DNA from: a virus | IMG/VR virus record: IMGVR_UViG_3300047548_001372 | Location: 21,329-85,328 of that record | DNA length: 64,000 nt | Direction: 5' to 3' (one strand) | Part shown: piece after piece, positions 1 to 64,000 of the stretch | Layout: each line of letters begins with the position of its first letter | How positions within the stretch are numbered: the stretch's first letter is position 1 | The notes under the pieces: generated by a model | Databases searched by the model: none | Told to the model about the DNA's origin: nothing | What the model saw: the letters and a program-made list of their open reading frames with translations, nothing else | Program-made: the position numbers and the translations under genes

Positions 1-1065
1 TTTTGGATTAACTGCATCAAGAATACCATGGATAAACGTACTAAGCAAGATGCGTGCGCCCTTCAAAAACCCTAATGCACGCAAATACTTATTCTCAATA
101 CCAGGATACCCATCAATAGCAGAAGCAATCTCTTCATCATCAACAAAATCACTGTAGTTAAAGTCAAACTTTGTATTCTTCTTTTTCTTTTTACGCTGCT
201 CTAATTCCCATCGTTGAACGTCCTTCACATTCAATGACGGAACATCTACACCAACTTTTAGTAGCATAGCCTTGAGCTGATCATTACTACTTGTGTTTAC
301 ACAACTATAACCATCTTTGGTAAAGACAATAGTGTCTGCTGCTCCTTGACTGATAAAGAGATCTTGTAAAACTTTATCAGCCACGCGCACATATTCACTG
401 AATGGGCCAATCATCGCAGAGAGCATTTCAGTATTTACATACACACCAGTATATTCCATCATTGCGGTAGGAGCAATGATAGCCATCTCTAAGTGATAGA
501 CACGAGTAAGTCCCTTCTCCTTAATTTCTTTCATCTGTTGATCATAGATTGGTAGAAGATAGGTTGTATCATCTGCTGCATATTGTAGTTCTTCATTACT
601 GAAGAATGATTCTGTGCGATTGATAAAACCCTCGCGCACACTCTTATCTCTAGTAATATTGAGACGACGCTTGCTTACATCAGCAAGACTAAAACCAACC
701 TTATATCCTACTGCCCAGATAAGACGATCTGCAATCATGGTATCGTGCATTGATACCATAGCAATACCATGGTGATAGAAGATCTTATAATCATACGTAA
801 GGTTATGACCAATCTTAAGAATATGTGGATTTTCCAATACTTCCTTAAAAATACTCATCGGTAGTTTTGTCATATCAAAGACAAAGCTATCATCACCATC
901 AATTGGTGCGCGGGTACTTAAAGACACCAACAACGGTCTAGCCTGATACGGATCAAGAGATGTCGTTTCAGTATCCACCCCAAGAATAGTATCATCCATC
1001 CAAGAGAGATCCTGTATTGCTGATAGGATAATAGCTGCTTGTGATTTGTTTGTAATATACTTCAT
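1..1065 (-). CDS. polA: Family A DNA polymerase, N-terminal 3'-5' exonuclease part (runs off the window edge; missing from the ORF track)
   Basis: Manual translation from ATG at 1065: MKYITNKSQAAIILSAIQDLSWMDDTILGVDTETTSLDPY (ExoI DxE), KIGHNLTYD (ExoII), HDTMIA, YAADDT (ExoIII). The start overlaps the upstream stop (ATGA). Confidence 0.9.
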   Translation of the reverse strand, partial: MKYITNKSQAAIILSAIQDLSWMDDTILGVDTETTSLDPYQARPLLVSLSTRAPIDGDDSFVFDMTKLPMSIFKEVLENPHILKIGHNLTYDYKIFYHHGIAMVSMHDTMIADRLIWAVGYKVGFSLADVSKRRLNITRDKSVREGFINRTESFFSNEELQYAADDTTYLLPIYDQQMKEIKEKGLTRVYHLEMAIIAPTAMMEYTGVYVNTEMLSAMIGPFSEYVRVADKVLQDLFISQGAADTIVFTKDGYSCVNTSSNDQLKAMLLKVGVDVPSLNVKDVQRWELEQRKKKKKNTKFDFNYSDFVDDEEIASAIDGYPGIENKYLRALGFLKGARILLSTFIHGILDAVNPK

Positions 1066-1463
1066 ACGCGCACAAAACTTTCTTTATCAACGCTAGTTAC
1101 AGCTGATCCAGCAATCTTCACGACAAACGACCCAGTAGCCGACCCAGTCTCCGACCCAGTTACATTTGGTCTAATAGTAACACATGCGACGCCAATTGTC
1201 CAATCAACATCTTCATCTACAAAAACCAACTCATTCTGATTATCAAAGACTAGTTTGATAAGTGTGGGTGAATAGGCTTTACCATCTTCACCCACACGCT
1301 TCTCTGGAGCTAGTTTAAAACCTGTTGTTTTCTGTATGGCAATGTCAGTAAGTATACCACAAAACTCATGTGTGTCAAATGTGATTATACACGCATGACC
1401 TAACAGTGTATAAAATAAACTACGAATAGCTTCAACTCTCTGCTGCTGTCCTTTTGTTGCCAT
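1062..1463 (-). CDS. Hypothetical protein
   Basis: 133-aa ORF with AGGAG RBS, coupled to the polymerase gene; contains a 12-bp-period repeat (CGACCCAGT at 1128, 1140, 1152). Confidence 0.7.
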   Translation of the reverse strand: MATKGQQQRVEAIRSLFYTLLGHACIITFDTHEFCGILTDIAIQKTTGFKLAPEKRVGEDGKAYSPTLIKLVFDNQNELVFVDEDVDWTIGVACVTIRPNVTGSETGSATGSFVVKIAGSAVTSVDKESFVRV

Positions 1464-1505
1464 ACATACTCCTAACTGATTATACTAACTGTTTATACTA
1501 GCTGT

Positions 1506-2606
1506 TTATACTTCTACTGCTGATAGTACTTTATACATAAGATCTCGTAGGAAGTATAAAGGCATAAAGTATATCGTCTTTTCAGCCTTATTGATATAGA
1601 GTGAGATCTTTGCAAATCGTACGCTTATACTTTCCCCCGCACTATCTTGAATAAACTGAACTTTCATAGCGTTCTCAATTGCATCGAGAAACATCATGAT
1701 ATTTGGTGAATACTTTACTGAATTATCTTTTCTCATACTAGGATTACCACGATGCGTAGAGATGTATGACCAATTCTCTGTAGTAGGTGATGAAAGCATA
1801 TACTCTAGTATAGCACGATCACAGTCATATGTCAAGAGCTTTCGTACAGCCTCTTCTGTCAGCAATGCACAGTAAAATGGTGTGTCATGAAAATGCAATA
1901 CAATAGTACCTAGCTTTGCGCGGGTAACGTATACCTCATTCTCTAACTGATCAAACCATTCATCACCTTTAAAAATAATAGCAGGACGATTGTAACGTAG
2001 CTTTGCGGTCATCTTACATTCAACAATCATCATCCCATCTTCATACCGCTTATCATCTACCTGAACGTATAAAGGAACCATAACATCACCCTTCCAACTT
2101 CTTCCTGCTCCTGATAACGGTACCCTTTTCCCTTTCAGGTATTTTGCTACATAGTTTTCCATTCTCCGCGCACGATCTTTATTTAATCTATTTGTTTTTG
2201 CACGATCTTCCATAATTTCCTTTCTTCCAGCATTGCCTGATTTTGTCAGCTGCTTGGACGGCTTTCCTCGTACAAGCACCCTTGCTACAGACTGCTGGAA
2301 TATGTATTCATGAATATTATCCTTTCCCACTAATCTATATCGCTCATCAACAAAGCCTGGCTTTGTTACTGGAATATCCTTTGTTCTTGCATTAAACGCC
2401 TTAGACACCCCAGGATCAATGTCCTGGAGTGTCTTTGGAAAGCGTAGTGTAGTATCTGCTGGTTTAGGTGCTCTGCTGTGCATTGAACGCTGTAGAGTGT
2501 ATTTCCTTGAGCGCACAATACCCAACCTCTTTTCCAGTTTTTCTACTCCTAATAACCTTCCTTTAAATCTACGTTTTACTTTTGTATGTACCTTTGTGCG
2601 CGGCAT
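1506..2606 (-). CDS. PD-(D/E)xK nuclease, Holliday junction resolvase-like (Hjc type), with a long basic N-terminal extension
   Basis: RARRMENYVAKYL..RVPLSGAG..KGDV...IVECK matches the Hjc-like E...PxSG...D...ExK pattern; lies between helicase and polymerase. Confidence 0.65.
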   Translation of the reverse strand: MPRTKVHTKVKRRFKGRLLGVEKLEKRLGIVRSRKYTLQRSMHSRAPKPADTTLRFPKTLQDIDPGVSKAFNARTKDIPVTKPGFVDERYRLVGKDNIHEYIFQQSVARVLVRGKPSKQLTKSGNAGRKEIMEDRAKTNRLNKDRARRMENYVAKYLKGKRVPLSGAGRSWKGDVMVPLYVQVDDKRYEDGMMIVECKMTAKLRYNRPAIIFKGDEWFDQLENEVYVTRAKLGTIVLHFHDTPFYCALLTEEAVRKLLTYDCDRAILEYMLSSPTTENWSYISTHRGNPSMRKDNSVKYSPNIMMFLDAIENAMKVQFIQDSAGESISVRFAKISLYINKAEKTIYFMPLYFLRDLMYKVLSAVEV

Positions 2607-2608
2607 GC

Positions 2609-3856
2609 CTATACATCCATTCCCTTAAACCGCTGATATGGCCCACAGAAAAGGATAGACGTTGTACCAATAGGCCCAAAGCGATTCTTTAAGAAGTTCA
2701 CTTCTACATTACGAACTTCTGTGTTGGTATCATCAGGATTAAGCAGAAACACCACATCTGCTACCTGTGCAATCTCACCACTATCACGAATACCATCAAG
2801 CCCCTGACCATTGCGATTAAGTTGCGAGAGTGCTACAATGGTGATGTTTAATTCCTTGGCAAGAGCTTTTAGCGTTTCTGCTACTTCGCCAAGATCACTA
2901 TTGGTATTTCCTGTTGGATTATGATTTACGATCTGAATATAGTCAAGGAATACTACACGTACACCATTCTGGATGACATGCTCCCTAATTTCCTTTACCA
3001 TCTTATAGAGCGTAATCTTTCCATTATCAATAACATACATTGGTAACTTTTGCAGTGTGGTAACAACACGCTCAATATCCTGTGTCTGCTCTGGTGTCAA
3101 CCTACCACTTGCAATGTATCGGCTATCGATACTGAGTGTATCAGCAATCCATTTGACAAAGAGATCTTCTTTTGACATCTCAAGACTAAAGAATAGGCTT
3201 GGTGTAGGATCGTGATCACCATTGGTGTTAACCTGCCTTGCCATCTCTAGCATACTGTTCGCTACCAGTGTTGTCTTACCACCACCTGGCCCTGCTGCAA
3301 GTACAATAAAAGCCTTTGGCTTCCACTCACCACCCATTCGGATGTCCAACCAAGGCATACCAGTAGAAGCAAAACGATACTTCTTACCTAGCTTTGCGTG
3401 AAGATTACCAAGAAACTCTACAGCACCACCAGTAGTTGAACTATCTTCACCAGCACCTACTGCATGGAAGGATAGTGATCGCATAATATCACCATCGCTA
3501 GGACTAAACTGGCTTGCAATAAACTCAAACTCTTCTGCTTTCTGCCGTGCAACACGCTTCGTAGCTAGACGCACACAGTCATCAAATACCGCTGCAATAG
3601 ATGTTGTGTGAGATGCAAGAAGCTCTCCTGGAACTTCACCCTTGAGATGCAGTGATAGACCTCTAAGATCAAGAGAGCCATACTGAGTAAAAGTATCACG
3701 TAGTGCGCGAAAGACAATAACACGCTCTTCAGTAAACATCACCTCATTAATACGATGAAGATAGACAGCGTTCTTTGGATCAAGAAGAGCTGCAAGTAGC
3801 TTCCACTCACTTACCTCATCAACGAACACATTGCTGAAAGAAATACTTTTTGTCAT
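2609..3856 (-). CDS. dnaB: DnaB-like replicative helicase
   Basis: Walker A AAGPGGGKTT, FFSLEM, VFLDYIQ, ALSQLNR, RDSGEIAQVAD, KNRFGP; start placed at MTKSISF. Confidence 0.95.
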   Translation of the reverse strand: MTKSISFSNVFVDEVSEWKLLAALLDPKNAVYLHRINEVMFTEERVIVFRALRDTFTQYGSLDLRGLSLHLKGEVPGELLASHTTSIAAVFDDCVRLATKRVARQKAEEFEFIASQFSPSDGDIMRSLSFHAVGAGEDSSTTGGAVEFLGNLHAKLGKKYRFASTGMPWLDIRMGGEWKPKAFIVLAAGPGGGKTTLVANSMLEMARQVNTNGDHDPTPSLFFSLEMSKEDLFVKWIADTLSIDSRYIASGRLTPEQTQDIERVVTTLQKLPMYVIDNGKITLYKMVKEIREHVIQNGVRVVFLDYIQIVNHNPTGNTNSDLGEVAETLKALAKELNITIVALSQLNRNGQGLDGIRDSGEIAQVADVVFLLNPDDTNTEVRNVEVNFLKNRFGPIGTTSILFCGPYQRFKGMDV

Positions 3857-3891
3857 AAAGAACCTTTCTAATAGAGATACTGGTAGAGAGA

Positions 3892-4764
3892 TTAATAGCG
3901 AAATTGTAGCCACGTTTCATAAGGAAGCGCAGCTTGAAGAATACAGGGGAATAAGTCTGGTGCTTCTAGTAGGAATGAATCAATATCCATCTTCTCTTTA
4001 CCTAATGACGGTAGTGTTGCTACTCGGCAGGTGTCGAAGTTGGATGCAATGTTTATCACTGCCCGCGCAATAGTATACCGCTGCTCTGGTTGTGTGTCAA
4101 ATAGAATAATCACATCTTGACCATACTGCTGTCGAAAGCCTTTCCTCCATGTATTCATACCTGGAAGTGCTATAGTAGGATATCCATGTTGAAATGCAAT
4201 AGCGGCTTTAATTTCACCCTCTGTAAGAATGAGTGTTTTATTTTTTGATAGAAAGTAATTGTATGGATAATCTGCTCCTCTGAAGTATGTACTATGTCGT
4301 GGTGATTTGTATTTTTGTTCAGCTGTTTTTTCTAGTGTGCGCGCACGAATATCAGAAACCACACCATCAAAACCTATATAAGGAAACGTAACACGATTAG
4401 CAAAAAATGCTTTTCCCTGAACTGCTAATCCAGCATGCCGTGCTACATCCGTACGATACCAGATAGCAGAATCATCTGGACAATATCCAATACGTAGTTG
4501 AACAATTGTAGTATCTGTAAAGCCTCGTTGATATAACCATGCAGTAACTTCTGGTGTTAAGCAACTATGATAGTAGTTACTCATACGATCATAGTAATCA
4601 CGAATATGATCAAGTAATGGGCTTCTAGTAAGTGTGGTTGTTTTTTCTACACCATCAATATAGGCTTTATAACTACAACTAAAACAATACCCAAGATTAT
4701 TATGACTAGTAATGTAAAAATTACTTTTACCACAATGTGGGCATTCCTCTTTTTTTCCAGACAT
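3892..4764 (-). CDS. DNA primase (Zn finger + TOPRIM)
   Basis: CPHC...CFSC zinc ribbon, RVTFP, KYKSP, LTEGEIKA, ALPG, DIDSF; adjacent to DnaB; start placed at MSGKKEE. Confidence 0.9.
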   Translation of the reverse strand: MSGKKEECPHCGKSNFYITSHNNLGYCFSCSYKAYIDGVEKTTTLTRSPLLDHIRDYYDRMSNYYHSCLTPEVTAWLYQRGFTDTTIVQLRIGYCPDDSAIWYRTDVARHAGLAVQGKAFFANRVTFPYIGFDGVVSDIRARTLEKTAEQKYKSPRHSTYFRGADYPYNYFLSKNKTLILTEGEIKAAIAFQHGYPTIALPGMNTWRKGFRQQYGQDVIILFDTQPEQRYTIARAVINIASNFDTCRVATLPSLGKEKMDIDSFLLEAPDLFPCILQAALPYETWLQFRY

Positions 4765-4776
4765 AATATATACCTT

Positions 4777-4826
4777 TATAACAAAGAGTATAACAAAAAG
4801 TATAACAGAAAGATATAACAAAAAAG
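4777..4826. repeat. Four short direct repeats (TATAACA core, 12-13-bp period)
   Basis: TATAACA at 4777, 4789, 4801 and 4814, just upstream of the primase gene. Confidence 0.8.
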
Positions 4827-4856
4827 ATAGGGCATAGCCGAAACTATGCCCTATTT
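4821..4856 (-). terminator. Intrinsic terminator after SSB
   Basis: Minus strand ATAGGGCATAG-TTTCGG-CTATGCCCTAT followed by CTTTTTT. Confidence 0.85.
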
Positions 4857-4871
4857 TCTATCTACCCTTAA

Positions 4872-5738
4872 CTACTCGCCGTCTTCTTCAGTTGCCCCTT
4901 CTAGTTGCGGGAAGAGTACAATACCAGAGTCCTTCATCACCTCATCAAAATCTTCACCGTCAAGCAGTGCGTTGATCACGCTATGTGGCCAAGGCTTCAC
5001 CCAACTCTTCAGATCGTAGCGAGGAAGATTGACGTGCTCCTCTGCAAGAGGACGAAAATCACCAGCCACCTGAAACGCACGACGAGTATCAGTACCATCA
5101 CCAGTTACACGCAGTGCAATATCAAACTCATACAACTGAAGCACACGATCCTCGTTATCTGGTGCGGTAACACTACCTACAAGATCATTGAGTCCTTGCA
5201 GCATATGCTTACCACCAGGCTTACCATTACTGCCCTCTAGGATGCGCACCTGAAGCAATGGTGAAGGAGTACCGTCTAGCTTTGTCGTAGTACCGTTGAC
5301 TTCGACATAGTACTGATTATTCTCTGAAGGATAGGCAACCTTATTGTTTGGTAGCTTAATCACCTTCGTCTTATCCAACACATTGATCGCAAAACGCTGC
5401 TTTGCCAGTACACGATCACGGTTAGGCTTACCATTTACCTCACGAGGAAGATCGTGGTACAGACGCTCCCAGATAGGATTACTGAACGGCTTGTACGGAT
5501 CAACCATCACGCGCTGCTGCCGCTGCTGTCCCTGCTTCATCACTGGGATCCAGTACTCTGCAAATGGTACTTCATCCTGCATCGCCATACCAGCTGACGT
5601 AACGTGCGGGAGAATACGAAACACACGACGCCCAGTACGATAAATACCACGCAGAGGATCAATCCATGGATTAACAAAATCTTCCGTAGAACCAGTACTA
5701 GCACCACGAGTGTTCTTCATGCTGTCACCAAATGCCAT
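4872..5738 (-). CDS. Single-stranded DNA-binding protein (T4 gp32-like)
   Basis: FRILP, RFAINVLD, DIALRVTGDGTDTR motifs; acidic C-terminus (EGATEEDGE); strong RBS, own promoter and terminator; replication-module context. Confidence 0.75.
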   Translation of the reverse strand: MAFGDSMKNTRGASTGSTEDFVNPWIDPLRGIYRTGRRVFRILPHVTSAGMAMQDEVPFAEYWIPVMKQGQQRQQRVMVDPYKPFSNPIWERLYHDLPREVNGKPNRDRVLAKQRFAINVLDKTKVIKLPNNKVAYPSENNQYYVEVNGTTTKLDGTPSPLLQVRILEGSNGKPGGKHMLQGLNDLVGSVTAPDNEDRVLQLYEFDIALRVTGDGTDTRRAFQVAGDFRPLAEEHVNLPRYDLKSWVKPWPHSVINALLDGEDFDEVMKDSGIVLFPQLEGATEEDGE

Positions 5739-5796
5739 AGTAGACCTCCATTCAGTATTGTCTAGCTGCTGTACATCAGCTGCTCTTCATATTGTC

Positions 5797-5825
5797 AGTA
5801 TATCACGAGTAATGCTTGTTGTCAA
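5797..5825 (-). promoter_or_regulatory. Sigma70/SigA promoter for SSB and replication genes
   Basis: TTGACA-17 nt-TATACT with extended -10 TG. Confidence 0.85.
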
Positions 5826-5846
5826 GTGGTTTATGTTAGCGTTGTG

Positions 5847-6161
5847 TTAGCGAATTAGTTTTGTTGTTGTTGTTGTGTGTGGATTGTAATCTTCTGCCTG
5901 CATAACCCTCTGTATAAACTGCTCAAACTCTTTAGGATCAACACGGTTAATGGTAAGATCCACAGAGTCCCATGGCATCTGTAGAAGAATTGGCCCATTT
6001 GTTGCTACAATCCCTGTAAGAATCTCTTGCACTTCAGGATTCCAAATAATGATAGACTGCATATTAGAATCGATAGCGATGTATACCTTTGCCTCTTCTC
6101 TAAATGATACCCTCTGCGTTTCTTGCTCTTGTACTGGTTCTTGTGTCATGTCTTGTGTCAT
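5847..6161 (-). CDS. Hypothetical protein
   Basis: 104-aa ORF with AAGGAG RBS. Confidence 0.7.
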   Translation of the reverse strand: MTQDMTQEPVQEQETQRVSFREEAKVYIAIDSNMQSIIIWNPEVQEILTGIVATNGPILLQMPWDSVDLTINRVDPKEFEQFIQRVMQAEDYNPHTTTTTKLIR

Positions 6162-6191
6162 GTGTTACTCCTTTTTATTCTTGCCCGCGCA

Positions 6192-6410
6192 TTACGCACA
6201 CCATCGTTCAAAGCTCATTGCATCAACCTTCATGATCTCTTGAGCCATCTCAATAAGATCTACCCGATCACAGTCCATGTGGTTTGCTACATAGTTTACA
6301 AACAGTTTAAGTAATTCATCTTCTACAATATGCGCCATTTCATGATCTCCGATTGATGCGTAAGTTGAGATCTCTTCGATACGTTCGCGCACATGCTCAA
6401 TGGTTAGCAT
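6192..6410 (-). CDS. Small conserved-type phage hypothetical protein
   Basis: 72 aa, AAGGAG RBS, GDHEMAHIVEDEL...RWCA. Confidence 0.75.
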   Translation of the reverse strand: MLTIEHVRERIEEISTYASIGDHEMAHIVEDELLKLFVNYVANHMDCDRVDLIEMAQEIMKVDAMSFERWCA

Positions 6411-6422
6411 AAGTATGCTCCT

Positions 6423-6797
6423 TTACACTACATATCTAGAATCGTAACGATCTCCGATAGTTGTATCAGTAGCGATCTGTTTTGCATTGATAACTTCAAT
6501 GTCTAGTATAGCAGATTCCCACATAGCGTAATAATGATCAAGTAAAACTACTTCTCGTAAACTTTGCTCTTCTCTTACATAGAAGATAAAGCTCTCTTGA
6601 ATAAGATCCATGACTAATTCACGTGCGTGATGTACTGCTAAGCCTAGATGATGTAGTGCAAGTAGGTAACTATGGTAGTTATTTTGATTACAGTTTTGAA
6701 ATGTATTCAACTTATTTTTTAACAGTTGATACTGAATATACATTTTTCTAATAACTTCTATTGCTTGATCTTCGCTTGCTGTTCGTTCGTTACTCAT
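6423..6797 (-). CDS. Hypothetical protein
   Basis: 124 aa, AAAGGA RBS, in tight operon. Confidence 0.7.
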   Translation of the reverse strand: MSNERTASEDQAIEVIRKMYIQYQLLKNKLNTFQNCNQNNYHSYLLALHHLGLAVHHARELVMDLIQESFIFYVREEQSLREVVLLDHYYAMWESAILDIEVINAKQIATDTTIGDRYDSRYVV

Positions 6798-6808
6798 AGC
6801 GATCCTTT

Positions 6809-7180
6809 CTATTCTGTGCGCGCACAGTATACACTACTATACCACAACTCATAAATAATATGCAAAGATGAAAGGGGTGAGTAGGATACATTATTCCTTT
6901 CCAGACTAGCAAGAAGTAGATCACGAACAAACTCTTGTGACATAATCTTACCTGCGTTTATCGCAGAGATGCTATCGGATACGCGACGTGGTAGGCTGTA
7001 TGGTGTGTAGATAAGTGCAGAATCAAACGCATCGATAGTTCGCTCTAATGCTACGTAGCAATGATAGATGTCCATAATCTCATTTGGATCTGCGTTATGG
7101 ATAATCGATTCCTCAGGCTCATTCCGAAAAGCCTTTCGTTGATTATAAGCAATAGGTGTTGAAAGATCTTTGTTATTCAT
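6809..7180 (-). CDS. Hypothetical protein
   Basis: 123 aa, TAATG coupling with the upstream gene. Confidence 0.7.
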   Translation of the reverse strand: MNNKDLSTPIAYNQRKAFRNEPEESIIHNADPNEIMDIYHCYVALERTIDAFDSALIYTPYSLPRRVSDSISAINAGKIMSQEFVRDLLLASLERNNVSYSPLSSLHIIYELWYSSVYCARTE

Positions 7181-7575
7181 TAAAATGCCTCAAAGCTATC
7201 AGAAGTATCACTAGGCGTGTCGAAGAACGCTGCCGAGTTGGTAAGCATAGCCAAATCAAGCGCAGCAAGTACGTGATCGCCATCCTCGTCACGATCTACA
7301 CCATGAAGTTTCCAAAAAAGTGACGTAAACTCAGCCTCCATATACCCAATAACATATTGGTATCCAATATGTTCCCAAGGTTGAAGATTGTGCGTGTTAT
7401 TTTTTGCATTTGTAATAAACTTCTGCACAAAATCTAGAGCCTCCTCTAAAGCCTCATGGGACGATGCGTTATGAACTGCTGCTGTTGCACCAATAAAACC
7501 TGAAAGAAGCAGTGTGCGTACATTCGCAATAAACGCATCCTTACGATCCTCAAGCATCTTAATATGATCTTCCAT
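7180..7575 (-). CDS. Hypothetical protein
   Basis: 131 aa, first gene after the 7654 promoter, AAAGGA RBS. Confidence 0.75.
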   Translation of the reverse strand: MEDHIKMLEDRKDAFIANVRTLLLSGFIGATAAVHNASSHEALEEALDFVQKFITNAKNNTHNLQPWEHIGYQYVIGYMEAEFTSLFWKLHGVDRDEDGDHVLAALDLAMLTNSAAFFDTPSDTSDSFEAF

Positions 7576-7625
7576 AATGCTTCCTTTCTTGCTTTTCTTT
7601 ATGCTTGCTTTTTCTTACCACGAAC

Positions 7626-7654
7626 ATCATAGCACAAGTCAAGCATCCTGTCAA
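7626..7654 (-). promoter_or_regulatory. Sigma70/SigA promoter
   Basis: TTGACA-17 nt-TATGAT with extended TG; palindrome ATAGGTAA-NN-TTACCTAT (7654-7671) abuts the -35. Confidence 0.85.
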
Positions 7655-7684
7655 TAGGTAATTTTACCTATGTGTGCGCGAGTA

Positions 7685-7870
7685 CTAATACCCTAATTCC
7701 TTTTCCACATCACGAGTAAAATCATTCATCCCATCAAGAATAATCTTACGTAGTGTTGGTGTAACTAGATTTTGTTTTTCTAATTCTAAGAGCATACGCT
7801 TAATATACTTCCCGCGCAAATGTAGTAAAACCCTCTGAGTAATAGTTTTCTGTCGTAATTCTGTAAGCAT
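7685..7870 (-). CDS. Hypothetical protein
   Basis: 61 aa, directly follows the GT4 gene. Confidence 0.65.
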   Translation of the reverse strand: MLTELRQKTITQRVLLHLRGKYIKRMLLELEKQNLVTPTLRKIILDGMNDFTRDVEKELGY

Positions 7871-7875
7871 TCCCT

Positions 7876-9060
7876 TTATTCCTTAATAAGATTGTTAAAC
7901 ACTGCTTCAAATTGTGCGGCTACGGTATCCCAAAGGTACTCCCTTTGCGTAACCAACGCATATCCAGATTCAGCAATATACTCACGATACAATGAATCAG
8001 TATACATTTTTTCTAAACCATCAATATAACTTTGCATACTTGCCTGTGCGTGAATAGTATTTAGTCCATTGGTAGTAACGTATGGAATATCTGAAGGTTC
8101 GATATAATGTACTCCCCCGCGAGCCCATTCAGATAGTGCAGCAGTATTGACTACCATATTAGCAGTTCGTGTAGCCATACTTTCCATCGTACATAAGCCC
8201 CATCCCTCACCACCACTGGTTGATACTCGTACATCAGCAGCATTGTAGACTGCATTTAGCACACTTGTACTAACTCCATGTGCAGGATCAAGGTTCTTTA
8301 CCGTATAGATCATACGATCGGTAATACCAAAAAACTCTGCAAGCTGGGCAATATCATATCCTACATCAAGCAAAGCACCATGATACCAGAGCTTTACATT
8401 TTTTGGTTTATTGTTTGACCAAAGAGCAAACCCATACATTGCAAGATCAATTCGTTTACGTTGTGAATTACGATCTACTACTTGTACAATGAAATCTTCT
8501 GGATCTACATTATCTGTTAATGATTTGTTTTTAATCTCAGCCCGCACAGCTTTTTTATCCATTGGAAAAAACTCCTGCAAATCAATTCCATGGGGAATAA
8601 CTGCAAGATTTTTGCTATATCCAGATTGCTGAAGTACTGATCCACCAAAATAGGTGTAAACTACTCCTTGAGTAAAGGTATGGAGTGGTTCAACAAATAC
8701 TGATTTTACATTTACTGCATCAACTGGAGTATAGAACACATGTGCTGTTGGATAGGCTTTTGGTATCTCTTTTGCATACTCTGATAAAATCCAAGGATCG
8801 TTAAGATAAAAAACCACATCAGGTTTAATTTTTGTAGTAAGTTCTACAATACGTGTTAATCCATATACATCATTAAAATCACGTAACCTGGGATTAAATA
8901 GTTTTGCTACTTGAGAAATTGGATGATAATCTCCATCGTAGTTTACTCCAAGAATATATAAATCCCAGTTATTAGCCCAACGGTATGCAAGACTGTGGAG
9001 TACTTTTGCAAAGCCTGTATCAGCTGCTGCATCACCAACAAGAAGTAGTTTCTTTTTCAT
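7876..9060 (-). CDS. Glycosyltransferase family 4 (GT-B fold)
   Basis: TGFAKV, VIPHGID, RNSQRKRID, EGWGLCTME (E-x7-E motif). Confidence 0.9.
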   Translation of the reverse strand: MKKKLLLVGDAAADTGFAKVLHSLAYRWANNWDLYILGVNYDGDYHPISQVAKLFNPRLRDFNDVYGLTRIVELTTKIKPDVVFYLNDPWILSEYAKEIPKAYPTAHVFYTPVDAVNVKSVFVEPLHTFTQGVVYTYFGGSVLQQSGYSKNLAVIPHGIDLQEFFPMDKKAVRAEIKNKSLTDNVDPEDFIVQVVDRNSQRKRIDLAMYGFALWSNNKPKNVKLWYHGALLDVGYDIAQLAEFFGITDRMIYTVKNLDPAHGVSTSVLNAVYNAADVRVSTSGGEGWGLCTMESMATRTANMVVNTAALSEWARGGVHYIEPSDIPYVTTNGLNTIHAQASMQSYIDGLEKMYTDSLYREYIAESGYALVTQREYLWDTVAAQFEAVFNNLIKE

Positions 9061-9078
9061 AAAATATCCTTGTATAGA

Positions 9079-9112
9079 GTGGTATTATATGTGCGCGCAC
9101 ATATAATACCAC
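9079..9112. repeat. Perfect 34-bp palindrome centred on GTGCGCGCAC
   Basis: GTGGTATTATATGTGCG|CGCACATATAATACCAC, intergenic. Confidence 0.9.
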
Positions 9113-9125
9113 ACATCCATCCTAA

Positions 9126-9767
9126 TTACAACTCACGAGAAACCAACACTGTATCAGTAATCTCTGAAAGATAAATATCATGCAAGCCTGGAATATATCC
9201 AATAGGATACTCCAGACGAACAGGAGATGCTAGTTTCTTTCGGAAATAATCATCAAGAGCTTTAATATCAGCATCTAGCAAGCGCTGAAGTGATCGCTCT
9301 TTACTAAGATTGGTAAAACGAATATCTTCAGTTGACCACGATACTAATTCCTCTGATGAACTAGAAACCCTCGCTTTACGCAGCAGGTAGGTTGCAGCAA
9401 GAACGATTGGTGTTTCATCATCAGACAGTAATACTGGTTGTGGTACTGAAAAATCAAGATAGGGATTACGAAACACATCACCAGATGTTAAACCTGAAGG
9501 AATGTAGGCTTGACCATCAACGGTGTTTGCTAACACATATCCAGCAGGTACATTTGGTGGTTGTGGTGAAACAACAATTGCAGATTCAAACACTTGATAT
9601 TTTGATGACCACTTCTTCTGAAGATAGCGGATAGCATTAACTAATGCTGTGCGCACTGTGGTATCGGTGAAGATTGATCCATCAAGATCACCAAAGTTTA
9701 AACGAATCTGCGATAGTAAGTACTCAATGTTAATTGGAGTACTGTAATACGTAACAGAAGTTGGCAT
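9126..9767 (-). CDS. Probable head-tail adaptor/connector-like virion protein
   Basis: N-terminal QIRLNFGDLD..FTD pattern typical of adaptor proteins; downstream SWSTEDIRF strand. Confidence 0.5.
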   Translation of the reverse strand: MPTSVTYYSTPINIEYLLSQIRLNFGDLDGSIFTDTTVRTALVNAIRYLQKKWSSKYQVFESAIVVSPQPPNVPAGYVLANTVDGQAYIPSGLTSGDVFRNPYLDFSVPQPVLLSDDETPIVLAATYLLRKARVSSSSEELVSWSTEDIRFTNLSKERSLQRLLDADIKALDDYFRKKLASPVRLEYPIGYIPGLHDIYLSEITDTVLVSREL

Positions 9768-9931
9768 TATGCCTCCTCTGACTGTTTTGTAAGTTTTTCT
9801 GTAAGTTTTTCTAACTCATTTGCAGCAGTAAGTAATGCAGTAATTTGTGTTTCTGCTTGTCGTTTTACTTCTTCTGCTTGTTGTTTTAATTCTTGCACGC
9901 GCTTTAAAATAGTTCCCTGTGGTACGTTCAT
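9767..9931 (-). CDS. Small coiled-coil protein (54 aa, below the ORF-track cutoff)
   Basis: Manual translation MNVPQGTILKRVQELKQQAEEVKRQAETQITALLTAANELEKLTEKLTKQSEEA*; GGAG RBS; TAATG coupling to the next gene. Confidence 0.75.
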   Translation of the reverse strand: MNVPQGTILKRVQELKQQAEEVKRQAETQITALLTAANELEKLTEKLTKQSEEA

Positions 9932-9985
9932 TTATTATACTCCATGAGCTGACAGCATAATTTAACTACTCGTTACATGACACAG

Positions 9986-10246
9986 CTACACACCACTCCC
10001 CCCTCCTGCGGCACTCATCTGCGCTTGGTAATCTGCAATTACCTCCGGTGTGTGGATAACATTACACACAGCCCTTACTTTTTCTGCCTCTTTGCTATAA
10101 TCTTGGCCTGGAGCAATGGTGTGGCGGTGATAGAATCTGCTTAGCTCTTTACCATCTTCGACGATTTTGGTGGCTGTCCTGACCTGTACAATACCGCTTT
10201 CCACAACTTCAATCTGATCAACCATCGTTAGTTTTTCTAGTGGCAT
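9986..10246 (-). CDS. Small tail-fibre-associated protein
   Basis: DQIEV...VQVR...EDGKELSR.YHRH type protein, which commonly follows DYEEGTW tail-fibre genes. Confidence 0.7.
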   Translation of the reverse strand: MPLEKLTMVDQIEVVESGIVQVRTATKIVEDGKELSRFYHRHTIAPGQDYSKEAEKVRAVCNVIHTPEVIADYQAQMSAAGGGSGV

Positions 10247-10266
10247 GTTTAACTCCCTGTGATGTA

Positions 10267-11007
10267 TTAAACAAAGTAAGACATTGAAAACATAATAGCA
10301 GAGTTGTTAGCAAAATCTGCATTTGTCAACGCTGTAAGTGCTCCAGCGTTAGTTGTTTCACCTAAAGCAATATTTGTACTGTTAATAACAGCGTATGCCT
10401 GCGGAAAGTCCGCAAATGTGATGTTTTGAAACAATCCTATTGATGCTGAAGGATATGCTGAAGCTAAGTTTAGCACTGCAAATGGCAGTCCTGTTATTGT
10501 AGCAGATCCAGTAGAAGTTCCTTTGTTTGAAAGAATTACATAACCAGAAACCGTGACTTGTCTGCCAATTTTTGTATATGTTCCTGCATTGATCGTGTAA
10601 GTCACACCAACACTCGCCCCACCAAACGCAATACCAATCGTCCAGGTACCCTCCTCATAATCATTAAGTATTTCTGATGTCATCCCGGTCGCTTCTGACG
10701 TAGCAGCAAAGCTGAGACCAATACCGCTTGGAAAAACAATATTTTGATTGAATGTATTTATACCAGTAAATGTCTGATTTGCGTTCAGCCTAGCTGCTGT
10801 TCCTGTACCATCAACAGTTAGTGTATAGTTTCCTGTTGCGGGGGAAGTGGTAATTTTTATACCTCCGCCCCCGCCTTTTACTGTCGCAATATCTCCATTT
10901 GTATCTGCATAGAGATTGATAAAGTTAGTTGCTACACCCGTGGGTGGGGTAACTTGATCTGCAAGTCGAATACTCGTAATATTCGCTGCATTAATATTTA
11001 CTGTCAT
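10267..11007 (-). CDS. Tail fibre / receptor-binding protein
   Basis: ANQTFTGINTF shaft motif and C-terminal DYEEGTW...YTKIGRQVT head domain; start placed at MTVNINAA (AGGAG RBS). Confidence 0.8.
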   Translation of the reverse strand: MTVNINAANITSIRLADQVTPPTGVATNFINLYADTNGDIATVKGGGGGIKITTSPATGNYTLTVDGTGTAARLNANQTFTGINTFNQNIVFPSGIGLSFAATSEATGMTSEILNDYEEGTWTIGIAFGGASVGVTYTINAGTYTKIGRQVTVSGYVILSNKGTSTGSATITGLPFAVLNLASAYPSASIGLFQNITFADFPQAYAVINSTNIALGETTNAGALTALTNADFANNSAIMFSMSYFV

Positions 11008-11018
11008 GTAATTTTCTC

Positions 11019-14000
11019 CTAAACACAATAGCTAATAGTTGCTTCAAGAATATTAGCAACAAATCCAGTCGCCATATCTGCTGGTGCAAGAACAAGAGTA
11101 TCTCCGTCAGCTGTATTTCTAAAGTACAGATTTGCGTATTTTGTATTTGGTTGCACTGCAATTGCGCTTGGTCGATCGTCGGCAAAGTCTACTGATCGTG
11201 CAATAGATCCTGCTGCACTGGCATTAAGCACGTTTGCTGCTGTAAAAGGTAATCCTTCAACACATACTGTTCCTGAAGCACTGCCTATTGTCATAGCAGA
11301 AGTAGAAAGTACAAACCAGGCAGTAACCATATTACCAATTTTGGTATATCTACCGTATCTAATCGCGTATGTTACTGATGTAAAATTAGTTCCAGTAGTT
11401 GTGTATGTTGGTGTCCAATTACCTTCTTCATAATCAACAAGCACTTTTGATGTCATTCCAATAGCACCGCTATTACTGGAAAAATCAATACCATTTCCAG
11501 ATGAAAATGACACATTATTTGTTACAATAGAAACTGGTGCACTAATGATAAAATTGTCTGACCATAACCTAACCTCATTATCAGCAGTCATCCATAAATC
11601 TTCTGCATCTAGCCTCAAAGTATAAGTAGAGCGTATGTCAATTTCTTGTGGAAAAAATGTTGAACCACTTACATATGCTGGTGTAGCAGTAATTTCTCCG
11701 ATTTGTACAATATTATTTGATTCATAAAATGAAATACGATTAAACCTACCACCCGCAACTTCTATAAATCGTATCTCATCATTCTCCATACGAATACCTG
11801 CGCTAGCAGTTGTAATTACTGCATTTGTAGCAAACAAAGTACCGTCAGCTTCTACACGGAATGGTGCGGTGTTTGGATCTACGTTACCAGCATAAATACG
11901 CCATGTGTTACCTCTGATAAGTGCACCATTTTCATCAATCAGATCATTAGTACCATCTGTTACAACTCCAGCAGATCCGTTTAGTGCTGCAATTGAATTG
12001 TCGCTACCAGCGGTGATTGTTGTTGCTGATGAAATACGATCACCAGTAATAGTACCTGCTTGAATCTGTAATGCAGTAATACTACCAGTAGTAATCTTAC
12101 CCCCACTAATAGTAGTAACGTTAGCATTAACATCGGCAGCAGCTCCACCAGTGGTAATTTTAGTGCTTGGATCATAACTTGCCGCAAACGTAACATCACC
12201 ATCTATTGTAATTCTATTTCCAGCAATACGAATACCTTCTGTTGATGCGTTAATAGAAGTTACTACATTACCAGTTTGTACAGGGGTGAAGTTAAGATTT
12301 GTTACGGTGATAGTATTTACATCTATCTCATCACCAGTAATGCTTCTTGCAGATATTTGCGCAGCGCTGATTGTTTTTGCTGCAATGTTAATAGCTTTAA
12401 TTGATTCTGCTTCAATATCATCTGACTGCACTAACCTGCGTGGATAGAACTCTGCTATGGTGTAATTGCTTGTTGTGTTTCTATGATAGAGCCGCACAAA
12501 ACGAGCCTCCACAATAACTGGTAAATCCCAGCGTGTGGTTAAACTTGCTGAGCTAGCACTAATCGCATTACTTGCTGCCGCGGGTTGATCTGGTTGTTCA
12601 GTGAGTGTTGCTCCAGCAGCGCTTACATTTATTAAATCTCCAGCAAACCACCTCCAATTACTACCATCAATAGATGTAGCAAAATAAAATTGTGTATTTG
12701 TTGGACTAAATAATCCAGCAGTAATGGTACGATAGCGCTCTAAAAGAGCCCTACTCATTTGAGTCCAGCGATATGTTGAACCTACTGTATACGCTACTTC
12801 AGGAGATGTAAGATTGTTATCTGCTAGTACTTGTTTTAGTTGTTGATCTGGTGTTGGTGGTGTAAGGCTGTCGGTGTATTTTGCTTCAGCGCGCAACTCT
12901 TCAAGTGTTAGTGCATCCGCAATTGCGATGTTGCTTGATGTTTCAGCAGATGTTCTGCCAAACACATCAACTTCAGCAACATGCACTTGATATGATCCAT
13001 CAGTAATAATTGCAACAGAATAAATACTTTGAGGAATAAGTGCATTGTAATTACTACCTGTTTCATACCCTAATTGCTGTGCTGGAGAGCTGCTATCAAG
13101 AAGAATATTTGAACTATCTGTTAAAACAGTAATTGCTGATGGATCAGTTGTTGTAGTACCGCCAATAGTTACTCGATATTGATAAAACTCAGTAAATACA
13201 GTACGTGTATGTGCAACTGTTGCAGTTAGCACATCAAAATACACTTGCAGTGTAACTGCATCTGGTTGTGTAGGTGCTGGTGCTGTAGCACTTGCAGTAG
13301 CAGCTGATGTGGATATTTGTCCTAGCGCATCAATTGCCCATAACTCAACATTCAGCGTTGCATCCGCTGCACCACTATGTTCGATCCTGTTTTGTGCTAG
13401 TGTATACACATACCTATTTGTGTATCCTATCTCTCTAGAAAGATTATCTACCTCCATCCTGTAACCGACTACACTTGTTGAGACAGTCCAATTGACAACC
13501 AAGTCTGGTGCAGTAAAGTTTAACGTTAAATTTTCTGGTTGTGCAGGAGGGCTTAACGTAGCAGTTCCAGTTACCGCAGTAGGTGATACTCTGCCCAAAC
13601 CATTCACACCTACAATATTCCATGATAATGTAGGATCAGCAGTAGTGTTATGTTCTGCGCGGTTTTGATCAAGTGTATAGGTATAGGATGTACCAGTAAC
13701 GGTGCGGGCTACATTGTCAATTGTCAAACGATAGCTAGTAGTATTTGCGAGAGGATCCCATTTCCATGTACACTCACCAGTTGCACCATTCCAAGTAGCA
13801 CTTACATTCTGTACTGTTCCAGGATCATTCAGTGTAGCGGTATCTGATGTAGCGGTAGTAGATACTTGACCGAAAGCATCAACACCAACGATATTCCATG
13901 ATAATACATTATCTGCTGTACCGTTGTGCTCTGATGCGTTCTGTTGAACACTGTAGGTATAGGTAGTGCTGTATACATCTCTGGTGATGTTATCAATAGT

Positions 14001-14855
14001 GAGTCTATAGTAACTTGCCCGCGCAGCAGCATTCCAGCGCCATGTTGCACTGCCTGTAACAAAATCAAATGTAGGAGATCCAGCTACCAATGTAACATTT
14101 GCAGGAGTACTAAGCGTTGTAGTTAGGTTGACAGGAGTGCTATAAACGGTACCACTTGAAGCCCAACTACGTGCTTCAAGGATAACGTAGACTGATGGAT
14201 CACCTCCCGTAGAATCACTTATATTTTGTGCGCGAGTATAGATATATGATTGACCACTAACAAACACTGTTCTGTAAAGTGTAGTTTGTGCGGAACTGTT
14301 AAATATACGTAGCCTCACATCACGAAAGTTTACATCAGTAGGATTAGTCCAGGTAATAGTAAGATCACCAGTAAGACTATCCCATGTACCAGCGGGTGAA
14401 CTTACTGGTGCTGTTGCAACTGCATCATCTTCGCTCTCTATTTGTACGGTGTCTGTCCATTGGCTAACGACGTTTCTATGCACAGCCCGCACACGAAAAC
14501 GATAAAATGTTTTTAGCCCAACAGAAATGGTAGCAGCAATATTATACGAAATTACACGCTGTGGATCAGAGAATGTTTTTGTCGTATTGTTCCATTCACT
14601 ACTTCTACCATACTCAATTTCATAGTAGGTTGGAACAATTCCTACAGGAGAACGCCATGTAAGATTGATGTATGCTTCAGGTTTTACTGGAGACCGCGCA
14701 ATACCACCATTTGCTGCTTGTAGGTTTGTTGGTTTTGCAATATTTCCTACTGGTGGTGGTACAACAGTCACGGACTGACTACGTAATGATCCACCGCCAG
14801 TTATATCTGGTTTTGTATCAATGATACGTACGGTATCTTTTTTTGATCTTGGCAT
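11019..14855 (-). CDS. Central tail fibre / host-specificity protein with FN3-like repeats
   Basis: 1278 aa; FN3 (YRFRVRAV); about 90-aa repeats (W.W...YRLTIDN...YTY...QN..EH...D..LSWNIVGV); ITG/ITA short repeats; C-terminal DYEEGNWTP...YTKIG domain. Confidence 0.85.
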   Translation of the reverse strand: MPRSKKDTVRIIDTKPDITGGGSLRSQSVTVVPPPVGNIAKPTNLQAANGGIARSPVKPEAYINLTWRSPVGIVPTYYEIEYGRSSEWNNTTKTFSDPQRVISYNIAATISVGLKTFYRFRVRAVHRNVVSQWTDTVQIESEDDAVATAPVSSPAGTWDSLTGDLTITWTNPTDVNFRDVRLRIFNSSAQTTLYRTVFVSGQSYIYTRAQNISDSTGGDPSVYVILEARSWASSGTVYSTPVNLTTTLSTPANVTLVAGSPTFDFVTGSATWRWNAAARASYYRLTIDNITRDVYSTTYTYSVQQNASEHNGTADNVLSWNIVGVDAFGQVSTTATSDTATLNDPGTVQNVSATWNGATGECTWKWDPLANTTSYRLTIDNVARTVTGTSYTYTLDQNRAEHNTTADPTLSWNIVGVNGLGRVSPTAVTGTATLSPPAQPENLTLNFTAPDLVVNWTVSTSVVGYRMEVDNLSREIGYTNRYVYTLAQNRIEHSGAADATLNVELWAIDALGQISTSAATASATAPAPTQPDAVTLQVYFDVLTATVAHTRTVFTEFYQYRVTIGGTTTTDPSAITVLTDSSNILLDSSSPAQQLGYETGSNYNALIPQSIYSVAIITDGSYQVHVAEVDVFGRTSAETSSNIAIADALTLEELRAEAKYTDSLTPPTPDQQLKQVLADNNLTSPEVAYTVGSTYRWTQMSRALLERYRTITAGLFSPTNTQFYFATSIDGSNWRWFAGDLINVSAAGATLTEQPDQPAAASNAISASSASLTTRWDLPVIVEARFVRLYHRNTTSNYTIAEFYPRRLVQSDDIEAESIKAINIAAKTISAAQISARSITGDEIDVNTITVTNLNFTPVQTGNVVTSINASTEGIRIAGNRITIDGDVTFAASYDPSTKITTGGAAADVNANVTTISGGKITTGSITALQIQAGTITGDRISSATTITAGSDNSIAALNGSAGVVTDGTNDLIDENGALIRGNTWRIYAGNVDPNTAPFRVEADGTLFATNAVITTASAGIRMENDEIRFIEVAGGRFNRISFYESNNIVQIGEITATPAYVSGSTFFPQEIDIRSTYTLRLDAEDLWMTADNEVRLWSDNFIISAPVSIVTNNVSFSSGNGIDFSSNSGAIGMTSKVLVDYEEGNWTPTYTTTGTNFTSVTYAIRYGRYTKIGNMVTAWFVLSTSAMTIGSASGTVCVEGLPFTAANVLNASAAGSIARSVDFADDRPSAIAVQPNTKYANLYFRNTADGDTLVLAPADMATGFVANILEATISYCV

Positions 14856-14880
14856 TGATTTTTACCTTTGTGCGCGAATG

Positions 14881-16404
14881 TTATACATCACTCAAAAACT
14901 CAGCAGCATATACTACATCACCACGTAAGAAATACTCTACCCCAGGAAATAGTCCTTCAAATTGGTTAAGAGAAAACACCTTTGTTTCTAAATCATTACT
15001 AGTTAGCGTATGCTCATAATCATACGTAATATCAATATCTACTTCATCACCACTGATTGGTTTATATGCTGTTGTACCATATCCTAGTTTTATATTTCTT
15101 CCGCGCACCCAAAGAACATCACCAACACGTACTTTTCGATGCTGATATTCTTCTTCAAAGAAATCTAACTGAAAATCATCCACCGCAAATGATGAACGAA
15201 ATATTTCTGCTTTATTCCAGACATTGGTATTGGTATTAATCAGCGTTTCAGCCGCATTTGCAATAGAAATATAGGTATTTAGTGAAGGAATAATTGTATC
15301 ATAACCACTATTTGCTAGTGAAGTAAATGTTGTTACCGAAGTTACTGCGGTTTCTGTAGCTTTATATACTTCTACACCACTTAAAATAACACGATCTGCT
15401 CGTGTAGATGTGCCGTTATCAAAATCTTGATCAATGCGTACAAATAAATCACTGTTTGCTGCCGGAGGATTACCAGTTGATGGATTAACAAACGTGTTTA
15501 ATGGAAGTTCGATTACACCATTCGTTGGGTATGATGTATCTTGCGGTATTGTATAGGATTCAATATGACCGTTTACGTTAATACGCAGCCTGGTACTTGT
15601 GTGATAGCAAAAGTACGTAATGTATATTCGTAGGTGTGTTGCATCTCCAGTGTTAATTTTTGTATAATATAATTCTAATGTTGCTGGTCCACCATTATTT
15701 TCATACCGCGCACACATTACCATTTTGTAACATGGTTGTGGATTCATCGGAACAATAGACATCCTGTCAACTAACCAGTCTAATTTATTTGAAAGATCAT
15801 TTAACTTTGATGTGTTTAACGTAACTGGTGTAGTAGGCCCTGGAGTAGCAAATGCAGTGAGTGTGGGGTTAACAATCGGTAAACTTACTGTATTTAACGG
15901 GAATACATATGCGTCAAACACAGTAATAAGACCAGTAAGGTCATTTGGATCAGCAGTATTGGCAGGATCATAAGAAACCTTTACAAGTACTGTTACAATT
16001 TCTCTATCAGTAAAACCATATGTATTGATAGGTAAATCAATAGAGAATGGATATGGGACAGATGTATTTGGTGGAACTCCGACAATATCTGCACGCTGTG
16101 AATGACGTACGGTATCATTAAGTAAAATCTGTAATTGATTTCCAGATCCCATGTTTCCTGGTGTGAGAATGTTTATAACAAATCGCGCAGTAGTCATCCC
16201 TGTGCGATACTGAAATGCTCCACGAAAAATCCATGTCTCTGTAACCCATGGCCCTGATATTCGTGCAAACGGAACAACTCCAGGATACCTTCTGCTCATT
16301 GACTCGACGATTGTAGCATTCGTTGCAAGTGTATTTAGGTTTGTTGCAGAAAGTGGTGTGTTTGCATAAAATGTAGGGCTATCAGTGTATGCTTGAATTG
16401 CCAT
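14881..16404 (-). CDS. Minor tail / baseplate protein
   Basis: 507 aa, beta-rich, TPLSATNLN and LNTSKLNDL motifs; tail-tip position. Confidence 0.65.
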   Translation of the reverse strand: MAIQAYTDSPTFYANTPLSATNLNTLATNATIVESMSRRYPGVVPFARISGPWVTETWIFRGAFQYRTGMTTARFVINILTPGNMGSGNQLQILLNDTVRHSQRADIVGVPPNTSVPYPFSIDLPINTYGFTDREIVTVLVKVSYDPANTADPNDLTGLITVFDAYVFPLNTVSLPIVNPTLTAFATPGPTTPVTLNTSKLNDLSNKLDWLVDRMSIVPMNPQPCYKMVMCARYENNGGPATLELYYTKINTGDATHLRIYITYFCYHTSTRLRINVNGHIESYTIPQDTSYPTNGVIELPLNTFVNPSTGNPPAANSDLFVRIDQDFDNGTSTRADRVILSGVEVYKATETAVTSVTTFTSLANSGYDTIIPSLNTYISIANAAETLINTNTNVWNKAEIFRSSFAVDDFQLDFFEEEYQHRKVRVGDVLWVRGRNIKLGYGTTAYKPISGDEVDIDITYDYEHTLTSNDLETKVFSLNQFEGLFPGVEYFLRGDVVYAAEFLSDV

Positions 16405-17975
16405 TAGAATGACACCTTTTTGTTATCTGTAGAAACATAGCTGTTTCCAACAATATACATGTCATTTGTTTGTAACATACCATCAACCGTAATAAGATCA
16501 ATATCCATAGATGTACCAGTTGCATTATGGCCTATTCTGATAATACGATAGAGTGTGCTGTCTGTAACAAAAGATGTACCATTGTATGTCATATTATCAG
16601 AGTTGAAGATTTGTACTAATTCCCCCACAAATCGATCTGGATCATAAATGCAATTTGACAGGGTAATAATTCTTCGCGCACTACTAAAAAACGTGTGTAC
16701 CATAGTTGCTAACTGAAGCGCATGTGATCTACTTTGAATGTACGGGTTGTCTTCTACAGTCTGTACTGGGGTGGTAGATCCAACCTCAACCTCGCCTTCC
16801 TCATCTACGGCCAATGGCTTTCCTCGTAATGTGATGCCAGTCATTACTACAGGAAAACTACCACTATTCGTGATGCTGAGTGTAACTTGGCCAGCATATT
16901 GACTCGTTACTGTTACCGTAAGTGTAGCAGAAGCACTTGTAATTGTTTGAAATGCAGAAGCTACACTGTTAGTAATTGGTTCATACTCAAACACTGGTAA
17001 CGATGTATTACATGTAAATGTTTTTGTTTCAGAAGGAAGAAACAAATAGGGAGTTTTATCAGAATACACGTCCTGTAATGGCTGTATTCTACGAGTTGCA
17101 AACTTACACGTTACTTTTCCAGCAATATTTTCAATAGATAATGATTTAGAAAAACTAGTATACGTACTTTCACTAAAGTTATAGTATCCTGTATACCCAG
17201 TTGTATCAGCAAAAGCTAATGGATTAATAAACCGAAGAACGGAATACCCTACCCCACCATTAATATCTACGGATTCATAAATCTGCCCACCTGTTGCGCG
17301 GGCAAGAAGAAACATCTCATCTACTAAGTTTTCACCAGAAACCCACAGCCACTCTGGATTGATAAGGCTTTGATTACAAGAGTACCAGAATGGAGGATTA
17401 GAAGCACTGTAATCAACAAATCTTTCCCAGGGTCTACCGCCAGCTTCCCAGAAAATCCTGTTGATAATACCAGCAGCATATCCAGGAGCAGAGGGATCTT
17501 CGATACTTGAAGCAGTAGTTAGTGTAGCAATTGGCCTATTATAAAAAATTGTAGTGTAAAACTTAATATTTCGAAAATACTCAAGCACACCTACAATTTC
17601 ATAGGTGAGATCTTGACCAGTAATAGTGTATGATTTAATTACTCCAACAAAAATTGGTTTATACGCACTTGTTTCAAATGCTTGAGAAATGCGAATACGT
17701 CGGTTAATCCAGTAACTATTGTCATAGCCTTGAGTGATAGCTGGATACGTAGTTTTTAATACTAAAAAACGCAGAAGTATTACTGATGCAGATGGTTCAA
17801 CATACGATCCAAAAGAAAGTCCATTTTGAATATTACCAGAACTAATCATACTTCCATTAATACTAAGGATATGATCATCTGGTATTTGATAAAATGTTCC
17901 TTGATGATCTATTTCTACACGATACTTTGGTTGATTAAAGTTTCGTGTGATTTGTGCTCTTGTTGGTAATGTCAT
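16404..17975 (-). CDS. Baseplate hub / Tal-like tail-tip protein
   Basis: 523 aa, IFVGVIK, EDNPYIQS motifs; second gene after the tape measure. Confidence 0.7.
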   Translation of the reverse strand: MTLPTRAQITRNFNQPKYRVEIDHQGTFYQIPDDHILSINGSMISSGNIQNGLSFGSYVEPSASVILLRFLVLKTTYPAITQGYDNSYWINRRIRISQAFETSAYKPIFVGVIKSYTITGQDLTYEIVGVLEYFRNIKFYTTIFYNRPIATLTTASSIEDPSAPGYAAGIINRIFWEAGGRPWERFVDYSASNPPFWYSCNQSLINPEWLWVSGENLVDEMFLLARATGGQIYESVDINGGVGYSVLRFINPLAFADTTGYTGYYNFSESTYTSFSKSLSIENIAGKVTCKFATRRIQPLQDVYSDKTPYLFLPSETKTFTCNTSLPVFEYEPITNSVASAFQTITSASATLTVTVTSQYAGQVTLSITNSGSFPVVMTGITLRGKPLAVDEEGEVEVGSTTPVQTVEDNPYIQSRSHALQLATMVHTFFSSARRIITLSNCIYDPDRFVGELVQIFNSDNMTYNGTSFVTDSTLYRIIRIGHNATGTSMDIDLITVDGMLQTNDMYIVGNSYVSTDNKKVSF

Positions 17976-17996
17976 GATGTTTCCTTGTTCTACATA

Positions 17997-18053
17997 ACGC
18001 GCACATTATTCTACTTTTTAACAAGCTCTTTTCTAACAAAATAATGTGCGCGT
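17997..18053. repeat. 14-bp inverted repeat containing the CGCGCA motif
   Basis: ACGCGCACATTATT (17997-18010) and AATAATGTGCGCGT (18040-18053). Confidence 0.85.
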
Positions 18054-18057
18054 CATA

Positions 18058-18408
18058 TTATACTTGCTCTAACCTCAACGTAACATCATAATAGAAAAAC
18101 CCATCTCTACGCATCTTATCAGCAGCTAATGTTACTTCAAAGCCACCAGGAGGAACAAGGACAGTATAATTGGTACTGTTTTCATCAGTAAATGTAAAAC
18201 TACTCGTAAGCTCTGCAATTGTTCTAATTCCTGATAAATCAGTCTCTGGTAAACTTGTCCACACAAGCTCCCAGTTACGTTTATTTGCGCGGTGATAGTA
18301 GTATAGTGTACCATTCGCCGCACGCTTGAGATCACCAATTTTATCCAATGAAGACGTAATAGCAGTTGGATAAAAATTAGTACTGTTTAATACAATATAA
18401 TTATTCAT
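18058..18408 (-). CDS. Distal tail (Dit-like) protein
   Basis: 116 aa right after the tape measure; RAANGTL...KRNWELVW...YDVTLRLEQV. Confidence 0.7.
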   Translation of the reverse strand: MNNYIVLNSTNFYPTAITSSLDKIGDLKRAANGTLYYYHRANKRNWELVWTSLPETDLSGIRTIAELTSSFTFTDENSTNYTVLVPPGGFEVTLAADKMRRDGFFYYDVTLRLEQV

Positions 18409-18415
18409 AATTTAT

Positions 18416-20329
18416 TTATCTTGAAACAATCTGAGGAGCAGGCATACGAATCTTACCAATAGCATCTACTGTTGTTCCTGCACTATCGTATACTGCGGTA
18501 ATAACTTCAGCTAGTTTATTTTCTAGCCGCGCACCAATAGTCTGTAGTGTTGCAGTAAGTACACGATCGTGTACTTCAGATAGTGCTTGCATTGATGTTA
18601 CCGCAGTAGGGGTTGCGTTTGATGGCGCTACTGCTGAAGGTTGTGGGGCTTGAATAACAACATTTGGTGTGTCAATCTTCAACTCTGGTACTGTATACTC
18701 AGTAGCAGCAGGAGCTGTTGGTGTTTCTGGTGCTAATGCTGGTGGTGCCGAATTAGTCGTAATTCCTACTGCTTTATTTGCTGCATCCTTACCAAGCAAT
18801 TTATAAATATCATAGTAAAGATCTAATTGCTTTTGTAGCAGTTGATTTTCTTCACCAATAACTTTCTTTGATCGTTCAGCAGCAGTAATTTTTGCATCAG
18901 CTTGATCCTTTGCGGCAGTAGCAATTTTCTGCGTTTGCTCTCCATATTGCTTTGCTTCTTCAGCAAGTTGATCGGCAAGCTCTGTCTGGTTTTTATCTCC
19001 GCCCTCCATAAGTTGCTTCAGCTCTTCAGCTTGTGCATCTTCAAGCAGCTTTTTAATACCTTGTAGATATTCTAGCTTTGCTTGCTTTGTTGTTTCTGGA
19101 AGATCCTTATCTGTGCGCACATCAGCCATTTCTTTTTCAAGATCAATCATCTCATTTAATTGATCTTGGCGCAGATCAAGAAACTCTTTTGAAAGTGCTG
19201 CTTTGCCTTCTTGTGCAATGCGCTGTGCTTCTAGAAAGATTTGCTCATATTGCGCGGAAAAGGTAGTAACATCAATACCCTCTACATTAGTAAGTGATTG
19301 ATAGAAGGATGCTCTACTACGTCGTTTATCACGTTCGTTGGTTTGTTCTGCTTCTTTCTGTTTCCGCGCAAACTCTTTCTGGATATCCAACACATTTTGT
19401 TGGTATTCCTTCTCAGCATCCTCCATATCGCTATAAAACTCTGTGCGAATATCAGAAAGCTCATAAAGTAACTTTTCCAGCTCGGTTACTTGCCCTTCCT
19501 TTGTAGCAGTACTACCACCCCCACCACCAGTACCCGCACGCTCTCGTGCTAGTTGTTCTTCTAGTTGTTTAATTTGGCTAAGCGTTGACCAGTACTCTTT
19601 GTTGCTTGTAGTTAATCCTTGTAGCTTTGTGTTTAGTGATGCAATTTTACCAGCAGTACCTAATAAGCTAAACTCATAATCAGCTTGTGCCTCTGCTGCA
19701 TCAGCTGTTGCTTTTGCTGTATCTTCTAAAACAGTTGCGTACTCCTCCATCTGCGAGCCAATAGCCGCCCAATCAAGAGACTCCAAACCACCAAACATGT
19801 CTACTGCACTTTCTGTAATAAGCGTTTGTAGTTTATCTGCACCCCCTTCAACTTCACCAGCAATATTTCTTGCGCTTACTTGAGCTTGCCAATTTTTTAC
19901 TTGTTTAAGTGCATTTACAAGCAAAAGAGCATCAGCTTTTGCAATACCAAAGTTTGATCCCATAAGTGCAGCAGCTTCAGCAGTGCTTATTAGTCCAGAA
20001 GCAGCCATCTGTGCAATTTCTGCGAGGGTATTTTGTGCTTCGGAAAGCAGTGCTGTTTCAGCGCTAGCAACAATTGTTGCGGAAGCATTTTCGTTTGCTT
20101 TGGTAGTAAGTTCTTGAAGTTTTATCCCTGCTTGAGCCATAGCGCTAACAGAATCATTGAGGGCTTGACGGCGGTTTTCTTCTCCTACAATAAGCGATTG
20201 AATTGATGCGTATGCTTGTTGCTCGGTTACAATACCAGAGTTCATTGCATCTACGTAATTTAAAATACCTGTACTAATTTCTGGATATTTATTAATTAAT
20301 CCTTGAATATAAACTTTCTCCTTGATCAA
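18416..20329 (-). CDS. Tape measure protein, C-terminal part (start uncertain)
   Basis: Ala/Glu/Lys coiled coils and GTGGGGGS linker; overlaps the N-terminal part in the +1 frame; TTG start has no clear RBS. Confidence 0.75.
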   Translation of the reverse strand: MIKEKVYIQGLINKYPEISTGILNYVDAMNSGIVTEQQAYASIQSLIVGEENRRQALNDSVSAMAQAGIKLQELTTKANENASATIVASAETALLSEAQNTLAEIAQMAASGLISTAEAAALMGSNFGIAKADALLLVNALKQVKNWQAQVSARNIAGEVEGGADKLQTLITESAVDMFGGLESLDWAAIGSQMEEYATVLEDTAKATADAAEAQADYEFSLLGTAGKIASLNTKLQGLTTSNKEYWSTLSQIKQLEEQLARERAGTGGGGGSTATKEGQVTELEKLLYELSDIRTEFYSDMEDAEKEYQQNVLDIQKEFARKQKEAEQTNERDKRRSRASFYQSLTNVEGIDVTTFSAQYEQIFLEAQRIAQEGKAALSKEFLDLRQDQLNEMIDLEKEMADVRTDKDLPETTKQAKLEYLQGIKKLLEDAQAEELKQLMEGGDKNQTELADQLAEEAKQYGEQTQKIATAAKDQADAKITAAERSKKVIGEENQLLQKQLDLYYDIYKLLGKDAANKAVGITTNSAPPALAPETPTAPAATEYTVPELKIDTPNVVIQAPQPSAVAPSNATPTAVTSMQALSEVHDRVLTATLQTIGARLENKLAEVITAVYDSAGTTVDAIGKIRMPAPQIVSR

Positions 20330-22079
20330 GTTGAAATTTATCTATATCTTTAATACGATTAGAAAGATCGTCAATAGATAAACGGTACCTCTGCGCAAAC
20401 TCTGCGGCTTGGTCAAAAGACATACCAGATTTTACAAGACTTTCTAAAACTCTATATTGAGCATCTGTAAACATACCTATATCTTCATCAAATGCTTGCA
20501 GCTGCCATCGGGCTTTATAAATATTGTTAGAATATTGTTGATATGCACCACCAGCTTCAATAGCAGCTTTTGCTGCGTTAAGGTTTGCAGTTTGCAGCTC
20601 AACAGTACGTTTTTCTAAAGCGTTTACCCTATCTAAAAGGTAGTCTGCTACCCCTCTAAAAGCAAAATCAGCAGCTCCTGCAGCAGGACGAGCTAGTTCT
20701 GCACTTAACCTACCAAATGCAGCAATTGTATCGTTAAAAGATCCAACAAGTTTATCATATGTAGTAGCGGCGAGCTGTGTTTTTTGATCAAGGATTTGCA
20801 TCCCAATACCCATATCTTCTAACAACACATCAAGCCCTTCCAGACGTTCTATTTCCGACCCTAATGCTTTGATACTATTAAGAGAGCTTCTACTAATTTC
20901 AAAGCGTCGTGAAAGTGACTGAATATCGCCGCTGAAAAATTCTTTTAATGCTACTGATGCACCTTTCATACCCTGAGCAGGATCAATAATAGCTAACCTA
21001 CGAGCTGTGTTTGCTAAACGATCTACTGCAATACCAGTCTGATTTGAAACATAAATAAAACCTGAAAGATCTTCAAGATTTTCCTGCAAACTACCGCCAT
21101 ACAACTCTTGTTGATTACGAGCAGCTTGCATAATATCATTAAATCTTGCCTGTGACTTACTTAACGCTTCAACAGTGCTTGTAATTTTTTCGAGCTCATT
21201 ACCAGCAGTAATAACTGCTCCAATGTTTGTAAATACTGCATTAAGTGCATATGCTGCACCAACATATGAATTTAAACCTTTTACTAATGCAAATAATGTA
21301 CCATTTAATCTACGTGAATCGGAGTCTGTTTGTTTCTGGTAACGCGCAAGTTGTGCTTGTGCGTTTGACCATTGAATTGTTTTAGTAATAACATCTCCAA
21401 ACTCTTTTTCAAGAGTATTAAGAGATGCTTGTAAATTATTTATAGCTTGAGCATGATTCTTTGCCGCTGCTTGCGCTCGTGCATCTGCCTGGGCTTTTTG
21501 TAAAATAGCTACCGCAGATTTTTGAACTTCCTGTTTTACACGTTCTTCAGCTTGTTTACGTTTATTTAATACAGAGCTTTGTTGTTTTTCTAAGTCAATA
21601 ATTTTTGCAATTATACCTTTATACTGAGCAAGAGTATTGTTGGAGTTTAATAATTCTATTTTTAACTTAGTGAGTGATGCCGAAAATTGATTTGTACCAA
21701 TTGCAAGTTTTGCGTTAGCAACTGCTAGATCAATAGCTGCTTGCCTAGATGCTTGTAGTGTTGCTTGATAAAGCGCAGAGTATTTTGCTCCTGTAATTGT
21801 TTTATCAGTAAATTGCTCTGAGTTTTTCGTCAATATACCCATTGCATTGTTTAATTGACCAGCAGCAGCACGCTGCTTTACAATAGCACTAATATACGCT
21901 AGGTTGGCAGCTTTTGCACGTTCTTGTATAGCTTGCTGTCTGTCTAGGTTTTGCGTAAGTATCTGCGCTCCTTGAGCAGCCTGCTGCATAGCTTGTGATG
22001 CCTCACGCATCACTTGACCAAGTCCTACGTCTTTACCAGAAATAGTTACCTGAACTGTTCCTAAATCGGCTGTTGTCAT
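20292..22079 (-). CDS. Tape measure protein, N-terminal part
   Basis: ADLGTVQVTISGKD start; helical Ala/Gln-rich; DPAQGMKGASVALKEFFSGDIQSLSRRF core; follows the chaperone genes. Confidence 0.85.
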   Translation of the reverse strand: MTTADLGTVQVTISGKDVGLGQVMREASQAMQQAAQGAQILTQNLDRQQAIQERAKAANLAYISAIVKQRAAAGQLNNAMGILTKNSEQFTDKTITGAKYSALYQATLQASRQAAIDLAVANAKLAIGTNQFSASLTKLKIELLNSNNTLAQYKGIIAKIIDLEKQQSSVLNKRKQAEERVKQEVQKSAVAILQKAQADARAQAAAKNHAQAINNLQASLNTLEKEFGDVITKTIQWSNAQAQLARYQKQTDSDSRRLNGTLFALVKGLNSYVGAAYALNAVFTNIGAVITAGNELEKITSTVEALSKSQARFNDIMQAARNQQELYGGSLQENLEDLSGFIYVSNQTGIAVDRLANTARRLAIIDPAQGMKGASVALKEFFSGDIQSLSRRFEISRSSLNSIKALGSEIERLEGLDVLLEDMGIGMQILDQKTQLAATTYDKLVGSFNDTIAAFGRLSAELARPAAGAADFAFRGVADYLLDRVNALEKRTVELQTANLNAAKAAIEAGGAYQQYSNNIYKARWQLQAFDEDIGMFTDAQYRVLESLVKSGMSFDQAAEFAQRYRLSIDDLSNRIKDIDKFQLDQGESLYSRIN

Positions 22080-22088
22080 GAGTACACC

Positions 22089-22556
22089 TTATTTTTGTTG
22101 TTGTTTAAGTAATTCGAGGATTTTTGCCTCGTTTTCTACCTGCCGCGCACGCTGATTCTCCTTTTTTGCATTTATCCTGCTTTCGATAACAAGCCTCCTT
22201 GCCACCAATTCACGTGCTAACATACCAGTTGTCATATAGCCAAACTGAGAAAGAGATTTTTCACCAGTTTCAATTTGCTGTGAATAAAGAATAAGAAGAA
22301 TAGAAAGCATTTCTGTAGTAAAAAACTTTCTATTTTCTCTCTGTATTGTAGTGTTTTTAAATTGTGTGGGCGGGGGTGTATTTCTTTTTTCGCGCACAGT
22401 AATAAACCCTTCACACATCATAGAAGGAATAACAGGAATAACAGGTAAAGTTGGAGCGTTCAATCTCCAACTTTTCCGCTGTTTAGTTATCTGGTTAAAT
22501 ACTGTTGAAAGATTATTATTTCTTTCGTTTCTCTTCAAGCTCTTTTTCCACATCAC
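22089..22556 (-). CDS. Tail assembly chaperone, downstream (T-like) frame; true start uncertain
   Basis: Lies between chaperone G and tape measure; only the C-terminal half (from about MLSILLILY) looks protein-like. Confidence 0.55.
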   Translation of the reverse strand: MMWKKSLKRNERNNNLSTVFNQITKQRKSWRLNAPTLPVIPVIPSMMCEGFITVREKRNTPPPTQFKNTTIQRENRKFFTTEMLSILLILYSQQIETGEKSLSQFGYMTTGMLARELVARRLVIESRINAKKENQRARQVENEAKILELLKQQQK

Positions 22557-22932
22557 TTAGTTCCTTTAGTTTTGCAATATAGTCATCAAATACCTGCTTT
22601 GGAATACGCCCAATATTCCAGATCTCATCAGCGAGTGTAGAAATAACTTGTCCGTTCTTACTAAGTAATTGTTTTGCTTGTGCGTATGTTACTGCTGGCC
22701 GCACAATACCATGCACCAATGTCCAAAGCACCCATTCTAAATGATTAAGATTTCCATCCTTATCAGTGCTTTTTTGATTAACTTCTTCCTGCTTCTCAAA
22801 AGAGAGTGCGCGAATACGAAACTTCTTTTTTAATCCAGTAACATGTACATCTGTTTCTACCAGATCACTTTCAATAAGATATTCTTCAATTGCATCGTAA
22901 TAATCGACTGATGTGTTATGATGTTGTAGCAT
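22516..22932 (-). CDS. Tail assembly chaperone (G-like)
   Basis: KFRIRALS...GIVRP...LADEIWNI; GGAGG RBS before MLQHHN; follows tail tube. Confidence 0.8.
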   Translation of the reverse strand: MLQHHNTSVDYYDAIEEYLIESDLVETDVHVTGLKKKFRIRALSFEKQEEVNQKSTDKDGNLNHLEWVLWTLVHGIVRPAVTYAQAKQLLSKNGQVISTLADEIWNIGRIPKQVFDDYIAKLKELSDVEKELEEKRKK

Positions 22933-22946
22933 ATATCCTCCATAAT

Positions 22947-22984
22947 AAAAAAAAAATGCCCTACGGTATGTTGTAGGGCATTTT
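22947..22984 (-). terminator. Intrinsic terminator after tail tube gene
   Basis: AAAATGCCCTAC stem / GTAGGGCATTTT continuing into a 10-T run on the minus strand. Confidence 0.85.
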
Positions 22985-22998
22985 CTCCTTATCACTGA

Positions 22999-23403
22999 TT
23001 ACGCAATAGTAAAGTTGCCGTTAGCCATAAAATCAGCGCTAATGCTGGTTGTTTCACCAGCATCTTGACCAAGAGTTAGCGATGTAATTAGTCCGCTTGG
23101 TACAGTAATAGTGTATCCACCAGTAGTTGTTAATACAAGCTTCACATAGGTTGATCCTGTAGCGTTTGTTACAAGCAATGTTTGACCTGCATTTTTACCA
23201 GAAGGAACTACACCATCAAATGATCCATTCAGCGATACAGCAGTGTTGTATGTATACATAGCACCACCGTCATTGATAAATGGGCCAATTGTCTGATTGT
23301 CATTTTCTACACTTACTTCCCAAGAACTAATCCAGCCAACTGGAGTATCTGATGCCCCAATGGTAATAGTTCCAGCAAACCCACGAATAGGAGTACCGCT
23401 CAT
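22999..23403 (-). CDS. Major tail tube protein
   Basis: 134 aa, GxxGTITIG...VGWISSWEVS...SISADFMANG; upstream of chaperones and followed by a terminator. Confidence 0.85.
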   Translation of the reverse strand: MSGTPIRGFAGTITIGASDTPVGWISSWEVSVENDNQTIGPFINDGGAMYTYNTAVSLNGSFDGVVPSGKNAGQTLLVTNATGSTYVKLVLTTTGGYTITVPSGLITSLTLGQDAGETTSISADFMANGNFTIA

Positions 23404-23418
23404 AGTTACCTCTTTGTA

Positions 23419-24774
23419 TTATAGCACACTAAACGCATCATTTGAAACAAAATCTGCACTAATCGTAGCCGTCTCACTGGAGTCTTGACTTAGTGTGACT
23501 GAAGATAATAGGCATTGTGGAACACTTATTGTATAGCCATTTGTTGTTTCTAATGTTAAAGATAGATATGTTGAGCTAAGTGCACCACTTACAACTAGTG
23601 TTTGACCAGCATCTTTATTTGAAGGAATAACACCATCAAAAGAACCAGTCAATGACTTTGATGTTTTATAAATATAGGATGTTCCGTTATCGTTAATAAA
23701 TGGCCCTAGTGTCTGTGTATCGCTCTCAATAGAACCTTCCCAAGAACTAATCCAACCTACTAACGAGTTTCTATTTGAATAAAATGTGCCGATTGTATAA
23801 CTTACTGGTGAATAATGATGCACTCTAATATATCTAGCTTGCTTTTCGCTAGGAAAGTTAAACTTTTCTACTTGTAGCACGCTCAAATCTACAGCATTAG
23901 AATCGACAAGAAGAACTGGCTGTGCTTGTGCAGCAGCCTCACTTGCATAGCTTGTAAGAGAGAGTACATTACCAAAATCAGCAATCGGATTAAATTCTGC
24001 TAAAAAACTACCATCAACAGTGTTTTGATGTAAAACTCTAATATATTTTACTGGCACATTATCATATTCAATGTTCCATCGAATAGTATTTGCATAACTA
24101 CCAGCAGTTACCGACTGAGTACGAGCATTGGTTTCGTTTGTCTGTTCAGTAAGCGTAGCAATGCTGGTAGTGACAGTAGTTACCGGCCCAGAAAACCAAC
24201 GCCAAGCTACACCATCTGCTGATAGTGCAATGTAAAACTTCGTAGCAGAAGCACCCTGAGATCCAATTTTCATCAATACGCTGTTACATACTTTTGCTTC
24301 TGTAAGTTCAACCTGAGTCCATCTCCATCCAGCATCAGCTGTATAAGGTACTGCATAATCAGTACCGCCTGTTAATTGATAGGTATTATCTCGAAGAACA
24401 GAGAGTGTTGCTGTGCTGCTACTAATACTATCAGTATAGGTAAATGTGTTTGGAATAGAGAAAAAATCCCAGTTTGTGTTATCAGTTGATGTTGAAAAAT
24501 ATACAAAAATTGGTTTTTGATAATCAACATCTCCAATAGTTACTGATTGATAACCTTGAGTATTAGAACCAGCAACAGTTGTAGATCGGTAAATACCACC
24601 AGTACCAGGTGTAAAACCAGCTGATGTGTATGTGGCAACTGAGGATGGATCGTTGTCTCGCAGTACTGTTAGCAGGGATGGTGTTGTTGATACACTATCT
24701 GTATATGTTAGTAACGGAACTGCGTTATCTAACGTTATTCTACCAGCAAACCCACGAATAGGAGTACCGCTCAT
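23419..24774 (-). CDS. Tail tube paralog with a large (about 310-aa) internal insertion
   Basis: Same start MSGTPIRGFAG; C-terminal part (VGWISSWEGS...QTLGPFINDNG...GSFDGVIPS...TISADF) aligns with the 134-aa tube protein. Confidence 0.85.
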   Translation of the reverse strand: MSGTPIRGFAGRITLDNAVPLLTYTDSVSTTPSLLTVLRDNDPSSVATYTSAGFTPGTGGIYRSTTVAGSNTQGYQSVTIGDVDYQKPIFVYFSTSTDNTNWDFFSIPNTFTYTDSISSSTATLSVLRDNTYQLTGGTDYAVPYTADAGWRWTQVELTEAKVCNSVLMKIGSQGASATKFYIALSADGVAWRWFSGPVTTVTTSIATLTEQTNETNARTQSVTAGSYANTIRWNIEYDNVPVKYIRVLHQNTVDGSFLAEFNPIADFGNVLSLTSYASEAAAQAQPVLLVDSNAVDLSVLQVEKFNFPSEKQARYIRVHHYSPVSYTIGTFYSNRNSLVGWISSWEGSIESDTQTLGPFINDNGTSYIYKTSKSLTGSFDGVIPSNKDAGQTLVVSGALSSTYLSLTLETTNGYTISVPQCLLSSVTLSQDSSETATISADFVSNDAFSVL

Positions 24775-24792
24775 AGGCTCCTCACTAGTTTA

Positions 24793-25206
24793 TTAGTTAT
24801 ATATTTCAACATCTGCTAATACTGCTGCGGTATAGTATGTTTGTGCAGATGATCGTTCAATTGGGAATTGTTGTGGGGTGCGTAGGGTGATTTGTACTGA
24901 ATACCCCCCACTAATAGTTGTTAATCCTTGAAGTGCTTGCACTGCGGAAAGCAGCTTGTTCATTGCTCCACTTTGTGTCGTATCAATACTGCGAAATGCC
25001 ATAAATCCTGTCCAACCATTTTGATCAAGAAAATCTGTTCGTTGTCCAAAAATATCTTGCTGTTGGTAAATCAGTAATGGAAAAGTTGCAGTAGGTGGAG
25101 CAGTGACAGAATATACACGACCACTGTATACAGGGCCTAGTGTTTGTGCTAATCCTTGTTGCAGTGCAGACATGATTTTTGCTTGGAATGAGTGATCGTA
25201 TGGCAT
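24793..25206 (-). CDS. Tail terminator / completion protein
   Basis: GRVYSVTAPPTATFPLLIY motif; follows the HK97 gp10-like gene. Confidence 0.75.
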   Translation of the reverse strand: MPYDHSFQAKIMSALQQGLAQTLGPVYSGRVYSVTAPPTATFPLLIYQQQDIFGQRTDFLDQNGWTGFMAFRSIDTTQSGAMNKLLSAVQALQGLTTISGGYSVQITLRTPQQFPIERSSAQTYYTAAVLADVEIYN

Positions 25207-25209
25207 TGT

Positions 25210-25704
25210 TTATTTTTTCTTTTTACCTTTTCCGCGCATCCTACTTTTTATCGTTTTTTCTACAATGCGAACAACAGGAACTCTGCGTGCCGCTGGATAA
25301 AGATATGGCTGTGCAGGATGATTAACTGTACCAAACTCCTGGAAAACTGCGCGGGCATCTGGTAGATCTCTTCCGAACATAACCATAAGCCCACCTTCAG
25401 CAGGACGAATCTCCCCACTTCTTTGCAAAGCACTAGTGTCTACAGGGGCGTCTTCTCTTGCCTGATCAAGTATTTTCTTTGCTGCTTCGTAAATACCCTC
25501 CCCCATTGCTGCAAGTGCTTCATCGTAAAATGCAGCAAACGCATCAAGATTTACATCAACCTGTATTGTTCTTGTAGAATTAGGCCATGCTTTTCTACCT
25601 TTAGGAGGGAAAAGATTAATTCTACGATAGCGTACTTTACTGCCCTCAGCCTCAAGCATTGCTTCAGGTATTCCAGTAGGTACTTTTCTGCGTCTGCGTG
25701 CCAT
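25210..25704 (-). CDS. HK97 gp10-like neck/tail component
   Basis: APVDTSALQRS, FQEFGTVNHPAQPYLYPA. Confidence 0.85.
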   Translation of the reverse strand: MARRRRKVPTGIPEAMLEAEGSKVRYRRINLFPPKGRKAWPNSTRTIQVDVNLDAFAAFYDEALAAMGEGIYEAAKKILDQAREDAPVDTSALQRSGEIRPAEGGLMVMFGRDLPDARAVFQEFGTVNHPAQPYLYPAARRVPVVRIVEKTIKSRMRGKGKKKK

Positions 25705-25706
25705 GA

Positions 25707-26108
25707 CTACACTATCTCCTCAGCACCAATAATAAACGCACCCATTAAATCGTGTTGTGTTGGTACAAACACCACATCAAGAACATATGTTTTTACACTA
25801 TCAGTATACTCTAATCGATCTCCAACTTTTATACCAGTGCCATAGGGAAGCTGGATACGATAGGTTGAGTCAAAGTAGCTGTACTTTGGTTGACGATACT
25901 GAGATGATGTAGTAACACGAGATTCACCAGATCGTACAATGACTCGACATCGTACAGTAACTGGTGAGGCATACTGTGTAACACTCTCACCATCGATAAC
26001 GACATCAGGTAATCTGCGTTTGAGTGTTATTGTATCCGCGCAAAAAACATCAGCAGCAGTACGTATCTGTTGTACTTGTGAGAGTAGTTGTGCTTCAGTA
26101 AATGCCAC
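25707..26108 (-). CDS. Head closure (stopper) protein
   Basis: DTITLKR...RCRV...LPYGTGIKVGDRL; position before the gp10-like gene. Confidence 0.7.
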   Translation of the reverse strand: MAFTEAQLLSQVQQIRTAADVFCADTITLKRRLPDVVIDGESVTQYASPVTVRCRVIVRSGESRVTTSSQYRQPKYSYFDSTYRIQLPYGTGIKVGDRLEYTDSVKTYVLDVVFVPTQHDLMGAFIIGAEEIV

Positions 26109-26131
26109 AGGTTGTGTCCTTATTTATTTGT

Positions 26132-26662
26132 TTATTTGTTTAACGTAAGAAGATGTTCTTCTGCTGCTTTGATGTATGATGCGCTTTTATCTAGCCGCGC
26201 AAGCACTGCAATAAGCCTTCCAACAGTTACTGGGCTGCTAATACCATACAACTGCTTTTTGTATGCAGTAATTGGAGAAAGGTTTGCAATTGCTTCAAGA
26301 TCAGCATCAGACATACTGTTGGTAGTATCTACTCCTGATGCTTCACCATCATACAAACGAATCAGTCCACGTTCAATAAGTGTTTTATTAAACCTTCGGA
26401 ATAATCGAGCCTCATTATCGCTGTACAATTCCAATACTTCATCTTCATAGACCAGTGTAACTTTACTACTACTGTCTGGAAAATCTTTCTTATTTAATTT
26501 TGTAAAATCAAAGTTTGTTGGATTGGTGCGAAGAACAAAGTCGATTGATTCCGAAGGTTTATAGGGATTAAGACGTTTTCCACTTACCATATGAGAAACC
26601 GTCTTAATCCATCGTTCAACTACTTGTTGATCAAACTCAATAAATTGATGATTTTTTGACAT
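26132..26662 (-). CDS. Hypothetical protein downstream of major capsid
   Basis: ORF with AGGAATAGG RBS before MSKNHQ. Confidence 0.7.
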   Translation of the reverse strand: MSKNHQFIEFDQQVVERWIKTVSHMVSGKRLNPYKPSESIDFVLRTNPTNFDFTKLNKKDFPDSSSKVTLVYEDEVLELYSDNEARLFRRFNKTLIERGLIRLYDGEASGVDTTNSMSDADLEAIANLSPITAYKKQLYGISSPVTVGRLIAVLARLDKSASYIKAAEEHLLTLNK

Positions 26663-26733
26663 ACCTATTCCTTGCAGCAAACAAATGTTTGCCTCTATCG
26701 TATAGTTTCTAAAACTATACTATCAATATACTG

Positions 26734-27477
26734 TTAGTGTGTGAGCTTTAGCACACCAATGCCTTCGGGATCATCAACCATCATACCGTATGCCTGCCAG
26801 CAATGCAGCACATAGTTAGGTGGTTGAGTAGAAGGATCGGTGTAATCCTGAAACTCTGTTGCCCCGTAAAGAGCAATGATGCCAGGATTATCAGCAATAA
26901 TCAGCACCTTGTCATCAGGGATAAGACGATCAGCGCGAAGATTACCGCTGTACGCATTTGCAGGTAGCAGGTTACGTGTTACCTGTGGTAGTTCGATAAC
27001 AGGAATACCCGTGTAGCGAGTAACCTTGCGAGTGTTGGTAAACTCATTAAACGCAGACTCAATAGGAAATGCTACTGCATCCGTGTTGCTGCCGTTTAGC
27101 TCAAACTCACGAAACTGACCAAAGGTGTACATTGGTCGAAGAGCCTTGCGCGTACCCATAATAGCACGAACGTTCTGACCATTATCCAGCATACTTTCAA
27201 TCATTGTATCCAGAGGAGTCTGGGTAAGAGGGCCAGCAAGATCCTCATAGTTGTTTGGCGTATCGCTTTCGTTCCAAGTCGTGGTAAGCAGGTTAAACAC
27301 TTTGCTTACCAGATTGTCGAAAATATCAGCGCGAAGATCATTGCGCATCTGAGCAACACTACCAACTTCGCCCGAGTTAACTTCCCAGAGTGAGTGAGAA
27401 GTACCGGCGATAAGACGATCAAACACAAACGTATACTTGTCTACGAATGATGTCTGATCAGTGAGATGCTTTGAACC
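26734..27477 (-). CDS. Major capsid protein, exon 2
   Basis: GSKHLTDQ...YTGIPVIELP...LIPDDKVLI...YGMMVDDPEGIGVLKL (HK97-fold C-terminus); joins exon 1 in frame to give 327 aa. Confidence 0.85.
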   Translation of the reverse strand, partial: GSKHLTDQTSFVDKYTFVFDRLIAGTSHSLWEVNSGEVGSVAQMRNDLRADIFDNLVSKVFNLLTTTWNESDTPNNYEDLAGPLTQTPLDTMIESMLDNGQNVRAIMGTRKALRPMYTFGQFREFELNGSNTDAVAFPIESAFNEFTNTRKVTRYTGIPVIELPQVTRNLLPANAYSGNLRADRLIPDDKVLIIADNPGIIALYGATEFQDYTDPSTQPPNYVLHCWQAYGMMVDDPEGIGVLKLTH

Positions 27478-28503
27478 CAAAGATGTTCTGAATATATCGT
27501 TAAATATATTCCTTCCTATCACTAGGAAGATCAGACTATATCATCATCTCTTCGTATAGAAGAGAGCCTAACACGCGGTATGGTTATCTCTTGTGTTTAC
27601 GGCTTCCCGCGCAGCGGTTTCGCGAAGAGCTTTTCGTTCCTTTAACCGATTGTACACGATAGTTTTATCAACTTTATACGTAAAACTTGGTTGTACAAAT
27701 GGAGTGACAATATCAAGCATGCGATCCACATCTTTTGTTGACAATTGCAGATAGTATAACAATGAACCAACTTTTGAACGATACTGCTTGACGTTCCAGT
27801 CTAAGTTAAACTTCTCTTTTAATGCACTGCGTAGTAACATTTGTTCTGCATAGCAGAATGATTCAGTGGAAAGTGCAATTTCATGACGAAAGGTATCTTT
27901 TCGGAATGATCCACTATGCCATCCATCTTGTACAAACCAGATAGCAAGAAACTCTGCATCTAGTAATGTAAGATGATGTGGATCAATAACTTTACGTCCG
28001 ATAGGATACATTCTCTCACGAAAGTTTGTGTAGAATGGATGATGTCGTGATCGTATGCGTATAGTTGGTTTGATTGTTTTTGTTGCTGTTTTTACACCAG
28101 CCCGCACATCGTAACGAATACTTGTGATGTGTGATAAGCGATCTGCAATATAATCTAAATGATCAAGATGCTCTGATGTTTGTCCAAGTTCAAATCCGCT
28201 GTTTTCCTTATTCTTGCACGCAGTAACGTGCGCGTCTCCAAATAAACAAGCAGCTACAATCTTTGTAAGCTCTTTTCTATTTGGTGTAATGATAAGTGGT
28301 GCTTGAGTAACCACCTTCCTTGGTAGATTGACAGTAAGAACCTCTGTTTCTACTTCTTGTTCTAAACATACCATAGTCGTTGCTCTTCTCCATCAGGAGT
28401 AAGATCAGGATTGTCAACAAAATACATAAATATTGTTGATGTTCCCTGAGTTCTGTTAGGTGAAACATACAGTATCACTACTGTACGGCCCAGTTCAGCA
28501 GCT
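27478..28503 (-). mobile_element. Group I intron in the major capsid gene
   Basis: 5' exon ends GCCU; P1 GCCUAG/CUGGGC with U.G wobble; P10 UGAACU/GGUUCA; P7 GACUA (28378-28374) / UAGUC (27538-27534) in GAUAUAGUC; P8 UCUCUUC/GAAGAGA; terminal G at 27478; spliced protein reads TMVP|GSKH. Confidence 0.9.
27568..28374 (-). CDS. Intron-encoded LAGLIDADG (type 2) homing endonuclease
   Basis: ACLFGDAHV and LAIWFVQDG motifs, LSTESF. Confidence 0.9.
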   Translation of the reverse strand: MVCLEQEVETEVLTVNLPRKVVTQAPLIITPNRKELTKIVAACLFGDAHVTACKNKENSGFELGQTSEHLDHLDYIADRLSHITSIRYDVRAGVKTATKTIKPTIRIRSRHHPFYTNFRERMYPIGRKVIDPHHLTLLDAEFLAIWFVQDGWHSGSFRKDTFRHEIALSTESFCYAEQMLLRSALKEKFNLDWNVKQYRSKVGSLLYYLQLSTKDVDRMLDIVTPFVQPSFTYKVDKTIVYNRLKERKALRETAAREAVNTRDNHTAC

Positions 28504-28743
28504 AGGCACCATCGTGCGAACAGGATACATACCACGACGAACACGGCGAGCAATTTCATCACCAGGAGCAATAGTCATGGTGGGCATGAAAGAACTAAAC
28601 AGATCAAGCGTGAGCTTGTTTGGCTGAATAACGTCCATCATCACTTCTGCATAGCTACTGCGACGGTTAGGGGCATTACCAGCACCGCGTGCATGTTCCG
28701 CAAGTGCCTTGATATATTTCTCTTCTAGCATTGACTTCTCCAT
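28504..28743 (-). CDS. Major capsid protein, exon 1
   Basis: 80 codons MEKSML...RTMVP, GGAG-type RBS, follows the decoration gene. Confidence 0.85.
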
Positions 28744-28756
28744 AATAGATTACTGA

Positions 28757-29296
28757 CTACTGGCTAAGAGTGAATACAAGCACGCCAAGCGAACTGTTAT
28801 ACTCTTCGGTATATCCGACAGCTTCAGATTCGGTAGCAGTATATTCCCACTTACCACTTGCACCAACCTTAATCTTGTTACCAGGAACACGAATGTTTGA
28901 GCTATCAGTAAATGCACCGGAAGGTACGGCGTAGGTACCACCACGCTGTGCAGTGGCAAGAACACCAGAAGGAAGTGTGGGGTTCCACAGTGTGCTCATA
29001 CCGACAAGATACTGATTGCCGAGGTTGCGAATAGGATCAGCGTACCCACTGTTACGATCCATCACCACACTGGGATTAGCAGTGTAGAAGGCTTCACGAG
29101 TAGGACGTGAAAAATCATCTGGCGCGGCGATAAGAATAAACACGTTCACCGTTTCACCAGCAGTTGCAAGCGTAGCAGTAGGAAGATCAGGCTTGAGTGC
29201 ATTTGCTGCACCAAGTTTCACTGCAAGACCTTCCTGAAATGCACCACCTAGACGTACACCACGTGAAACGTCAGAAAGACGACTAACATAAGCCAT
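28757..29296 (-). CDS. Capsid decoration / cement protein
   Basis: 179 aa, Gly/Ala/Thr-rich, between scaffold/protease and major capsid. Confidence 0.65.
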   Translation of the reverse strand: MAYVSRLSDVSRGVRLGGAFQEGLAVKLGAANALKPDLPTATLATAGETVNVFILIAAPDDFSRPTREAFYTANPSVVMDRNSGYADPIRNLGNQYLVGMSTLWNPTLPSGVLATAQRGGTYAVPSGAFTDSSNIRVPGNKIKVGASGKWEYTATESEAVGYTEEYNSSLGVLVFTLSQ

Positions 29297-29314
29297 GGAT
29301 AATCTCCTACAATG

Positions 29315-30949
29315 TTATACAATTTTACGTAATGCTTCAGCTAATGAAGCATGCGTGATAAGTGATTCGGTAAAGATTGGTTCTGGAATTGGTTGATGGA
29401 TGGATGCTTGTGATTTACTTTTATCCCGCGCATAATCACGAACATACTGTTCAAATACGCGGTCTGTCATCTCAAGAATGACTTCTTCGCGCTCAGCCCA
29501 TTCAGCTTCGCGCATTACGACACCAGCCGAACTAAGTTGCTGTTTGCGTTGAACGATAAGCAATGCCTTTCGTTCTGCTTCTGCTTTTACTCGTTCAATC
29601 TCTGCGAGGGTGAATTGTGCTTTATGTAGATCTTCGCGCACATTTACAAGCTCAGCTTGTGACTTACTAAGCTCTTGCTGAAGTGATGTAATTCGCTGAA
29701 CAAGATCTTGTAAACTTGCAGAAAATGATTCAGCAAAGGGCTTCATATCTATGTACTTCTTTTTGTTCTTTTTGTAGGCTTCTACCTCTGGTAGTAAATT
29801 ATCAAATACGCCTACCATGGATGTTTGAAGCTGATTCATCATCATAAAAAACAATTCAATAAGTGCTTCAAACTCTTCTTCTAATGGATCTTCCATATCA
29901 TTTTCAGGCATAGCACCAGGCATATCACCTGAATATGGTTCATCCATACTTGATTCTGCTTCAAGTACAGGATCTACATTTTGATCTTCAATAATACCTT
30001 TTGTAGTATCTTCAGTAGTATTTGACATTGCTTCACTTTTTGGTTCTTCACTTTGGCTTTCTGCCCAACTCATTGCACGTCGTGAGCTGGTAGAAGATCC
30101 ACCACCCCAGAGCGCGTGAGCAACAACACCAGGTGAAGGATAATCTTTGTGTCCAGGCTTTGCAGACGGAGCAGTAAGATCAACCATGTGACGAGCAAAC
30201 CATGCAGCCATACGTTTTGCTTTATCACGACTAATTGATCCAGAAGCCATCTGCCTTGCTTCACGCACAGTTTGTGCTGTTACTCCACCTCCGGATTTTC
30301 CTTCCTCGTGCCATTTTAATCCACGCCGCGCATTATTTCTAATCCATTGAGGAACACTTACTGCTGCAACTTCATGCTCTTGTTCAGCTTCTTGTTCAAT
30401 ATTTTGCTCTTTCTTTGCAATAGTTTCTGCAATAGCAAGAATACGTGTTCTGTTTGGGCCATATGCGGGGGTATCAACAATACACGTTCCAGCAAGGATA
30501 CAATCACTTAACCACTCAACACCAGATTCATCTACCGTTGAATCGCTGTGATAGATCTCCCAAGATGTTCCAACACCTTCAGCAAACATTTCTTTAAGAT
30601 AAGTAGCAATATCGGAATGATCTTCTGTCCAAATAACTGCTTCCCCTTTTACTACTTCCCGCCCATTATCGGTATCTTCATATACTCGTACAATTGGGCC
30701 TAAAGGGATTGCTCCAGAATGACCATGAAATTGCTCACCATCAAAGTTAATGCGAAGCGGCATGTTTAATGCAGATCGCATAATGTTTGCTTTTTCACGT
30801 AATGGAATAGCTTGATTGTTAATGTTTGGCTCAAAGTCGGTAAGAATAAGCCCTACTCTTGTCTGTAGTGGGTTGTTTGATTCACTCACTGCGGCTGATG
30901 ATTGAATATACCCACGAGCGAGTGCTTTATGCACTCTGGCTTCTGTCAT
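29315..30949 (-). CDS. Prohead protease-scaffold fusion with an inserted domain
   Basis: N-terminal protease-like region (FHGH, GTSWEI, CIVDTPAY); middle NARRGL...KRMAAWFARH...HALWGG domain; acidic linker and coiled-coil C-terminus. Confidence 0.75.
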   Translation of the reverse strand: MTEARVHKALARGYIQSSAAVSESNNPLQTRVGLILTDFEPNINNQAIPLREKANIMRSALNMPLRINFDGEQFHGHSGAIPLGPIVRVYEDTDNGREVVKGEAVIWTEDHSDIATYLKEMFAEGVGTSWEIYHSDSTVDESGVEWLSDCILAGTCIVDTPAYGPNRTRILAIAETIAKKEQNIEQEAEQEHEVAAVSVPQWIRNNARRGLKWHEEGKSGGGVTAQTVREARQMASGSISRDKAKRMAAWFARHMVDLTAPSAKPGHKDYPSPGVVAHALWGGGSSTSSRRAMSWAESQSEEPKSEAMSNTTEDTTKGIIEDQNVDPVLEAESSMDEPYSGDMPGAMPENDMEDPLEEEFEALIELFFMMMNQLQTSMVGVFDNLLPEVEAYKKNKKKYIDMKPFAESFSASLQDLVQRITSLQQELSKSQAELVNVREDLHKAQFTLAEIERVKAEAERKALLIVQRKQQLSSAGVVMREAEWAEREEVILEMTDRVFEQYVRDYARDKSKSQASIHQPIPEPIFTESLITHASLAEALRKIV

Positions 30950-30974
30950 AGCACACCCCTTGAGATAAAAAGTA

Positions 30975-31005
30975 TCTCTATATAATATGTAATAGTTTTT
31001 TCACA
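30975..31005 (-). promoter_or_regulatory. Candidate late promoter/regulatory motif upstream of the head-tail operon
   Basis: TGTGAAAAAACTATTAC, identical 17-mer at 32226-32210 (minus); no sigma70 promoter seen here. Confidence 0.5.
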
Positions 31006-31008
31006 AAA

Positions 31009-31782
31009 TTAAAATACCGTACTACAGATACCAACACATTCAGTACTTGGATCGTAAGAAAATAAATCTAATTGAAGTGATTCATTTTCTATCTGAATAC
31101 GTAAATCTTCTAAACTCATTGATGAGTGAAATGTACACTTTTTTCCAACTTCTTTAGAAAACTGTTTTTCTACTCGTTCTCTTTCTGCATATACTTCTGG
31201 AAGTGTTTTATAGAGATGTTTCCAACTGTTTATACCTTGGCGCACACATCCACCAGCACAATTGTTATGAGTAAAACCTAATTTGTATAATAAAGGTTGT
31301 TCAATATTTGCATCTTTAAGAAATTGATCTATCTGTTTATCAGTAACATTTTCAGTTATTAAAGGAAAGCGTAAGTAACATGGTTTATTATTTCTAGCAG
31401 AAAGAGAAGCGTATACATCTGTTATTCTTTTTGCACGATGTGATTCGTGCGGGGCAATACCAAAAACAAGAATATCATGTGGTTGATAGAACTCCTGTAA
31501 TCTCTTACCTTTTAACGTTGAAGAGCAGAATGGATGACGATCTGAACCAAGCATACCTTGCTCAAAGAAAAGATCTTCAGGAGTCCTACCATCTACATCA
31601 TATATAATTTCTTTAGTAAAGTACGTAGAAAGATCTTGTAAAAATCGATATAGATCACTGTGTTCCCATTTTGTATCGTTAAAATACAGAATAACAGAAT
31701 CTTTAGGATAGGTCTTTAATGCCCAGTCTGCACACCATGCACTTGCTTTTCCTCCACTAAGTGCGACGATAACTCTTGACAT
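31009..31782 (-). CDS. PP-loop (PAPS reductase-like) protein with Cys clusters
   Basis: VALSGGKAS PP-loop, FNDT..EH, FCS..LK, HNNCAGGC, C-terminal ECVGIC. Confidence 0.8.
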   Translation of the reverse strand: MSRVIVALSGGKASAWCADWALKTYPKDSVILYFNDTKWEHSDLYRFLQDLSTYFTKEIIYDVDGRTPEDLFFEQGMLGSDRHPFCSSTLKGKRLQEFYQPHDILVFGIAPHESHRAKRITDVYASLSARNNKPCYLRFPLITENVTDKQIDQFLKDANIEQPLLYKLGFTHNNCAGGCVRQGINSWKHLYKTLPEVYAERERVEKQFSKEVGKKCTFHSSMSLEDLRIQIENESLQLDLFSYDPSTECVGICSTVF

Positions 31783-32183
31783 GCTTCTCCTTTAGATCGA
31801 TATTTTTTAACAATAGCGCGCACTGTTTGATAGCTTACTGGATCATCTAGTAGCTTTGCGAGGGAACGATATGATAGATTCTTATTTTTCATTCCACGCA
31901 CAACTAAATCTCTGTCTTGATCATACAGCGCTAAAATATCATTTACTATTTTCCAGGAAATAGGAGGTCTTCCATTACGTTTCTGTATTTCTATTAAATT
32001 ACCAGTATGATCAGTATAAAGAGAATAACATTCTTTTTGATCAATTGCTTGTTGTACATTATCCATACGCAATAAACTAGTAAACCATGATTCTTTCATT
32101 GAATTACCGTATTGAAGAAAACACGATTTACACAACTTCATCTTTGGTGCAATCTTTGTAGTACAAAGAATACATGTTCTCAT
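31716..32183 (-). CDS. Zn-finger + HTH protein, putative transcription regulator
   Basis: CILC-x9-CKSC; GRPP; LSYRSLAKLLDDPVSYQTVRAIV helix-turn-helix. Confidence 0.65.
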   Translation of the reverse strand: MRTCILCTTKIAPKMKLCKSCFLQYGNSMKESWFTSLLRMDNVQQAIDQKECYSLYTDHTGNLIEIQKRNGRPPISWKIVNDILALYDQDRDLVVRGMKNKNLSYRSLAKLLDDPVSYQTVRAIVKKYRSKGEACQELSSHLVEEKQVHGVQTGH

Positions 32184-32267
32184 AGAGAAACTCCTTTACA
32201 TGTATATAAGTAATAGTTTTTTCACACTTTTGTAGATACTTTTGCGCGCAAAAAGTATTACCCAGAT

Positions 32268-32296
32268 AGTATACCACAAAATACTATAGTTGTCAA
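32268..32296 (-). promoter_or_regulatory. Sigma70/SigA promoter (leftward)
   Basis: TTGACA-17 nt-TATACT with extended TG. Confidence 0.85.
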
Positions 32297-32770
32297 CTAC
32301 TGCGTATTTTTAAAAACTCTTTACACTCTACCAGAAAGTTATCTGGTAAGCTACCCAGTAAGCTACCAGGTATTATTTATGTATTTTTTTTTATATGCTT
32401 TCTGTACATGCTCTCTGTATATTCTTTCTGGTTATTCTTTCTGTATATAGCTATCTGGATGATCATGTATATAGTATATAATATATACGCGCACACGCAT
32501 GAGGGCATTATGTAAAGTTTTAATAGTGTGCGTGTTGATAAAAACTATCAATTATAGGCATATGCCCCTGTAAGCTCGTAGGAGCCATTCTCAGGCACTT
32601 TAGGTAAAAACCCTAGTCAGGGTACCAAAAGCATCTTTCCGTCGCTCCTAGACCCCTTGTAGGCCCTCACAGAAGCATTGTAGAATATTGATAGTTGTCG
32701 GAGTAATTTGATGGATGGTTTTTGAGATAATTCACTCACCCGCACATAAAAATAGGGGAAAATTACCCTA

Positions 32771-32799
32771 TTGACATTTGTCTATGTGCGTGCTATAAT
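32771..32799 (+). promoter_or_regulatory. Consensus sigma70/SigA promoter (rightward)
   Basis: TTGACA-17 nt-TATAAT with extended TG; AAGGAGGT RBS downstream. Confidence 0.92.
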
Positions 32800-32831
32800 A
32801 AAACCTGAAAGCAACAAACAAAGGAGGTGAT

Positions 32832-33173
32832 ATGGTACGAATTAAAGTTGCATCAAAAGAGTTCTATATCCCAAAAGAAATTATGTTCTACCCAGATCAA
32901 ATCCTTGATGAACGTACAAATATGTGGAGGATTTCATTTAATAGCGTCACAGAGCCTAGCTTGACTCAAACAATAGCAAACTTTGCAGCAAGTCTTAATT
33001 ATAAGACAACACAAGTTGTTATTAATAGTCCAACCACTACAGTAAAGTATTACAATGTTACGATTTCTGTTGTTCGTGATACCGTATTGTTTGTAGATTT
33101 TGAAACAGAAGCTAAGCCATCAAATGTTGTTGTATCATTTAAATCAAAGCAGCAACATGCGGGGGTAGTGTAA
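32832..33173 (+). CDS. Hypothetical protein
   Basis: 113 aa, AAGGAGGTG RBS. Confidence 0.8.
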   Translation: MVRIKVASKEFYIPKEIMFYPDQILDERTNMWRISFNSVTEPSLTQTIANFAASLNYKTTQVVINSPTTTVKYYNVTISVVRDTVLFVDFETEAKPSNVVVSFKSKQQHAGVV

Positions 33174-33194
33174 AACAATAATAAGGAGTATCGT

Positions 33195-33818
33195 ATGAAG
33201 ATCAGTGACTACCCAACCCTAGCTATGCGAACCGCAGTATATCCTAAAGAGCATAGCTTGAGCTATCCAATTCTTGGACTTATCAGTGAGCTTACCGAAC
33301 TACATGACAAGGCTTCACAGACTACGCCAAAGTATGCACAACACAATACACTTATCCGTGACAACATCCGTGCTGAACTTGGTGATGTGTATTGGTACAT
33401 GGCTGCTATCTGTGTTCATTTTGATTGGAAGTTTGAAGAGCTTATTGATCCCGCGCACATGTCAAACACTGGATATAATGCAAACTTCTATCTTCCTGAT
33501 ACTTATCTGCTTGGGCATATTGGAGATCTTGCTGGTAAAGCAAAGAAACTATTGCGCGGCGATTATACTCCCTATTCTGGAGCAGAAGATTACATCTGGC
33601 GATCACTACGATCCATTCACACTATTCTACTTGAGTGGATGTTGTACTTGTGTATTGATGAAGATCTGCCAGAAGCACCGCGAGATCTCTTTCCTGAGTC
33701 AAGCGTATGGCTCACTCGTGACTATGCGCTTATTTACGCAACATTGAATGAGAATATCGCAAAGCTATCACAGCGTCTAGATCGTGGAACCATTCAGGGT
33801 GATGGAGATAATCGGTAA
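33195..33818 (+). CDS. mazG: MazG-like NTP pyrophosphohydrolase
   Basis: TAVYP...LGLISE..E...ELGDVYWY and C-terminal NIAKLSQR..RGTIQGDGDNR; internally duplicated half-domain. Confidence 0.85.
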   Translation: MKISDYPTLAMRTAVYPKEHSLSYPILGLISELTELHDKASQTTPKYAQHNTLIRDNIRAELGDVYWYMAAICVHFDWKFEELIDPAHMSNTGYNANFYLPDTYLLGHIGDLAGKAKKLLRGDYTPYSGAEDYIWRSLRSIHTILLEWMLYLCIDEDLPEAPRDLFPESSVWLTRDYALIYATLNENIAKLSQRLDRGTIQGDGDNR

Positions 33819-33915
33819 CTATTGTGCGCGTGAACATTAACAACTACATATTATGTAAATAGGAGTGTGAAAAAAGTATATCCTATATATACAGGATAAA
33901 CAAGTACGTATGGAT

Positions 33916-33948
33916 GTTGGGCATATGAAAATATGCCCAACTATTTTT
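33916..33948 (+). terminator. Intrinsic terminator
   Basis: GTTGGGCATAT-GAAA-ATATGCCCAAC-TATTTTT. Confidence 0.8.
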
Positions 33949-33949
33949 C

Positions 33950-34309
33950 ATGAAAGGGATGATCATGCAATACCTCTTAATTAATAACGCGAGCGTGCTA
34001 AAACAGATTGGCGATGGTATTCTTGTGCGCTACTCTGTTTCTGCGTATGAAGGATCTCCTACAATTACGAATAGTGATTATTCTTCTGGTTTGTTTTTAG
34101 GTGATTATGACTTAGTTATTCTTGTGCGCGCACAAGATACTACAGAAATGATCAAAAATGCACTTATTGCTGCATTTCAAGCAATCACTATTTCTAACGA
34201 CAAAGCACTTGCATTACGCGGTCAGCGTGTGGATTGTTTGCTTACTGAAACTGCAAAACCTAAGCTACCAAATTACACATTAAGTTATGGTGATAGTAAT
34301 GTCAGTTAA
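33950..34309 (+). CDS. Hypothetical protein
   Basis: 119-aa ORF in the operon. Confidence 0.65.
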   Translation: MKGMIMQYLLINNASVLKQIGDGILVRYSVSAYEGSPTITNSDYSSGLFLGDYDLVILVRAQDTTEMIKNALIAAFQAITISNDKALALRGQRVDCLLTETAKPKLPNYTLSYGDSNVS

Positions 34310-34640
34310 AACGCTACCAAACCTTCGCGCATATTCTGTACGTAATGCAATTGTTGCTATGACAGATTTTACGTACAAACATCGTCGTGTTGGAGTATTG
34401 TGGGTAGATAAAGATACTCACAAAAGCCTACAAGATTACTACGTAGGAGTAGTGTGCGCGAATGATAATACAGAGGCAATTCTTCACTTCATGATTAACA
34501 CCAACGCTATTACAACATATGGGAAGGAGTATGTATTTGATGAACTAGTATTTTATTTTGAAAATTATCATCATCAACTTCCAAAAATGTGTATATGGGA
34601 TAATGATTCTTATTGTATTATTGATGAGTATGAGCAATGA
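34299..34640 (+). CDS. Hypothetical protein
   Basis: ORF overlapping both neighbours (ATGA coupling to the MTase). Confidence 0.65.
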   Translation: MSVKTLPNLRAYSVRNAIVAMTDFTYKHRRVGVLWVDKDTHKSLQDYYVGVVCANDNTEAILHFMINTNAITTYGKEYVFDELVFYFENYHHQLPKMCIWDNDSYCIIDEYEQ

Positions 34641-35434
34641 TTACATTACACCACAAAGACTGTCTAGAAATACTAAAAACACTACCAAATGCAAGTATTG
34701 ATGCAGTAATTACCGATCCTCCATATCTTACTACTGATTTACACTTTGATAAAGCGGGTAATGCGTTACCTAATCCTCTACAATGGATTCATGAGCTTCT
34801 ACGAGTAGTTAAACCAAATGGCTATTTAGCACTCTTTTCACCAGTAGAAGTACAAGCACAAGTTGCACAGATTTGGTCAATGCGCTTTAGTGGGGCTTGG
34901 GTAAAACCAGCTGGCTCTATGCGTACACACTCAGCAAAGAAGCCTATGAACCAATGGGAATTATACTGCGTTTTTGCTCATCCAAAACATAAAGTATCAG
35001 AGTTAACTTGGAATAAAGCAATGTATCCAGCAAAACCATATAAGAAAGTAAAAAGAAACCTTGGTTATAAGCGTGATGGAAAAGATCAACTAGATCGCTC
35101 TGATACTTCTGCTTGGACAAAGGAAGGATATGTAGTAGAAAATAATGGTACAAGGTACTACACTGATACGCTTTTTGGTGGTCAGAAAGCCTATATGCCA
35201 ATGGCAGAACGTACTATTCATCCTACACAGAAACCAATTGCAGTAGTAGAAGTACTTGTACAGTGGTTAACGAATACTGGTGAAACAGTACTTGATCCGT
35301 TTATGGGGTCTGGTACTACAGGAGTTGCTGCAAAGAAGTTTGATCGTCAGTTTATTGGTGTGGAATGTAATCATGAGTATTTTTGTATTGCGAGAGATCG
35401 TATTGAGAGTTATACTGTGCGCGCACAAGAATAA
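34637..35434 (+). CDS. DNA methyltransferase (N6A/N4C, beta class)
   Basis: TDPPY, HPTQKP, LDPFMGSGTTG. Confidence 0.93.
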   Translation: MITLHHKDCLEILKTLPNASIDAVITDPPYLTTDLHFDKAGNALPNPLQWIHELLRVVKPNGYLALFSPVEVQAQVAQIWSMRFSGAWVKPAGSMRTHSAKKPMNQWELYCVFAHPKHKVSELTWNKAMYPAKPYKKVKRNLGYKRDGKDQLDRSDTSAWTKEGYVVENNGTRYYTDTLFGGQKAYMPMAERTIHPTQKPIAVVEVLVQWLTNTGETVLDPFMGSGTTGVAAKKFDRQFIGVECNHEYFCIARDRIESYTVRAQE

Positions 35435-35445
35435 GGGGAAATTAC

Positions 35446-36639
35446 ATGTCAACATTTAGTGATACTATTTTAGCTCATAAGTATTTAAACAAAGATCTTG
35501 GTGAAACATCATGGGATGATGTTGCTCGTCGTGTTGCTTGGGAGGTTGTGGGGAAGAATTATCCGAGGGCTTACAAGGAAATCTACCAGATTATTAAAGA
35601 TAAGAAGTTTATTCCTGGTGGACGTTACCTGTATGCTGCTGGACGTCCGTATCATCAGACACAAAACTGTTTTGCTGCTGAAACACGTGTTCCATTTTAT
35701 GAAAATAGTCAATTCTGTGTAAAAACTGCACCAATTAAAGATCTTGTGGGAAAGCCAGATCTAGTGATTATGACAACTGATGGCAAGTGGACACAGGCAG
35801 AGATTAAGTCATTTGGTGTGCAAAAGCTCTCAAAGATTACACTACAACGACAGATTAACATTTATATGATTTCTGATGGTGGTACGTTGGAGACGTATGA
35901 AGAGAAAGTGATTTATGCCACACCTGGTCATTCTTGGCGTGTGCGGGCTGTAAACACAGATACCAAAGAAGTAAAGAAGCAAGAAGTACAGACAAAGCAT
36001 TTGAAGCCTAAGATGGAATTGTGGGATGTATATGATCGCGCACATCGTTGGGCTGTGATGTCTGTAGAAAAGACAGATCGCGAAGAGGAAGTATTTTGCG
36101 CGGTAGTAGAAAATACTCATGAGTTTGTCATTGAAGGAGATATTCTCACAGGAAACTGTCTACTTCTTGATGTAGAAGATACTCGTCAAGCATGGGCTGA
36201 TCTCTCTCGCAGATCGGTAGAAGGTCTTTCTACTGGTGCTGGTATTGGTGTGGTGTATTCAAAGATCCGCCCAAATGGAAGCCCTATCCGTGGTATGGGT
36301 GGTAAGGCTACTGGCCCTATTGCATTGATGCAGATGATCAATGAGCTTGGTAGGCATATTCAGCAGGGTGGAAGTAGGCGGTCGGCTCTTTGGGCTGGGC
36401 TTCACTGGAACCATGCAGATGTTCATGATTTTATTGCATTGAAGAATTGGATTCCTGAAGTGCGTGCGCTAAAGGAACAAGATTTTAATTTCCCCGCACC
36501 AATGGATGGTACGAACATTAGTGTTATTCTTGATGATGATTTCTTCAAAGCATATCATGATACCAATAATCCACAACATGTTCATGCGCATGATGTGCAT
36601 AAGAAGGTTGTGAGGAGTATGCTGAAGACTGGCGAGCCT
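35446..36639 (+). CDS. nrdJ: Class II (B12-dependent) ribonucleotide reductase, exon 1 (contains intein)
   Basis: FIPGGRYL, QN[intein]CLLL, GAGIG, QGGSRRSA, TNISV, ends TGEP. Confidence 0.9.
35668..36156 (+). mobile_element. Mini-intein (163 aa) in RNR
   Basis: Starts CFAAET, block B ATPGHSW, block F EEVFCAVV, ends ILTGN before +1 Cys; no endonuclease domain. Confidence 0.92.
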
Positions 36640-37520
36640 AAATTCTGGGCCATTGTTAAGTAATTAACATTGTAAACTAATCTAAAAACGGTGAAAATCC
36701 TACTGGGAAAACACCGTGCTAATCCGATATGGAAAGCGTAACGACTATGATAGCTAATAAAAAAGAGTTCACCAAACTTGTATCGTCGTTTGTGTTGGGT
36801 GACGGATATTTGTCTACCACAAAGTCTTACTATCTTGTTGAACAGCGTACTGTAGAGCGTTCGCAATATAACAGAAAGAAGAACTCTGCTTATCGGTTAA
36901 AGCAGTTAAAAGTTCATCAAGATTATGTGGAGTGGCAAGTATCTATTTTGGAAGAGCTTACATCTGTACACTTGGTAGTGGTTCCACACAGTGTAGACAG
37001 CCGTGGACATAATTCTAATGAAAGATATCAACTGTCTACAAAAACACATCCATTCTACACAGCAATGCGCGAGCGATTGTATAACAGTGGTGTCAAGCAG
37101 TTAGATCCACATTATCTAAAACTGTTTGACTGGCAATCAGCAGCAATTCTGTATATGGATGATGGTTGGATTGATGTAGAACCAAGGCTAACAAAAGAAA
37201 CATATGTGCGGGCTAGTATAGCTTCTCACAGTTACACCTATGCAGAAAACCTTTTACTTAAGCAAGTACTAAAAGAGAAGCTAGGTATTGAGTTTAATGT
37301 ACGACGTCACAAACAACGATCTGGTGAATACAAGTGGTACTTGGAAGCTAAAAAAGATCACGCAAAGCGGTTTCTTTCTGGTATAGAAAGATACGTATTT
37401 CCAAGTTTTTATTATAAGCTGTCGTATGATTAGCTCCTACTATAGCGTAGGATGGTGATATAGTCTCATCTGTATGGTAACATGCAGGTATAGTTGGAAA
37501 CTTCTATACATAAGATTTTG
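36640..37520 (+). mobile_element. Group I intron in RNR
   Basis: 5' exon ends GCCU, IGS GGGC; P10 AAAUUC/GGAUUU; P3 CUAAUC/GAUUAG; P7 GACUA (36743) / UAGUC (37461); P8 UCCUAC/GUAGGA; terminal G at 37520; splicing restores GEP|GF. Confidence 0.93.
36747..37433 (+). CDS. Intron-encoded LAGLIDADG (type 2) homing endonuclease
   Basis: SFVLGDGYL and AILYMDDG motifs; start at 36747 or 36729. Confidence 0.9.
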   Translation: MIANKKEFTKLVSSFVLGDGYLSTTKSYYLVEQRTVERSQYNRKKNSAYRLKQLKVHQDYVEWQVSILEELTSVHLVVVPHSVDSRGHNSNERYQLSTKTHPFYTAMRERLYNSGVKQLDPHYLKLFDWQSAAILYMDDGWIDVEPRLTKETYVRASIASHSYTYAENLLLKQVLKEKLGIEFNVRRHKQRSGEYKWYLEAKKDHAKRFLSGIERYVFPSFYYKLSYD

Positions 37521-38432
37521 GGATTTAGCATTGACGTTGGTAAGAATGCAGGTGAGCATCTTCGGAACGCTTGCACCGAGGTAACAAGTGCTGATGATTC
37601 AGATGTCTGTAACATTAGCTCTATCAATCTTGCTCGTATTGAAACACTGGATGAGTTTAAGCATGTAGTCAATCTTGCAATGATCTTCCTACTCTGCGGT
37701 ACCTTATACAGTAAAGTACCATTTGCAGAAGTTGCAGCAACACGTGAGAAGAATAGACGTCTTGGATTAGGTTTGATGGGCATGCATGAATGGCTTCTTG
37801 TGCGCGGGAAGAAGTATGGCCCAGATCCAGAATTAGCCACATGGCTAGAACACTACGCTACATCAACAGACATTGCAGCAGGATATGCTGATGAACTTGG
37901 TATCAGCCGTTCGGTAAAGACACGGGCTATTGCTCCAACAGGCACCATTAGTATTATTGCAGAAACAACATCTGGTATCGAACCATTGTTCTGCTCTGCA
38001 TTTAAGCGCCGATACTTGAAGGGAAATACCTGGCATTACCAATATGTGGTCGATGCAACAGCACAGCGTATTATTGAGCGTGGTGTTGATCCTGATAGCA
38101 TTGAAGACGCATACTCACTGGCAAATGATGTAGAACGTCGATTGGCATTCCAGTCGTTTGTACAGCAGTATGTTGACCACGGTATTTCTAGTACGATCAA
38201 TCTTCCTGCTTGGGGAAGTGATTTGAATAACGAAACACGGGTTGACTCATTCGCTGATATGTTGATGAAGTACCTTCCAACACTGCGCGGTATTACGACG
38301 TATCCTGATGGTGCTCGTGGTGGGCAGCCGTTGGTAGCAGTACCATATCGTGAAGCAGTGAATCAAACTGGTACTGAGTTTATTGAGTATGGGAATGAGA
38401 ATGCGTGTGTAAGTGGGGTGTGTGGGATTTAG
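37521..38432 (+). CDS. nrdJ: Class II ribonucleotide reductase, exon 2
   Basis: LRNACTE, CNISSINL, RRLGLG, AIAPTGTIS, DHGISSTINLP, C-terminal CVSGVC. Confidence 0.92.
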   Translation, partial: GFSIDVGKNAGEHLRNACTEVTSADDSDVCNISSINLARIETLDEFKHVVNLAMIFLLCGTLYSKVPFAEVAATREKNRRLGLGLMGMHEWLLVRGKKYGPDPELATWLEHYATSTDIAAGYADELGISRSVKTRAIAPTGTISIIAETTSGIEPLFCSAFKRRYLKGNTWHYQYVVDATAQRIIERGVDPDSIEDAYSLANDVERRLAFQSFVQQYVDHGISSTINLPAWGSDLNNETRVDSFADMLMKYLPTLRGITTYPDGARGGQPLVAVPYREAVNQTGTEFIEYGNENACVSGVCGI

Positions 38433-38441
38433 GGTTATACT

Positions 38442-38478
38442 ATTGGCGCACACAGGAATATAACTTGTGTGCGCCAAT
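38442..38478. repeat. Inverted repeat / hairpin after RNR
   Basis: ATTGGCGCACACA...TGTGTGCGCCAAT. Confidence 0.8.
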
Positions 38479-38495
38479 TCATACAAGGAAAACCA

Positions 38496-39671
38496 ATGTA
38501 TACACTACACCACGGAGATTGTTTAGAAGTATTACAAACATTACCAGACAACAGTGTTGATTCTATTGTTACTGATCCACCAGCAGGTATTGCATTTATG
38601 AATATGCAGTGGGATAAAGATAAAGGTGGAAGAGATGTTTGGATCGCATGGATGGAGAAAGTAGCAAAACAGTGTTTACGAATTATAAAACCTGGTGGTC
38701 ATGCACTGGTTTGGTCATTGCCTAGAACTAGCCACTGGACTGGTACTGCATGGGAGAATGCTGGATGGGAGCCAAGGGATAAGATCTATTTTCTTTTTGG
38801 AACAGGTTTTCCAAAAAGTATGAATATTGGAAAGCAGATTGATAAAATGCGCGGGGCTATTAAAATACCAATCACAGCACCAGCAACAGAAGAAGCAAAA
38901 CAATGGGATGGTTGGGGTACAGGATTGAAACCAGCATCAGAAGAATGGTGGCTTTTCAGGAAACCTATTTCTGAATCAACTATTACAGACAATGTACTTC
39001 ACTGGGGTACTGGTGGGTTGAATATTGATGGGTGTAGGATTGAACTTGATGATGCCTCCAAAGAGAGGGCTGGTAAGTTGAAGCAGAGAACTAACAAACC
39101 TTCAGGGAGAGGACTTCATCACAATCCTAAATCAGATATTCAAAGAATAAGATTGGATCGAGAGATTGACACTTTTAAGTTGTCTGGTCGATGGCCAGCA
39201 AATGTAGTGCATGATGGTAGTGATGAAGTGGTGGAGATGTTTCCAGATGTAAAAGCTGGTACTGCTGTAAGAAAGAATGTAGGAGTATCTGGAGCTGGTT
39301 GGAAGTCAGTAGGATATGCAGATACAAAAAATGATGTCTCTTATAATGACTCTGGTTCAGCAGCACGCTTCTTTTATGGGGCAAAGGCAAGTGTGCGCGA
39401 TAGGGATGAGGGGTTGAGTAAATCTGATACTACTACTACTCGCGCAAATATTCATCCTACGGTAAAGAGTACTGAGTTGATGCGGTATTTGTGTCGTTTA
39501 ATTACTCCCCCGCACGGAATAGTCCTTGATCCATTTACTGGTAGTGGAAGTACTGGAAAGGGTGCATTGAAAGAAGGTTTCCAGTTTATTGGTATTGAGA
39601 TGGATGAAGAGTATGTTACTATTGCCCGCGCAAGGCTGGAGCATGTACTTCAGCAGAAAGGATCTTCATGA
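38496..39671 (+). CDS. DNA methyltransferase (beta class, DPPA variant)
   Basis: TDPPAG, GFPKS, GRWPANV, HPTVK, LDPFTGSGSTG; start placed at MYTLHHG. Confidence 0.9.
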   Translation: MYTLHHGDCLEVLQTLPDNSVDSIVTDPPAGIAFMNMQWDKDKGGRDVWIAWMEKVAKQCLRIIKPGGHALVWSLPRTSHWTGTAWENAGWEPRDKIYFLFGTGFPKSMNIGKQIDKMRGAIKIPITAPATEEAKQWDGWGTGLKPASEEWWLFRKPISESTITDNVLHWGTGGLNIDGCRIELDDASKERAGKLKQRTNKPSGRGLHHNPKSDIQRIRLDREIDTFKLSGRWPANVVHDGSDEVVEMFPDVKAGTAVRKNVGVSGAGWKSVGYADTKNDVSYNDSGSAARFFYGAKASVRDRDEGLSKSDTTTTRANIHPTVKSTELMRYLCRLITPPHGIVLDPFTGSGSTGKGALKEGFQFIGIEMDEEYVTIARARLEHVLQQKGSS

Positions 39672-40606
39672 GCTTTTATGCAGACTTTGAAGATGTGATG
39701 ATCGTTCCAACGTTTAGCCATCTAACAAGTAGGAAAGATGCAGAACTTACTGTTACGTATAAGTTTCCTTATTCAATGTATCCATTTACTGGTGTTCCAA
39801 TTGTAGCTTCAAATATGGATGGTGTTGGTACTCCTCAGATGGCTGAAGCACTAGCATCACATGGTATGCTTACGTGTCTTACAAAGTCATATACAAGCCC
39901 CGCACATGGAATACGAACATTTGGCTTACGCGAAGGTATTTCAGCGGTAGAGCAGTATATTCTACAACATAATCCAGAAATAATCTGTCTTGATGTAGCA
40001 AATGGGTATATGAGTACATTTGTAGACTTTGTACGCAGTGCGCGGAATGTGTATAATGGAACAATCATTGCAGGAAACGTTGTAACTCCCTCAGGAGTAG
40101 AAGCACTAGCCAATGCTGGTGCAGATATTGTAAAAATTGGTATTGGATCTGGGAGCATGTGTACTACCAGGTTAAAGGCTGGTGTGGGTGTTCCACAACT
40201 CACAGCAATTATTACATGCGCTGAAGCACATCTAGGAGTACATCTTATGAGCGATGGAGGATGTAGAAATCCTGGTGATGTAGTAAAAGCATTTGCTGCT
40301 GGTGCATCTTTTGTGATGCTTGGTGGAATGTTTGCAGGTCATACAGAGGGTGGGCATGTGCAAGGAGATCCATTCTACGGAATGTCTAGTCATGTGGCTA
40401 TGGAAAAGCATTATGGTGGTGTTGATGACTATCGTACATCGGAGGGAAGAGTAGCGCTTATCGATCATAAAGGATCAGTACATGATACAGTGCGTGATAT
40501 TCTTGGTGGGTTGAGGAGTGGGATGTCATACATCGGCGCACGCACAATTCCAGAGATTAAACAAAAAGCACGATTTATTCAAGTTAATCGACAGGTTAAT
40601 CATTAG
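39668..40606 (+). CDS. guaC: GMP reductase (IMPDH/GMPR family, no CBS domain)
   Basis: ASNMDGVG, DVANGY, KIGIGSGSMCTTR, SDGG, FYGMSS, YRTSEG. Confidence 0.88.
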   Translation: MSFYADFEDVMIVPTFSHLTSRKDAELTVTYKFPYSMYPFTGVPIVASNMDGVGTPQMAEALASHGMLTCLTKSYTSPAHGIRTFGLREGISAVEQYILQHNPEIICLDVANGYMSTFVDFVRSARNVYNGTIIAGNVVTPSGVEALANAGADIVKIGIGSGSMCTTRLKAGVGVPQLTAIITCAEAHLGVHLMSDGGCRNPGDVVKAFAAGASFVMLGGMFAGHTEGGHVQGDPFYGMSSHVAMEKHYGGVDDYRTSEGRVALIDHKGSVHDTVRDILGGLRSGMSYIGARTIPEIKQKARFIQVNRQVNH

Positions 40607-40616
40607 GAGGCTGTCT

Positions 40617-40841
40617 ATGCCAATGCCTAAACCGCGTCCACGAGAGAATGAGCAGGATTTTATTACACGCTGTATGGGAAATGATACCATGGTAACTGAT
40701 TTTCCAGAGAACAATCAGCGTGCTGCGGTGTGCTACCAGCAGTGGAGGGATAGACGTCGTCCACGTAGCCCTGCTGAAAAGACTGAGGCGAAAGCTCCTT
40801 CACGCTTTGATAGTTTGAATACTGGTGAAGTTGATCAATGA
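40617..40841 (+). CDS. Small phage protein (MPxPxPxxxExxxxFIxRCM type)
   Basis: AGGAGG RBS; MPMPKPRPRENEQDFITRCM...QRAAVCYQQW, a motif often seen near head genes. Confidence 0.75.
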   Translation: MPMPKPRPRENEQDFITRCMGNDTMVTDFPENNQRAAVCYQQWRDRRRPRSPAEKTEAKAPSRFDSLNTGEVDQ

Positions 40842-40855
40842 CAGTAATTTTTGAT

Positions 40856-40896
40856 AAAAAACATCCTCTTATATAGATAGGAGGATGTTTTTTTTT
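40856..40896 (+). terminator. Intrinsic (possibly bidirectional) terminator
   Basis: AAAAAACATCCTC-loop-GAGGATGTTTTTTTTT. Confidence 0.8.
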
Positions 40897-40985
40897 ATTT
40901 AGTTTGTACATAGTTTACAAGCAGTTTACACCTACTTTACAGATAGTTTACGTATACTTTGTGCAATGTTTACCAAGGATATACT

Positions 40986-41777
40986 ATGGGAAGAAGAAAA
41001 ATTACTCAAACACAGCAGACACAAGCTCCTCAACCAGCTGTGCGCGTGACAGAAAAAGAAGAAAAACCAACACCACCACAATTCAGTACACTTACAAAAG
41101 ATCAAATTATCGAAGAGTATAAACGATCGTACGACATCGATAACCTAACAACACCAAATGATAGAGCTAATCTTGATACGATGATTATGAACGCATTAGC
41201 TATTCGATCACTACAAGAAAAGCTCTTAGAGTTAGCAGTAGAAAACGTTATTGATAATGCTTCTGATATTAAACGCATCAATGACAGTATTCGCGATCTT
41301 ACACAAACCAATCTTGCTATTGAACGACAGTTAAGTATTGATCGCAAGACAAGAAGGTCAGAATCTGAACAATCAGTACTTGAATATATTAACTGGTTAA
41401 AAGATGCAGCATCAGAGTTTCTCAGCGATACTCCACGTCTCACAAAGATCTCTTGTAAGCGCTGTAATATTATGGTTGGCAGAATTAGCGGTGTGTATGA
41501 TACCACATTCTTTTCTGCGGAGTTTCAATGTCCACAATGTAAAAAACATATCTATATTCGTAGAGATGAGCGTGACACATTCTATGACATCAGAGATCCA
41601 GATTGGCGTAGAAAGTATCCTATTGAAATTATTCAGCCAAATAACGCTATCCTGGATGCACCGTTGGATACTGCATTAGTAGAAGATGATGTGGTTATTA
41701 GTAATACGGTACAGGATGTTACAGAGTATGAGGATAAGGTAGTTGAGGTTTTTAGTGAGCCGCGCACACAGGAATAA
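40986..41777 (+). CDS. Probable terminase small subunit / Zn-ribbon protein
   Basis: Directly upstream of TerL; helical core ending LSIDRKTR, CKRC...CPQC; start placed at MGRRK. Confidence 0.55.
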   Translation: MGRRKITQTQQTQAPQPAVRVTEKEEKPTPPQFSTLTKDQIIEEYKRSYDIDNLTTPNDRANLDTMIMNALAIRSLQEKLLELAVENVIDNASDIKRINDSIRDLTQTNLAIERQLSIDRKTRRSESEQSVLEYINWLKDAASEFLSDTPRLTKISCKRCNIMVGRISGVYDTTFFSAEFQCPQCKKHIYIRRDERDTFYDIRDPDWRRKYPIEIIQPNNAILDAPLDTALVEDDVVISNTVQDVTEYEDKVVEVFSEPRTQE

Positions 41778-41779
41778 CT

Positions 41780-44359
41780 ATGCCTATACGAAAAAAATTA
41801 GATGAAAAGGATTTAGATCTTTTAGAAGTACTAGAAGATGAAGTTTGGCTAACTGAGTTTTTACGCAATACATCAGACGGTGAACATAACCGTGCACTTT
41901 GGCCAGCACAACCATGGAAGTATCGAGACTATCAAAAACAACTACTTACTGATAAATCAAAATACATCTCACTTACTGGGGGACGTGCTATTGGTAAGTG
42001 TGAGCCTGGTGAAGCAAAGATCCTTACCGTAGGGCGTGGATATATGATGTTGAAAGATCTGGTGAAAGAAACATCATTTCCAGTGTATGCACTAGATCAA
42101 TACTCTAATCTTGTTCAGCGTAGAGCACGAGTTACACCAGATGACATGGCTCCAGTAAAAAAGATTTATACTCGTGCGGGGCATTTAATACACGTCACAG
42201 CAGAACATCCAATCCTTACACCAGATGGATGGGTAAAAGCAGAAAATATTGATGTAGGATCGTTGGTTGGTGTATTGACACAAATACCCAACGATATGAT
42301 CAGTCAAACATTTGCCTGGCATGAATTACGGTTTTTTGGATATATCTTACTAGATCCTCCATTGCGCGAAAGTACTGTTTTTGTACCAAAGTATAAAAAG
42401 ATTGGAGAAGAGTTTAAGTACATCTGTTCTCTTTTACCAGTAGATGTATTTCCTCGTGAGAATGGGTTTGGTGTGCGTAGGATTAAAGGTGGGTATTTTT
42501 CTACAATCCGCGCACTTTACAATGATGTAGGTTTTGATGATGACTACGTATTTTCCTTGCGTATGTCAAGTATGCCAGAGCTGCTACTGTTAGAATGTAA
42601 AGAAAATCTTAAAGTATTTCTTGAAGCGCTGTTTGCTCAATTTGCAGAAGTATCTGCGCGGGAGATTAGTATATTTACACGCTACGAATCACTCACTTTT
42701 GCACTACAAACAATGCTCTTGCGTTTTGGCATTGAATCACGTATTACTACAAAAGACGAACCAAATAGTTATACTCTGGAAATACTTGATTACGAGAACG
42801 TGTATGATTTCTGGAAAACATTCACATTACCTGGTGTATCTGTTGATCAGTTAGAAGAGCCTGTACGTAAAGCACGAGTAAATGCACATCTTCGGTATGA
42901 TGAGGTAGTGTATGTGGATATGCCAATATATCCAGTACAAACATACGCTGTCCATGTGCGCGAAGATAATAACTACATCTCCAGTAACATCTACGTACAC
43001 AACACCGTAGTACTTGAAGATAAAATTATTTATGAAGTAGTAAACTATGAGCGTGAGTTTCCTGTTACACCAGAGCAGGTACTTACCACAGCGAACCAGT
43101 CGCAGATGCAGCCATTGCTGTCAAAACTTATACAACGTTTTACTTCAAGTCCATTACTAAAACATTATTTACAAAACAATGTAAATAAACAAGATGGTAC
43201 GATGAGGTTTCCTGCACGAAGTAAACCATTTACGTTTTACTTTCGTATTGCAGGTAGTAAAGGCGAAAACAACGTTGTAGGACTTCACGTACCTAAAGTA
43301 AAGATTGATGAAGCACAACTGTACCCACCAAATGCGTACACACAACTGCTTCCGATTATTAACTACTGGGAACCTAAAACACAACTTCTTATTACTGGGG
43401 TGTCAAATGGTTTACGTAATTCAGTATTGTATTTAGTAGATCAGAAAGATCCGAAGTTTAAGAAATATCGTATTCCCTCGCACAATAACCCATTCTACTC
43501 ACGAGAACAAGATCTGCAAAACTTACGTGATTGGGGTGGTGAGAACGATGATCGCTATGTTCAGCTTGTGCTTGGTAGACATGGATCGGCTGCATTTCAA
43601 ATCCTTACCAGAGATGATTTTAAAGTAGAAAGTTTTCCATTTCATAACTATCGATACCAAAGTAATCAGAAGATGAAAGGTATCCACTATCATGAGGTAC
43701 TAGGTACACCTGCTATTCCAGAATCAATTCAGCTTGTAATGGCTATTGATACAGGATTTGTTGATCCTACCATTATTCAGCTTATTGGTATGGATAAGTA
43801 TCATATCTGGAGAACTTATTGTAGGTATCAACTTAATCGTATTGACTTTACTGAGCAGCGAAAGATTATTCACTGGTTAGCTACAGAATATAATGTACCG
43901 ACAATTGCCATGGATATTGGTGCAGGTGGTGGGGGCGCTGGTATTATGCACGCACTACTTCACGAGGATGAGTACAAAAACGATAATTACAGTCAGCGTA
44001 TTGTACCAGTTATTTTTAATGAAAAGATTGTTGTAGGATTACGTGAATCTGGTGAGGAAGTAGCAGATGATGCAAAATCACATGGTACAAAAGTGCTAGT
44101 GACTGAAGTTCAATCAAGCCGATTAGTATTTAGTGATGTAGATCATGAAGGGATTTCACAACTTGAAAGAATATCGAAACAGAAACTTAGCACTGGAAAA
44201 GATCGTTATTTTGTATTATCCGATCGTGGAAGTGGTGCAGATTCAAATGATCACATTTATGCCAGTTATATTTGTTTTGGTATTGCAATTGACCGTGGTT
44301 TAGTAAAGCCCGCGCAAGCACCACGTAAGTTAGCTTCTGTGTCTGGTGTGTATACGTAA
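41780..44359 (+). CDS. terL: Terminase large subunit (intein-containing)
   Basis: YQKQ, GGRAIGK[intein]T Walker A, KIDEAQ Walker B, nuclease AIDTG, SNDH. Confidence 0.9.
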   Translation: MPIRKKLDEKDLDLLEVLEDEVWLTEFLRNTSDGEHNRALWPAQPWKYRDYQKQLLTDKSKYISLTGGRAIGKCEPGEAKILTVGRGYMMLKDLVKETSFPVYALDQYSNLVQRRARVTPDDMAPVKKIYTRAGHLIHVTAEHPILTPDGWVKAENIDVGSLVGVLTQIPNDMISQTFAWHELRFFGYILLDPPLRESTVFVPKYKKIGEEFKYICSLLPVDVFPRENGFGVRRIKGGYFSTIRALYNDVGFDDDYVFSLRMSSMPELLLLECKENLKVFLEALFAQFAEVSAREISIFTRYESLTFALQTMLLRFGIESRITTKDEPNSYTLEILDYENVYDFWKTFTLPGVSVDQLEEPVRKARVNAHLRYDEVVYVDMPIYPVQTYAVHVREDNNYISSNIYVHNTVVLEDKIIYEVVNYEREFPVTPEQVLTTANQSQMQPLLSKLIQRFTSSPLLKHYLQNNVNKQDGTMRFPARSKPFTFYFRIAGSKGENNVVGLHVPKVKIDEAQLYPPNAYTQLLPIINYWEPKTQLLITGVSNGLRNSVLYLVDQKDPKFKKYRIPSHNNPFYSREQDLQNLRDWGGENDDRYVQLVLGRHGSAAFQILTRDDFKVESFPFHNYRYQSNQKMKGIHYHEVLGTPAIPESIQLVMAIDTGFVDPTIIQLIGMDKYHIWRTYCRYQLNRIDFTEQRKIIHWLATEYNVPTIAMDIGAGGGGAGIMHALLHEDEYKNDNYSQRIVPVIFNEKIVVGLRESGEEVADDAKSHGTKVLVTEVQSSRLVFSDVDHEGISQLERISKQKLSTGKDRYFVLSDRGSGADSNDHIYASYICFGIAIDRGLVKPAQAPRKLASVSGVYT
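41999..43003 (+). mobile_element. Intein (335 aa) in the TerL Walker A motif, with degenerate LAGLIDADG domain
   Basis: Starts CEPGEA after GK, block B VTAEHPIL, ends IYVHN before +1 Thr; LLRFGI endonuclease remnant. Confidence 0.92.
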
Positions 44360-44408
44360 TAAGGTTTTATGTGTGCGCACACAGTAAATACCATAAAGAC
44401 TATGATAT

Positions 44409-45902
44409 ATGAATAATGATACACCAAAACGAGTAGCAAAGGCTTCATACTTTACAAGCTATCTTGCTACACAACCAATTTATACTCCTCCAGTAAATAA
44501 ATCACTTATTTCTGGATACTATAATCCGTCAGTAAAACTGTTTGACTACCATGAACTTATCAAAGTATGTCGATGGTTTTACACATTTGATCCCATTGCA
44601 GGAACAGTTATCGAACGCATGGCTGATATGTCAGTTACAGAAATTCGTAACCGTAGAAAAGGTAAGCGTAATACTGCACCAGTTGATGATACAACACTTG
44701 CATACTACAATGCTATTGCAAAGCGTATTCGTCCGCTGATTAAAGCCATGGCTCTTGAGTATTTTATTCACGGGCTTGCAGTACCAGATTACACATTTGA
44801 ACGTGTGCGAGGTGATCTGTTATCAGAGCATCTTGGTAGGCGTCGTGTATGGGCTCCTGCAAAGGCTTGGGTGCGTAATCCAGAGAATATTGTACTTGAA
44901 CGTAAACCTGCTGGATTAGATCGTGCAGTATTTCTTAAAATCCCATCACAAGATATTTCTTTTGTAAAAAACAAAGGATATTATGAAGATGGGAACTACG
45001 ATCCAGAAACATACCAGAAACTTCTTCGAGAGTTTCCAGAATATGTGCGTGCAATTGAAAGCGGAAAAACAACTATCCTGCTAGAAAATGTACGCCCAAT
45101 TCTCCGTAAAATTACCAGCTATAATGAATATCCTTCACCATTCTTGACAAAAGCAATTAAAGCACTTCAGCATAAAGAAGCTATTAAACAGATGGATAGA
45201 AGTATTGCTAATCGAGCAATTGAAGCATTACGTCATGTAAAGGTTGGTGATAAGGATTTTCCTGCTGATGATGATGATATTACTTCTGCCCGCGCAGCAC
45301 TAGAACAGAACAGCAGTTCTAGTGAGCGGGTATATAACCTTATTACGCCACACACCTACGACATCCAATGGATTCTACCACCACTAGAAGCATTACTGTC
45401 TCCAGTAAAGTATGATGAGCCTAATGCAGATATTTTCTTAGGCTTAGGCTTTCCCCGTATTCTTACGGTAGGTGAAACATTACGTTCTAACTCTTCTGAC
45501 AGTAAAATTGCTTCACTTGGCCCAAGAGCAACACTGGAAGATCTTCGAGACAGTCTTGTAACATGGCTTGAAGGATTGTACCAAGAGCTTGCAGAGCTGA
45601 ATGGCTTTACTCGCATCCCAGAACCATATCTTACACCAATTCAAACAATGGACTATACTGCATTGGTGCAGTTTGCGGTAAATGCCATGATCGCTGGTGG
45701 TATTAGTAAGAATGATCTTGCACAGCTCTACGGAACAGATTATGATACGGTGCAATCACAGCTAGAGATTGAACAAGGTGGTATTACTCCAACACCACCA
45801 GATACAAACACAGATACAAATACTGCGGGAGATACAGAAAATGACCAATCAGAACCAGAACCAGAGTCAACAGACACCGAGACAAACACTCAAGAATCCT
45901 GA
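44409..45902 (+). CDS. Portal protein
   Basis: 497 aa right after TerL; CRWFYTFDPIAGTVIE, IFLGLGFPRIL, acidic disordered tail. Confidence 0.8.
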   Translation: MNNDTPKRVAKASYFTSYLATQPIYTPPVNKSLISGYYNPSVKLFDYHELIKVCRWFYTFDPIAGTVIERMADMSVTEIRNRRKGKRNTAPVDDTTLAYYNAIAKRIRPLIKAMALEYFIHGLAVPDYTFERVRGDLLSEHLGRRRVWAPAKAWVRNPENIVLERKPAGLDRAVFLKIPSQDISFVKNKGYYEDGNYDPETYQKLLREFPEYVRAIESGKTTILLENVRPILRKITSYNEYPSPFLTKAIKALQHKEAIKQMDRSIANRAIEALRHVKVGDKDFPADDDDITSARAALEQNSSSSERVYNLITPHTYDIQWILPPLEALLSPVKYDEPNADIFLGLGFPRILTVGETLRSNSSDSKIASLGPRATLEDLRDSLVTWLEGLYQELAELNGFTRIPEPYLTPIQTMDYTALVQFAVNAMIAGGISKNDLAQLYGTDYDTVQSQLEIEQGGITPTPPDTNTDTNTAGDTENDQSEPEPESTDTETNTQES

Positions 45903-46635
45903 AATCCTACATTTTCGTACTCCAGAAGTATTTGCTACCTATCTACAAAATAGATCTGCACCAACATGGTTTACAAAGGTATGTATTCATCACACGGCTA
46001 TTCCTACGGTAGTACAATGGCGTGGGCTGTCTACTATGCAAAATATGTTGTACTACTATCGTAGGCTTGGATGGAAGAGCTTTCCTCATATCTTTGTTGC
46101 TCCTGATGGTGTGTGGCAAATGAATAACGTGCTTTTACGTGGCACGCACGCAAACGCAGCAAATACGTTTTCTATTGGAGTAGAAGTAGTAGGTAACTAT
46201 GATACGGGAGTGTGGCAAGAGCCTATCCGCACATATGCTGTGGAAACTATTCAGTTACTTCTTCAATGGAAATCGTTAAACAATCAAGATATTGTATTTC
46301 ATCGATCCTACAATCCTTCAAAATCTTGTCCAGGGAGGGCTATTACACTTCCTTGGGTGCAAGAGCAGCTAAATAACACTACTTCTGAAAATCGTACCTA
46401 CAAAGTAATTACCGATCATGCTCGTATACGTCAAGGCCCAGCAACATCGTATCCAATTGCAGGTAAGCTGATGAGTGGAGATATGTTTATCTCTTCAGCA
46501 GTGAAGGAAGATGAGACAGGGATGCACATTGGTGGAAAGAATACATGGGCGCACATTACAAAAACAGTTAAAGCATCAAACAATGTGGATTCTCTCGGCT
46601 TTGTCCATACAAGCCTTCTTGAACAAATTGGGTAA
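45841..46635 (+). CDS. Endolysin: N-acetylmuramoyl-L-alanine amidase + SH3-like domain
   Basis: CIHHTA, GTHA, SIGVEVVG, FHR, KSCPG; C-terminal ARIRQGP; ATG at 45841 with GGAG overlaps the portal 3' end. Confidence 0.9.
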   Translation: MTNQNQNQSQQTPRQTLKNPEILHFRTPEVFATYLQNRSAPTWFTKVCIHHTAIPTVVQWRGLSTMQNMLYYYRRLGWKSFPHIFVAPDGVWQMNNVLLRGTHANAANTFSIGVEVVGNYDTGVWQEPIRTYAVETIQLLLQWKSLNNQDIVFHRSYNPSKSCPGRAITLPWVQEQLNNTTSENRTYKVITDHARIRQGPATSYPIAGKLMSGDMFISSAVKEDETGMHIGGKNTWAHITKTVKASNNVDSLGFVHTSLLEQIG

Positions 46636-46644
46636 AGTAAGACT

Positions 46645-46989
46645 ATGACAGATCCTTCTGCCGTTCTTGCTGCTATACGTGATGTAGGGCTAGCAGCAGT
46701 AATCATCCTCCTTTCACTATGGGGGATTTGGAAGGTTATCATTCCGGCAATTATTGATCAGCAACAGCAACAGACTGACTTCTATGTAGCGGAGATTAAA
46801 TCTTTGAGACAAGAAGCTCGCGAAGATAAACAACGAATGTTTGAAGCGTTTAATCAAAACTCTGAAGTAAATAAAGCTCTACAAGCTGCGCTTAATAACA
46901 TTAGCGCGCAACTAGTAGAACTCTCTCGTGATGTGGTGGCTCTTCAAGAAAAAGTAGACAGTATTAGTAAGGAGCAAACTAATGTTTGA
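46645..46989 (+). CDS. Holin-like membrane protein (1 TM + coiled coil)
   Basis: N-terminal hydrophobic helix, follows the endolysin. Confidence 0.65.
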   Translation: MTDPSAVLAAIRDVGLAAVIILLSLWGIWKVIIPAIIDQQQQQTDFYVAEIKSLRQEAREDKQRMFEAFNQNSEVNKALQAALNNISAQLVELSRDVVALQEKVDSISKEQTNV

Positions 46990-47305
46990 TTTTTCTACCA
47001 TGACCGCGCAAGATGTAGTGCTTGTCGTCTCTCCATTCCTTTCGGTTATTGCTACCTATATTATTGCTCGTGAAGACTGGTCTAAACAAGTAAAAGCGGC
47101 AGTAGCATTTATTATTTCAGCACTCTTTGCAGCCCTTGTAGCATACAGTGAAGGATCACTAGTAGATAATTTCTGGGATAACTTTGTCCTTGTGTACACT
47201 ATTGCTCAAGGTATTTACTGGTCAGTGTTTAAGGGAATTGGGCTAGAGAAGTATCTAGCAAAGCCTCAAGCTGAAGCATCTGCAAAAGAGCCTCTTGACA
47301 AATAG
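46982..47305 (+). CDS. Holin
   Basis: 107 aa, about 3 hydrophobic helices, charged C-terminus. Confidence 0.7.
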   Translation: MFDFSTMTAQDVVLVVSPFLSVIATYIIAREDWSKQVKAAVAFIISALFAALVAYSEGSLVDNFWDNFVLVYTIAQGIYWSVFKGIGLEKYLAKPQAEASAKEPLDK

Positions 47306-47323
47306 GTAATGTTGTGGTATAGT
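47295..47323 (+). promoter_or_regulatory. Sigma70/SigA promoter for the modification operon
   Basis: TTGACA-17 nt-TATAGT with extended TG. Confidence 0.85.
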
Positions 47324-47372
47324 GGGTGTGTGAAATGCACATCTACTATACCAAAAACTTTTAGGAGTAATT

Positions 47373-48107
47373 ATGTTTAATATTCTTTGTTATGGTGGAG
47401 GAGTACAAACGGTAGCGATGTGTGTACTCGTTGCACAAGGCCGTCTAGAGCGACCAGATGCCATCATCGTCGCGGACACAGGCCGTGAGATGCCCACGAC
47501 TTGGGAGTATCTCGACGGCTACGCTAGGCCGCTGATGGCGCAGGTTGGCCTAGAGATCCACCGCGCAGGGCACGAACTTGCCACGGTGGATGTGTACGGT
47601 AAAAACGGTGATTTACTTATTCCTGTGTTTACCGAAACTGGAAAATTTAATTCATTCTGTAGTGGAGAGTGGAAGGACAGAGTTGTAGGACGTTACGCAG
47701 TACAAGTGTTAGGTGCTCCATCACACACTCATATCGATTGGATTGGATTTTCACTAGAGGAAAAACGAAGGGTCAAAAGTCACGACGGGAGACGCTACCC
47801 ACTCTTAGAGTTGATGCTTACGCGCTCCGACTGTGAACAGATCATTAAAAATACTGGATTACCTCTTCCAAATAAAAGTCGTTGTTGGATGTGCCCGCAT
47901 CAAAGGAATGAGCAGTGGCGCGAAGTGCGAGAGCGCCCCGAGCTATGGAGGCAGGCAATTGTCTTAGAGCAGGAAATTAGAGATAACAATGATCGTGGCG
48001 GTATGTGGTTTCACGGCTCGCGTGTACCACTTAACGAAGCTCCAATTGACGACGAAGGATCTCCTGATATTGTGCGTCAGTGTGGGCTGGGGCTATGTTA
48101 CGTGTGA
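47373..48107 (+). CDS. PP-loop (PAPS reductase-like) protein, second family
   Basis: CYGGGVQT, ADTGRE, FCSGEWK, KSRCWMCP, C-terminal QCGLGLC. Confidence 0.8.
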   Translation: MFNILCYGGGVQTVAMCVLVAQGRLERPDAIIVADTGREMPTTWEYLDGYARPLMAQVGLEIHRAGHELATVDVYGKNGDLLIPVFTETGKFNSFCSGEWKDRVVGRYAVQVLGAPSHTHIDWIGFSLEEKRRVKSHDGRRYPLLELMLTRSDCEQIIKNTGLPLPNKSRCWMCPHQRNEQWREVRERPELWRQAIVLEQEIRDNNDRGGMWFHGSRVPLNEAPIDDEGSPDIVRQCGLGLCYV

Positions 48108-48127
48108 CAGTAATAAAGGATGTGTGT

Positions 48128-48892
48128 ATGACAACGATTATCCATAATGACTGTGTGCGCGGGCTACAAACGCTACCACCAAACACTGTAGACGTAATCT
48201 TTATTGATCCACCATACAACACCGGAGTAACACAGGATAAAACACCAAAATACTCACGCAATGAAGATTATGTAAAAAAGAATTGGAAAAGTTTTCATGC
48301 AGAGTGGGATGTTATCGATGATTATTATCAGTGGGCTAGAAGTTGGTTGAGTGAGAGTAAACGAGTACTAAAAGAACACGGATCAATCTTTATTTGTGGT
48401 AGTTTTCATAACATCCCAGATGTTGCAATGGCATTACGTAGTTTGAACTTTTACACTATTCAATGGATCTCTTGGTGTATTCCAAATAGTTTTCCTAATT
48501 TGTCTATGACAAAGATGGTGAGTTCTAATCAGGTTTTAATTTGGGCGCGCGCAAATAGTAAACACTTCTACGATGCAGAAGCAGCAAAGCGATACAATGA
48601 TGGTAAGAACTTGCGTGACTATTGGGTTATTCCAAACAATACTTCAGAAAATAAAGGAAAAGTCTGGTTAGATCATCCAAGCAAAAAGCCTACAGAACTG
48701 GTTCAACGAGCTATTGATATTGCATTACCAAAAGAAGACAATGTGCACGTAGTAGATTTCTTTGCTGGAAGTGGAACAACAGGTACCGTGTGCAAACGGC
48801 TATCACAGATGTATGATATTGATATTAACTGTACGTTGATTGAACGCGAAGAACAATACGTTTCATGGATTAAAGAAAGGATGCAAGCATGA
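48128..48892 (+). CDS. DNA methyltransferase (beta class)
   Basis: IDPPYN, HPSKKP, DFFAGSGTTG; start placed at MTTIIHND. Confidence 0.92.
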   Translation: MTTIIHNDCVRGLQTLPPNTVDVIFIDPPYNTGVTQDKTPKYSRNEDYVKKNWKSFHAEWDVIDDYYQWARSWLSESKRVLKEHGSIFICGSFHNIPDVAMALRSLNFYTIQWISWCIPNSFPNLSMTKMVSSNQVLIWARANSKHFYDAEAAKRYNDGKNLRDYWVIPNNTSENKGKVWLDHPSKKPTELVQRAIDIALPKEDNVHVVDFFAGSGTTGTVCKRLSQMYDIDINCTLIEREEQYVSWIKERMQA

Positions 48893-49842
48893 CAAATACA
48901 CTTACGCTTGGTATTGTTATTCCTACTGTCGGTTTACATAATGTAACACATGATTGTATTACGAGGCTTGTGGTTAATTTACTAAATCCAAAACAAACAC
49001 AGATTATTATTGTAGACAATCTTTATAATGGTCAAAATCTATCAGCACTCGAAGAAGAGCTAAAGCAGTTTGCAGAAGGTAGTTGTATTGTAAAAAATAC
49101 CAACAATCTAGGATATTGGGATAGTCTTATTGCTGGTATCAAACTGCTACACACCGATCTTGCACTATGTATGCACAACGATGTGTATATTTATGAGCAG
49201 GATTTTGATCAGCGTATTATTAATGAGTTTCTTATCAACGATAAGTTAGGTATTGCTGGTTTCTTCGGGGGTAGGGGATTGAGTATTGATGGTGGTAGGG
49301 GTCATCCTGAGAGTAACATGGTTGGTAGGTATGATGGAACACATGGTAGTCTGCACGGGGCTATTTTAAAAGAATCACATCCAGCAGTGGTGTTTGATTC
49401 TCTTGCAATGATCTTTCGGGTGAAGTATTTATTGAGTGTTGATTATACTAACTTGCCCCCGCACCATTGGTGTGATCGTCTTATTTGCTTGCGTATGATG
49501 AAAGCTGGGTTTAATCTTCTCACTATTGGTATTGAGTTTGATCATGGTGGATCATATACATCAAACGCAACATACAATGGTGAATCGTTGCTAGAGTCTT
49601 TCTCTCGTGAATGGTGTACTGGTAAAGGTTTATCGAAACTTGAAAACTGGAACCATACGCTCTATATGTACGGCCTAGATATGTTCCAGAAAGAGTATCG
49701 TGAGTTTGTTGGAAATGATCAGCCTGTTTGGGTACGAAAACACACATTTTATGACTGGAAGCATGTGTATTATCAACTGCATTGGTATCAGGATATTGTA
49801 GATGGGATGATAACTGCGGATAAGTTAGCTCGAAAGGATTAG
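48889..49842 (+). CDS. Glycosyltransferase family 2 (GT-A fold)
   Basis: IVIPT, IIIVDN, NLGY, MHNDV, HHWCD. Confidence 0.8.
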   Translation: MTNTLTLGIVIPTVGLHNVTHDCITRLVVNLLNPKQTQIIIVDNLYNGQNLSALEEELKQFAEGSCIVKNTNNLGYWDSLIAGIKLLHTDLALCMHNDVYIYEQDFDQRIINEFLINDKLGIAGFFGGRGLSIDGGRGHPESNMVGRYDGTHGSLHGAILKESHPAVVFDSLAMIFRVKYLLSVDYTNLPPHHWCDRLICLRMMKAGFNLLTIGIEFDHGGSYTSNATYNGESLLESFSREWCTGKGLSKLENWNHTLYMYGLDMFQKEYREFVGNDQPVWVRKHTFYDWKHVYYQLHWYQDIVDGMITADKLARKD

Positions 49843-49844
49843 TT

Positions 49845-50387
49845 ATGAATAGTGTAACACAGAAAAACCTACATGCTCGTAGTGTAAAGACGATTGAAGA
49901 AGCTCAAATGATGCGTGAGATTAGAAATAGTGTGCGCGAATATATGACCAGAGATACAGATGAAATTAGTCCACAACGACAGTATCAATGGTTCTATAAT
50001 AAGTATGGATCTGGTAAATACGATGCGTATTTATTTTATAACGCACGAGGTTGCTGTGTAGGTTATGGGATGCTTACATCTACTGATGGGAAGATGTGGG
50101 GAACATTAGCAGTTAAAAAAGAGTTTCAAAATCAAGGATATGGAACTGCTATTTACCAGTTTCTTATTAAAACATGCGCTGAGCTTGATGAGCAGTATAA
50201 TGATCACTTTTACAAAGGTCAAGTGTATGAGTACTTTTCAAAGCTGTACAAAAATCTCTGGATTGAGATTTATGCAGATAATGCGGAAAGTCTACGAGCA
50301 GCACAGAAGGCAGGTTTTGAAACAGTACATGTGGGGGATAAAGTAATTACACTTGTTCATAGAGGAAGGAATGTAGATGAAGCCTGA
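49845..50387 (+). CDS. GNAT acetyltransferase (PseH-like)
   Basis: IRN...R..M, AVKKEFQNQGYGT acetyl-CoA motif, N..SLRAAQKAGF. Confidence 0.85.
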   Translation: MNSVTQKNLHARSVKTIEEAQMMREIRNSVREYMTRDTDEISPQRQYQWFYNKYGSGKYDAYLFYNARGCCVGYGMLTSTDGKMWGTLAVKKEFQNQGYGTAIYQFLIKTCAELDEQYNDHFYKGQVYEYFSKLYKNLWIEIYADNAESLRAAQKAGFETVHVGDKVITLVHRGRNVDEA

Positions 50388-51471
50388 GTATACAATTCCA
50401 CTCTTCAAAGTATTTATGTCCAATCAAGCAAAGGCTAATGTACAAGATGTGCTAAACAGTGGATACATTGGTCAAGGATCATATGTAGAAAAGTTTGAAG
50501 AACTATTTGCTAATTATGTAAAGTCAGATAAACCAATTATTTCGCTTAATTCTGCTACATCTGGTTTAGTACTTGCTTGTTATATGATTGGCTTGCGTGA
50601 AGGTGATGAGGTGATTACTACACCAATTACTTGTACTGCTACACAGACTGGTATTGTAAGTAGTAAGGCTACGATTGTATGGGGTGATGTTGATCCGCGC
50701 ACAGGTTTGCTTGACGTCGATGATGTGCGGGCTAAGATGACAAAACACACCAAAGCTATCATTGCGACCAATTGGGGTGGTAGAAAGCCTAACTATGTTG
50801 AACTAAAAAAGTTAGGTGTACCAGTTATTGAAGATGCAGCCCATGGGCCATATGAAGTAACAGAGAATAGTGGTGATTACATTGTATGGTCAACACAAGC
50901 TATCAAGTTTCTTACTACTGGAGATGGTGGGATGTTGTACTGCCCAGATCCAGAACGTGCACGGTTACTACGTTGGTATGGGCTTGATCGTCGATCATCA
51001 AAAGATTTTCGCTGTGCACAGGATATTCAGGAAGCAGGGTTTAAGTACCATATGAATGATATTGCTGCTGCTATTGGATGTGGAAATATTGTGTTTTTAA
51101 AATCTTTGATGAACTCGCACAAGAGGCATGCTTATGCGTATGAAGGTTTACTAACTGTAGACAGACCACCATACGACCGAGATTGTCCATACTGGATTTA
51201 TACTATTTTCTGTAAAAATCCTACGTTGTTAAGTGAACAACTAAAGAATTTTGGTATTGATTCTAGTCCAGTGCATGCGAGGAATGATAAACATACCGCT
51301 TTTCGTCACAGTGCGAAATACAGTGATAATCCTGGTGTATTGGAATATGACAGTAAGCAATTAAATATCCCTGTTGGTTGGTGGCTAGACAGGGATGATC
51401 TAGGAATTGTAGACGAACTCGCATACATTGCTGATACGGTAAATGTACTAGTCGAAAGGATGGGTTTATGA
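50377..51471 (+). CDS. DegT/DnrJ/EryC1/StrS PLP-dependent sugar aminotransferase
   Basis: NSATSGL, GDEVITTP, IEDAAH, STQAIKFLTTGDGG, GFKYHMNDIAAAIG. Confidence 0.95.
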   Translation: MKPEYTIPLFKVFMSNQAKANVQDVLNSGYIGQGSYVEKFEELFANYVKSDKPIISLNSATSGLVLACYMIGLREGDEVITTPITCTATQTGIVSSKATIVWGDVDPRTGLLDVDDVRAKMTKHTKAIIATNWGGRKPNYVELKKLGVPVIEDAAHGPYEVTENSGDYIVWSTQAIKFLTTGDGGMLYCPDPERARLLRWYGLDRRSSKDFRCAQDIQEAGFKYHMNDIAAAIGCGNIVFLKSLMNSHKRHAYAYEGLLTVDRPPYDRDCPYWIYTIFCKNPTLLSEQLKNFGIDSSPVHARNDKHTAFRHSAKYSDNPGVLEYDSKQLNIPVGWWLDRDDLGIVDELAYIADTVNVLVERMGL

Positions 51472-52226
51472 AAAAATCAGTACTATTTGCAGTACCTACA
51501 TACAAGAAACTTCAGATGTGCGTGGATCTTGTACAATCAGTTCCAGACGAAACAGATATTGCTATCTACAATCGGTTAATTATTGATAACAGTGGTGGTG
51601 AGGTAAAACGCCAATTTCCTGATCTTGAGTCACGCTGCATGATTGCTACCCCAGTACATAATATTGGTGTTGCGCGATCATTTAATCTTGCTCTCCATAT
51701 TGCAAGCGTGTATGAGTATGATTATGTGATTATCAGTAATGACGATCTTGTGTTACGCCCAGATACGCTTGATACGCTTGTAGCAGCAGCAATTGAGCAT
51801 GATAATGATTACAAAAAGCTTATCTTTTGTACTAGTGGTGGTGGGTTAAATGCGTTTTCTCTTTTTCTTGCACCCCCCACAGAATTGATTAAGCGTATTG
51901 GTTTCTTTGAGGTAGCGTATTTTAGCTATCTTGAGGACAATGATATGCATTATCGATTAAAGCTCTACGGAACTGATCTCGTGCGTGTACCTGGATGTGA
52001 TGTAGAATCACATGAGATTAGCGCTACTATCAAAGAGTTCGTTGGTGCAGAAGTTGAACACTTCCACAGATATCGTGCAAAGGGTACACATGAATATCTA
52101 CGTAAGTGGGGTGGTGGCCCACATGCAGAGGTCTATCAGACACCATATGACAGTGGACTTGACAGCACAACCTGGCATCGTGTATACTATTGTAAGGAAG
52201 ATCCTATCAACCTTCCTGATTACTAA
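51468..52226 (+). CDS. Glycosyltransferase family 2
   Basis: AVPTY, LIIDN, NIGVARSFN, ISNDD, IGFFE...YLEDND, YLRKWGG. Confidence 0.85.
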   Translation: MKKSVLFAVPTYKKLQMCVDLVQSVPDETDIAIYNRLIIDNSGGEVKRQFPDLESRCMIATPVHNIGVARSFNLALHIASVYEYDYVIISNDDLVLRPDTLDTLVAAAIEHDNDYKKLIFCTSGGGLNAFSLFLAPPTELIKRIGFFEVAYFSYLEDNDMHYRLKLYGTDLVRVPGCDVESHEISATIKEFVGAEVEHFHRYRAKGTHEYLRKWGGGPHAEVYQTPYDSGLDSTTWHRVYYCKEDPINLPDY

Positions 52227-52235
52227 GAGGTATTT

Positions 52236-52556
52236 ATGAAAAACTCACGTGGTGCTACTATCAATCGACTTATTGTATCAGAGGCAGCATTGGTAACTGA
52301 TAAAGTTCTAGTCACTGCGGTTACTGGGAAAAAAATCTACATTCACCAAATGTATCTTGACACAGCAATTAACAACAACACAGTTACTTTCAAGTCTGGA
52401 GCTACTGCTATTAGTCCTGATTTTTATTTTGCTAGTAAAGGAGACATTCTAGTGCTTCCGTTGGCTGATGAAGTTGGTTGGTTTGTTGCAGATGGTAATC
52501 TCACGATTACATCGTTAGGTGGTTTTACTGGTTTCATTATGTATACGCAGGAATAG
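52236..52556 (+). CDS. Hypothetical beta-rich protein (possible virion protein)
   Basis: 106 aa, LVTAVTGKKIYI, GAGG RBS. Confidence 0.65.
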   Translation: MKNSRGATINRLIVSEAALVTDKVLVTAVTGKKIYIHQMYLDTAINNNTVTFKSGATAISPDFYFASKGDILVLPLADEVGWFVADGNLTITSLGGFTGFIMYTQE

Positions 52557-52584
52557 TGTGCGCGCACACAAAAAAGGAGCTTGT

Positions 52585-53157
52585 ATGATTGACCCCACAT
52601 ACAAAAAGCAGGTAGAGGATATTATTAATTCAGATCGATTTTACACATGGGTTCAGGTTGTTGAATATATCAACTTTAAACCAAATGGAGTACTATTTTC
52701 TAGCTTTGAGCAACATTTCGATCATTCACAGTACGCTAATTGGAATAATGGGATGGATGGTACAAGCTATATGGATAAATCCGAGGCTCGTACACAGTGG
52801 ATGTTTATGCTTGCACTTGAAGCATTTGCGTTCTGTAGTAAAGCATTTGAGACAAAAGAAGATCTTATCCGCTATACCCTTGAAATGCACAGCGCAAAAA
52901 ACAGTGATTATGGAAATCAAGCAAATCCATGGACAAACATTTTTGCATGTGAGCGTGTGATGGGACTACCCGCAGAGGTGGGTATTATGGTGCGACTACT
53001 TGATAAAGTAAGCCGATATCGTCAGCTGATGCAGAAGAACTACACACCGCGAGTAGAAGAGTCTGTTCTAGACACCGTATTTGATATTGCATCGTACGCA
53101 TGTATGTTCCTTTGTATTGAGCAGTTACTAGAATCAGAACGTGCTGAGCTAGGGTAA
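52585..53157 (+). CDS. DUF1599 / nucleotide-modification-associated domain protein
   Basis: KNSDYG...N......GIMVRLLDKVSR...ESVLDTVFDIASYA; start placed at MIDPTY (AAGGAG RBS). Confidence 0.75.
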   Translation: MIDPTYKKQVEDIINSDRFYTWVQVVEYINFKPNGVLFSSFEQHFDHSQYANWNNGMDGTSYMDKSEARTQWMFMLALEAFAFCSKAFETKEDLIRYTLEMHSAKNSDYGNQANPWTNIFACERVMGLPAEVGIMVRLLDKVSRYRQLMQKNYTPRVEESVLDTVFDIASYACMFLCIEQLLESERAELG

Positions 53158-53178
53158 TACAGAGTTACTATTGGGGTA

Positions 53179-53207
53179 TTGACAAAGTTTGAGAAGTATG
53201 CTATACT
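53179..53207 (+). promoter_or_regulatory. Sigma70/SigA promoter
   Basis: TTGACA-17 nt-TATACT with extended TG; -10 lies inside a 13-bp-arm inverted repeat (53200-53231). Confidence 0.85.
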
Positions 53208-53258
53208 GTTACCGTGATGTAACAGTATAGCCTACACGGTAGGTAGAAAGTAGTAAGT

Positions 53259-53471
53259 GTGGCAAAGCATCGAACATTAAAAGAAGAGACAGAGTTTACT
53301 GTAGGTAGTAAGGTGCGGGTTGTTGATAAAAATAATGAACATTATCAACAAACAGGAGAAATTGTACGTCTAGGATCTGCTGGTGAGGTATTGTATATTA
53401 TGGTGTTGTTTGTTGATTATATTACGCCGCGCACATTTGTACATCAGCAGATAGAGTTAGAAAGGGTGTAA
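53259..53471 (+). CDS. Small SH3/KOW-like protein
   Basis: FTVGSKVRV...TGEIV...VLF pattern. Confidence 0.6.
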   Translation: MAKHRTLKEETEFTVGSKVRVVDKNNEHYQQTGEIVRLGSAGEVLYIMVLFVDYITPRTFVHQQIELERV

Positions 53472-53472
53472 T

Positions 53473-54036
53473 ATGAATTATTATGGTGTTCGCACTATTG
53501 ATCTTGCCCACTCAGTAACAAGGTTTTTTAATCTACACTACACACTACCTGACGAAGAGGTGAAGGCTGTAAGCACAGTAAATCACCTACAGGCTCTATG
53601 GGAGCGTAAGCGTGGGGGTTGGCTTCGGATCAAGCACGACGTGCTATCATACACAGCACGATCAGGGTTTCTGAGCTTTGTAGTTACTCCAAGTGAGTTT
53701 ACTATCAAGCTCTATAAAATACCATACTTTCCACAACCAAAAGGGGCATTACCTATTGTACATATCACCTACTATGCTCCTACATACGCTCAAGGACGTA
53801 CCACAAGCACAAGAAGTGTTTCTGTGTACATTGATAAATCACTCGATCTTTTATCACATAATCTAGTAAGTGTTGCTCCTCTTTATACTATTGATAATCC
53901 GTTAGGTTTTAATGGTTTTCTGGAAAACCTTTTAGAAGAAACATCTGATGGAATTATTCGTACAGATTGGATAACGAGGAGTGCTGCGCGGGATCTTTTA
54001 TACGCTATGCGCGCATATCGACAGTATAGGGGGTAA
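53473..54036 (+). CDS. Hypothetical protein
   Basis: 187-aa ORF in the operon. Confidence 0.65.
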   Translation: MNYYGVRTIDLAHSVTRFFNLHYTLPDEEVKAVSTVNHLQALWERKRGGWLRIKHDVLSYTARSGFLSFVVTPSEFTIKLYKIPYFPQPKGALPIVHITYYAPTYAQGRTTSTRSVSVYIDKSLDLLSHNLVSVAPLYTIDNPLGFNGFLENLLEETSDGIIRTDWITRSAARDLLYAMRAYRQYRG

Positions 54037-54038
54037 TT

Positions 54039-54803
54039 ATGTTCTTTGGGCCAATTGTAACTAACATGGGTAGTAGGGCTTCATTTATTGATACGCTTGC
54101 ACGATGGGATAAGCAGAACTTTACCAGTGTGAAGGTGATTACTGGATGGGGGCTGTCTGGTGGTTGGAGTTCTAATGATCGCGCACAAATCCTTTCGCTT
54201 ACACCTAATCCTATTGTGCGTACCGTAGCTGGAGATCCTTCGTCACGTCGCCATCCTCTGCCCCATCCTGGTATCATCATCGATGAGCTACGACCTTGGC
54301 TTGACATGAAGTTCAATCTTATGGTAGAATTAGGTAATGAGCCAAACATCAAGCCTGTCGAAGATCGCTTTATCTGGGAGTATCGCTATTTTCTGGATCA
54401 GAGCATCGATCTTGTGCGGCGAATGTATCCACACGCACACATCATAGCACCAGCGTTCATTGTAAACAACACCACACAGCGATGGTTTGATGTTTGTAAA
54501 GATGTGCTTGAAAAATGTGATAGCGTAGGTATTCATGCCTATGAGCATATGAGTTTTCTGTCAACAAAGGATATTCCTCGTACAAACCAATTAGCTACGC
54601 TAAATACAATGTATGAAGGAATTAAAAAGCCTAAAGTTATGACAGAGTATGGTATTAACGATCCAAAAGTATCAAAAGTGGTAAAATTATCTGAGTATCG
54701 GCAAATGCTACCTATACTCAAGACTATGGGATATATTGGAGCTACGTTTTATCACGTCAATGTAAAAGAGGATATTGATCCACAATATCACATTCCAGTA
54801 TAG
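54039..54803 (+). CDS. Glycoside hydrolase, clan GH-A-like
   Basis: VELGNEPN (acid/base), GIHAY, VMTEYG (nucleophile). Confidence 0.75.
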   Translation: MFFGPIVTNMGSRASFIDTLARWDKQNFTSVKVITGWGLSGGWSSNDRAQILSLTPNPIVRTVAGDPSSRRHPLPHPGIIIDELRPWLDMKFNLMVELGNEPNIKPVEDRFIWEYRYFLDQSIDLVRRMYPHAHIIAPAFIVNNTTQRWFDVCKDVLEKCDSVGIHAYEHMSFLSTKDIPRTNQLATLNTMYEGIKKPKVMTEYGINDPKVSKVVKLSEYRQMLPILKTMGYIGATFYHVNVKEDIDPQYHIPV

Positions 54804-54829
54804 TGTAGTATAGTAGAAAGGATGTTCGT

Positions 54830-55039
54830 ATGCCAAACCCAGTATATATCGTGCAAGTACGGTTTACTAGCCCACAAAAAGCGGAGATGTTTGCACGATG
54901 GATGTCACAGCATGCAATTCACGATTATGCACAATACTCGCAAATGATGGGCACGGATACTGGAGTTTCGATGTTTGTGCGCGAACGACAAGATAAAGAT
55001 CTCCCACATATTACAACCGTTAATGCAATGGGAGCTTAG
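54830..55039 (+). CDS. Hypothetical protein
   Basis: 69 aa, AAAGGA RBS. Confidence 0.6.
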   Translation: MPNPVYIVQVRFTSPQKAEMFARWMSQHAIHDYAQYSQMMGTDTGVSMFVRERQDKDLPHITTVNAMGA

Positions 55040-55054
55040 TAGAAAGGATACGTT

Positions 55055-55288
55055 ATGTATACTACTGCTTTTGATAAGCTACTCCACCTGTACGAAATTG
55101 CACAAGAATCTGAAAATCCAGCAGATGCGCAGCGCATTTTTAATCTTGTACGACCTATTGCAGAGCGTATGATTTATGAGCTGCTAGAAGTTTCCCTTGT
55201 TGCACGAAATCTTGTTGATGGTAAGCGTGATGTAACTACAGAGGATCTTATTTCTGCTGTACATCATGCTCGTAATGTAATAGTGTAG
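55055..55288 (+). CDS. Hypothetical protein
   Basis: 77 aa, AAAGGA RBS. Confidence 0.65.
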   Translation: MYTTAFDKLLHLYEIAQESENPADAQRIFNLVRPIAERMIYELLEVSLVARNLVDGKRDVTTEDLISAVHHARNVIV

Positions 55289-55316
55289 TTAGAAGTACAG
55301 TTAGAAAGGCGCTCAC

Positions 55317-55763
55317 ATGAACGCACCACGAGCAGATAAAGGAGCTTCGCTTACTAAAATTGTAGCAATTGTTGTGTGGCTCTTCGGAACAATTATGACG
55401 TTCAACTTCATGAACCAGACAACTTCTGGATCATGGGAGTTCATCCAGCTTGCTGCAATATCATTCGGTATTCAACTAGTGCTTACCTTGGGACAAAGTC
55501 CAATTTGGACTGGATCAACAAAAACCTGGCAGATCAGCGCAATGAGCCTCTTTTGTCTTGTCAGCGATGTACTTATTAATTTCGGCGGTGCATTATCAGT
55601 GATGGCGCAGGTTGATGCCTCTGGAAGTATTCAGGCATTTTCCAGCACATTCTTTGGGACATCAGCTGATTTCCCAATGTGGGTCAAAGGGATGCTCGCA
55701 CTTATTGTCAGTATTGCTATTGCAGGACTTCCAGAATATCTCTGGCGTCTGGATATGAAGTAG
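55317..55763 (+). CDS. Membrane protein (about 4 TM helices)
   Basis: Four hydrophobic segments, ends AIAGLPEYLW. Confidence 0.75.
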   Translation: MNAPRADKGASLTKIVAIVVWLFGTIMTFNFMNQTTSGSWEFIQLAAISFGIQLVLTLGQSPIWTGSTKTWQISAMSLFCLVSDVLINFGGALSVMAQVDASGSIQAFSSTFFGTSADFPMWVKGMLALIVSIAIAGLPEYLWRLDMK

Positions 55764-55772
55764 GAGGATGTT

Positions 55773-56330
55773 ATGGGGTATGATCACTGGATGACGCCAC
55801 CGGATGAACTAGAGCTTGCTCGGAGTGTCATGGGTAGCATTACGTTAGATCCTGCAAGCAGCACGGTAGCACAGCAGTATGTACGAGCAGATCAATACGC
55901 TGTGCTGCCAGAAGACTATGATGGAAGTCCAGGGCAGGTTGTCGATGGGTTACAGATCGCTTGGTATGGTAATGTTTGGCTTAATCCTCCATACAGTAAA
56001 CCAGTAGCAGACTTTGCAAAGAAAGCAGCAAAGGAGCTACCAAACGTTACCAGTATGATGATCCTCGTTAATTCACAAACTGATGCAGCGTGGTATCATT
56101 TACTAATGGAGAAGATGGACTATCTATGCCTCTATCGAGGCAGGATTAAATTCTGGAAGGTATTTGATGGGGCTACACATCAGCGCTGGATTAGTACTAC
56201 TACCAGTAAAATGACAAACAGCCCTAGATATACCAATAGTGTATTCTTCCACAGCAAGGATGATGCAACACTGAAGAGATTTGCGCAGGTATATGCAAAG
56301 AAGGGTAAAGTCTTGATGCCTTTATATTAG
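55773..56330 (+). CDS. Phage Dam-like N6-adenine methyltransferase
   Basis: WMTP, LDPAS, DGL..W.GNVWLNPPYS, TDAAWYH, GRIKF. Confidence 0.88.
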   Translation: MGYDHWMTPPDELELARSVMGSITLDPASSTVAQQYVRADQYAVLPEDYDGSPGQVVDGLQIAWYGNVWLNPPYSKPVADFAKKAAKELPNVTSMMILVNSQTDAAWYHLLMEKMDYLCLYRGRIKFWKVFDGATHQRWISTTTSKMTNSPRYTNSVFFHSKDDATLKRFAQVYAKKGKVLMPLY

Positions 56331-56400
56331 CTTACCAGGAAGCAAAGCGATGTGCGCGGTATTATACTCGCCGCGCACACCACAGAAAGGAAGAAAGAGG

Positions 56401-56592
56401 ATGCGAACACACTACATTGTACGAGATCTGCGTAGGTCGAATGAGCGATTAGGTATGGTTACAAACGCGAAAATCTTACTTGGGGAAGTACAATACAAAG
56501 TACTTTGGGATGATAACAAGAGTGAGTGGGTTGCAGCAAAGCACATTATTGACGATGACGATGAGCAGCAGGGAAACCTAGAAAGCAGGTAA
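56401..56592 (+). CDS. Small Tudor/SH3-like protein
   Basis: Start placed at MRTHY; QYKVLWDDNKSEWV. Confidence 0.55.
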   Translation: MRTHYIVRDLRRSNERLGMVTNAKILLGEVQYKVLWDDNKSEWVAAKHIIDDDDEQQGNLESR

Positions 56593-56593
56593 T

Positions 56594-57277
56594 ATGGTAA
56601 AGTATGTAGACTGTGCTGGTGTGCGCGAGATGGTATATATCTCAAAAAACGACATCCATCCAGCAATGGAAGAAGCAATTAACCAATACTATAATCAACC
56701 AGTAGCAGTAGGAGTAGATATTGAAACCACAGGATTAGATCCTCGCAACGATCGCATTTGTACCATTCAGGTTTCATTACGGTATGTGGGAACAAACGTT
56801 ATCCAACTAGATCCAGGAGCATTTCCAAAAAACCTGATAAACTATCTGACCGATAGTAATGTACACAAGATCTTTCACTACGCGATGTTTGATGTGGGCT
56901 TTCTTTTGTATACCTATAAACATATGCTTCGCAGTGTTAAATGCACGCGCACAGCAGCATCTATTGTTGATCCTACACGACAGAAGTTCTTTTACCGTGG
57001 AAAACCTAGCCTCAGCCTTGCAGCGCTGGTAGATCACTATTTTCAAGATACATTAGATAAAAAGCTCGCAGTAAGTGACTGGTCTACTCCCGATCTTACG
57101 GAAGAACAGCTTGCATATGCTGCAAAAGATTCATACTATCTCACGGATCTCTACTATCGATTGACAGAAGAGATGAATGATTTTGAGTATGACATGTATC
57201 TTGCTGCTTGTGAATGGCTTCCTTATAAGGTGTATGCGTTACAGAACTTTCAACCAGATCACTTTAGTCGTGATTAG
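56594..57277 (+). CDS. Stand-alone DEDDy 3'-5' exonuclease (RNase D-like)
   Basis: GVDIETTGLDP, KIFHYAMFD, SDWS..LTEEQLAYAAKD. Confidence 0.9.
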   Translation: MVKYVDCAGVREMVYISKNDIHPAMEEAINQYYNQPVAVGVDIETTGLDPRNDRICTIQVSLRYVGTNVIQLDPGAFPKNLINYLTDSNVHKIFHYAMFDVGFLLYTYKHMLRSVKCTRTAASIVDPTRQKFFYRGKPSLSLAALVDHYFQDTLDKKLAVSDWSTPDLTEEQLAYAAKDSYYLTDLYYRLTEEMNDFEYDMYLAACEWLPYKVYALQNFQPDHFSRD

Positions 57278-57312
57278 ATAACCGTGATTACTGTGTGCGC
57301 GGAGGGAGTATT

Positions 57313-57840
57313 ATGTCAACACGAAATATCAACATTAACAGTGGAGATTCAAGTGATAATCCAAAACTATCTCTCCGCAAACCTGAACTAGGTACTACTG
57401 CGATAACTGCTATTGTGGTTATCGCAGTAGCCGCGCTTGCGTATCTGGTTGCATGGTTTCTCGCGGTGAATATCACGAACTTCTACTGTTGGTCAAAGGG
57501 GCAAACTACCTGTATCGCTAGTGATATTATTCACTATCTTTTTATTCTTGGTGTTATTGGTGGTTTTATTGGTATTGGTGCGTATGCAGTGGAGATTATT
57601 CGCAATACAAAGTATCTTTACTTTCGTGGGGTGTTTTTGGATCGTAAGTCTATTGAGGAGCATGCGCAGTCGTTAATTGGTGTTATTAACACGAGCGCAC
57701 GCAGTGAAGCTACGTATGGGCTTGATACACTGAGTAAGAGCGTAGAGGTAGTTGGTGGGAAAAGAGCAGAGGATGAAATAGACTCTATTCTTGCTACAGG
57801 ATCAGTACTGGATGATATTGGACGTGCGCGGAAGAAGTAA
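57313..57840 (+). CDS. Membrane protein (2 TM helices)
   Basis: Two hydrophobic helices flanking a C-x7-C loop; GGAGGGAG RBS. Confidence 0.75.
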   Translation: MSTRNININSGDSSDNPKLSLRKPELGTTAITAIVVIAVAALAYLVAWFLAVNITNFYCWSKGQTTCIASDIIHYLFILGVIGGFIGIGAYAVEIIRNTKYLYFRGVFLDRKSIEEHAQSLIGVINTSARSEATYGLDTLSKSVEVVGGKRAEDEIDSILATGSVLDDIGRARKK

Positions 57841-57854
57841 AGAAAGGATATCTT

Positions 57855-58046
57855 ATGCCAGATCTTACATCAACACCCATCGAGAAGCTAGACATTGTAT
57901 TTGAATGTTATGCTACACGTGAATCAAAATATTACTGTAGCTGTAAACTTACATGGGAAAATATCACATGTATTGCGTATTCCACAGAGAGTTACTTTGA
58001 TGCACTGAAACAAGCATTCGATCAGCTTTCTCAGTTGCGTCGATAG
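57855..58046 (+). CDS. Hypothetical protein
   Basis: 63 aa, AAAGGA RBS. Confidence 0.6.
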   Translation: MPDLTSTPIEKLDIVFECYATRESKYYCSCKLTWENITCIAYSTESYFDALKQAFDQLSQLRR

Positions 58047-58072
58047 TACATAGGTAACACTAAGGAGTCTTT

Positions 58073-59032
58073 ATGCCAACAATTGGGCTTGGAACACATG
58101 TACTACATGGAAAGGAGTATTGGGTTGATCTTCCCTGGAACACTGGTAATGGTATTTTAATTGCTGGTCAATCAGGATCGGGGAAGAGTCAAACGGCAGC
58201 GTTTTATTTAAATCAATACGCCTATCATGGAGCAAAGATCATCATCTGCGACTATGACAGTCCAGATGGTGATCAAGAAACGCTATCAGAGCGAGTAAAG
58301 CATCTCTCTGGTAGCTTTGCGCTTCCTGCGGTAACTAGTCCAGAAGCTATTCAGGAGCGTATGGAGTGGTTGAGTGAGGAATATGCGCGGCGAAAGGAAG
58401 ACAACACACGCAGACATCCACTTATTATCGCAATAGATGAAGTATCAGCCTTTCTATCATATATCAATGATGAAGATCCGAGTGCTGTTGAATCATTCGC
58501 CCGCGATCTACTACTGATGCGTAAAGTTGGTATTCGTGCAATGATTATTGGACAGGAATGGTCATCAGGTTTCTCATCACACATCATGCGTCCGATACGA
58601 TCAGCATTTCGTGTCAAGATTTTGCACAGGCTTGATAGTGCTAATGCAAAGATGTTACTTGATTCTCCTACATCAAGTATGATTCGTGAGATTGGATCAT
58701 TAAAGACGGGGGAAGCTTATTATGGTGATATTCGTATGCGTGTACCGCTGTTGACTGAGGAAGATCGTAAACGAGCAGCAGAAGCTACTACTACTACAAA
58801 GGATAGTACTAATTGGCCTATGGATTTTGAAGAAAGTTTTATTCAAACACTTTTAATGAAAAATAAGTTAAACGTTGATGATTTAGAGTCTATTGTTGTA
58901 TACTGGCGCGCAAGGGGATATACGAAAGAGGAAGTACTAAAACTTGTGCGGGGGAATAGAACAACTATCGCTAATTTATACGATAAGAATTACGATAAGA
59001 ATTACGACAATGCCAAACTACAAAACCCATGA
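58073..59032 (+). CDS. FtsK/HerA-superfamily P-loop ATPase
   Basis: LIAGQSGSGKS, E...R, IAIDEVS, RKVGI...IGQ; possible C-terminal HTH; no TM helix. Confidence 0.85.
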   Translation: MPTIGLGTHVLHGKEYWVDLPWNTGNGILIAGQSGSGKSQTAAFYLNQYAYHGAKIIICDYDSPDGDQETLSERVKHLSGSFALPAVTSPEAIQERMEWLSEEYARRKEDNTRRHPLIIAIDEVSAFLSYINDEDPSAVESFARDLLLMRKVGIRAMIIGQEWSSGFSSHIMRPIRSAFRVKILHRLDSANAKMLLDSPTSSMIREIGSLKTGEAYYGDIRMRVPLLTEEDRKRAAEATTTTKDSTNWPMDFEESFIQTLLMKNKLNVDDLESIVVYWRARGYTKEEVLKLVRGNRTTIANLYDKNYDKNYDNAKLQNP

Positions 59033-59435
59033 CAGAATAGGATTAGTAGCAACAGCAGCTCTCTGTATTCCTCTGTGCGCGGTAGAGGTATCACAACAAC
59101 AACAATTCCCATACAACACACTACAAGTAAGTATAGGAATATTGTTTGGAACCTACTTCCTCAGTCCAGATCTTGATACACGGAGTAGGATTTATTATCG
59201 TTGGGGTATTTTACGGTTTCTCTGGTATCCCTATCAGCGGTGCGTGAAACATCGTTCCTGGATTTCTCACAGTGGGCCAATCTCTGGAACGATCAGGTTT
59301 TTCTACCTGTACTGCATCCTGGTAGGGATGTCTTTTTTTGTGCGCGGGGAAGGTGTACCAATACCCATACCCCTATACTTAGGAATATTACTATCAGATA
59401 TTTTACATACAATAACAGATAAGATGAGTAGATAG
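59010..59435 (+). CDS. DUF2227-type metal-binding membrane protein
   Basis: MPNYKTHD, LSPDLD, WYPY...HRSWISH, LHTITD. Confidence 0.8.
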   Translation: MPNYKTHDRIGLVATAALCIPLCAVEVSQQQQFPYNTLQVSIGILFGTYFLSPDLDTRSRIYYRWGILRFLWYPYQRCVKHRSWISHSGPISGTIRFFYLYCILVGMSFFVRGEGVPIPIPLYLGILLSDILHTITDKMSR

Positions 59436-59520
59436 GATTAGTATAGAATTAGTGTAGTTTGTACACTATTTATTGGTGTTTTTGATAGTTTCTGTGCAGG
59501 TTTTAGTAGTTTTTAGCACT

Positions 59521-59590
59521 TTTTACTACAGTTTTACCAGCGTTTTTACCACACTTCTACCACACTTTTTACCATATTTCTTACCATCAA
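59521..59590. repeat. Phased short repeats (TTTTACCA-like, 11-12-bp period)
   Basis: TAC cores at about 59524, 59535, 59547, 59558, 59570, 59582. Confidence 0.6.
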
Positions 59591-59976
59591 TATGCAGTTA
59601 TTCTGTGTATTGGTGGTATTTTTTTTTTATTTTAGTGCTTTTTTTATTGCTTTCTGGTTAGTTTTGATATGTATACATCACCCCCCTCCCCCGCACCTAC
59701 TACCACCGGTCGTTGTGTCGGCCCCCATGCCGGTGTAGCGCGTCTGAATGGTTGATAAATCGCAACTTGGTTAAGGAATCGCAACAATTCACCGGCTTTA
59801 CTTGACAATAACGCAAAGTGCGGTATGAGCCTGACAATGAAAGTTGCTAAAGCGATCATGAAACATTTAGAATGATCATAGAAACCGCTTGAAACATGCA
59901 TCAAACTGCGTCAACGATCATCGTAATCGCTTGAAACATGGATCAAACAGGGAAAACCTGATCATTTGACGTATTT

Positions 59977-60630
59977 TTGAACGTGATCTATACTACGCAC
60001 GCGTTGAATTGCAACGCAGAGAATTACATGTGGAGGGCGATAATGGATCGGCTTATGGGATGGACACCTAATGACAGGCTGTCTTATGACGGGGATATAG
60101 ATCTCCGCCGCGCACGCAGTAGGATTCGGGAGTATGTTGACGCTTTTCATAAGGCGCCTGTATACGAATTGCGCTATGTAGCCGTTACTCAACTTCGGGA
60201 GTTGACAGATGCGATTCAGACTCTTAACTGGACTAGCTTACGCGGTCATGAACCATGTGTTGAAGGAATGACCGCGCTTATGCGCCAGCTATGGGCACTA
60301 AGCTCAATAGGCGATTGGGAAAATAACGATATCGTTGACCTTGGTATGATGAGTGCGGTAGCGTTACACTTCGGACAGACCGCGGGCTGCGATAGCGCAT
60401 GGGATGCGGCGGCTATGCCTGTTTGGCGTCTAGGTGAAAGGCTGGCATCAGATTGGATACCGATCATTAATGGGCGTACGGCAGGCTGCGGGCTTAATCT
60501 ACGTCAAGGTAAGATCGCGGCGGCGATCGGTAGTGATGTACTGCTAGTCCGATCGGCAAGGGATAGGATGCACTACTACGGCAAGGATAAATTTGAATCG
60601 CTTAGGGTTTCTTTTCTGGAGGTAATCTAA
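59977..60630 (+). CDS. Hypothetical protein in the GC-richer segment (start uncertain)
   Basis: 217-aa ORF, TAATG coupling to the next gene. Confidence 0.65.
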   Translation: MNVIYTTHALNCNAENYMWRAIMDRLMGWTPNDRLSYDGDIDLRRARSRIREYVDAFHKAPVYELRYVAVTQLRELTDAIQTLNWTSLRGHEPCVEGMTALMRQLWALSSIGDWENNDIVDLGMMSAVALHFGQTAGCDSAWDAAAMPVWRLGERLASDWIPIINGRTAGCGLNLRQGKIAAAIGSDVLLVRSARDRMHYYGKDKFESLRVSFLEVI

Positions 60631-60917
60631 TGTCATACGTTACTTCGATTACACTTAAGCGCGAGTCATTGACCGCGCTCCTGAACGCACAATCGAATTG
60701 GGAAGCGCATGCGGTAGTCCGATATGCGCTTGAATGTGACACCATTTCGACTAACGCGCTTGCAATCCGCGGTTTGAGGGTACCACTTGCGCCAGGGTTG
60801 CGCGATCGGATTAAAGCCAAGATGGCGATCGAAGGGACACCCGCAAAAATCCGCATACGGATCTATCGGGATATGCGACGCTACCGGCGCACGCGCTATT
60901 GTGTCGATTTTCGTTAG
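60630..60917 (+). CDS. Hypothetical basic protein
   Basis: 95 aa, GGAGG RBS, followed by a terminator. Confidence 0.7.
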   Translation: MSYVTSITLKRESLTALLNAQSNWEAHAVVRYALECDTISTNALAIRGLRVPLAPGLRDRIKAKMAIEGTPAKIRIRIYRDMRRYRRTRYCVDFR

Positions 60918-60943
60918 CGTGCAATAGTCCGAGTCGGTATACT

Positions 60944-60977
60944 CCCCTTAGGCAATGCGCCTAAGGGGTTTTTTTTT
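60944..60977 (+). terminator. Intrinsic terminator
   Basis: CCCCTTAGGC-AATGC-GCCTAAGGGG followed by 9 T. Confidence 0.9.
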
Positions 60978-60996
60978 GTTTCGGTGCATAGCTGGT

Positions 60997-61184
60997 AGGC
61001 TTGCTCTCAGGCTTGCTCTCAGGCCTGAGAGCAGCGGTCAACCGTCGACGCACTCCACCAAGCTTGGTGGAGTGTTGCTGCTCTCAGGCTTGCTCTCAGG
61101 CTTGCTCTCAGGCCTGAGCGTATCGAGCGCTTCGGCCTGCACACTCGCCTCCCAGCTCAGGCTTGCTCTCAGGCTTGCTCTCAG
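60997..61184. repeat. Three clusters of 12-bp tandem repeats (CTCAGGCTTGCT) around palindromes
   Basis: Identical 33-mers at 60997 and 61086, third cluster at 61156; perfect palindromes at 61015-61032 and 61051-61074. Confidence 0.9.
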
Positions 61185-61559
61185 ATCTATCAAATATCCT
61201 ACGCGAATCATACGCTAATCTATGATTCACATGGTATGCTACGCATGTTTCAAGCGGTTTTCAAGCGATTTTGACGCATTCTGAATCGATCGATTCGTGA
61301 TCAGAATCCGTCAAAAATCGATCAGAAACCGCTCAAAATTGCTTTAGGCCGTGAACTATTCGGCATGCGAATGGTTCGCGATGCGAAGCAAATAGAACAT
61401 GCGTTCTACGAGTGCCGGTAGTAGACCCGGTAATTTGCTATGCCCAAAATCCATTTGTGCATTTTAACCAATAATATATATTGAATTTATTTTCTTTTTA
61501 CCATAATCGGCCTGAACTTTCATGGGCATTTGTGCAAAATATCCAAATTGGAAATGTTT

Positions 61560-61590
61560 TGTGGATAAATTGTGGATAACATGTGGATAA
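61560..61590. promoter_or_regulatory. Three tandem consensus DnaA boxes
   Basis: TGTGGATAA (reverse complement TTATCCACA) at 61560, 61571 and 61582. Confidence 0.75.
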
Positions 61591-62409
61591 CTTGGCAATA
61601 ATTTGGTTTTTTGCCTACCAATTTTTACCAAAAATCCACTTTTAGCACAGGCATGCTAATCTGTCTAGACTGTCTAGTTGTGCATAGTATCCAATAGGTT
61701 TTCCTCTTTTTATACCAGTAAAATACCTATAACACAGTAATCTATACCAGAGTATATTGTACCATAGCGTATGGAATATACCAGTAATCGATAATTCCAT
61801 ACGCTGTATCATTCTGGTATAGATATATGGTATGGTATGGTATTTTTTATATTGTGTTGTATGGTATTTTTTGGTATTTTTACCTTTAGCCGCGCATTGT
61901 ACACAATGCACAATTGTGCATAATTCTAGCTATTCCTGAAAAATACTATATACAATATCGATTCACCTATAGACAATTCATTATATCTCTCTATCTATCA
62001 TGTGTTATGGAATTAGAGAATTGTTGAATTGTTATACGTTAGCCGCGCAAAGTATGAATTGTCTATAATTCTCTGTCAAAAATATCAGAAAAGTATATAT
62101 CTTTCCTGAATAAAACATAGTTTTAAATTTATTCCCGAAATTTTGAAAATAGAACCAAATTGCTATTTTTGAGCTGCTAGGTTTTATCGTACCATACTAT
62201 GTGCTATAGTATACATGCGCGGTAAGGGTATATACCATACCCCCGCTACAATACCTCTATAACGCGCTATACGCCATCCTAACGCACGATAAATCTTTTC
62301 TGGTATGATACCATACCCGGCCTATTTTGAGCGCCTTAAAATACCTATTTTGAGCCTCTATGATATACAGTATGGAATAACGATTACTAGATAGAGTAGT
62401 AATTAGAAT

Positions 62410-62448
62410 AAAAAAAAAATACCAGTATGCACAGTGTGCATACTGGTA
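62410..62448 (-). terminator. Intrinsic terminator
   Basis: TACCAGTATGCAC/GTGCATACTGGTA stem followed by a 10-T run on the minus strand. Confidence 0.88.
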
Positions 62449-62470
62449 ACGAACTAGCTAGACTAGCTAA

Positions 62471-62725
62471 CTAGCTATAAATAGAATTAGATTTTGTTTT
62501 CTTATGCTTATGGTAAAATTCTAACACAGCAAGAGTCAATGGTGTGCGAATTGCACGCTTAGGATCTTCAGTATCCCAATTTGGCATAAACCAATCATGG
62601 CCATCCCAAACCATGATGTTAAAATCCTTATAATTAATATTTACATGGTATACCGTACCATACGGACTAGTTACCAGAAATTGTTTTTCTTTTTCTGGCA
62701 ATTGGATAACCGTATACTTTACCAC
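62471..62725 (-). CDS. Hypothetical protein
   Basis: 84 aa, AAGGAG RBS, upstream TGGTATAAT extended -10. Confidence 0.7.
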   Translation of the reverse strand: MVKYTVIQLPEKEKQFLVTSPYGTVYHVNINYKDFNIMVWDGHDWFMPNWDTEDPKRAIRTPLTLAVLEFYHKHKKTKSNSIYS

Positions 62726-62829
62726 TGCGTTGACTCCTTGCTACTAGTGATTACTCTGTCATTATACCATAGCCGCGCAATTCATAGTACTAGAAAAGCG
62801 TTAGAATTGCGCGGCTATTGAAAAACCTA

Positions 62830-63882
62830 CTATGCCAGATCCATAATCGCACTATACGCGCTATTGCGCATAGCCAGCCCATCCCCCAACAAGTCATAGT
62901 TCGCACGTGCGTGCGAGTCCATTTTCCTACCGCGGCTGCCAAGCGTACCATGCTGATTCGATCCATACTCCGTCACAGCCTGATAGGCATGGTAGCCGCT
63001 ACCAAGGTGTGACTCTTGCACACCGAACGCAGTTACCCAATTTTGAGTCAACTGGTTCTTTACGCGAGTCACAGATTCGCATTTTTGCGTATAGATATAT
63101 TCGATTGATTCACGCTTTGCGCTATCAATCTTATCTTTCATACCAGACCGTAACAGATTCGGCATGGTGGGCATGGGACAGATAATATTGAGAATGTTAA
63201 CAAAATCGTTATCTGTTACCGCAACAGAAAAGAGATTGTCAATTGCGGCTAACATCTCTGCGTGCGCAGCATTCGCTTGCGCAATAAGCTCTAACGCCCA
63301 CTGTGCCACGCTACGATACCCACCATGATGCCTAATAGTTAGGCGGCTATTAGCGTTGCGCAAGGCAAGATCGTGCGTATTTTTGCAAACAATTTTGATA
63401 TTGCTTGCAATAGCAGAGGATGCCGTGCGCCCATCACGCGATTCAATGTAGCTGAAATAGCGGCTAAAATCATCCCCCCTAATCTGGTAATCGCCCATGT
63501 CAAGCGTACCAAACATCGTGGCACCGTTATGAATAATTCCCGCTGTGCTAAAGCGCCAGCCCGTTGCGCTTGCTAATGAGTCTAGTTCGTTAGCCAATTG
63601 CGTATTTTGCCAATATTCGTAATCCCTACCACAGTTACCCAAGTAAGCATACTCCCCGCTTGAGTCAACGGGATCCCTAAATAGCCCGTAGCTACCAGTA
63701 TCGATTACCATGCCGTTAGGCATGGTAGCCGTTAGCGGCATCTTATGGATGCCGAAATCCATACCCGGCACCGACTCTACTGCCTTTACGAACGACTCCA
63801 TAGTAGAGTCAACGTTACCTAACGAATGCCATGCCGACTCGGTACCAACAAACATGCGCCCTGCCAAAATATCATCCGGCAT
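62830..63882 (-). CDS. DUF932 (phage/plasmid-like) protein
   Basis: AWHSLG, YEYWQN, TAGIIHNG, SRDG, IVCKNT, IRH, AYQAVTEY. Confidence 0.85.
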   Translation of the reverse strand: MPDDILAGRMFVGTESAWHSLGNVDSTMESFVKAVESVPGMDFGIHKMPLTATMPNGMVIDTGSYGLFRDPVDSSGEYAYLGNCGRDYEYWQNTQLANELDSLASATGWRFSTAGIIHNGATMFGTLDMGDYQIRGDDFSRYFSYIESRDGRTASSAIASNIKIVCKNTHDLALRNANSRLTIRHHGGYRSVAQWALELIAQANAAHAEMLAAIDNLFSVAVTDNDFVNILNIICPMPTMPNLLRSGMKDKIDSAKRESIEYIYTQKCESVTRVKNQLTQNWVTAFGVQESHLGSGYHAYQAVTEYGSNQHGTLGSRGRKMDSHARANYDLLGDGLAMRNSAYSAIMDLA

Positions 63883-63921
63883 GATAACACTCCCTTGCTA
63901 TTGAATAACGATTACAGTAAC

Positions 63922-63950
63922 ACTATACCATACCGCGTACGTTGTGTCAA
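63922..63950 (-). promoter_or_regulatory. Sigma70/SigA promoter for DUF932
   Basis: TTGACA-17 nt-TATAGT with extended TG. Confidence 0.85.
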
Positions 63951-64000
63951 GGGGGTAAGTATAAGATTTTTGTTATATCTTTGGGGGGCGGCCCCCCCGC

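Follow-up and report, generated by a model that had tools for sequence, protein, structure and literature searches.

A dense, oriented TGCGCG word under DNA-level selection in the genome of an uncultured freshwater phage

Why should a phage genome carry the same short word, TGCGCG, once every 520 bp on one strand or the other, and what would read it? The word (TGCGCG/CGCGCA) occurs 164 times in an 85,328-bp record of 63% CheckV completeness and is explained by none of the annotated features. The record derives from an uncultured freshwater phage, which is apparently lytic. We analyzed a 64,000-nucleotide stretch of it, hereafter the window, together with the preceding 21.3 kb of the record, hereafter the early region.

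Abundance and architecture of the word

Exact matching on both strands located 53 copies of TGCGCG and 62 of CGCGCA in the window (Table 1), 55 of these 115 in its first 32.5 kb. The original prediction, made by eye, had put the two totals at about 100 and about 50, and all 20 of its example coordinates hold a copy to within one base. Its GC content of about 37% and its zero-order expectation of about nine copies are corrected here to 40.3% and 12.6, so that the strong excess it described stands, at 9.1-fold rather than about tenfold. TGCGCG is the top-ranked hexamer by zero-order and maximal-order Markov scores alike. Among the extended forms, GTGCGCG and CGCGCAC are present 31 times each, TGCGCGG 57 times (2.5 expected; 4.0 under an order-2 Markov background, z 26), TGTGCGCG 47 times (0.8 expected) and TGCGCGGG 20 times. 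Changing one base of TGCGCG gives 18 variants, 15 of which occur at 0.2-1.8 times expectation, those above this range being TGCGGG, TGCGTG (2.9-fold) and TGTGCG (4.8-fold), the last of which overlaps TGTGCGCG. The sister form TGCGGG/CCCGCA, taken earlier to be common, is over-represented by about 2.3-2.4-fold (15 + 15 = 30 copies); AGCGCG/CGCGCT, supposed to be scarce, is found 8 + 11 = 19 times, close to expectation.

The hexamer belongs to an oriented element of which it is the core: t-g-TGCGCG-g, then, at +9 to +17, a block rich in A/T and poor in C. The functional unit spans about -2 to +18 relative to the first base of each copy. T occupies position -2 in 65 of the 115 copies and C position +13 in two; A and T make up a fraction of 0.80 of the bases at +13 to +17, compared to 0.60 for the genome, and the 3' flank is enriched in AAAGG, AGAAA, TAAAA and GAAAA. 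This element and its one-sided flank look common to the sense (60), antisense (40) and intergenic (15) copies; as claimed earlier, the word is thus found on both strands, within genes (100 of 115 copies or 87%, 40 of these 100 being antisense) and between them.

Eight of the 107 loci in the window are palindromic, and six of these eight, the exceptions being 32243 and 54008, share the 12-mer TGTGCGCGCACA. Among the five 12-mer loci that were folded (those other than 4338), a long extended stem was found only at 9092, the other four giving z scores of -1.85 to +0.9. Here, back-to-back copies at 9092 (+) and 9094 (-) lie between two co-directional genes in a perfect palindrome predicted to form, as RNA, a 15-bp stem of -21 kcal/mol (z -6.9, 200 shuffles). 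The outer ends of a second, cassette-like inverted repeat are the diverging copies at 17998 (-) and 18047 (+), 49 bp apart, with a predicted hairpin of -29.3 kcal/mol (z -7.0).

The early region holds 49 copies. TTGACA precedes 12 of them by exactly 3 bp and TATAAT is found at +14 of 13, such that 12 near-consensus sigma-70 promoters carry the word in their spacer. All 12 cassettes have a second, inverted copy 45-46 bp upstream with an A/T flank of its own. This promoter arrangement, with -35 and -10 hexamers 16-18 bp apart and a co-oriented gene, holds for these 12 early copies and not for the 115 in the window.

Table 1. Copies of the word and associated features in the window
Feature	Coordinates	Strand	Basis or detail
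TGCGCG copies, n=53	span 907..62813; first bases 907, 1917, 2597, 3704, 4338, 6817, 7675, 9092, 13656, 14229, 14871, 17295, 18047, 18286, 19251, 22807, 25348, 27147, 28229, 32243, 33553, 33825, 34125, 34455, 35418, 36097, 37066, 37801, 38284, 38848, 39394, 40039, 41041, 42363, 42655, 42957, 48156, 49933, 51671, 52559, 53985, 54008, 54978, 56353, 56622, 57296, 57825, 58384, 59076, 59341, 60799, 62216, 62808	+	exact matches; oriented logo
Word on minus strand (CGCGCA on plus), n=62	span 384..62779; first bases 384, 633, 1067, 2167, 4064, 4340, 6186, 6386, 6819, 7813, 9094, 12890, 14020, 14695, 15102, 15707, 16184, 16675, 17998, 18528, 19365, 21343, 22144, 22391, 25233, 26037, 26196, 27608, 29427, 29509, 29635, 30327, 31817, 32245, 32488, 33452, 34127, 34326, 35420, 36037, 39441, 39627, 41761, 42509, 44311, 45291, 46905, 47005, 47562, 48548, 50696, 52561, 53428, 54010, 54180, 56372, 56946, 58907, 60109, 61891, 62044, 62774	-	exact matches; A/T-rich flank at lower coordinates
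Palindromic double copy TGCGCGCA	4338..4345		exact matches
Other seven palindromic loci	starts 6817, 9092, 32243, 34125, 35418, 52559, 54008		exact matches
Intergenic perfect palindrome, centre TGTGCGCGCACA	9078..9110		sequence and RNA fold
Intergenic cassette-like inverted repeat	17992..18058		sequence and fold
Copy in large terminase gene	42957..42962	+	codes Val-Arg-Glu (gTG CGC Gaa)
Antisense copy in terminase gene	42509..42514	-	codes Arg-Ala
DnaG-type primase, N-terminal CxxC...CxxC zinc ribbon	3892..4764	-	Pfam DNAG_N, DUF3854; translation

Selection on the word and its arrangement

Markov models of orders 1, 2, 3 and 4 predict 14.8, 28.9, 44.5 and 59.8 copies against the 115 observed. 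With a crude longest-ORF set as gene model, shuffling synonymous codons within genes left 40.1 +/- 4.7 copies (maximum 53 in 300 shuffles) and shuffling whole codons 33.9 +/- 4.1; taken by class, the null predicts 12.3 +/- 3.0 sense copies, where 60 are observed, and 13.0 +/- 3.2 antisense copies, where 40 are. Given that these nulls (34-40 codon-shuffled copies) are exceeded, the enrichment persists when codon usage and amino-acid sequence are controlled for, an outcome on which the original prediction had staked itself.

The word is also conserved. In a 92.7% identical strain (contig L001), 32 of 38 cores are kept, compared to 68% for random hexamers and 60% for GC-rich controls, and mismatches affect 6 of 228 core bases and 1 of 190 bases at +11 to +15 of the flank (P values of 0.02, 0.001, 0.002 and 1e-4 for the core and flank comparisons). 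Its upkeep bears on the proteins encoded: the terminase copy at 42957 places Arg where 17 of 17 aligned homologs have Tyr (alignment column counts), and at the positions of the antisense copy at 42509 the homologs mostly have Thr or Asn, then Ser. Within copies of the word fall 59 of the 199 CGC codons. The dispersed, selected cis signal originally proposed is thus borne out by the codon-shuffle nulls, by conservation in the related strain, by the common oriented flank and by forced amino-acid replacements.

Orientations alternate. Among the 148 non-palindromic copies of the record, neighbors less than 300 bp apart are in the same orientation in 13 cases and in opposite orientations in 40 (26.6 same expected, P 0.0002), the corresponding figures for neighbors within 500 bp in the window alone being 16 and 33 (24.5 expected, P 0.01). 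Same-strand gaps below 300 bp number 6 on the plus strand, where 16.7 are expected, and 16 on the minus strand, where 24.1 are expected; mean same-strand spacing is about 1 kb (1,148 and 934 bp). No global polarity of the word was found along the record. The word is under DNA-level selection in both orientations, is highly specific, has a conserved flank on one side and alternates in orientation.

Candidate readers of the word

Since the word is dense, mostly intragenic and carried on both strands, some protein must read it. Its density, specificity and upkeep despite the cost of an invariant residue imply a sequence-reading machine acting on the whole phage chromosome.

The reading that we tentatively favor, as a possibility, is that of a strand-specific, directionally read signal for an end-processing nuclease, akin to Chi; we infer here both the identity of the reader and the effect of reading. 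The signal would pair 5'-(t)(g)TGCGCG(g)-3' with a stretch rich in A and poor in C that lies about 7-11 nt to its 3' side, and the reader would be an enzyme moving along DNA from an end, as RecBCD or AddAB do at Chi. A helicase-nuclease of the host, or one relying on the PD-(D/E)XK nuclease that the phage encodes alongside a RecA-like protein, could enter at any double-strand end (genome termini, restriction cuts and broken forks being candidates); encountering the word on the 3'-ended strand would turn degradation off and start recombinational repair. Because a correctly oriented copy occurs about once per kb each way, the loss per break would stay below about 1 kb. Specificity, the one-sided flank, conservation, protein cost and use per orientation count in favor of a Chi-like signal, and the rewriting of some 160 sites suggests a genome adapted to a reader beyond its power to change, presumably an enzyme of the host.

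Like Chi, the word is short, asymmetric, G-rich and intragenic, comes with a 3' flanking context and seems to be needed in each orientation independently of the other. It equals none of the known Chi words (E. coli GCTGGTGG; L. lactis GCGCGTG; B. subtilis AGCGG; S. aureus GAAGCGG), GTGCGCG being the lactococcal word reversed, not complemented. Its density of one per 520 bp is about ten times that of Chi in E. coli and, to our knowledge, above that of any Chi. According to an excerpt of a study on purified RecBCD, cutting at Chi is most efficient when A occupies nucleotides 4-7 on the 3' side (AAAA, AAGG, AAGGAG), and T immediately 5' is slightly preferred (PMC5041463); the A-rich 3' flank and preceding T of the phage word are alike in this respect, although its A-rich block lies further away than E. 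coli's. Besides this distance and the high density, further observations argue against a Chi-like signal. There is no global polarity. The phage has RecA-like and PD-(D/E)XK genes of its own, whereas in lambdoid phages, some of which strongly over-represent Chi and so set a precedent for its enrichment in phages, an own recombinase goes with Chi absence, as far as an excerpt of that survey extends (PMC3784561). Finally, the fixed place of the word in 12 early promoter spacers, with its inverted partner, is left unexplained. None of 401 sampled Pseudomonadota genomes comes near the density seen in the phage; the one with the highest ratio to the reversed control holds 57 copies of the 9-mer in 3.4 Mb (7 for the control) and 1,524 of the 7-mer (495 reversed). 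This set includes one unpublished genome, G386 (13 + 19 against 17 + 10), on which no claim rests. Given the alternating orientation and A-rich 3' flank, a Chi/KOPS-like signal fits best among the three mechanisms first proposed, its orientation and flank being as such a signal would have them and its lack of polarity not; all three are hypothetical, and a DNA-coating protein is conceivable.

It is conceivable, if unlikely, that the word is instead a phage-private 'self' mark, read on one strand by the phage's replication or recombination machinery (the zinc-ribbon primase, or the PD-(D/E)XK nuclease with its helicase), which would work on or spare phage, not host, DNA. Lagging-strand priming is likewise a doubtful explanation. 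The candidate reader would then be the phage's DnaG-type primase (CPHC...CFSC after Met20), its zinc ribbon directing primers to start at the word; these would begin GCGCGG, copied from the complementary strand, and be handed over to the polymerase in the A/T-rich block. Consistent with this are the possession of both this primase and a DnaB helicase, the same-strand spacing of about 1 kb with its depletion of close neighbors, the alternating orientations, and the conservation of the flank at +11 to +15, a distance close to the length of DnaG primers. Extended T7 primase sites, (G/T)(G/T)GTC plus flank, share the per-strand spacing, the one-sided flank and the phage-encoded zinc-ribbon primase. 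However, known DnaG and T7-type primases recognize sites of 3-5 nt, genome-wide priming that depends on 7-9 nt would have no precedent, and priming is here predicted from sequence. A reader encoded by the phage could presumably also evolve toward a shorter word rather than force changes at invariant residues, and the fixed position in early promoters is not accounted for.

That position is what a sequence-specific duplex-binding phage protein would explain, a reading that we hold to be rather improbable. Recognizing the GC core and an A-tract one helical turn away, a spacing typical of bending proteins, it would sit on the spacer and -10 hexamer, shut early promoters and mark or compact the remaining genome in the manner of stoperators. 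With TTGACA 3 bp before 12 of the 49 early copies and TATAAT at +14 of 13, the bound protein would occlude the promoter, and the inverted partner with its own A/T flank in each of the 12 cassettes likewise counts in favor. Cluster A mycobacteriophage stoperators (L5 gp71) are similarly asymmetric sites found in an early promoter and dispersed elsewhere, but those of L5 are intergenic and co-oriented with transcription, whereas the phage word is 87% intragenic, antisense in 40% of its genic copies and five to six times more numerous, and neither a repressor nor any sign of lysogeny was seen in the record. Nor does such binding predict the alternation of orientations and the depletion of close same-strand neighbors; no regulator, HU-like or sigma-like protein was recognized among about 70 ORFs scanned, many of which belong to no family, in a record that is 63% complete.

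Single-strand nicking by a phage nickase, as in T5, is improbable. In an excerpt of the T5 study, the major-nick consensus is 5'-R/GCGCRGG-3', and the nicks of T5, tf and phiKMV-like phages affect one strand only (PMC3517423). The GCGC(G)GG core is common to both, as the 57 TGCGCGG and 20 TGCGCGGG copies illustrate, but GCGC is here preceded, by definition, by T and not by a purine, copies lie on both strands (53 and 62), and about 160 sites stand against the five major nicks of T5; nicking the eight palindromes and the 12 early pairs, opposed at close range, would break the duplex.

More improbable still is a HIP1-like word made or kept through the joint action of a methyltransferase and a repair drive of the very-short-patch type, the least supported of the mechanisms first proposed; HIP1-like iterated palindromes are 8-mers that enclose the site of a cognate methyltransferase encoded in the genome. 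The window does encode the four DNA methyltransferases counted earlier, and some distant relatives over-represent the palindromic 8-mers TTGCGCAA, ATCGCGAT and TTGGCCAA. However, the word is asymmetric, with 8 of 107 loci palindromic, repair drive would not give a one-sided flank, and all four enzymes match N6/N4 amino-methylase families or structures, C5-methylase (PF00145) and Vsr (PF03852) being unmatched in the 63% complete record.

Least probable of all, the dispersed copies would be middle or late promoters for host RNA polymerase and a phage factor, as suggested by the early copies between -35 and -10 and by an A/T block at nearly equal distance in the dispersed ones; yet 40 of 100 genic copies oppose their gene, there is no -35 and the terminal T of the -10 is not enriched (T at +18 in 20 of 115), the five best sigma-70-like promoters of positions 1-20000 of the window have no copy in their spacer, sense intergenic copies lie 22-32 nt before start codons, overlapping ribosome-binding sites, and neither a sigma nor a T7-type polymerase family was found.

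In architecture alone, the word resembles DNA uptake sequences (Pasteurellaceae USS, AAGTGCGGT, and Neisseria DUS), which are about equal in orientation, mostly intragenic, followed by an AT-rich 3' flank and able to form intergenic hairpins from inverted pairs; the letters GTGCG of the USS core are also present in it. Such sequences saturate the genome of a competent host that takes up DNA carrying them preferentially. Unlike them, the phage word is denser and sits in an apparently lytic phage rather than a competent bacterium.

Implications for the phage and its host

If the word is Chi-like, it would disclose which Chi sequence an uncultured freshwater host uses and reveal a lytic phage that fills its genome with the signal as a defense against end-degrading nucleases. 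If it is a self mark, the phage would distinguish its own chromosome by a word written through its genes and not by base modification; priming or self-marking would alike represent a new way for a virus to steer its own replication enzymes. The word further provides a practical handle for binding or cleavage assays, a marker of the phage lineage and, possibly, a signal for host prediction.

Abundance, anatomy and orientation of the TGCGCG word

The window carries 53 copies of TGCGCG and 62 of its complement CGCGCA, against a zero-order expectation of 12.6 at a GC content of 40.3%, and the pair ranks first among hexamers under zero-order and maximal-order Markov models alike. The original prediction of a dispersed, selected cis signal, enriched about tenfold, had put GC content at about 37% and the expectation at about 9, both too low; all 20 of its example positions are correct. 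Longer forms are likewise in excess, with 47 copies of TGTGCGCG against 0.8 expected and 57 of TGCGCGG against 2.5 (4.0 on an order-2 Markov background). The count fell to 40.1 +/- 4.7 when synonymous codons were shuffled within genes and to 33.9 +/- 4.1 when whole codons were; in both nulls the 15 intergenic copies stay in place and the codon usage is one that the word itself has raised. Copies contain 59 of the 199 CGC codons. Sense copies (60 versus 12.3 +/- 3.0) and antisense copies (40 versus 13.0 +/- 3.2) each exceed their own null; the enrichment thus persists beyond codon usage and amino-acid content, as the original prediction required.

With the 115 oriented copies aligned and numbered from the first base of the word, T occupies -2 in 65 copies and G occupies -1 in 62 and +6 in 57; from about +9 to +17 there follows an A/T-rich, C-poor block in which C is seen at +13 in two copies and A at +14 to +16 in 63-67. 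This block is common to the sense, antisense and intergenic groups and is therefore a feature of the DNA rather than a coding artefact. Single-base changes to the core give 18 variants, of which 15 occur at 0.2-1.8 times expectation; those above that range are TGCGGG (2.3-fold, with a similar flank), TGCGTG (2.9-fold) and the overlapping TGTGCG (4.8-fold).

Over the whole record, 164 copies at 156 loci, eight of the loci palindromic (TGCGCGCA), are evenly spread with Poisson-like overall spacing (CV 0.93) and no global polarity. Among the 148 non-palindromic copies, neighbours less than 300 bp apart share their orientation in 13 cases and oppose each other in 40 (26.6 same-orientation cases expected, P = 0.0002); for neighbours within 500 bp in the window alone the figures are 16 and 33 (P = 0.01). 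Same-strand gaps shorter than 300 bp are depleted (6 versus 16.7 expected and 16 versus 24.1 expected), which, together with the non-random orientation, points to a reader using each strand or direction separately.

Conservation of the word and its range among phages

Selection on the word is apparent in L001, an IMG/VR contig that matches the window over 20,137 bases (92.7% identity) and retains 32 of 38 cores, against 68% for all hexamers and 60% for GC-rich control hexamers. Mismatches affect 6 of 228 core bases and, among the 190 bases between +11 and +15, just one; copies turn over in both directions (8 present in L001 only, 6 in the window only). In the terminase alignment, one copy places Arg where all 17 homologues have Tyr, and another encodes Arg-Ala at a pair of positions occupied in homologues by Thr or Asn and then Ser.

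The record is linear, 85,328 bp long and 39.8% GC (CheckV completeness 63%), and the window, its bases 21329-85328, has a tailed-phage gene set; no tRNA genes were found, Rfam returned nothing at gathering score, and none of about 70 ORFs scanned with Pfam and PHROGs was recognised as a sigma factor, an RNA polymerase or a regulator. The terminase has more than 100 homologues (33-58% identity) on metagenomic contigs reaching about 110 kb, a large family of uncultured phages that lacks a cultured representative in the phage collection. Cultured relatives are very distant: a 10 kb megablast query matched no cultured phage, and the portal, PolA and TerL proteins as queries recovered relatives only at 21-28% identity, whose Bacillus, Clostridium and cyanobacterial hosts do not allow the host to be inferred. 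TerL matched no JGI metagenome contig and a single MAG contig in the genome collection (31% identity). Near-identical DNA is present in aquatic metagenome runs, freshwater among them, with no RNA run among those listed; the contigs of four runs show about 2,360 differences over 20 kb.

Eighty IMG/VR loci whose terminases are related (35-58% identity) were compared, and only L001 has a similarly strong word; the top words of most reach z of 5-8, against 26 in the window (order-2 Markov background). A weak excess of TGCGCG is confined to two loci at 58% TerL identity (7 versus 1.3 and 5 versus 1.1 expected), and the dense word is thus a trait of this lineage. The idea that each relative has a dispersed word of its own was rejected, the words of loci L047 and L075 being GC-rich repeats in clustered intergenic hairpins and that of L023 (G001; 106,876 bp with direct terminal repeats) being sparse. 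The word of L023 is TTGCCCGC, with an AT-rich segment after it; TGCCCGC is present in 22 copies versus 1 of the reversed control, and 17 of the 22 lie on one strand whatever the gene direction, and about half cluster at 87-97 kb.

Intergenic copies, early cassettes and neighbouring genes

Two intergenic sites fold into long hairpins (z about -7), unlike four of the palindromic cores that were also folded. In the first 21 kb of the record, upstream of the window, 12 copies sit within near-consensus promoters, 3 bp downstream of TTGACA and 8 bp upstream of TATAAT. At 12 such sites an inverted second copy lies 45-46 bp upstream, and the two copies bound a 15-bp inverted repeat. The cassettes arrayed over genome positions 1-15000 (locus L097) share the layout CGCGCA-N3-TGTTAAC..TTTCTAACA..TTGACA-N3-TGCGCG-N5-TGnTATAAT..GTAATC, and in most of them the three bases beside the word in one arm are the complement of those in the other. 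Searching IMG/VR with the early-promoter pattern returned 15 contigs with one match each, which looks like chance. Loci L047, L045 and L088 bear, at their ends, intergenic clusters of GGGGGTAGGGGG...CCCCCTACCCCC palindromes, which perhaps correspond to the early-cassette hairpins, with another GC clamp.

Five sigma-70-like promoters in the replication-gene block match 11 of 12 consensus positions, and the word is absent from the spacers of the five top-ranking promoter-like sites in window 1-20000. Some strains lack the endonuclease ORF inserted in the ribonucleotide reductase gene, since contigs of sequencing runs X4 and X6 pass straight from 36629 or 36639 to 37533. The PAPS-reductase-like gene, a variable gene heading a glycosyltransferase/aminotransferase operon, is missing from L001, and X4 and X6 contigs join 47348 directly to 48115. 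The GMP reductase-like gene, of auxiliary nucleotide metabolism, is flanked by a methylase gene and the terminase region; an Atlas search with it yielded GMP reductase families but nothing that pointed to a host. GATC occurs 748 times in the whole window versus 463 expected (both strands counted), 1.6-fold over zero-order.

Features of the window
Feature	Window position	Strand	Remarks
Sigma-70-like promoters	7654-7626, 5825-5797, 4100-4072, 1835-1807, 1378-1351	-	
Clean intrinsic terminator	4854-4827		
LAGLIDADG endonuclease ORF	36729-37433		Splits ribonucleotide reductase gene (35446-36663, 37494-38432)
GMP reductase-like gene (IMPDH family)	39668-40606		Atlas features
Large terminase, 859 aa	41780-44359		Intein PF14890; some homologues also PF14528
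PAPS-reductase-like (PP-loop) gene	47373-48107		phrog_424 match
Dam-family methylase	55773-56330		
Portal protein			
PolA, RecA-like protein, PD-(D/E)XK nuclease, resolvase-like nuclease, ThyX			
DnaB helicase, DnaG-type primase			
Four N6/N4-type DNA methyltransferases			

Candidate readers of the word

A directional single-strand signal, for which Chi is the known model, fits best, given the high specificity of the word, its one-sided conserved flank and its use per orientation without transcriptional polarity. We tentatively favor a directionally read, Chi-like signal, even though none of the 401 Pseudomonadota genomes screened by word count offers a host candidate, the phage encodes a recombinase itself and the promoter-embedded copies are left unexplained. 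RecBCD of E. coli is described as preferring A at the 3' nucleotides 4-7 after Chi, with a slight preference for T just 5' of it (PMC5041463); Chi is reported to be packed into some lambdoid phage genomes (PMC3784561), and one account gives Chi words as known for five species only (PMC8022716).

It is rather doubtful that the copies are priming sites for the phage's zinc-ribbon primase, and a little more doubtful that they are sites of a duplex-binding protein, be it an early shut-off or an architectural one. Nicks of the T5 type, for which the consensus R/GCGCRGG is given in PMC3517423, are unlikely because of the palindromes and opposed pairs; that paper alone was relevant in literature searches for the word or T5 nicks, which found no report of the word in a phage. 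Maintenance by HIP1-like or methylase drive is poorly supported, as is a role as ordinary promoters, the sense intergenic copies lying too near start codons to be promoters of those genes.

The oriented DNA word is real, strongly selected and read by a putative reader, and it represents a new variant in the Chi/USS class of iterated genomic words, in a lytic-looking phage.
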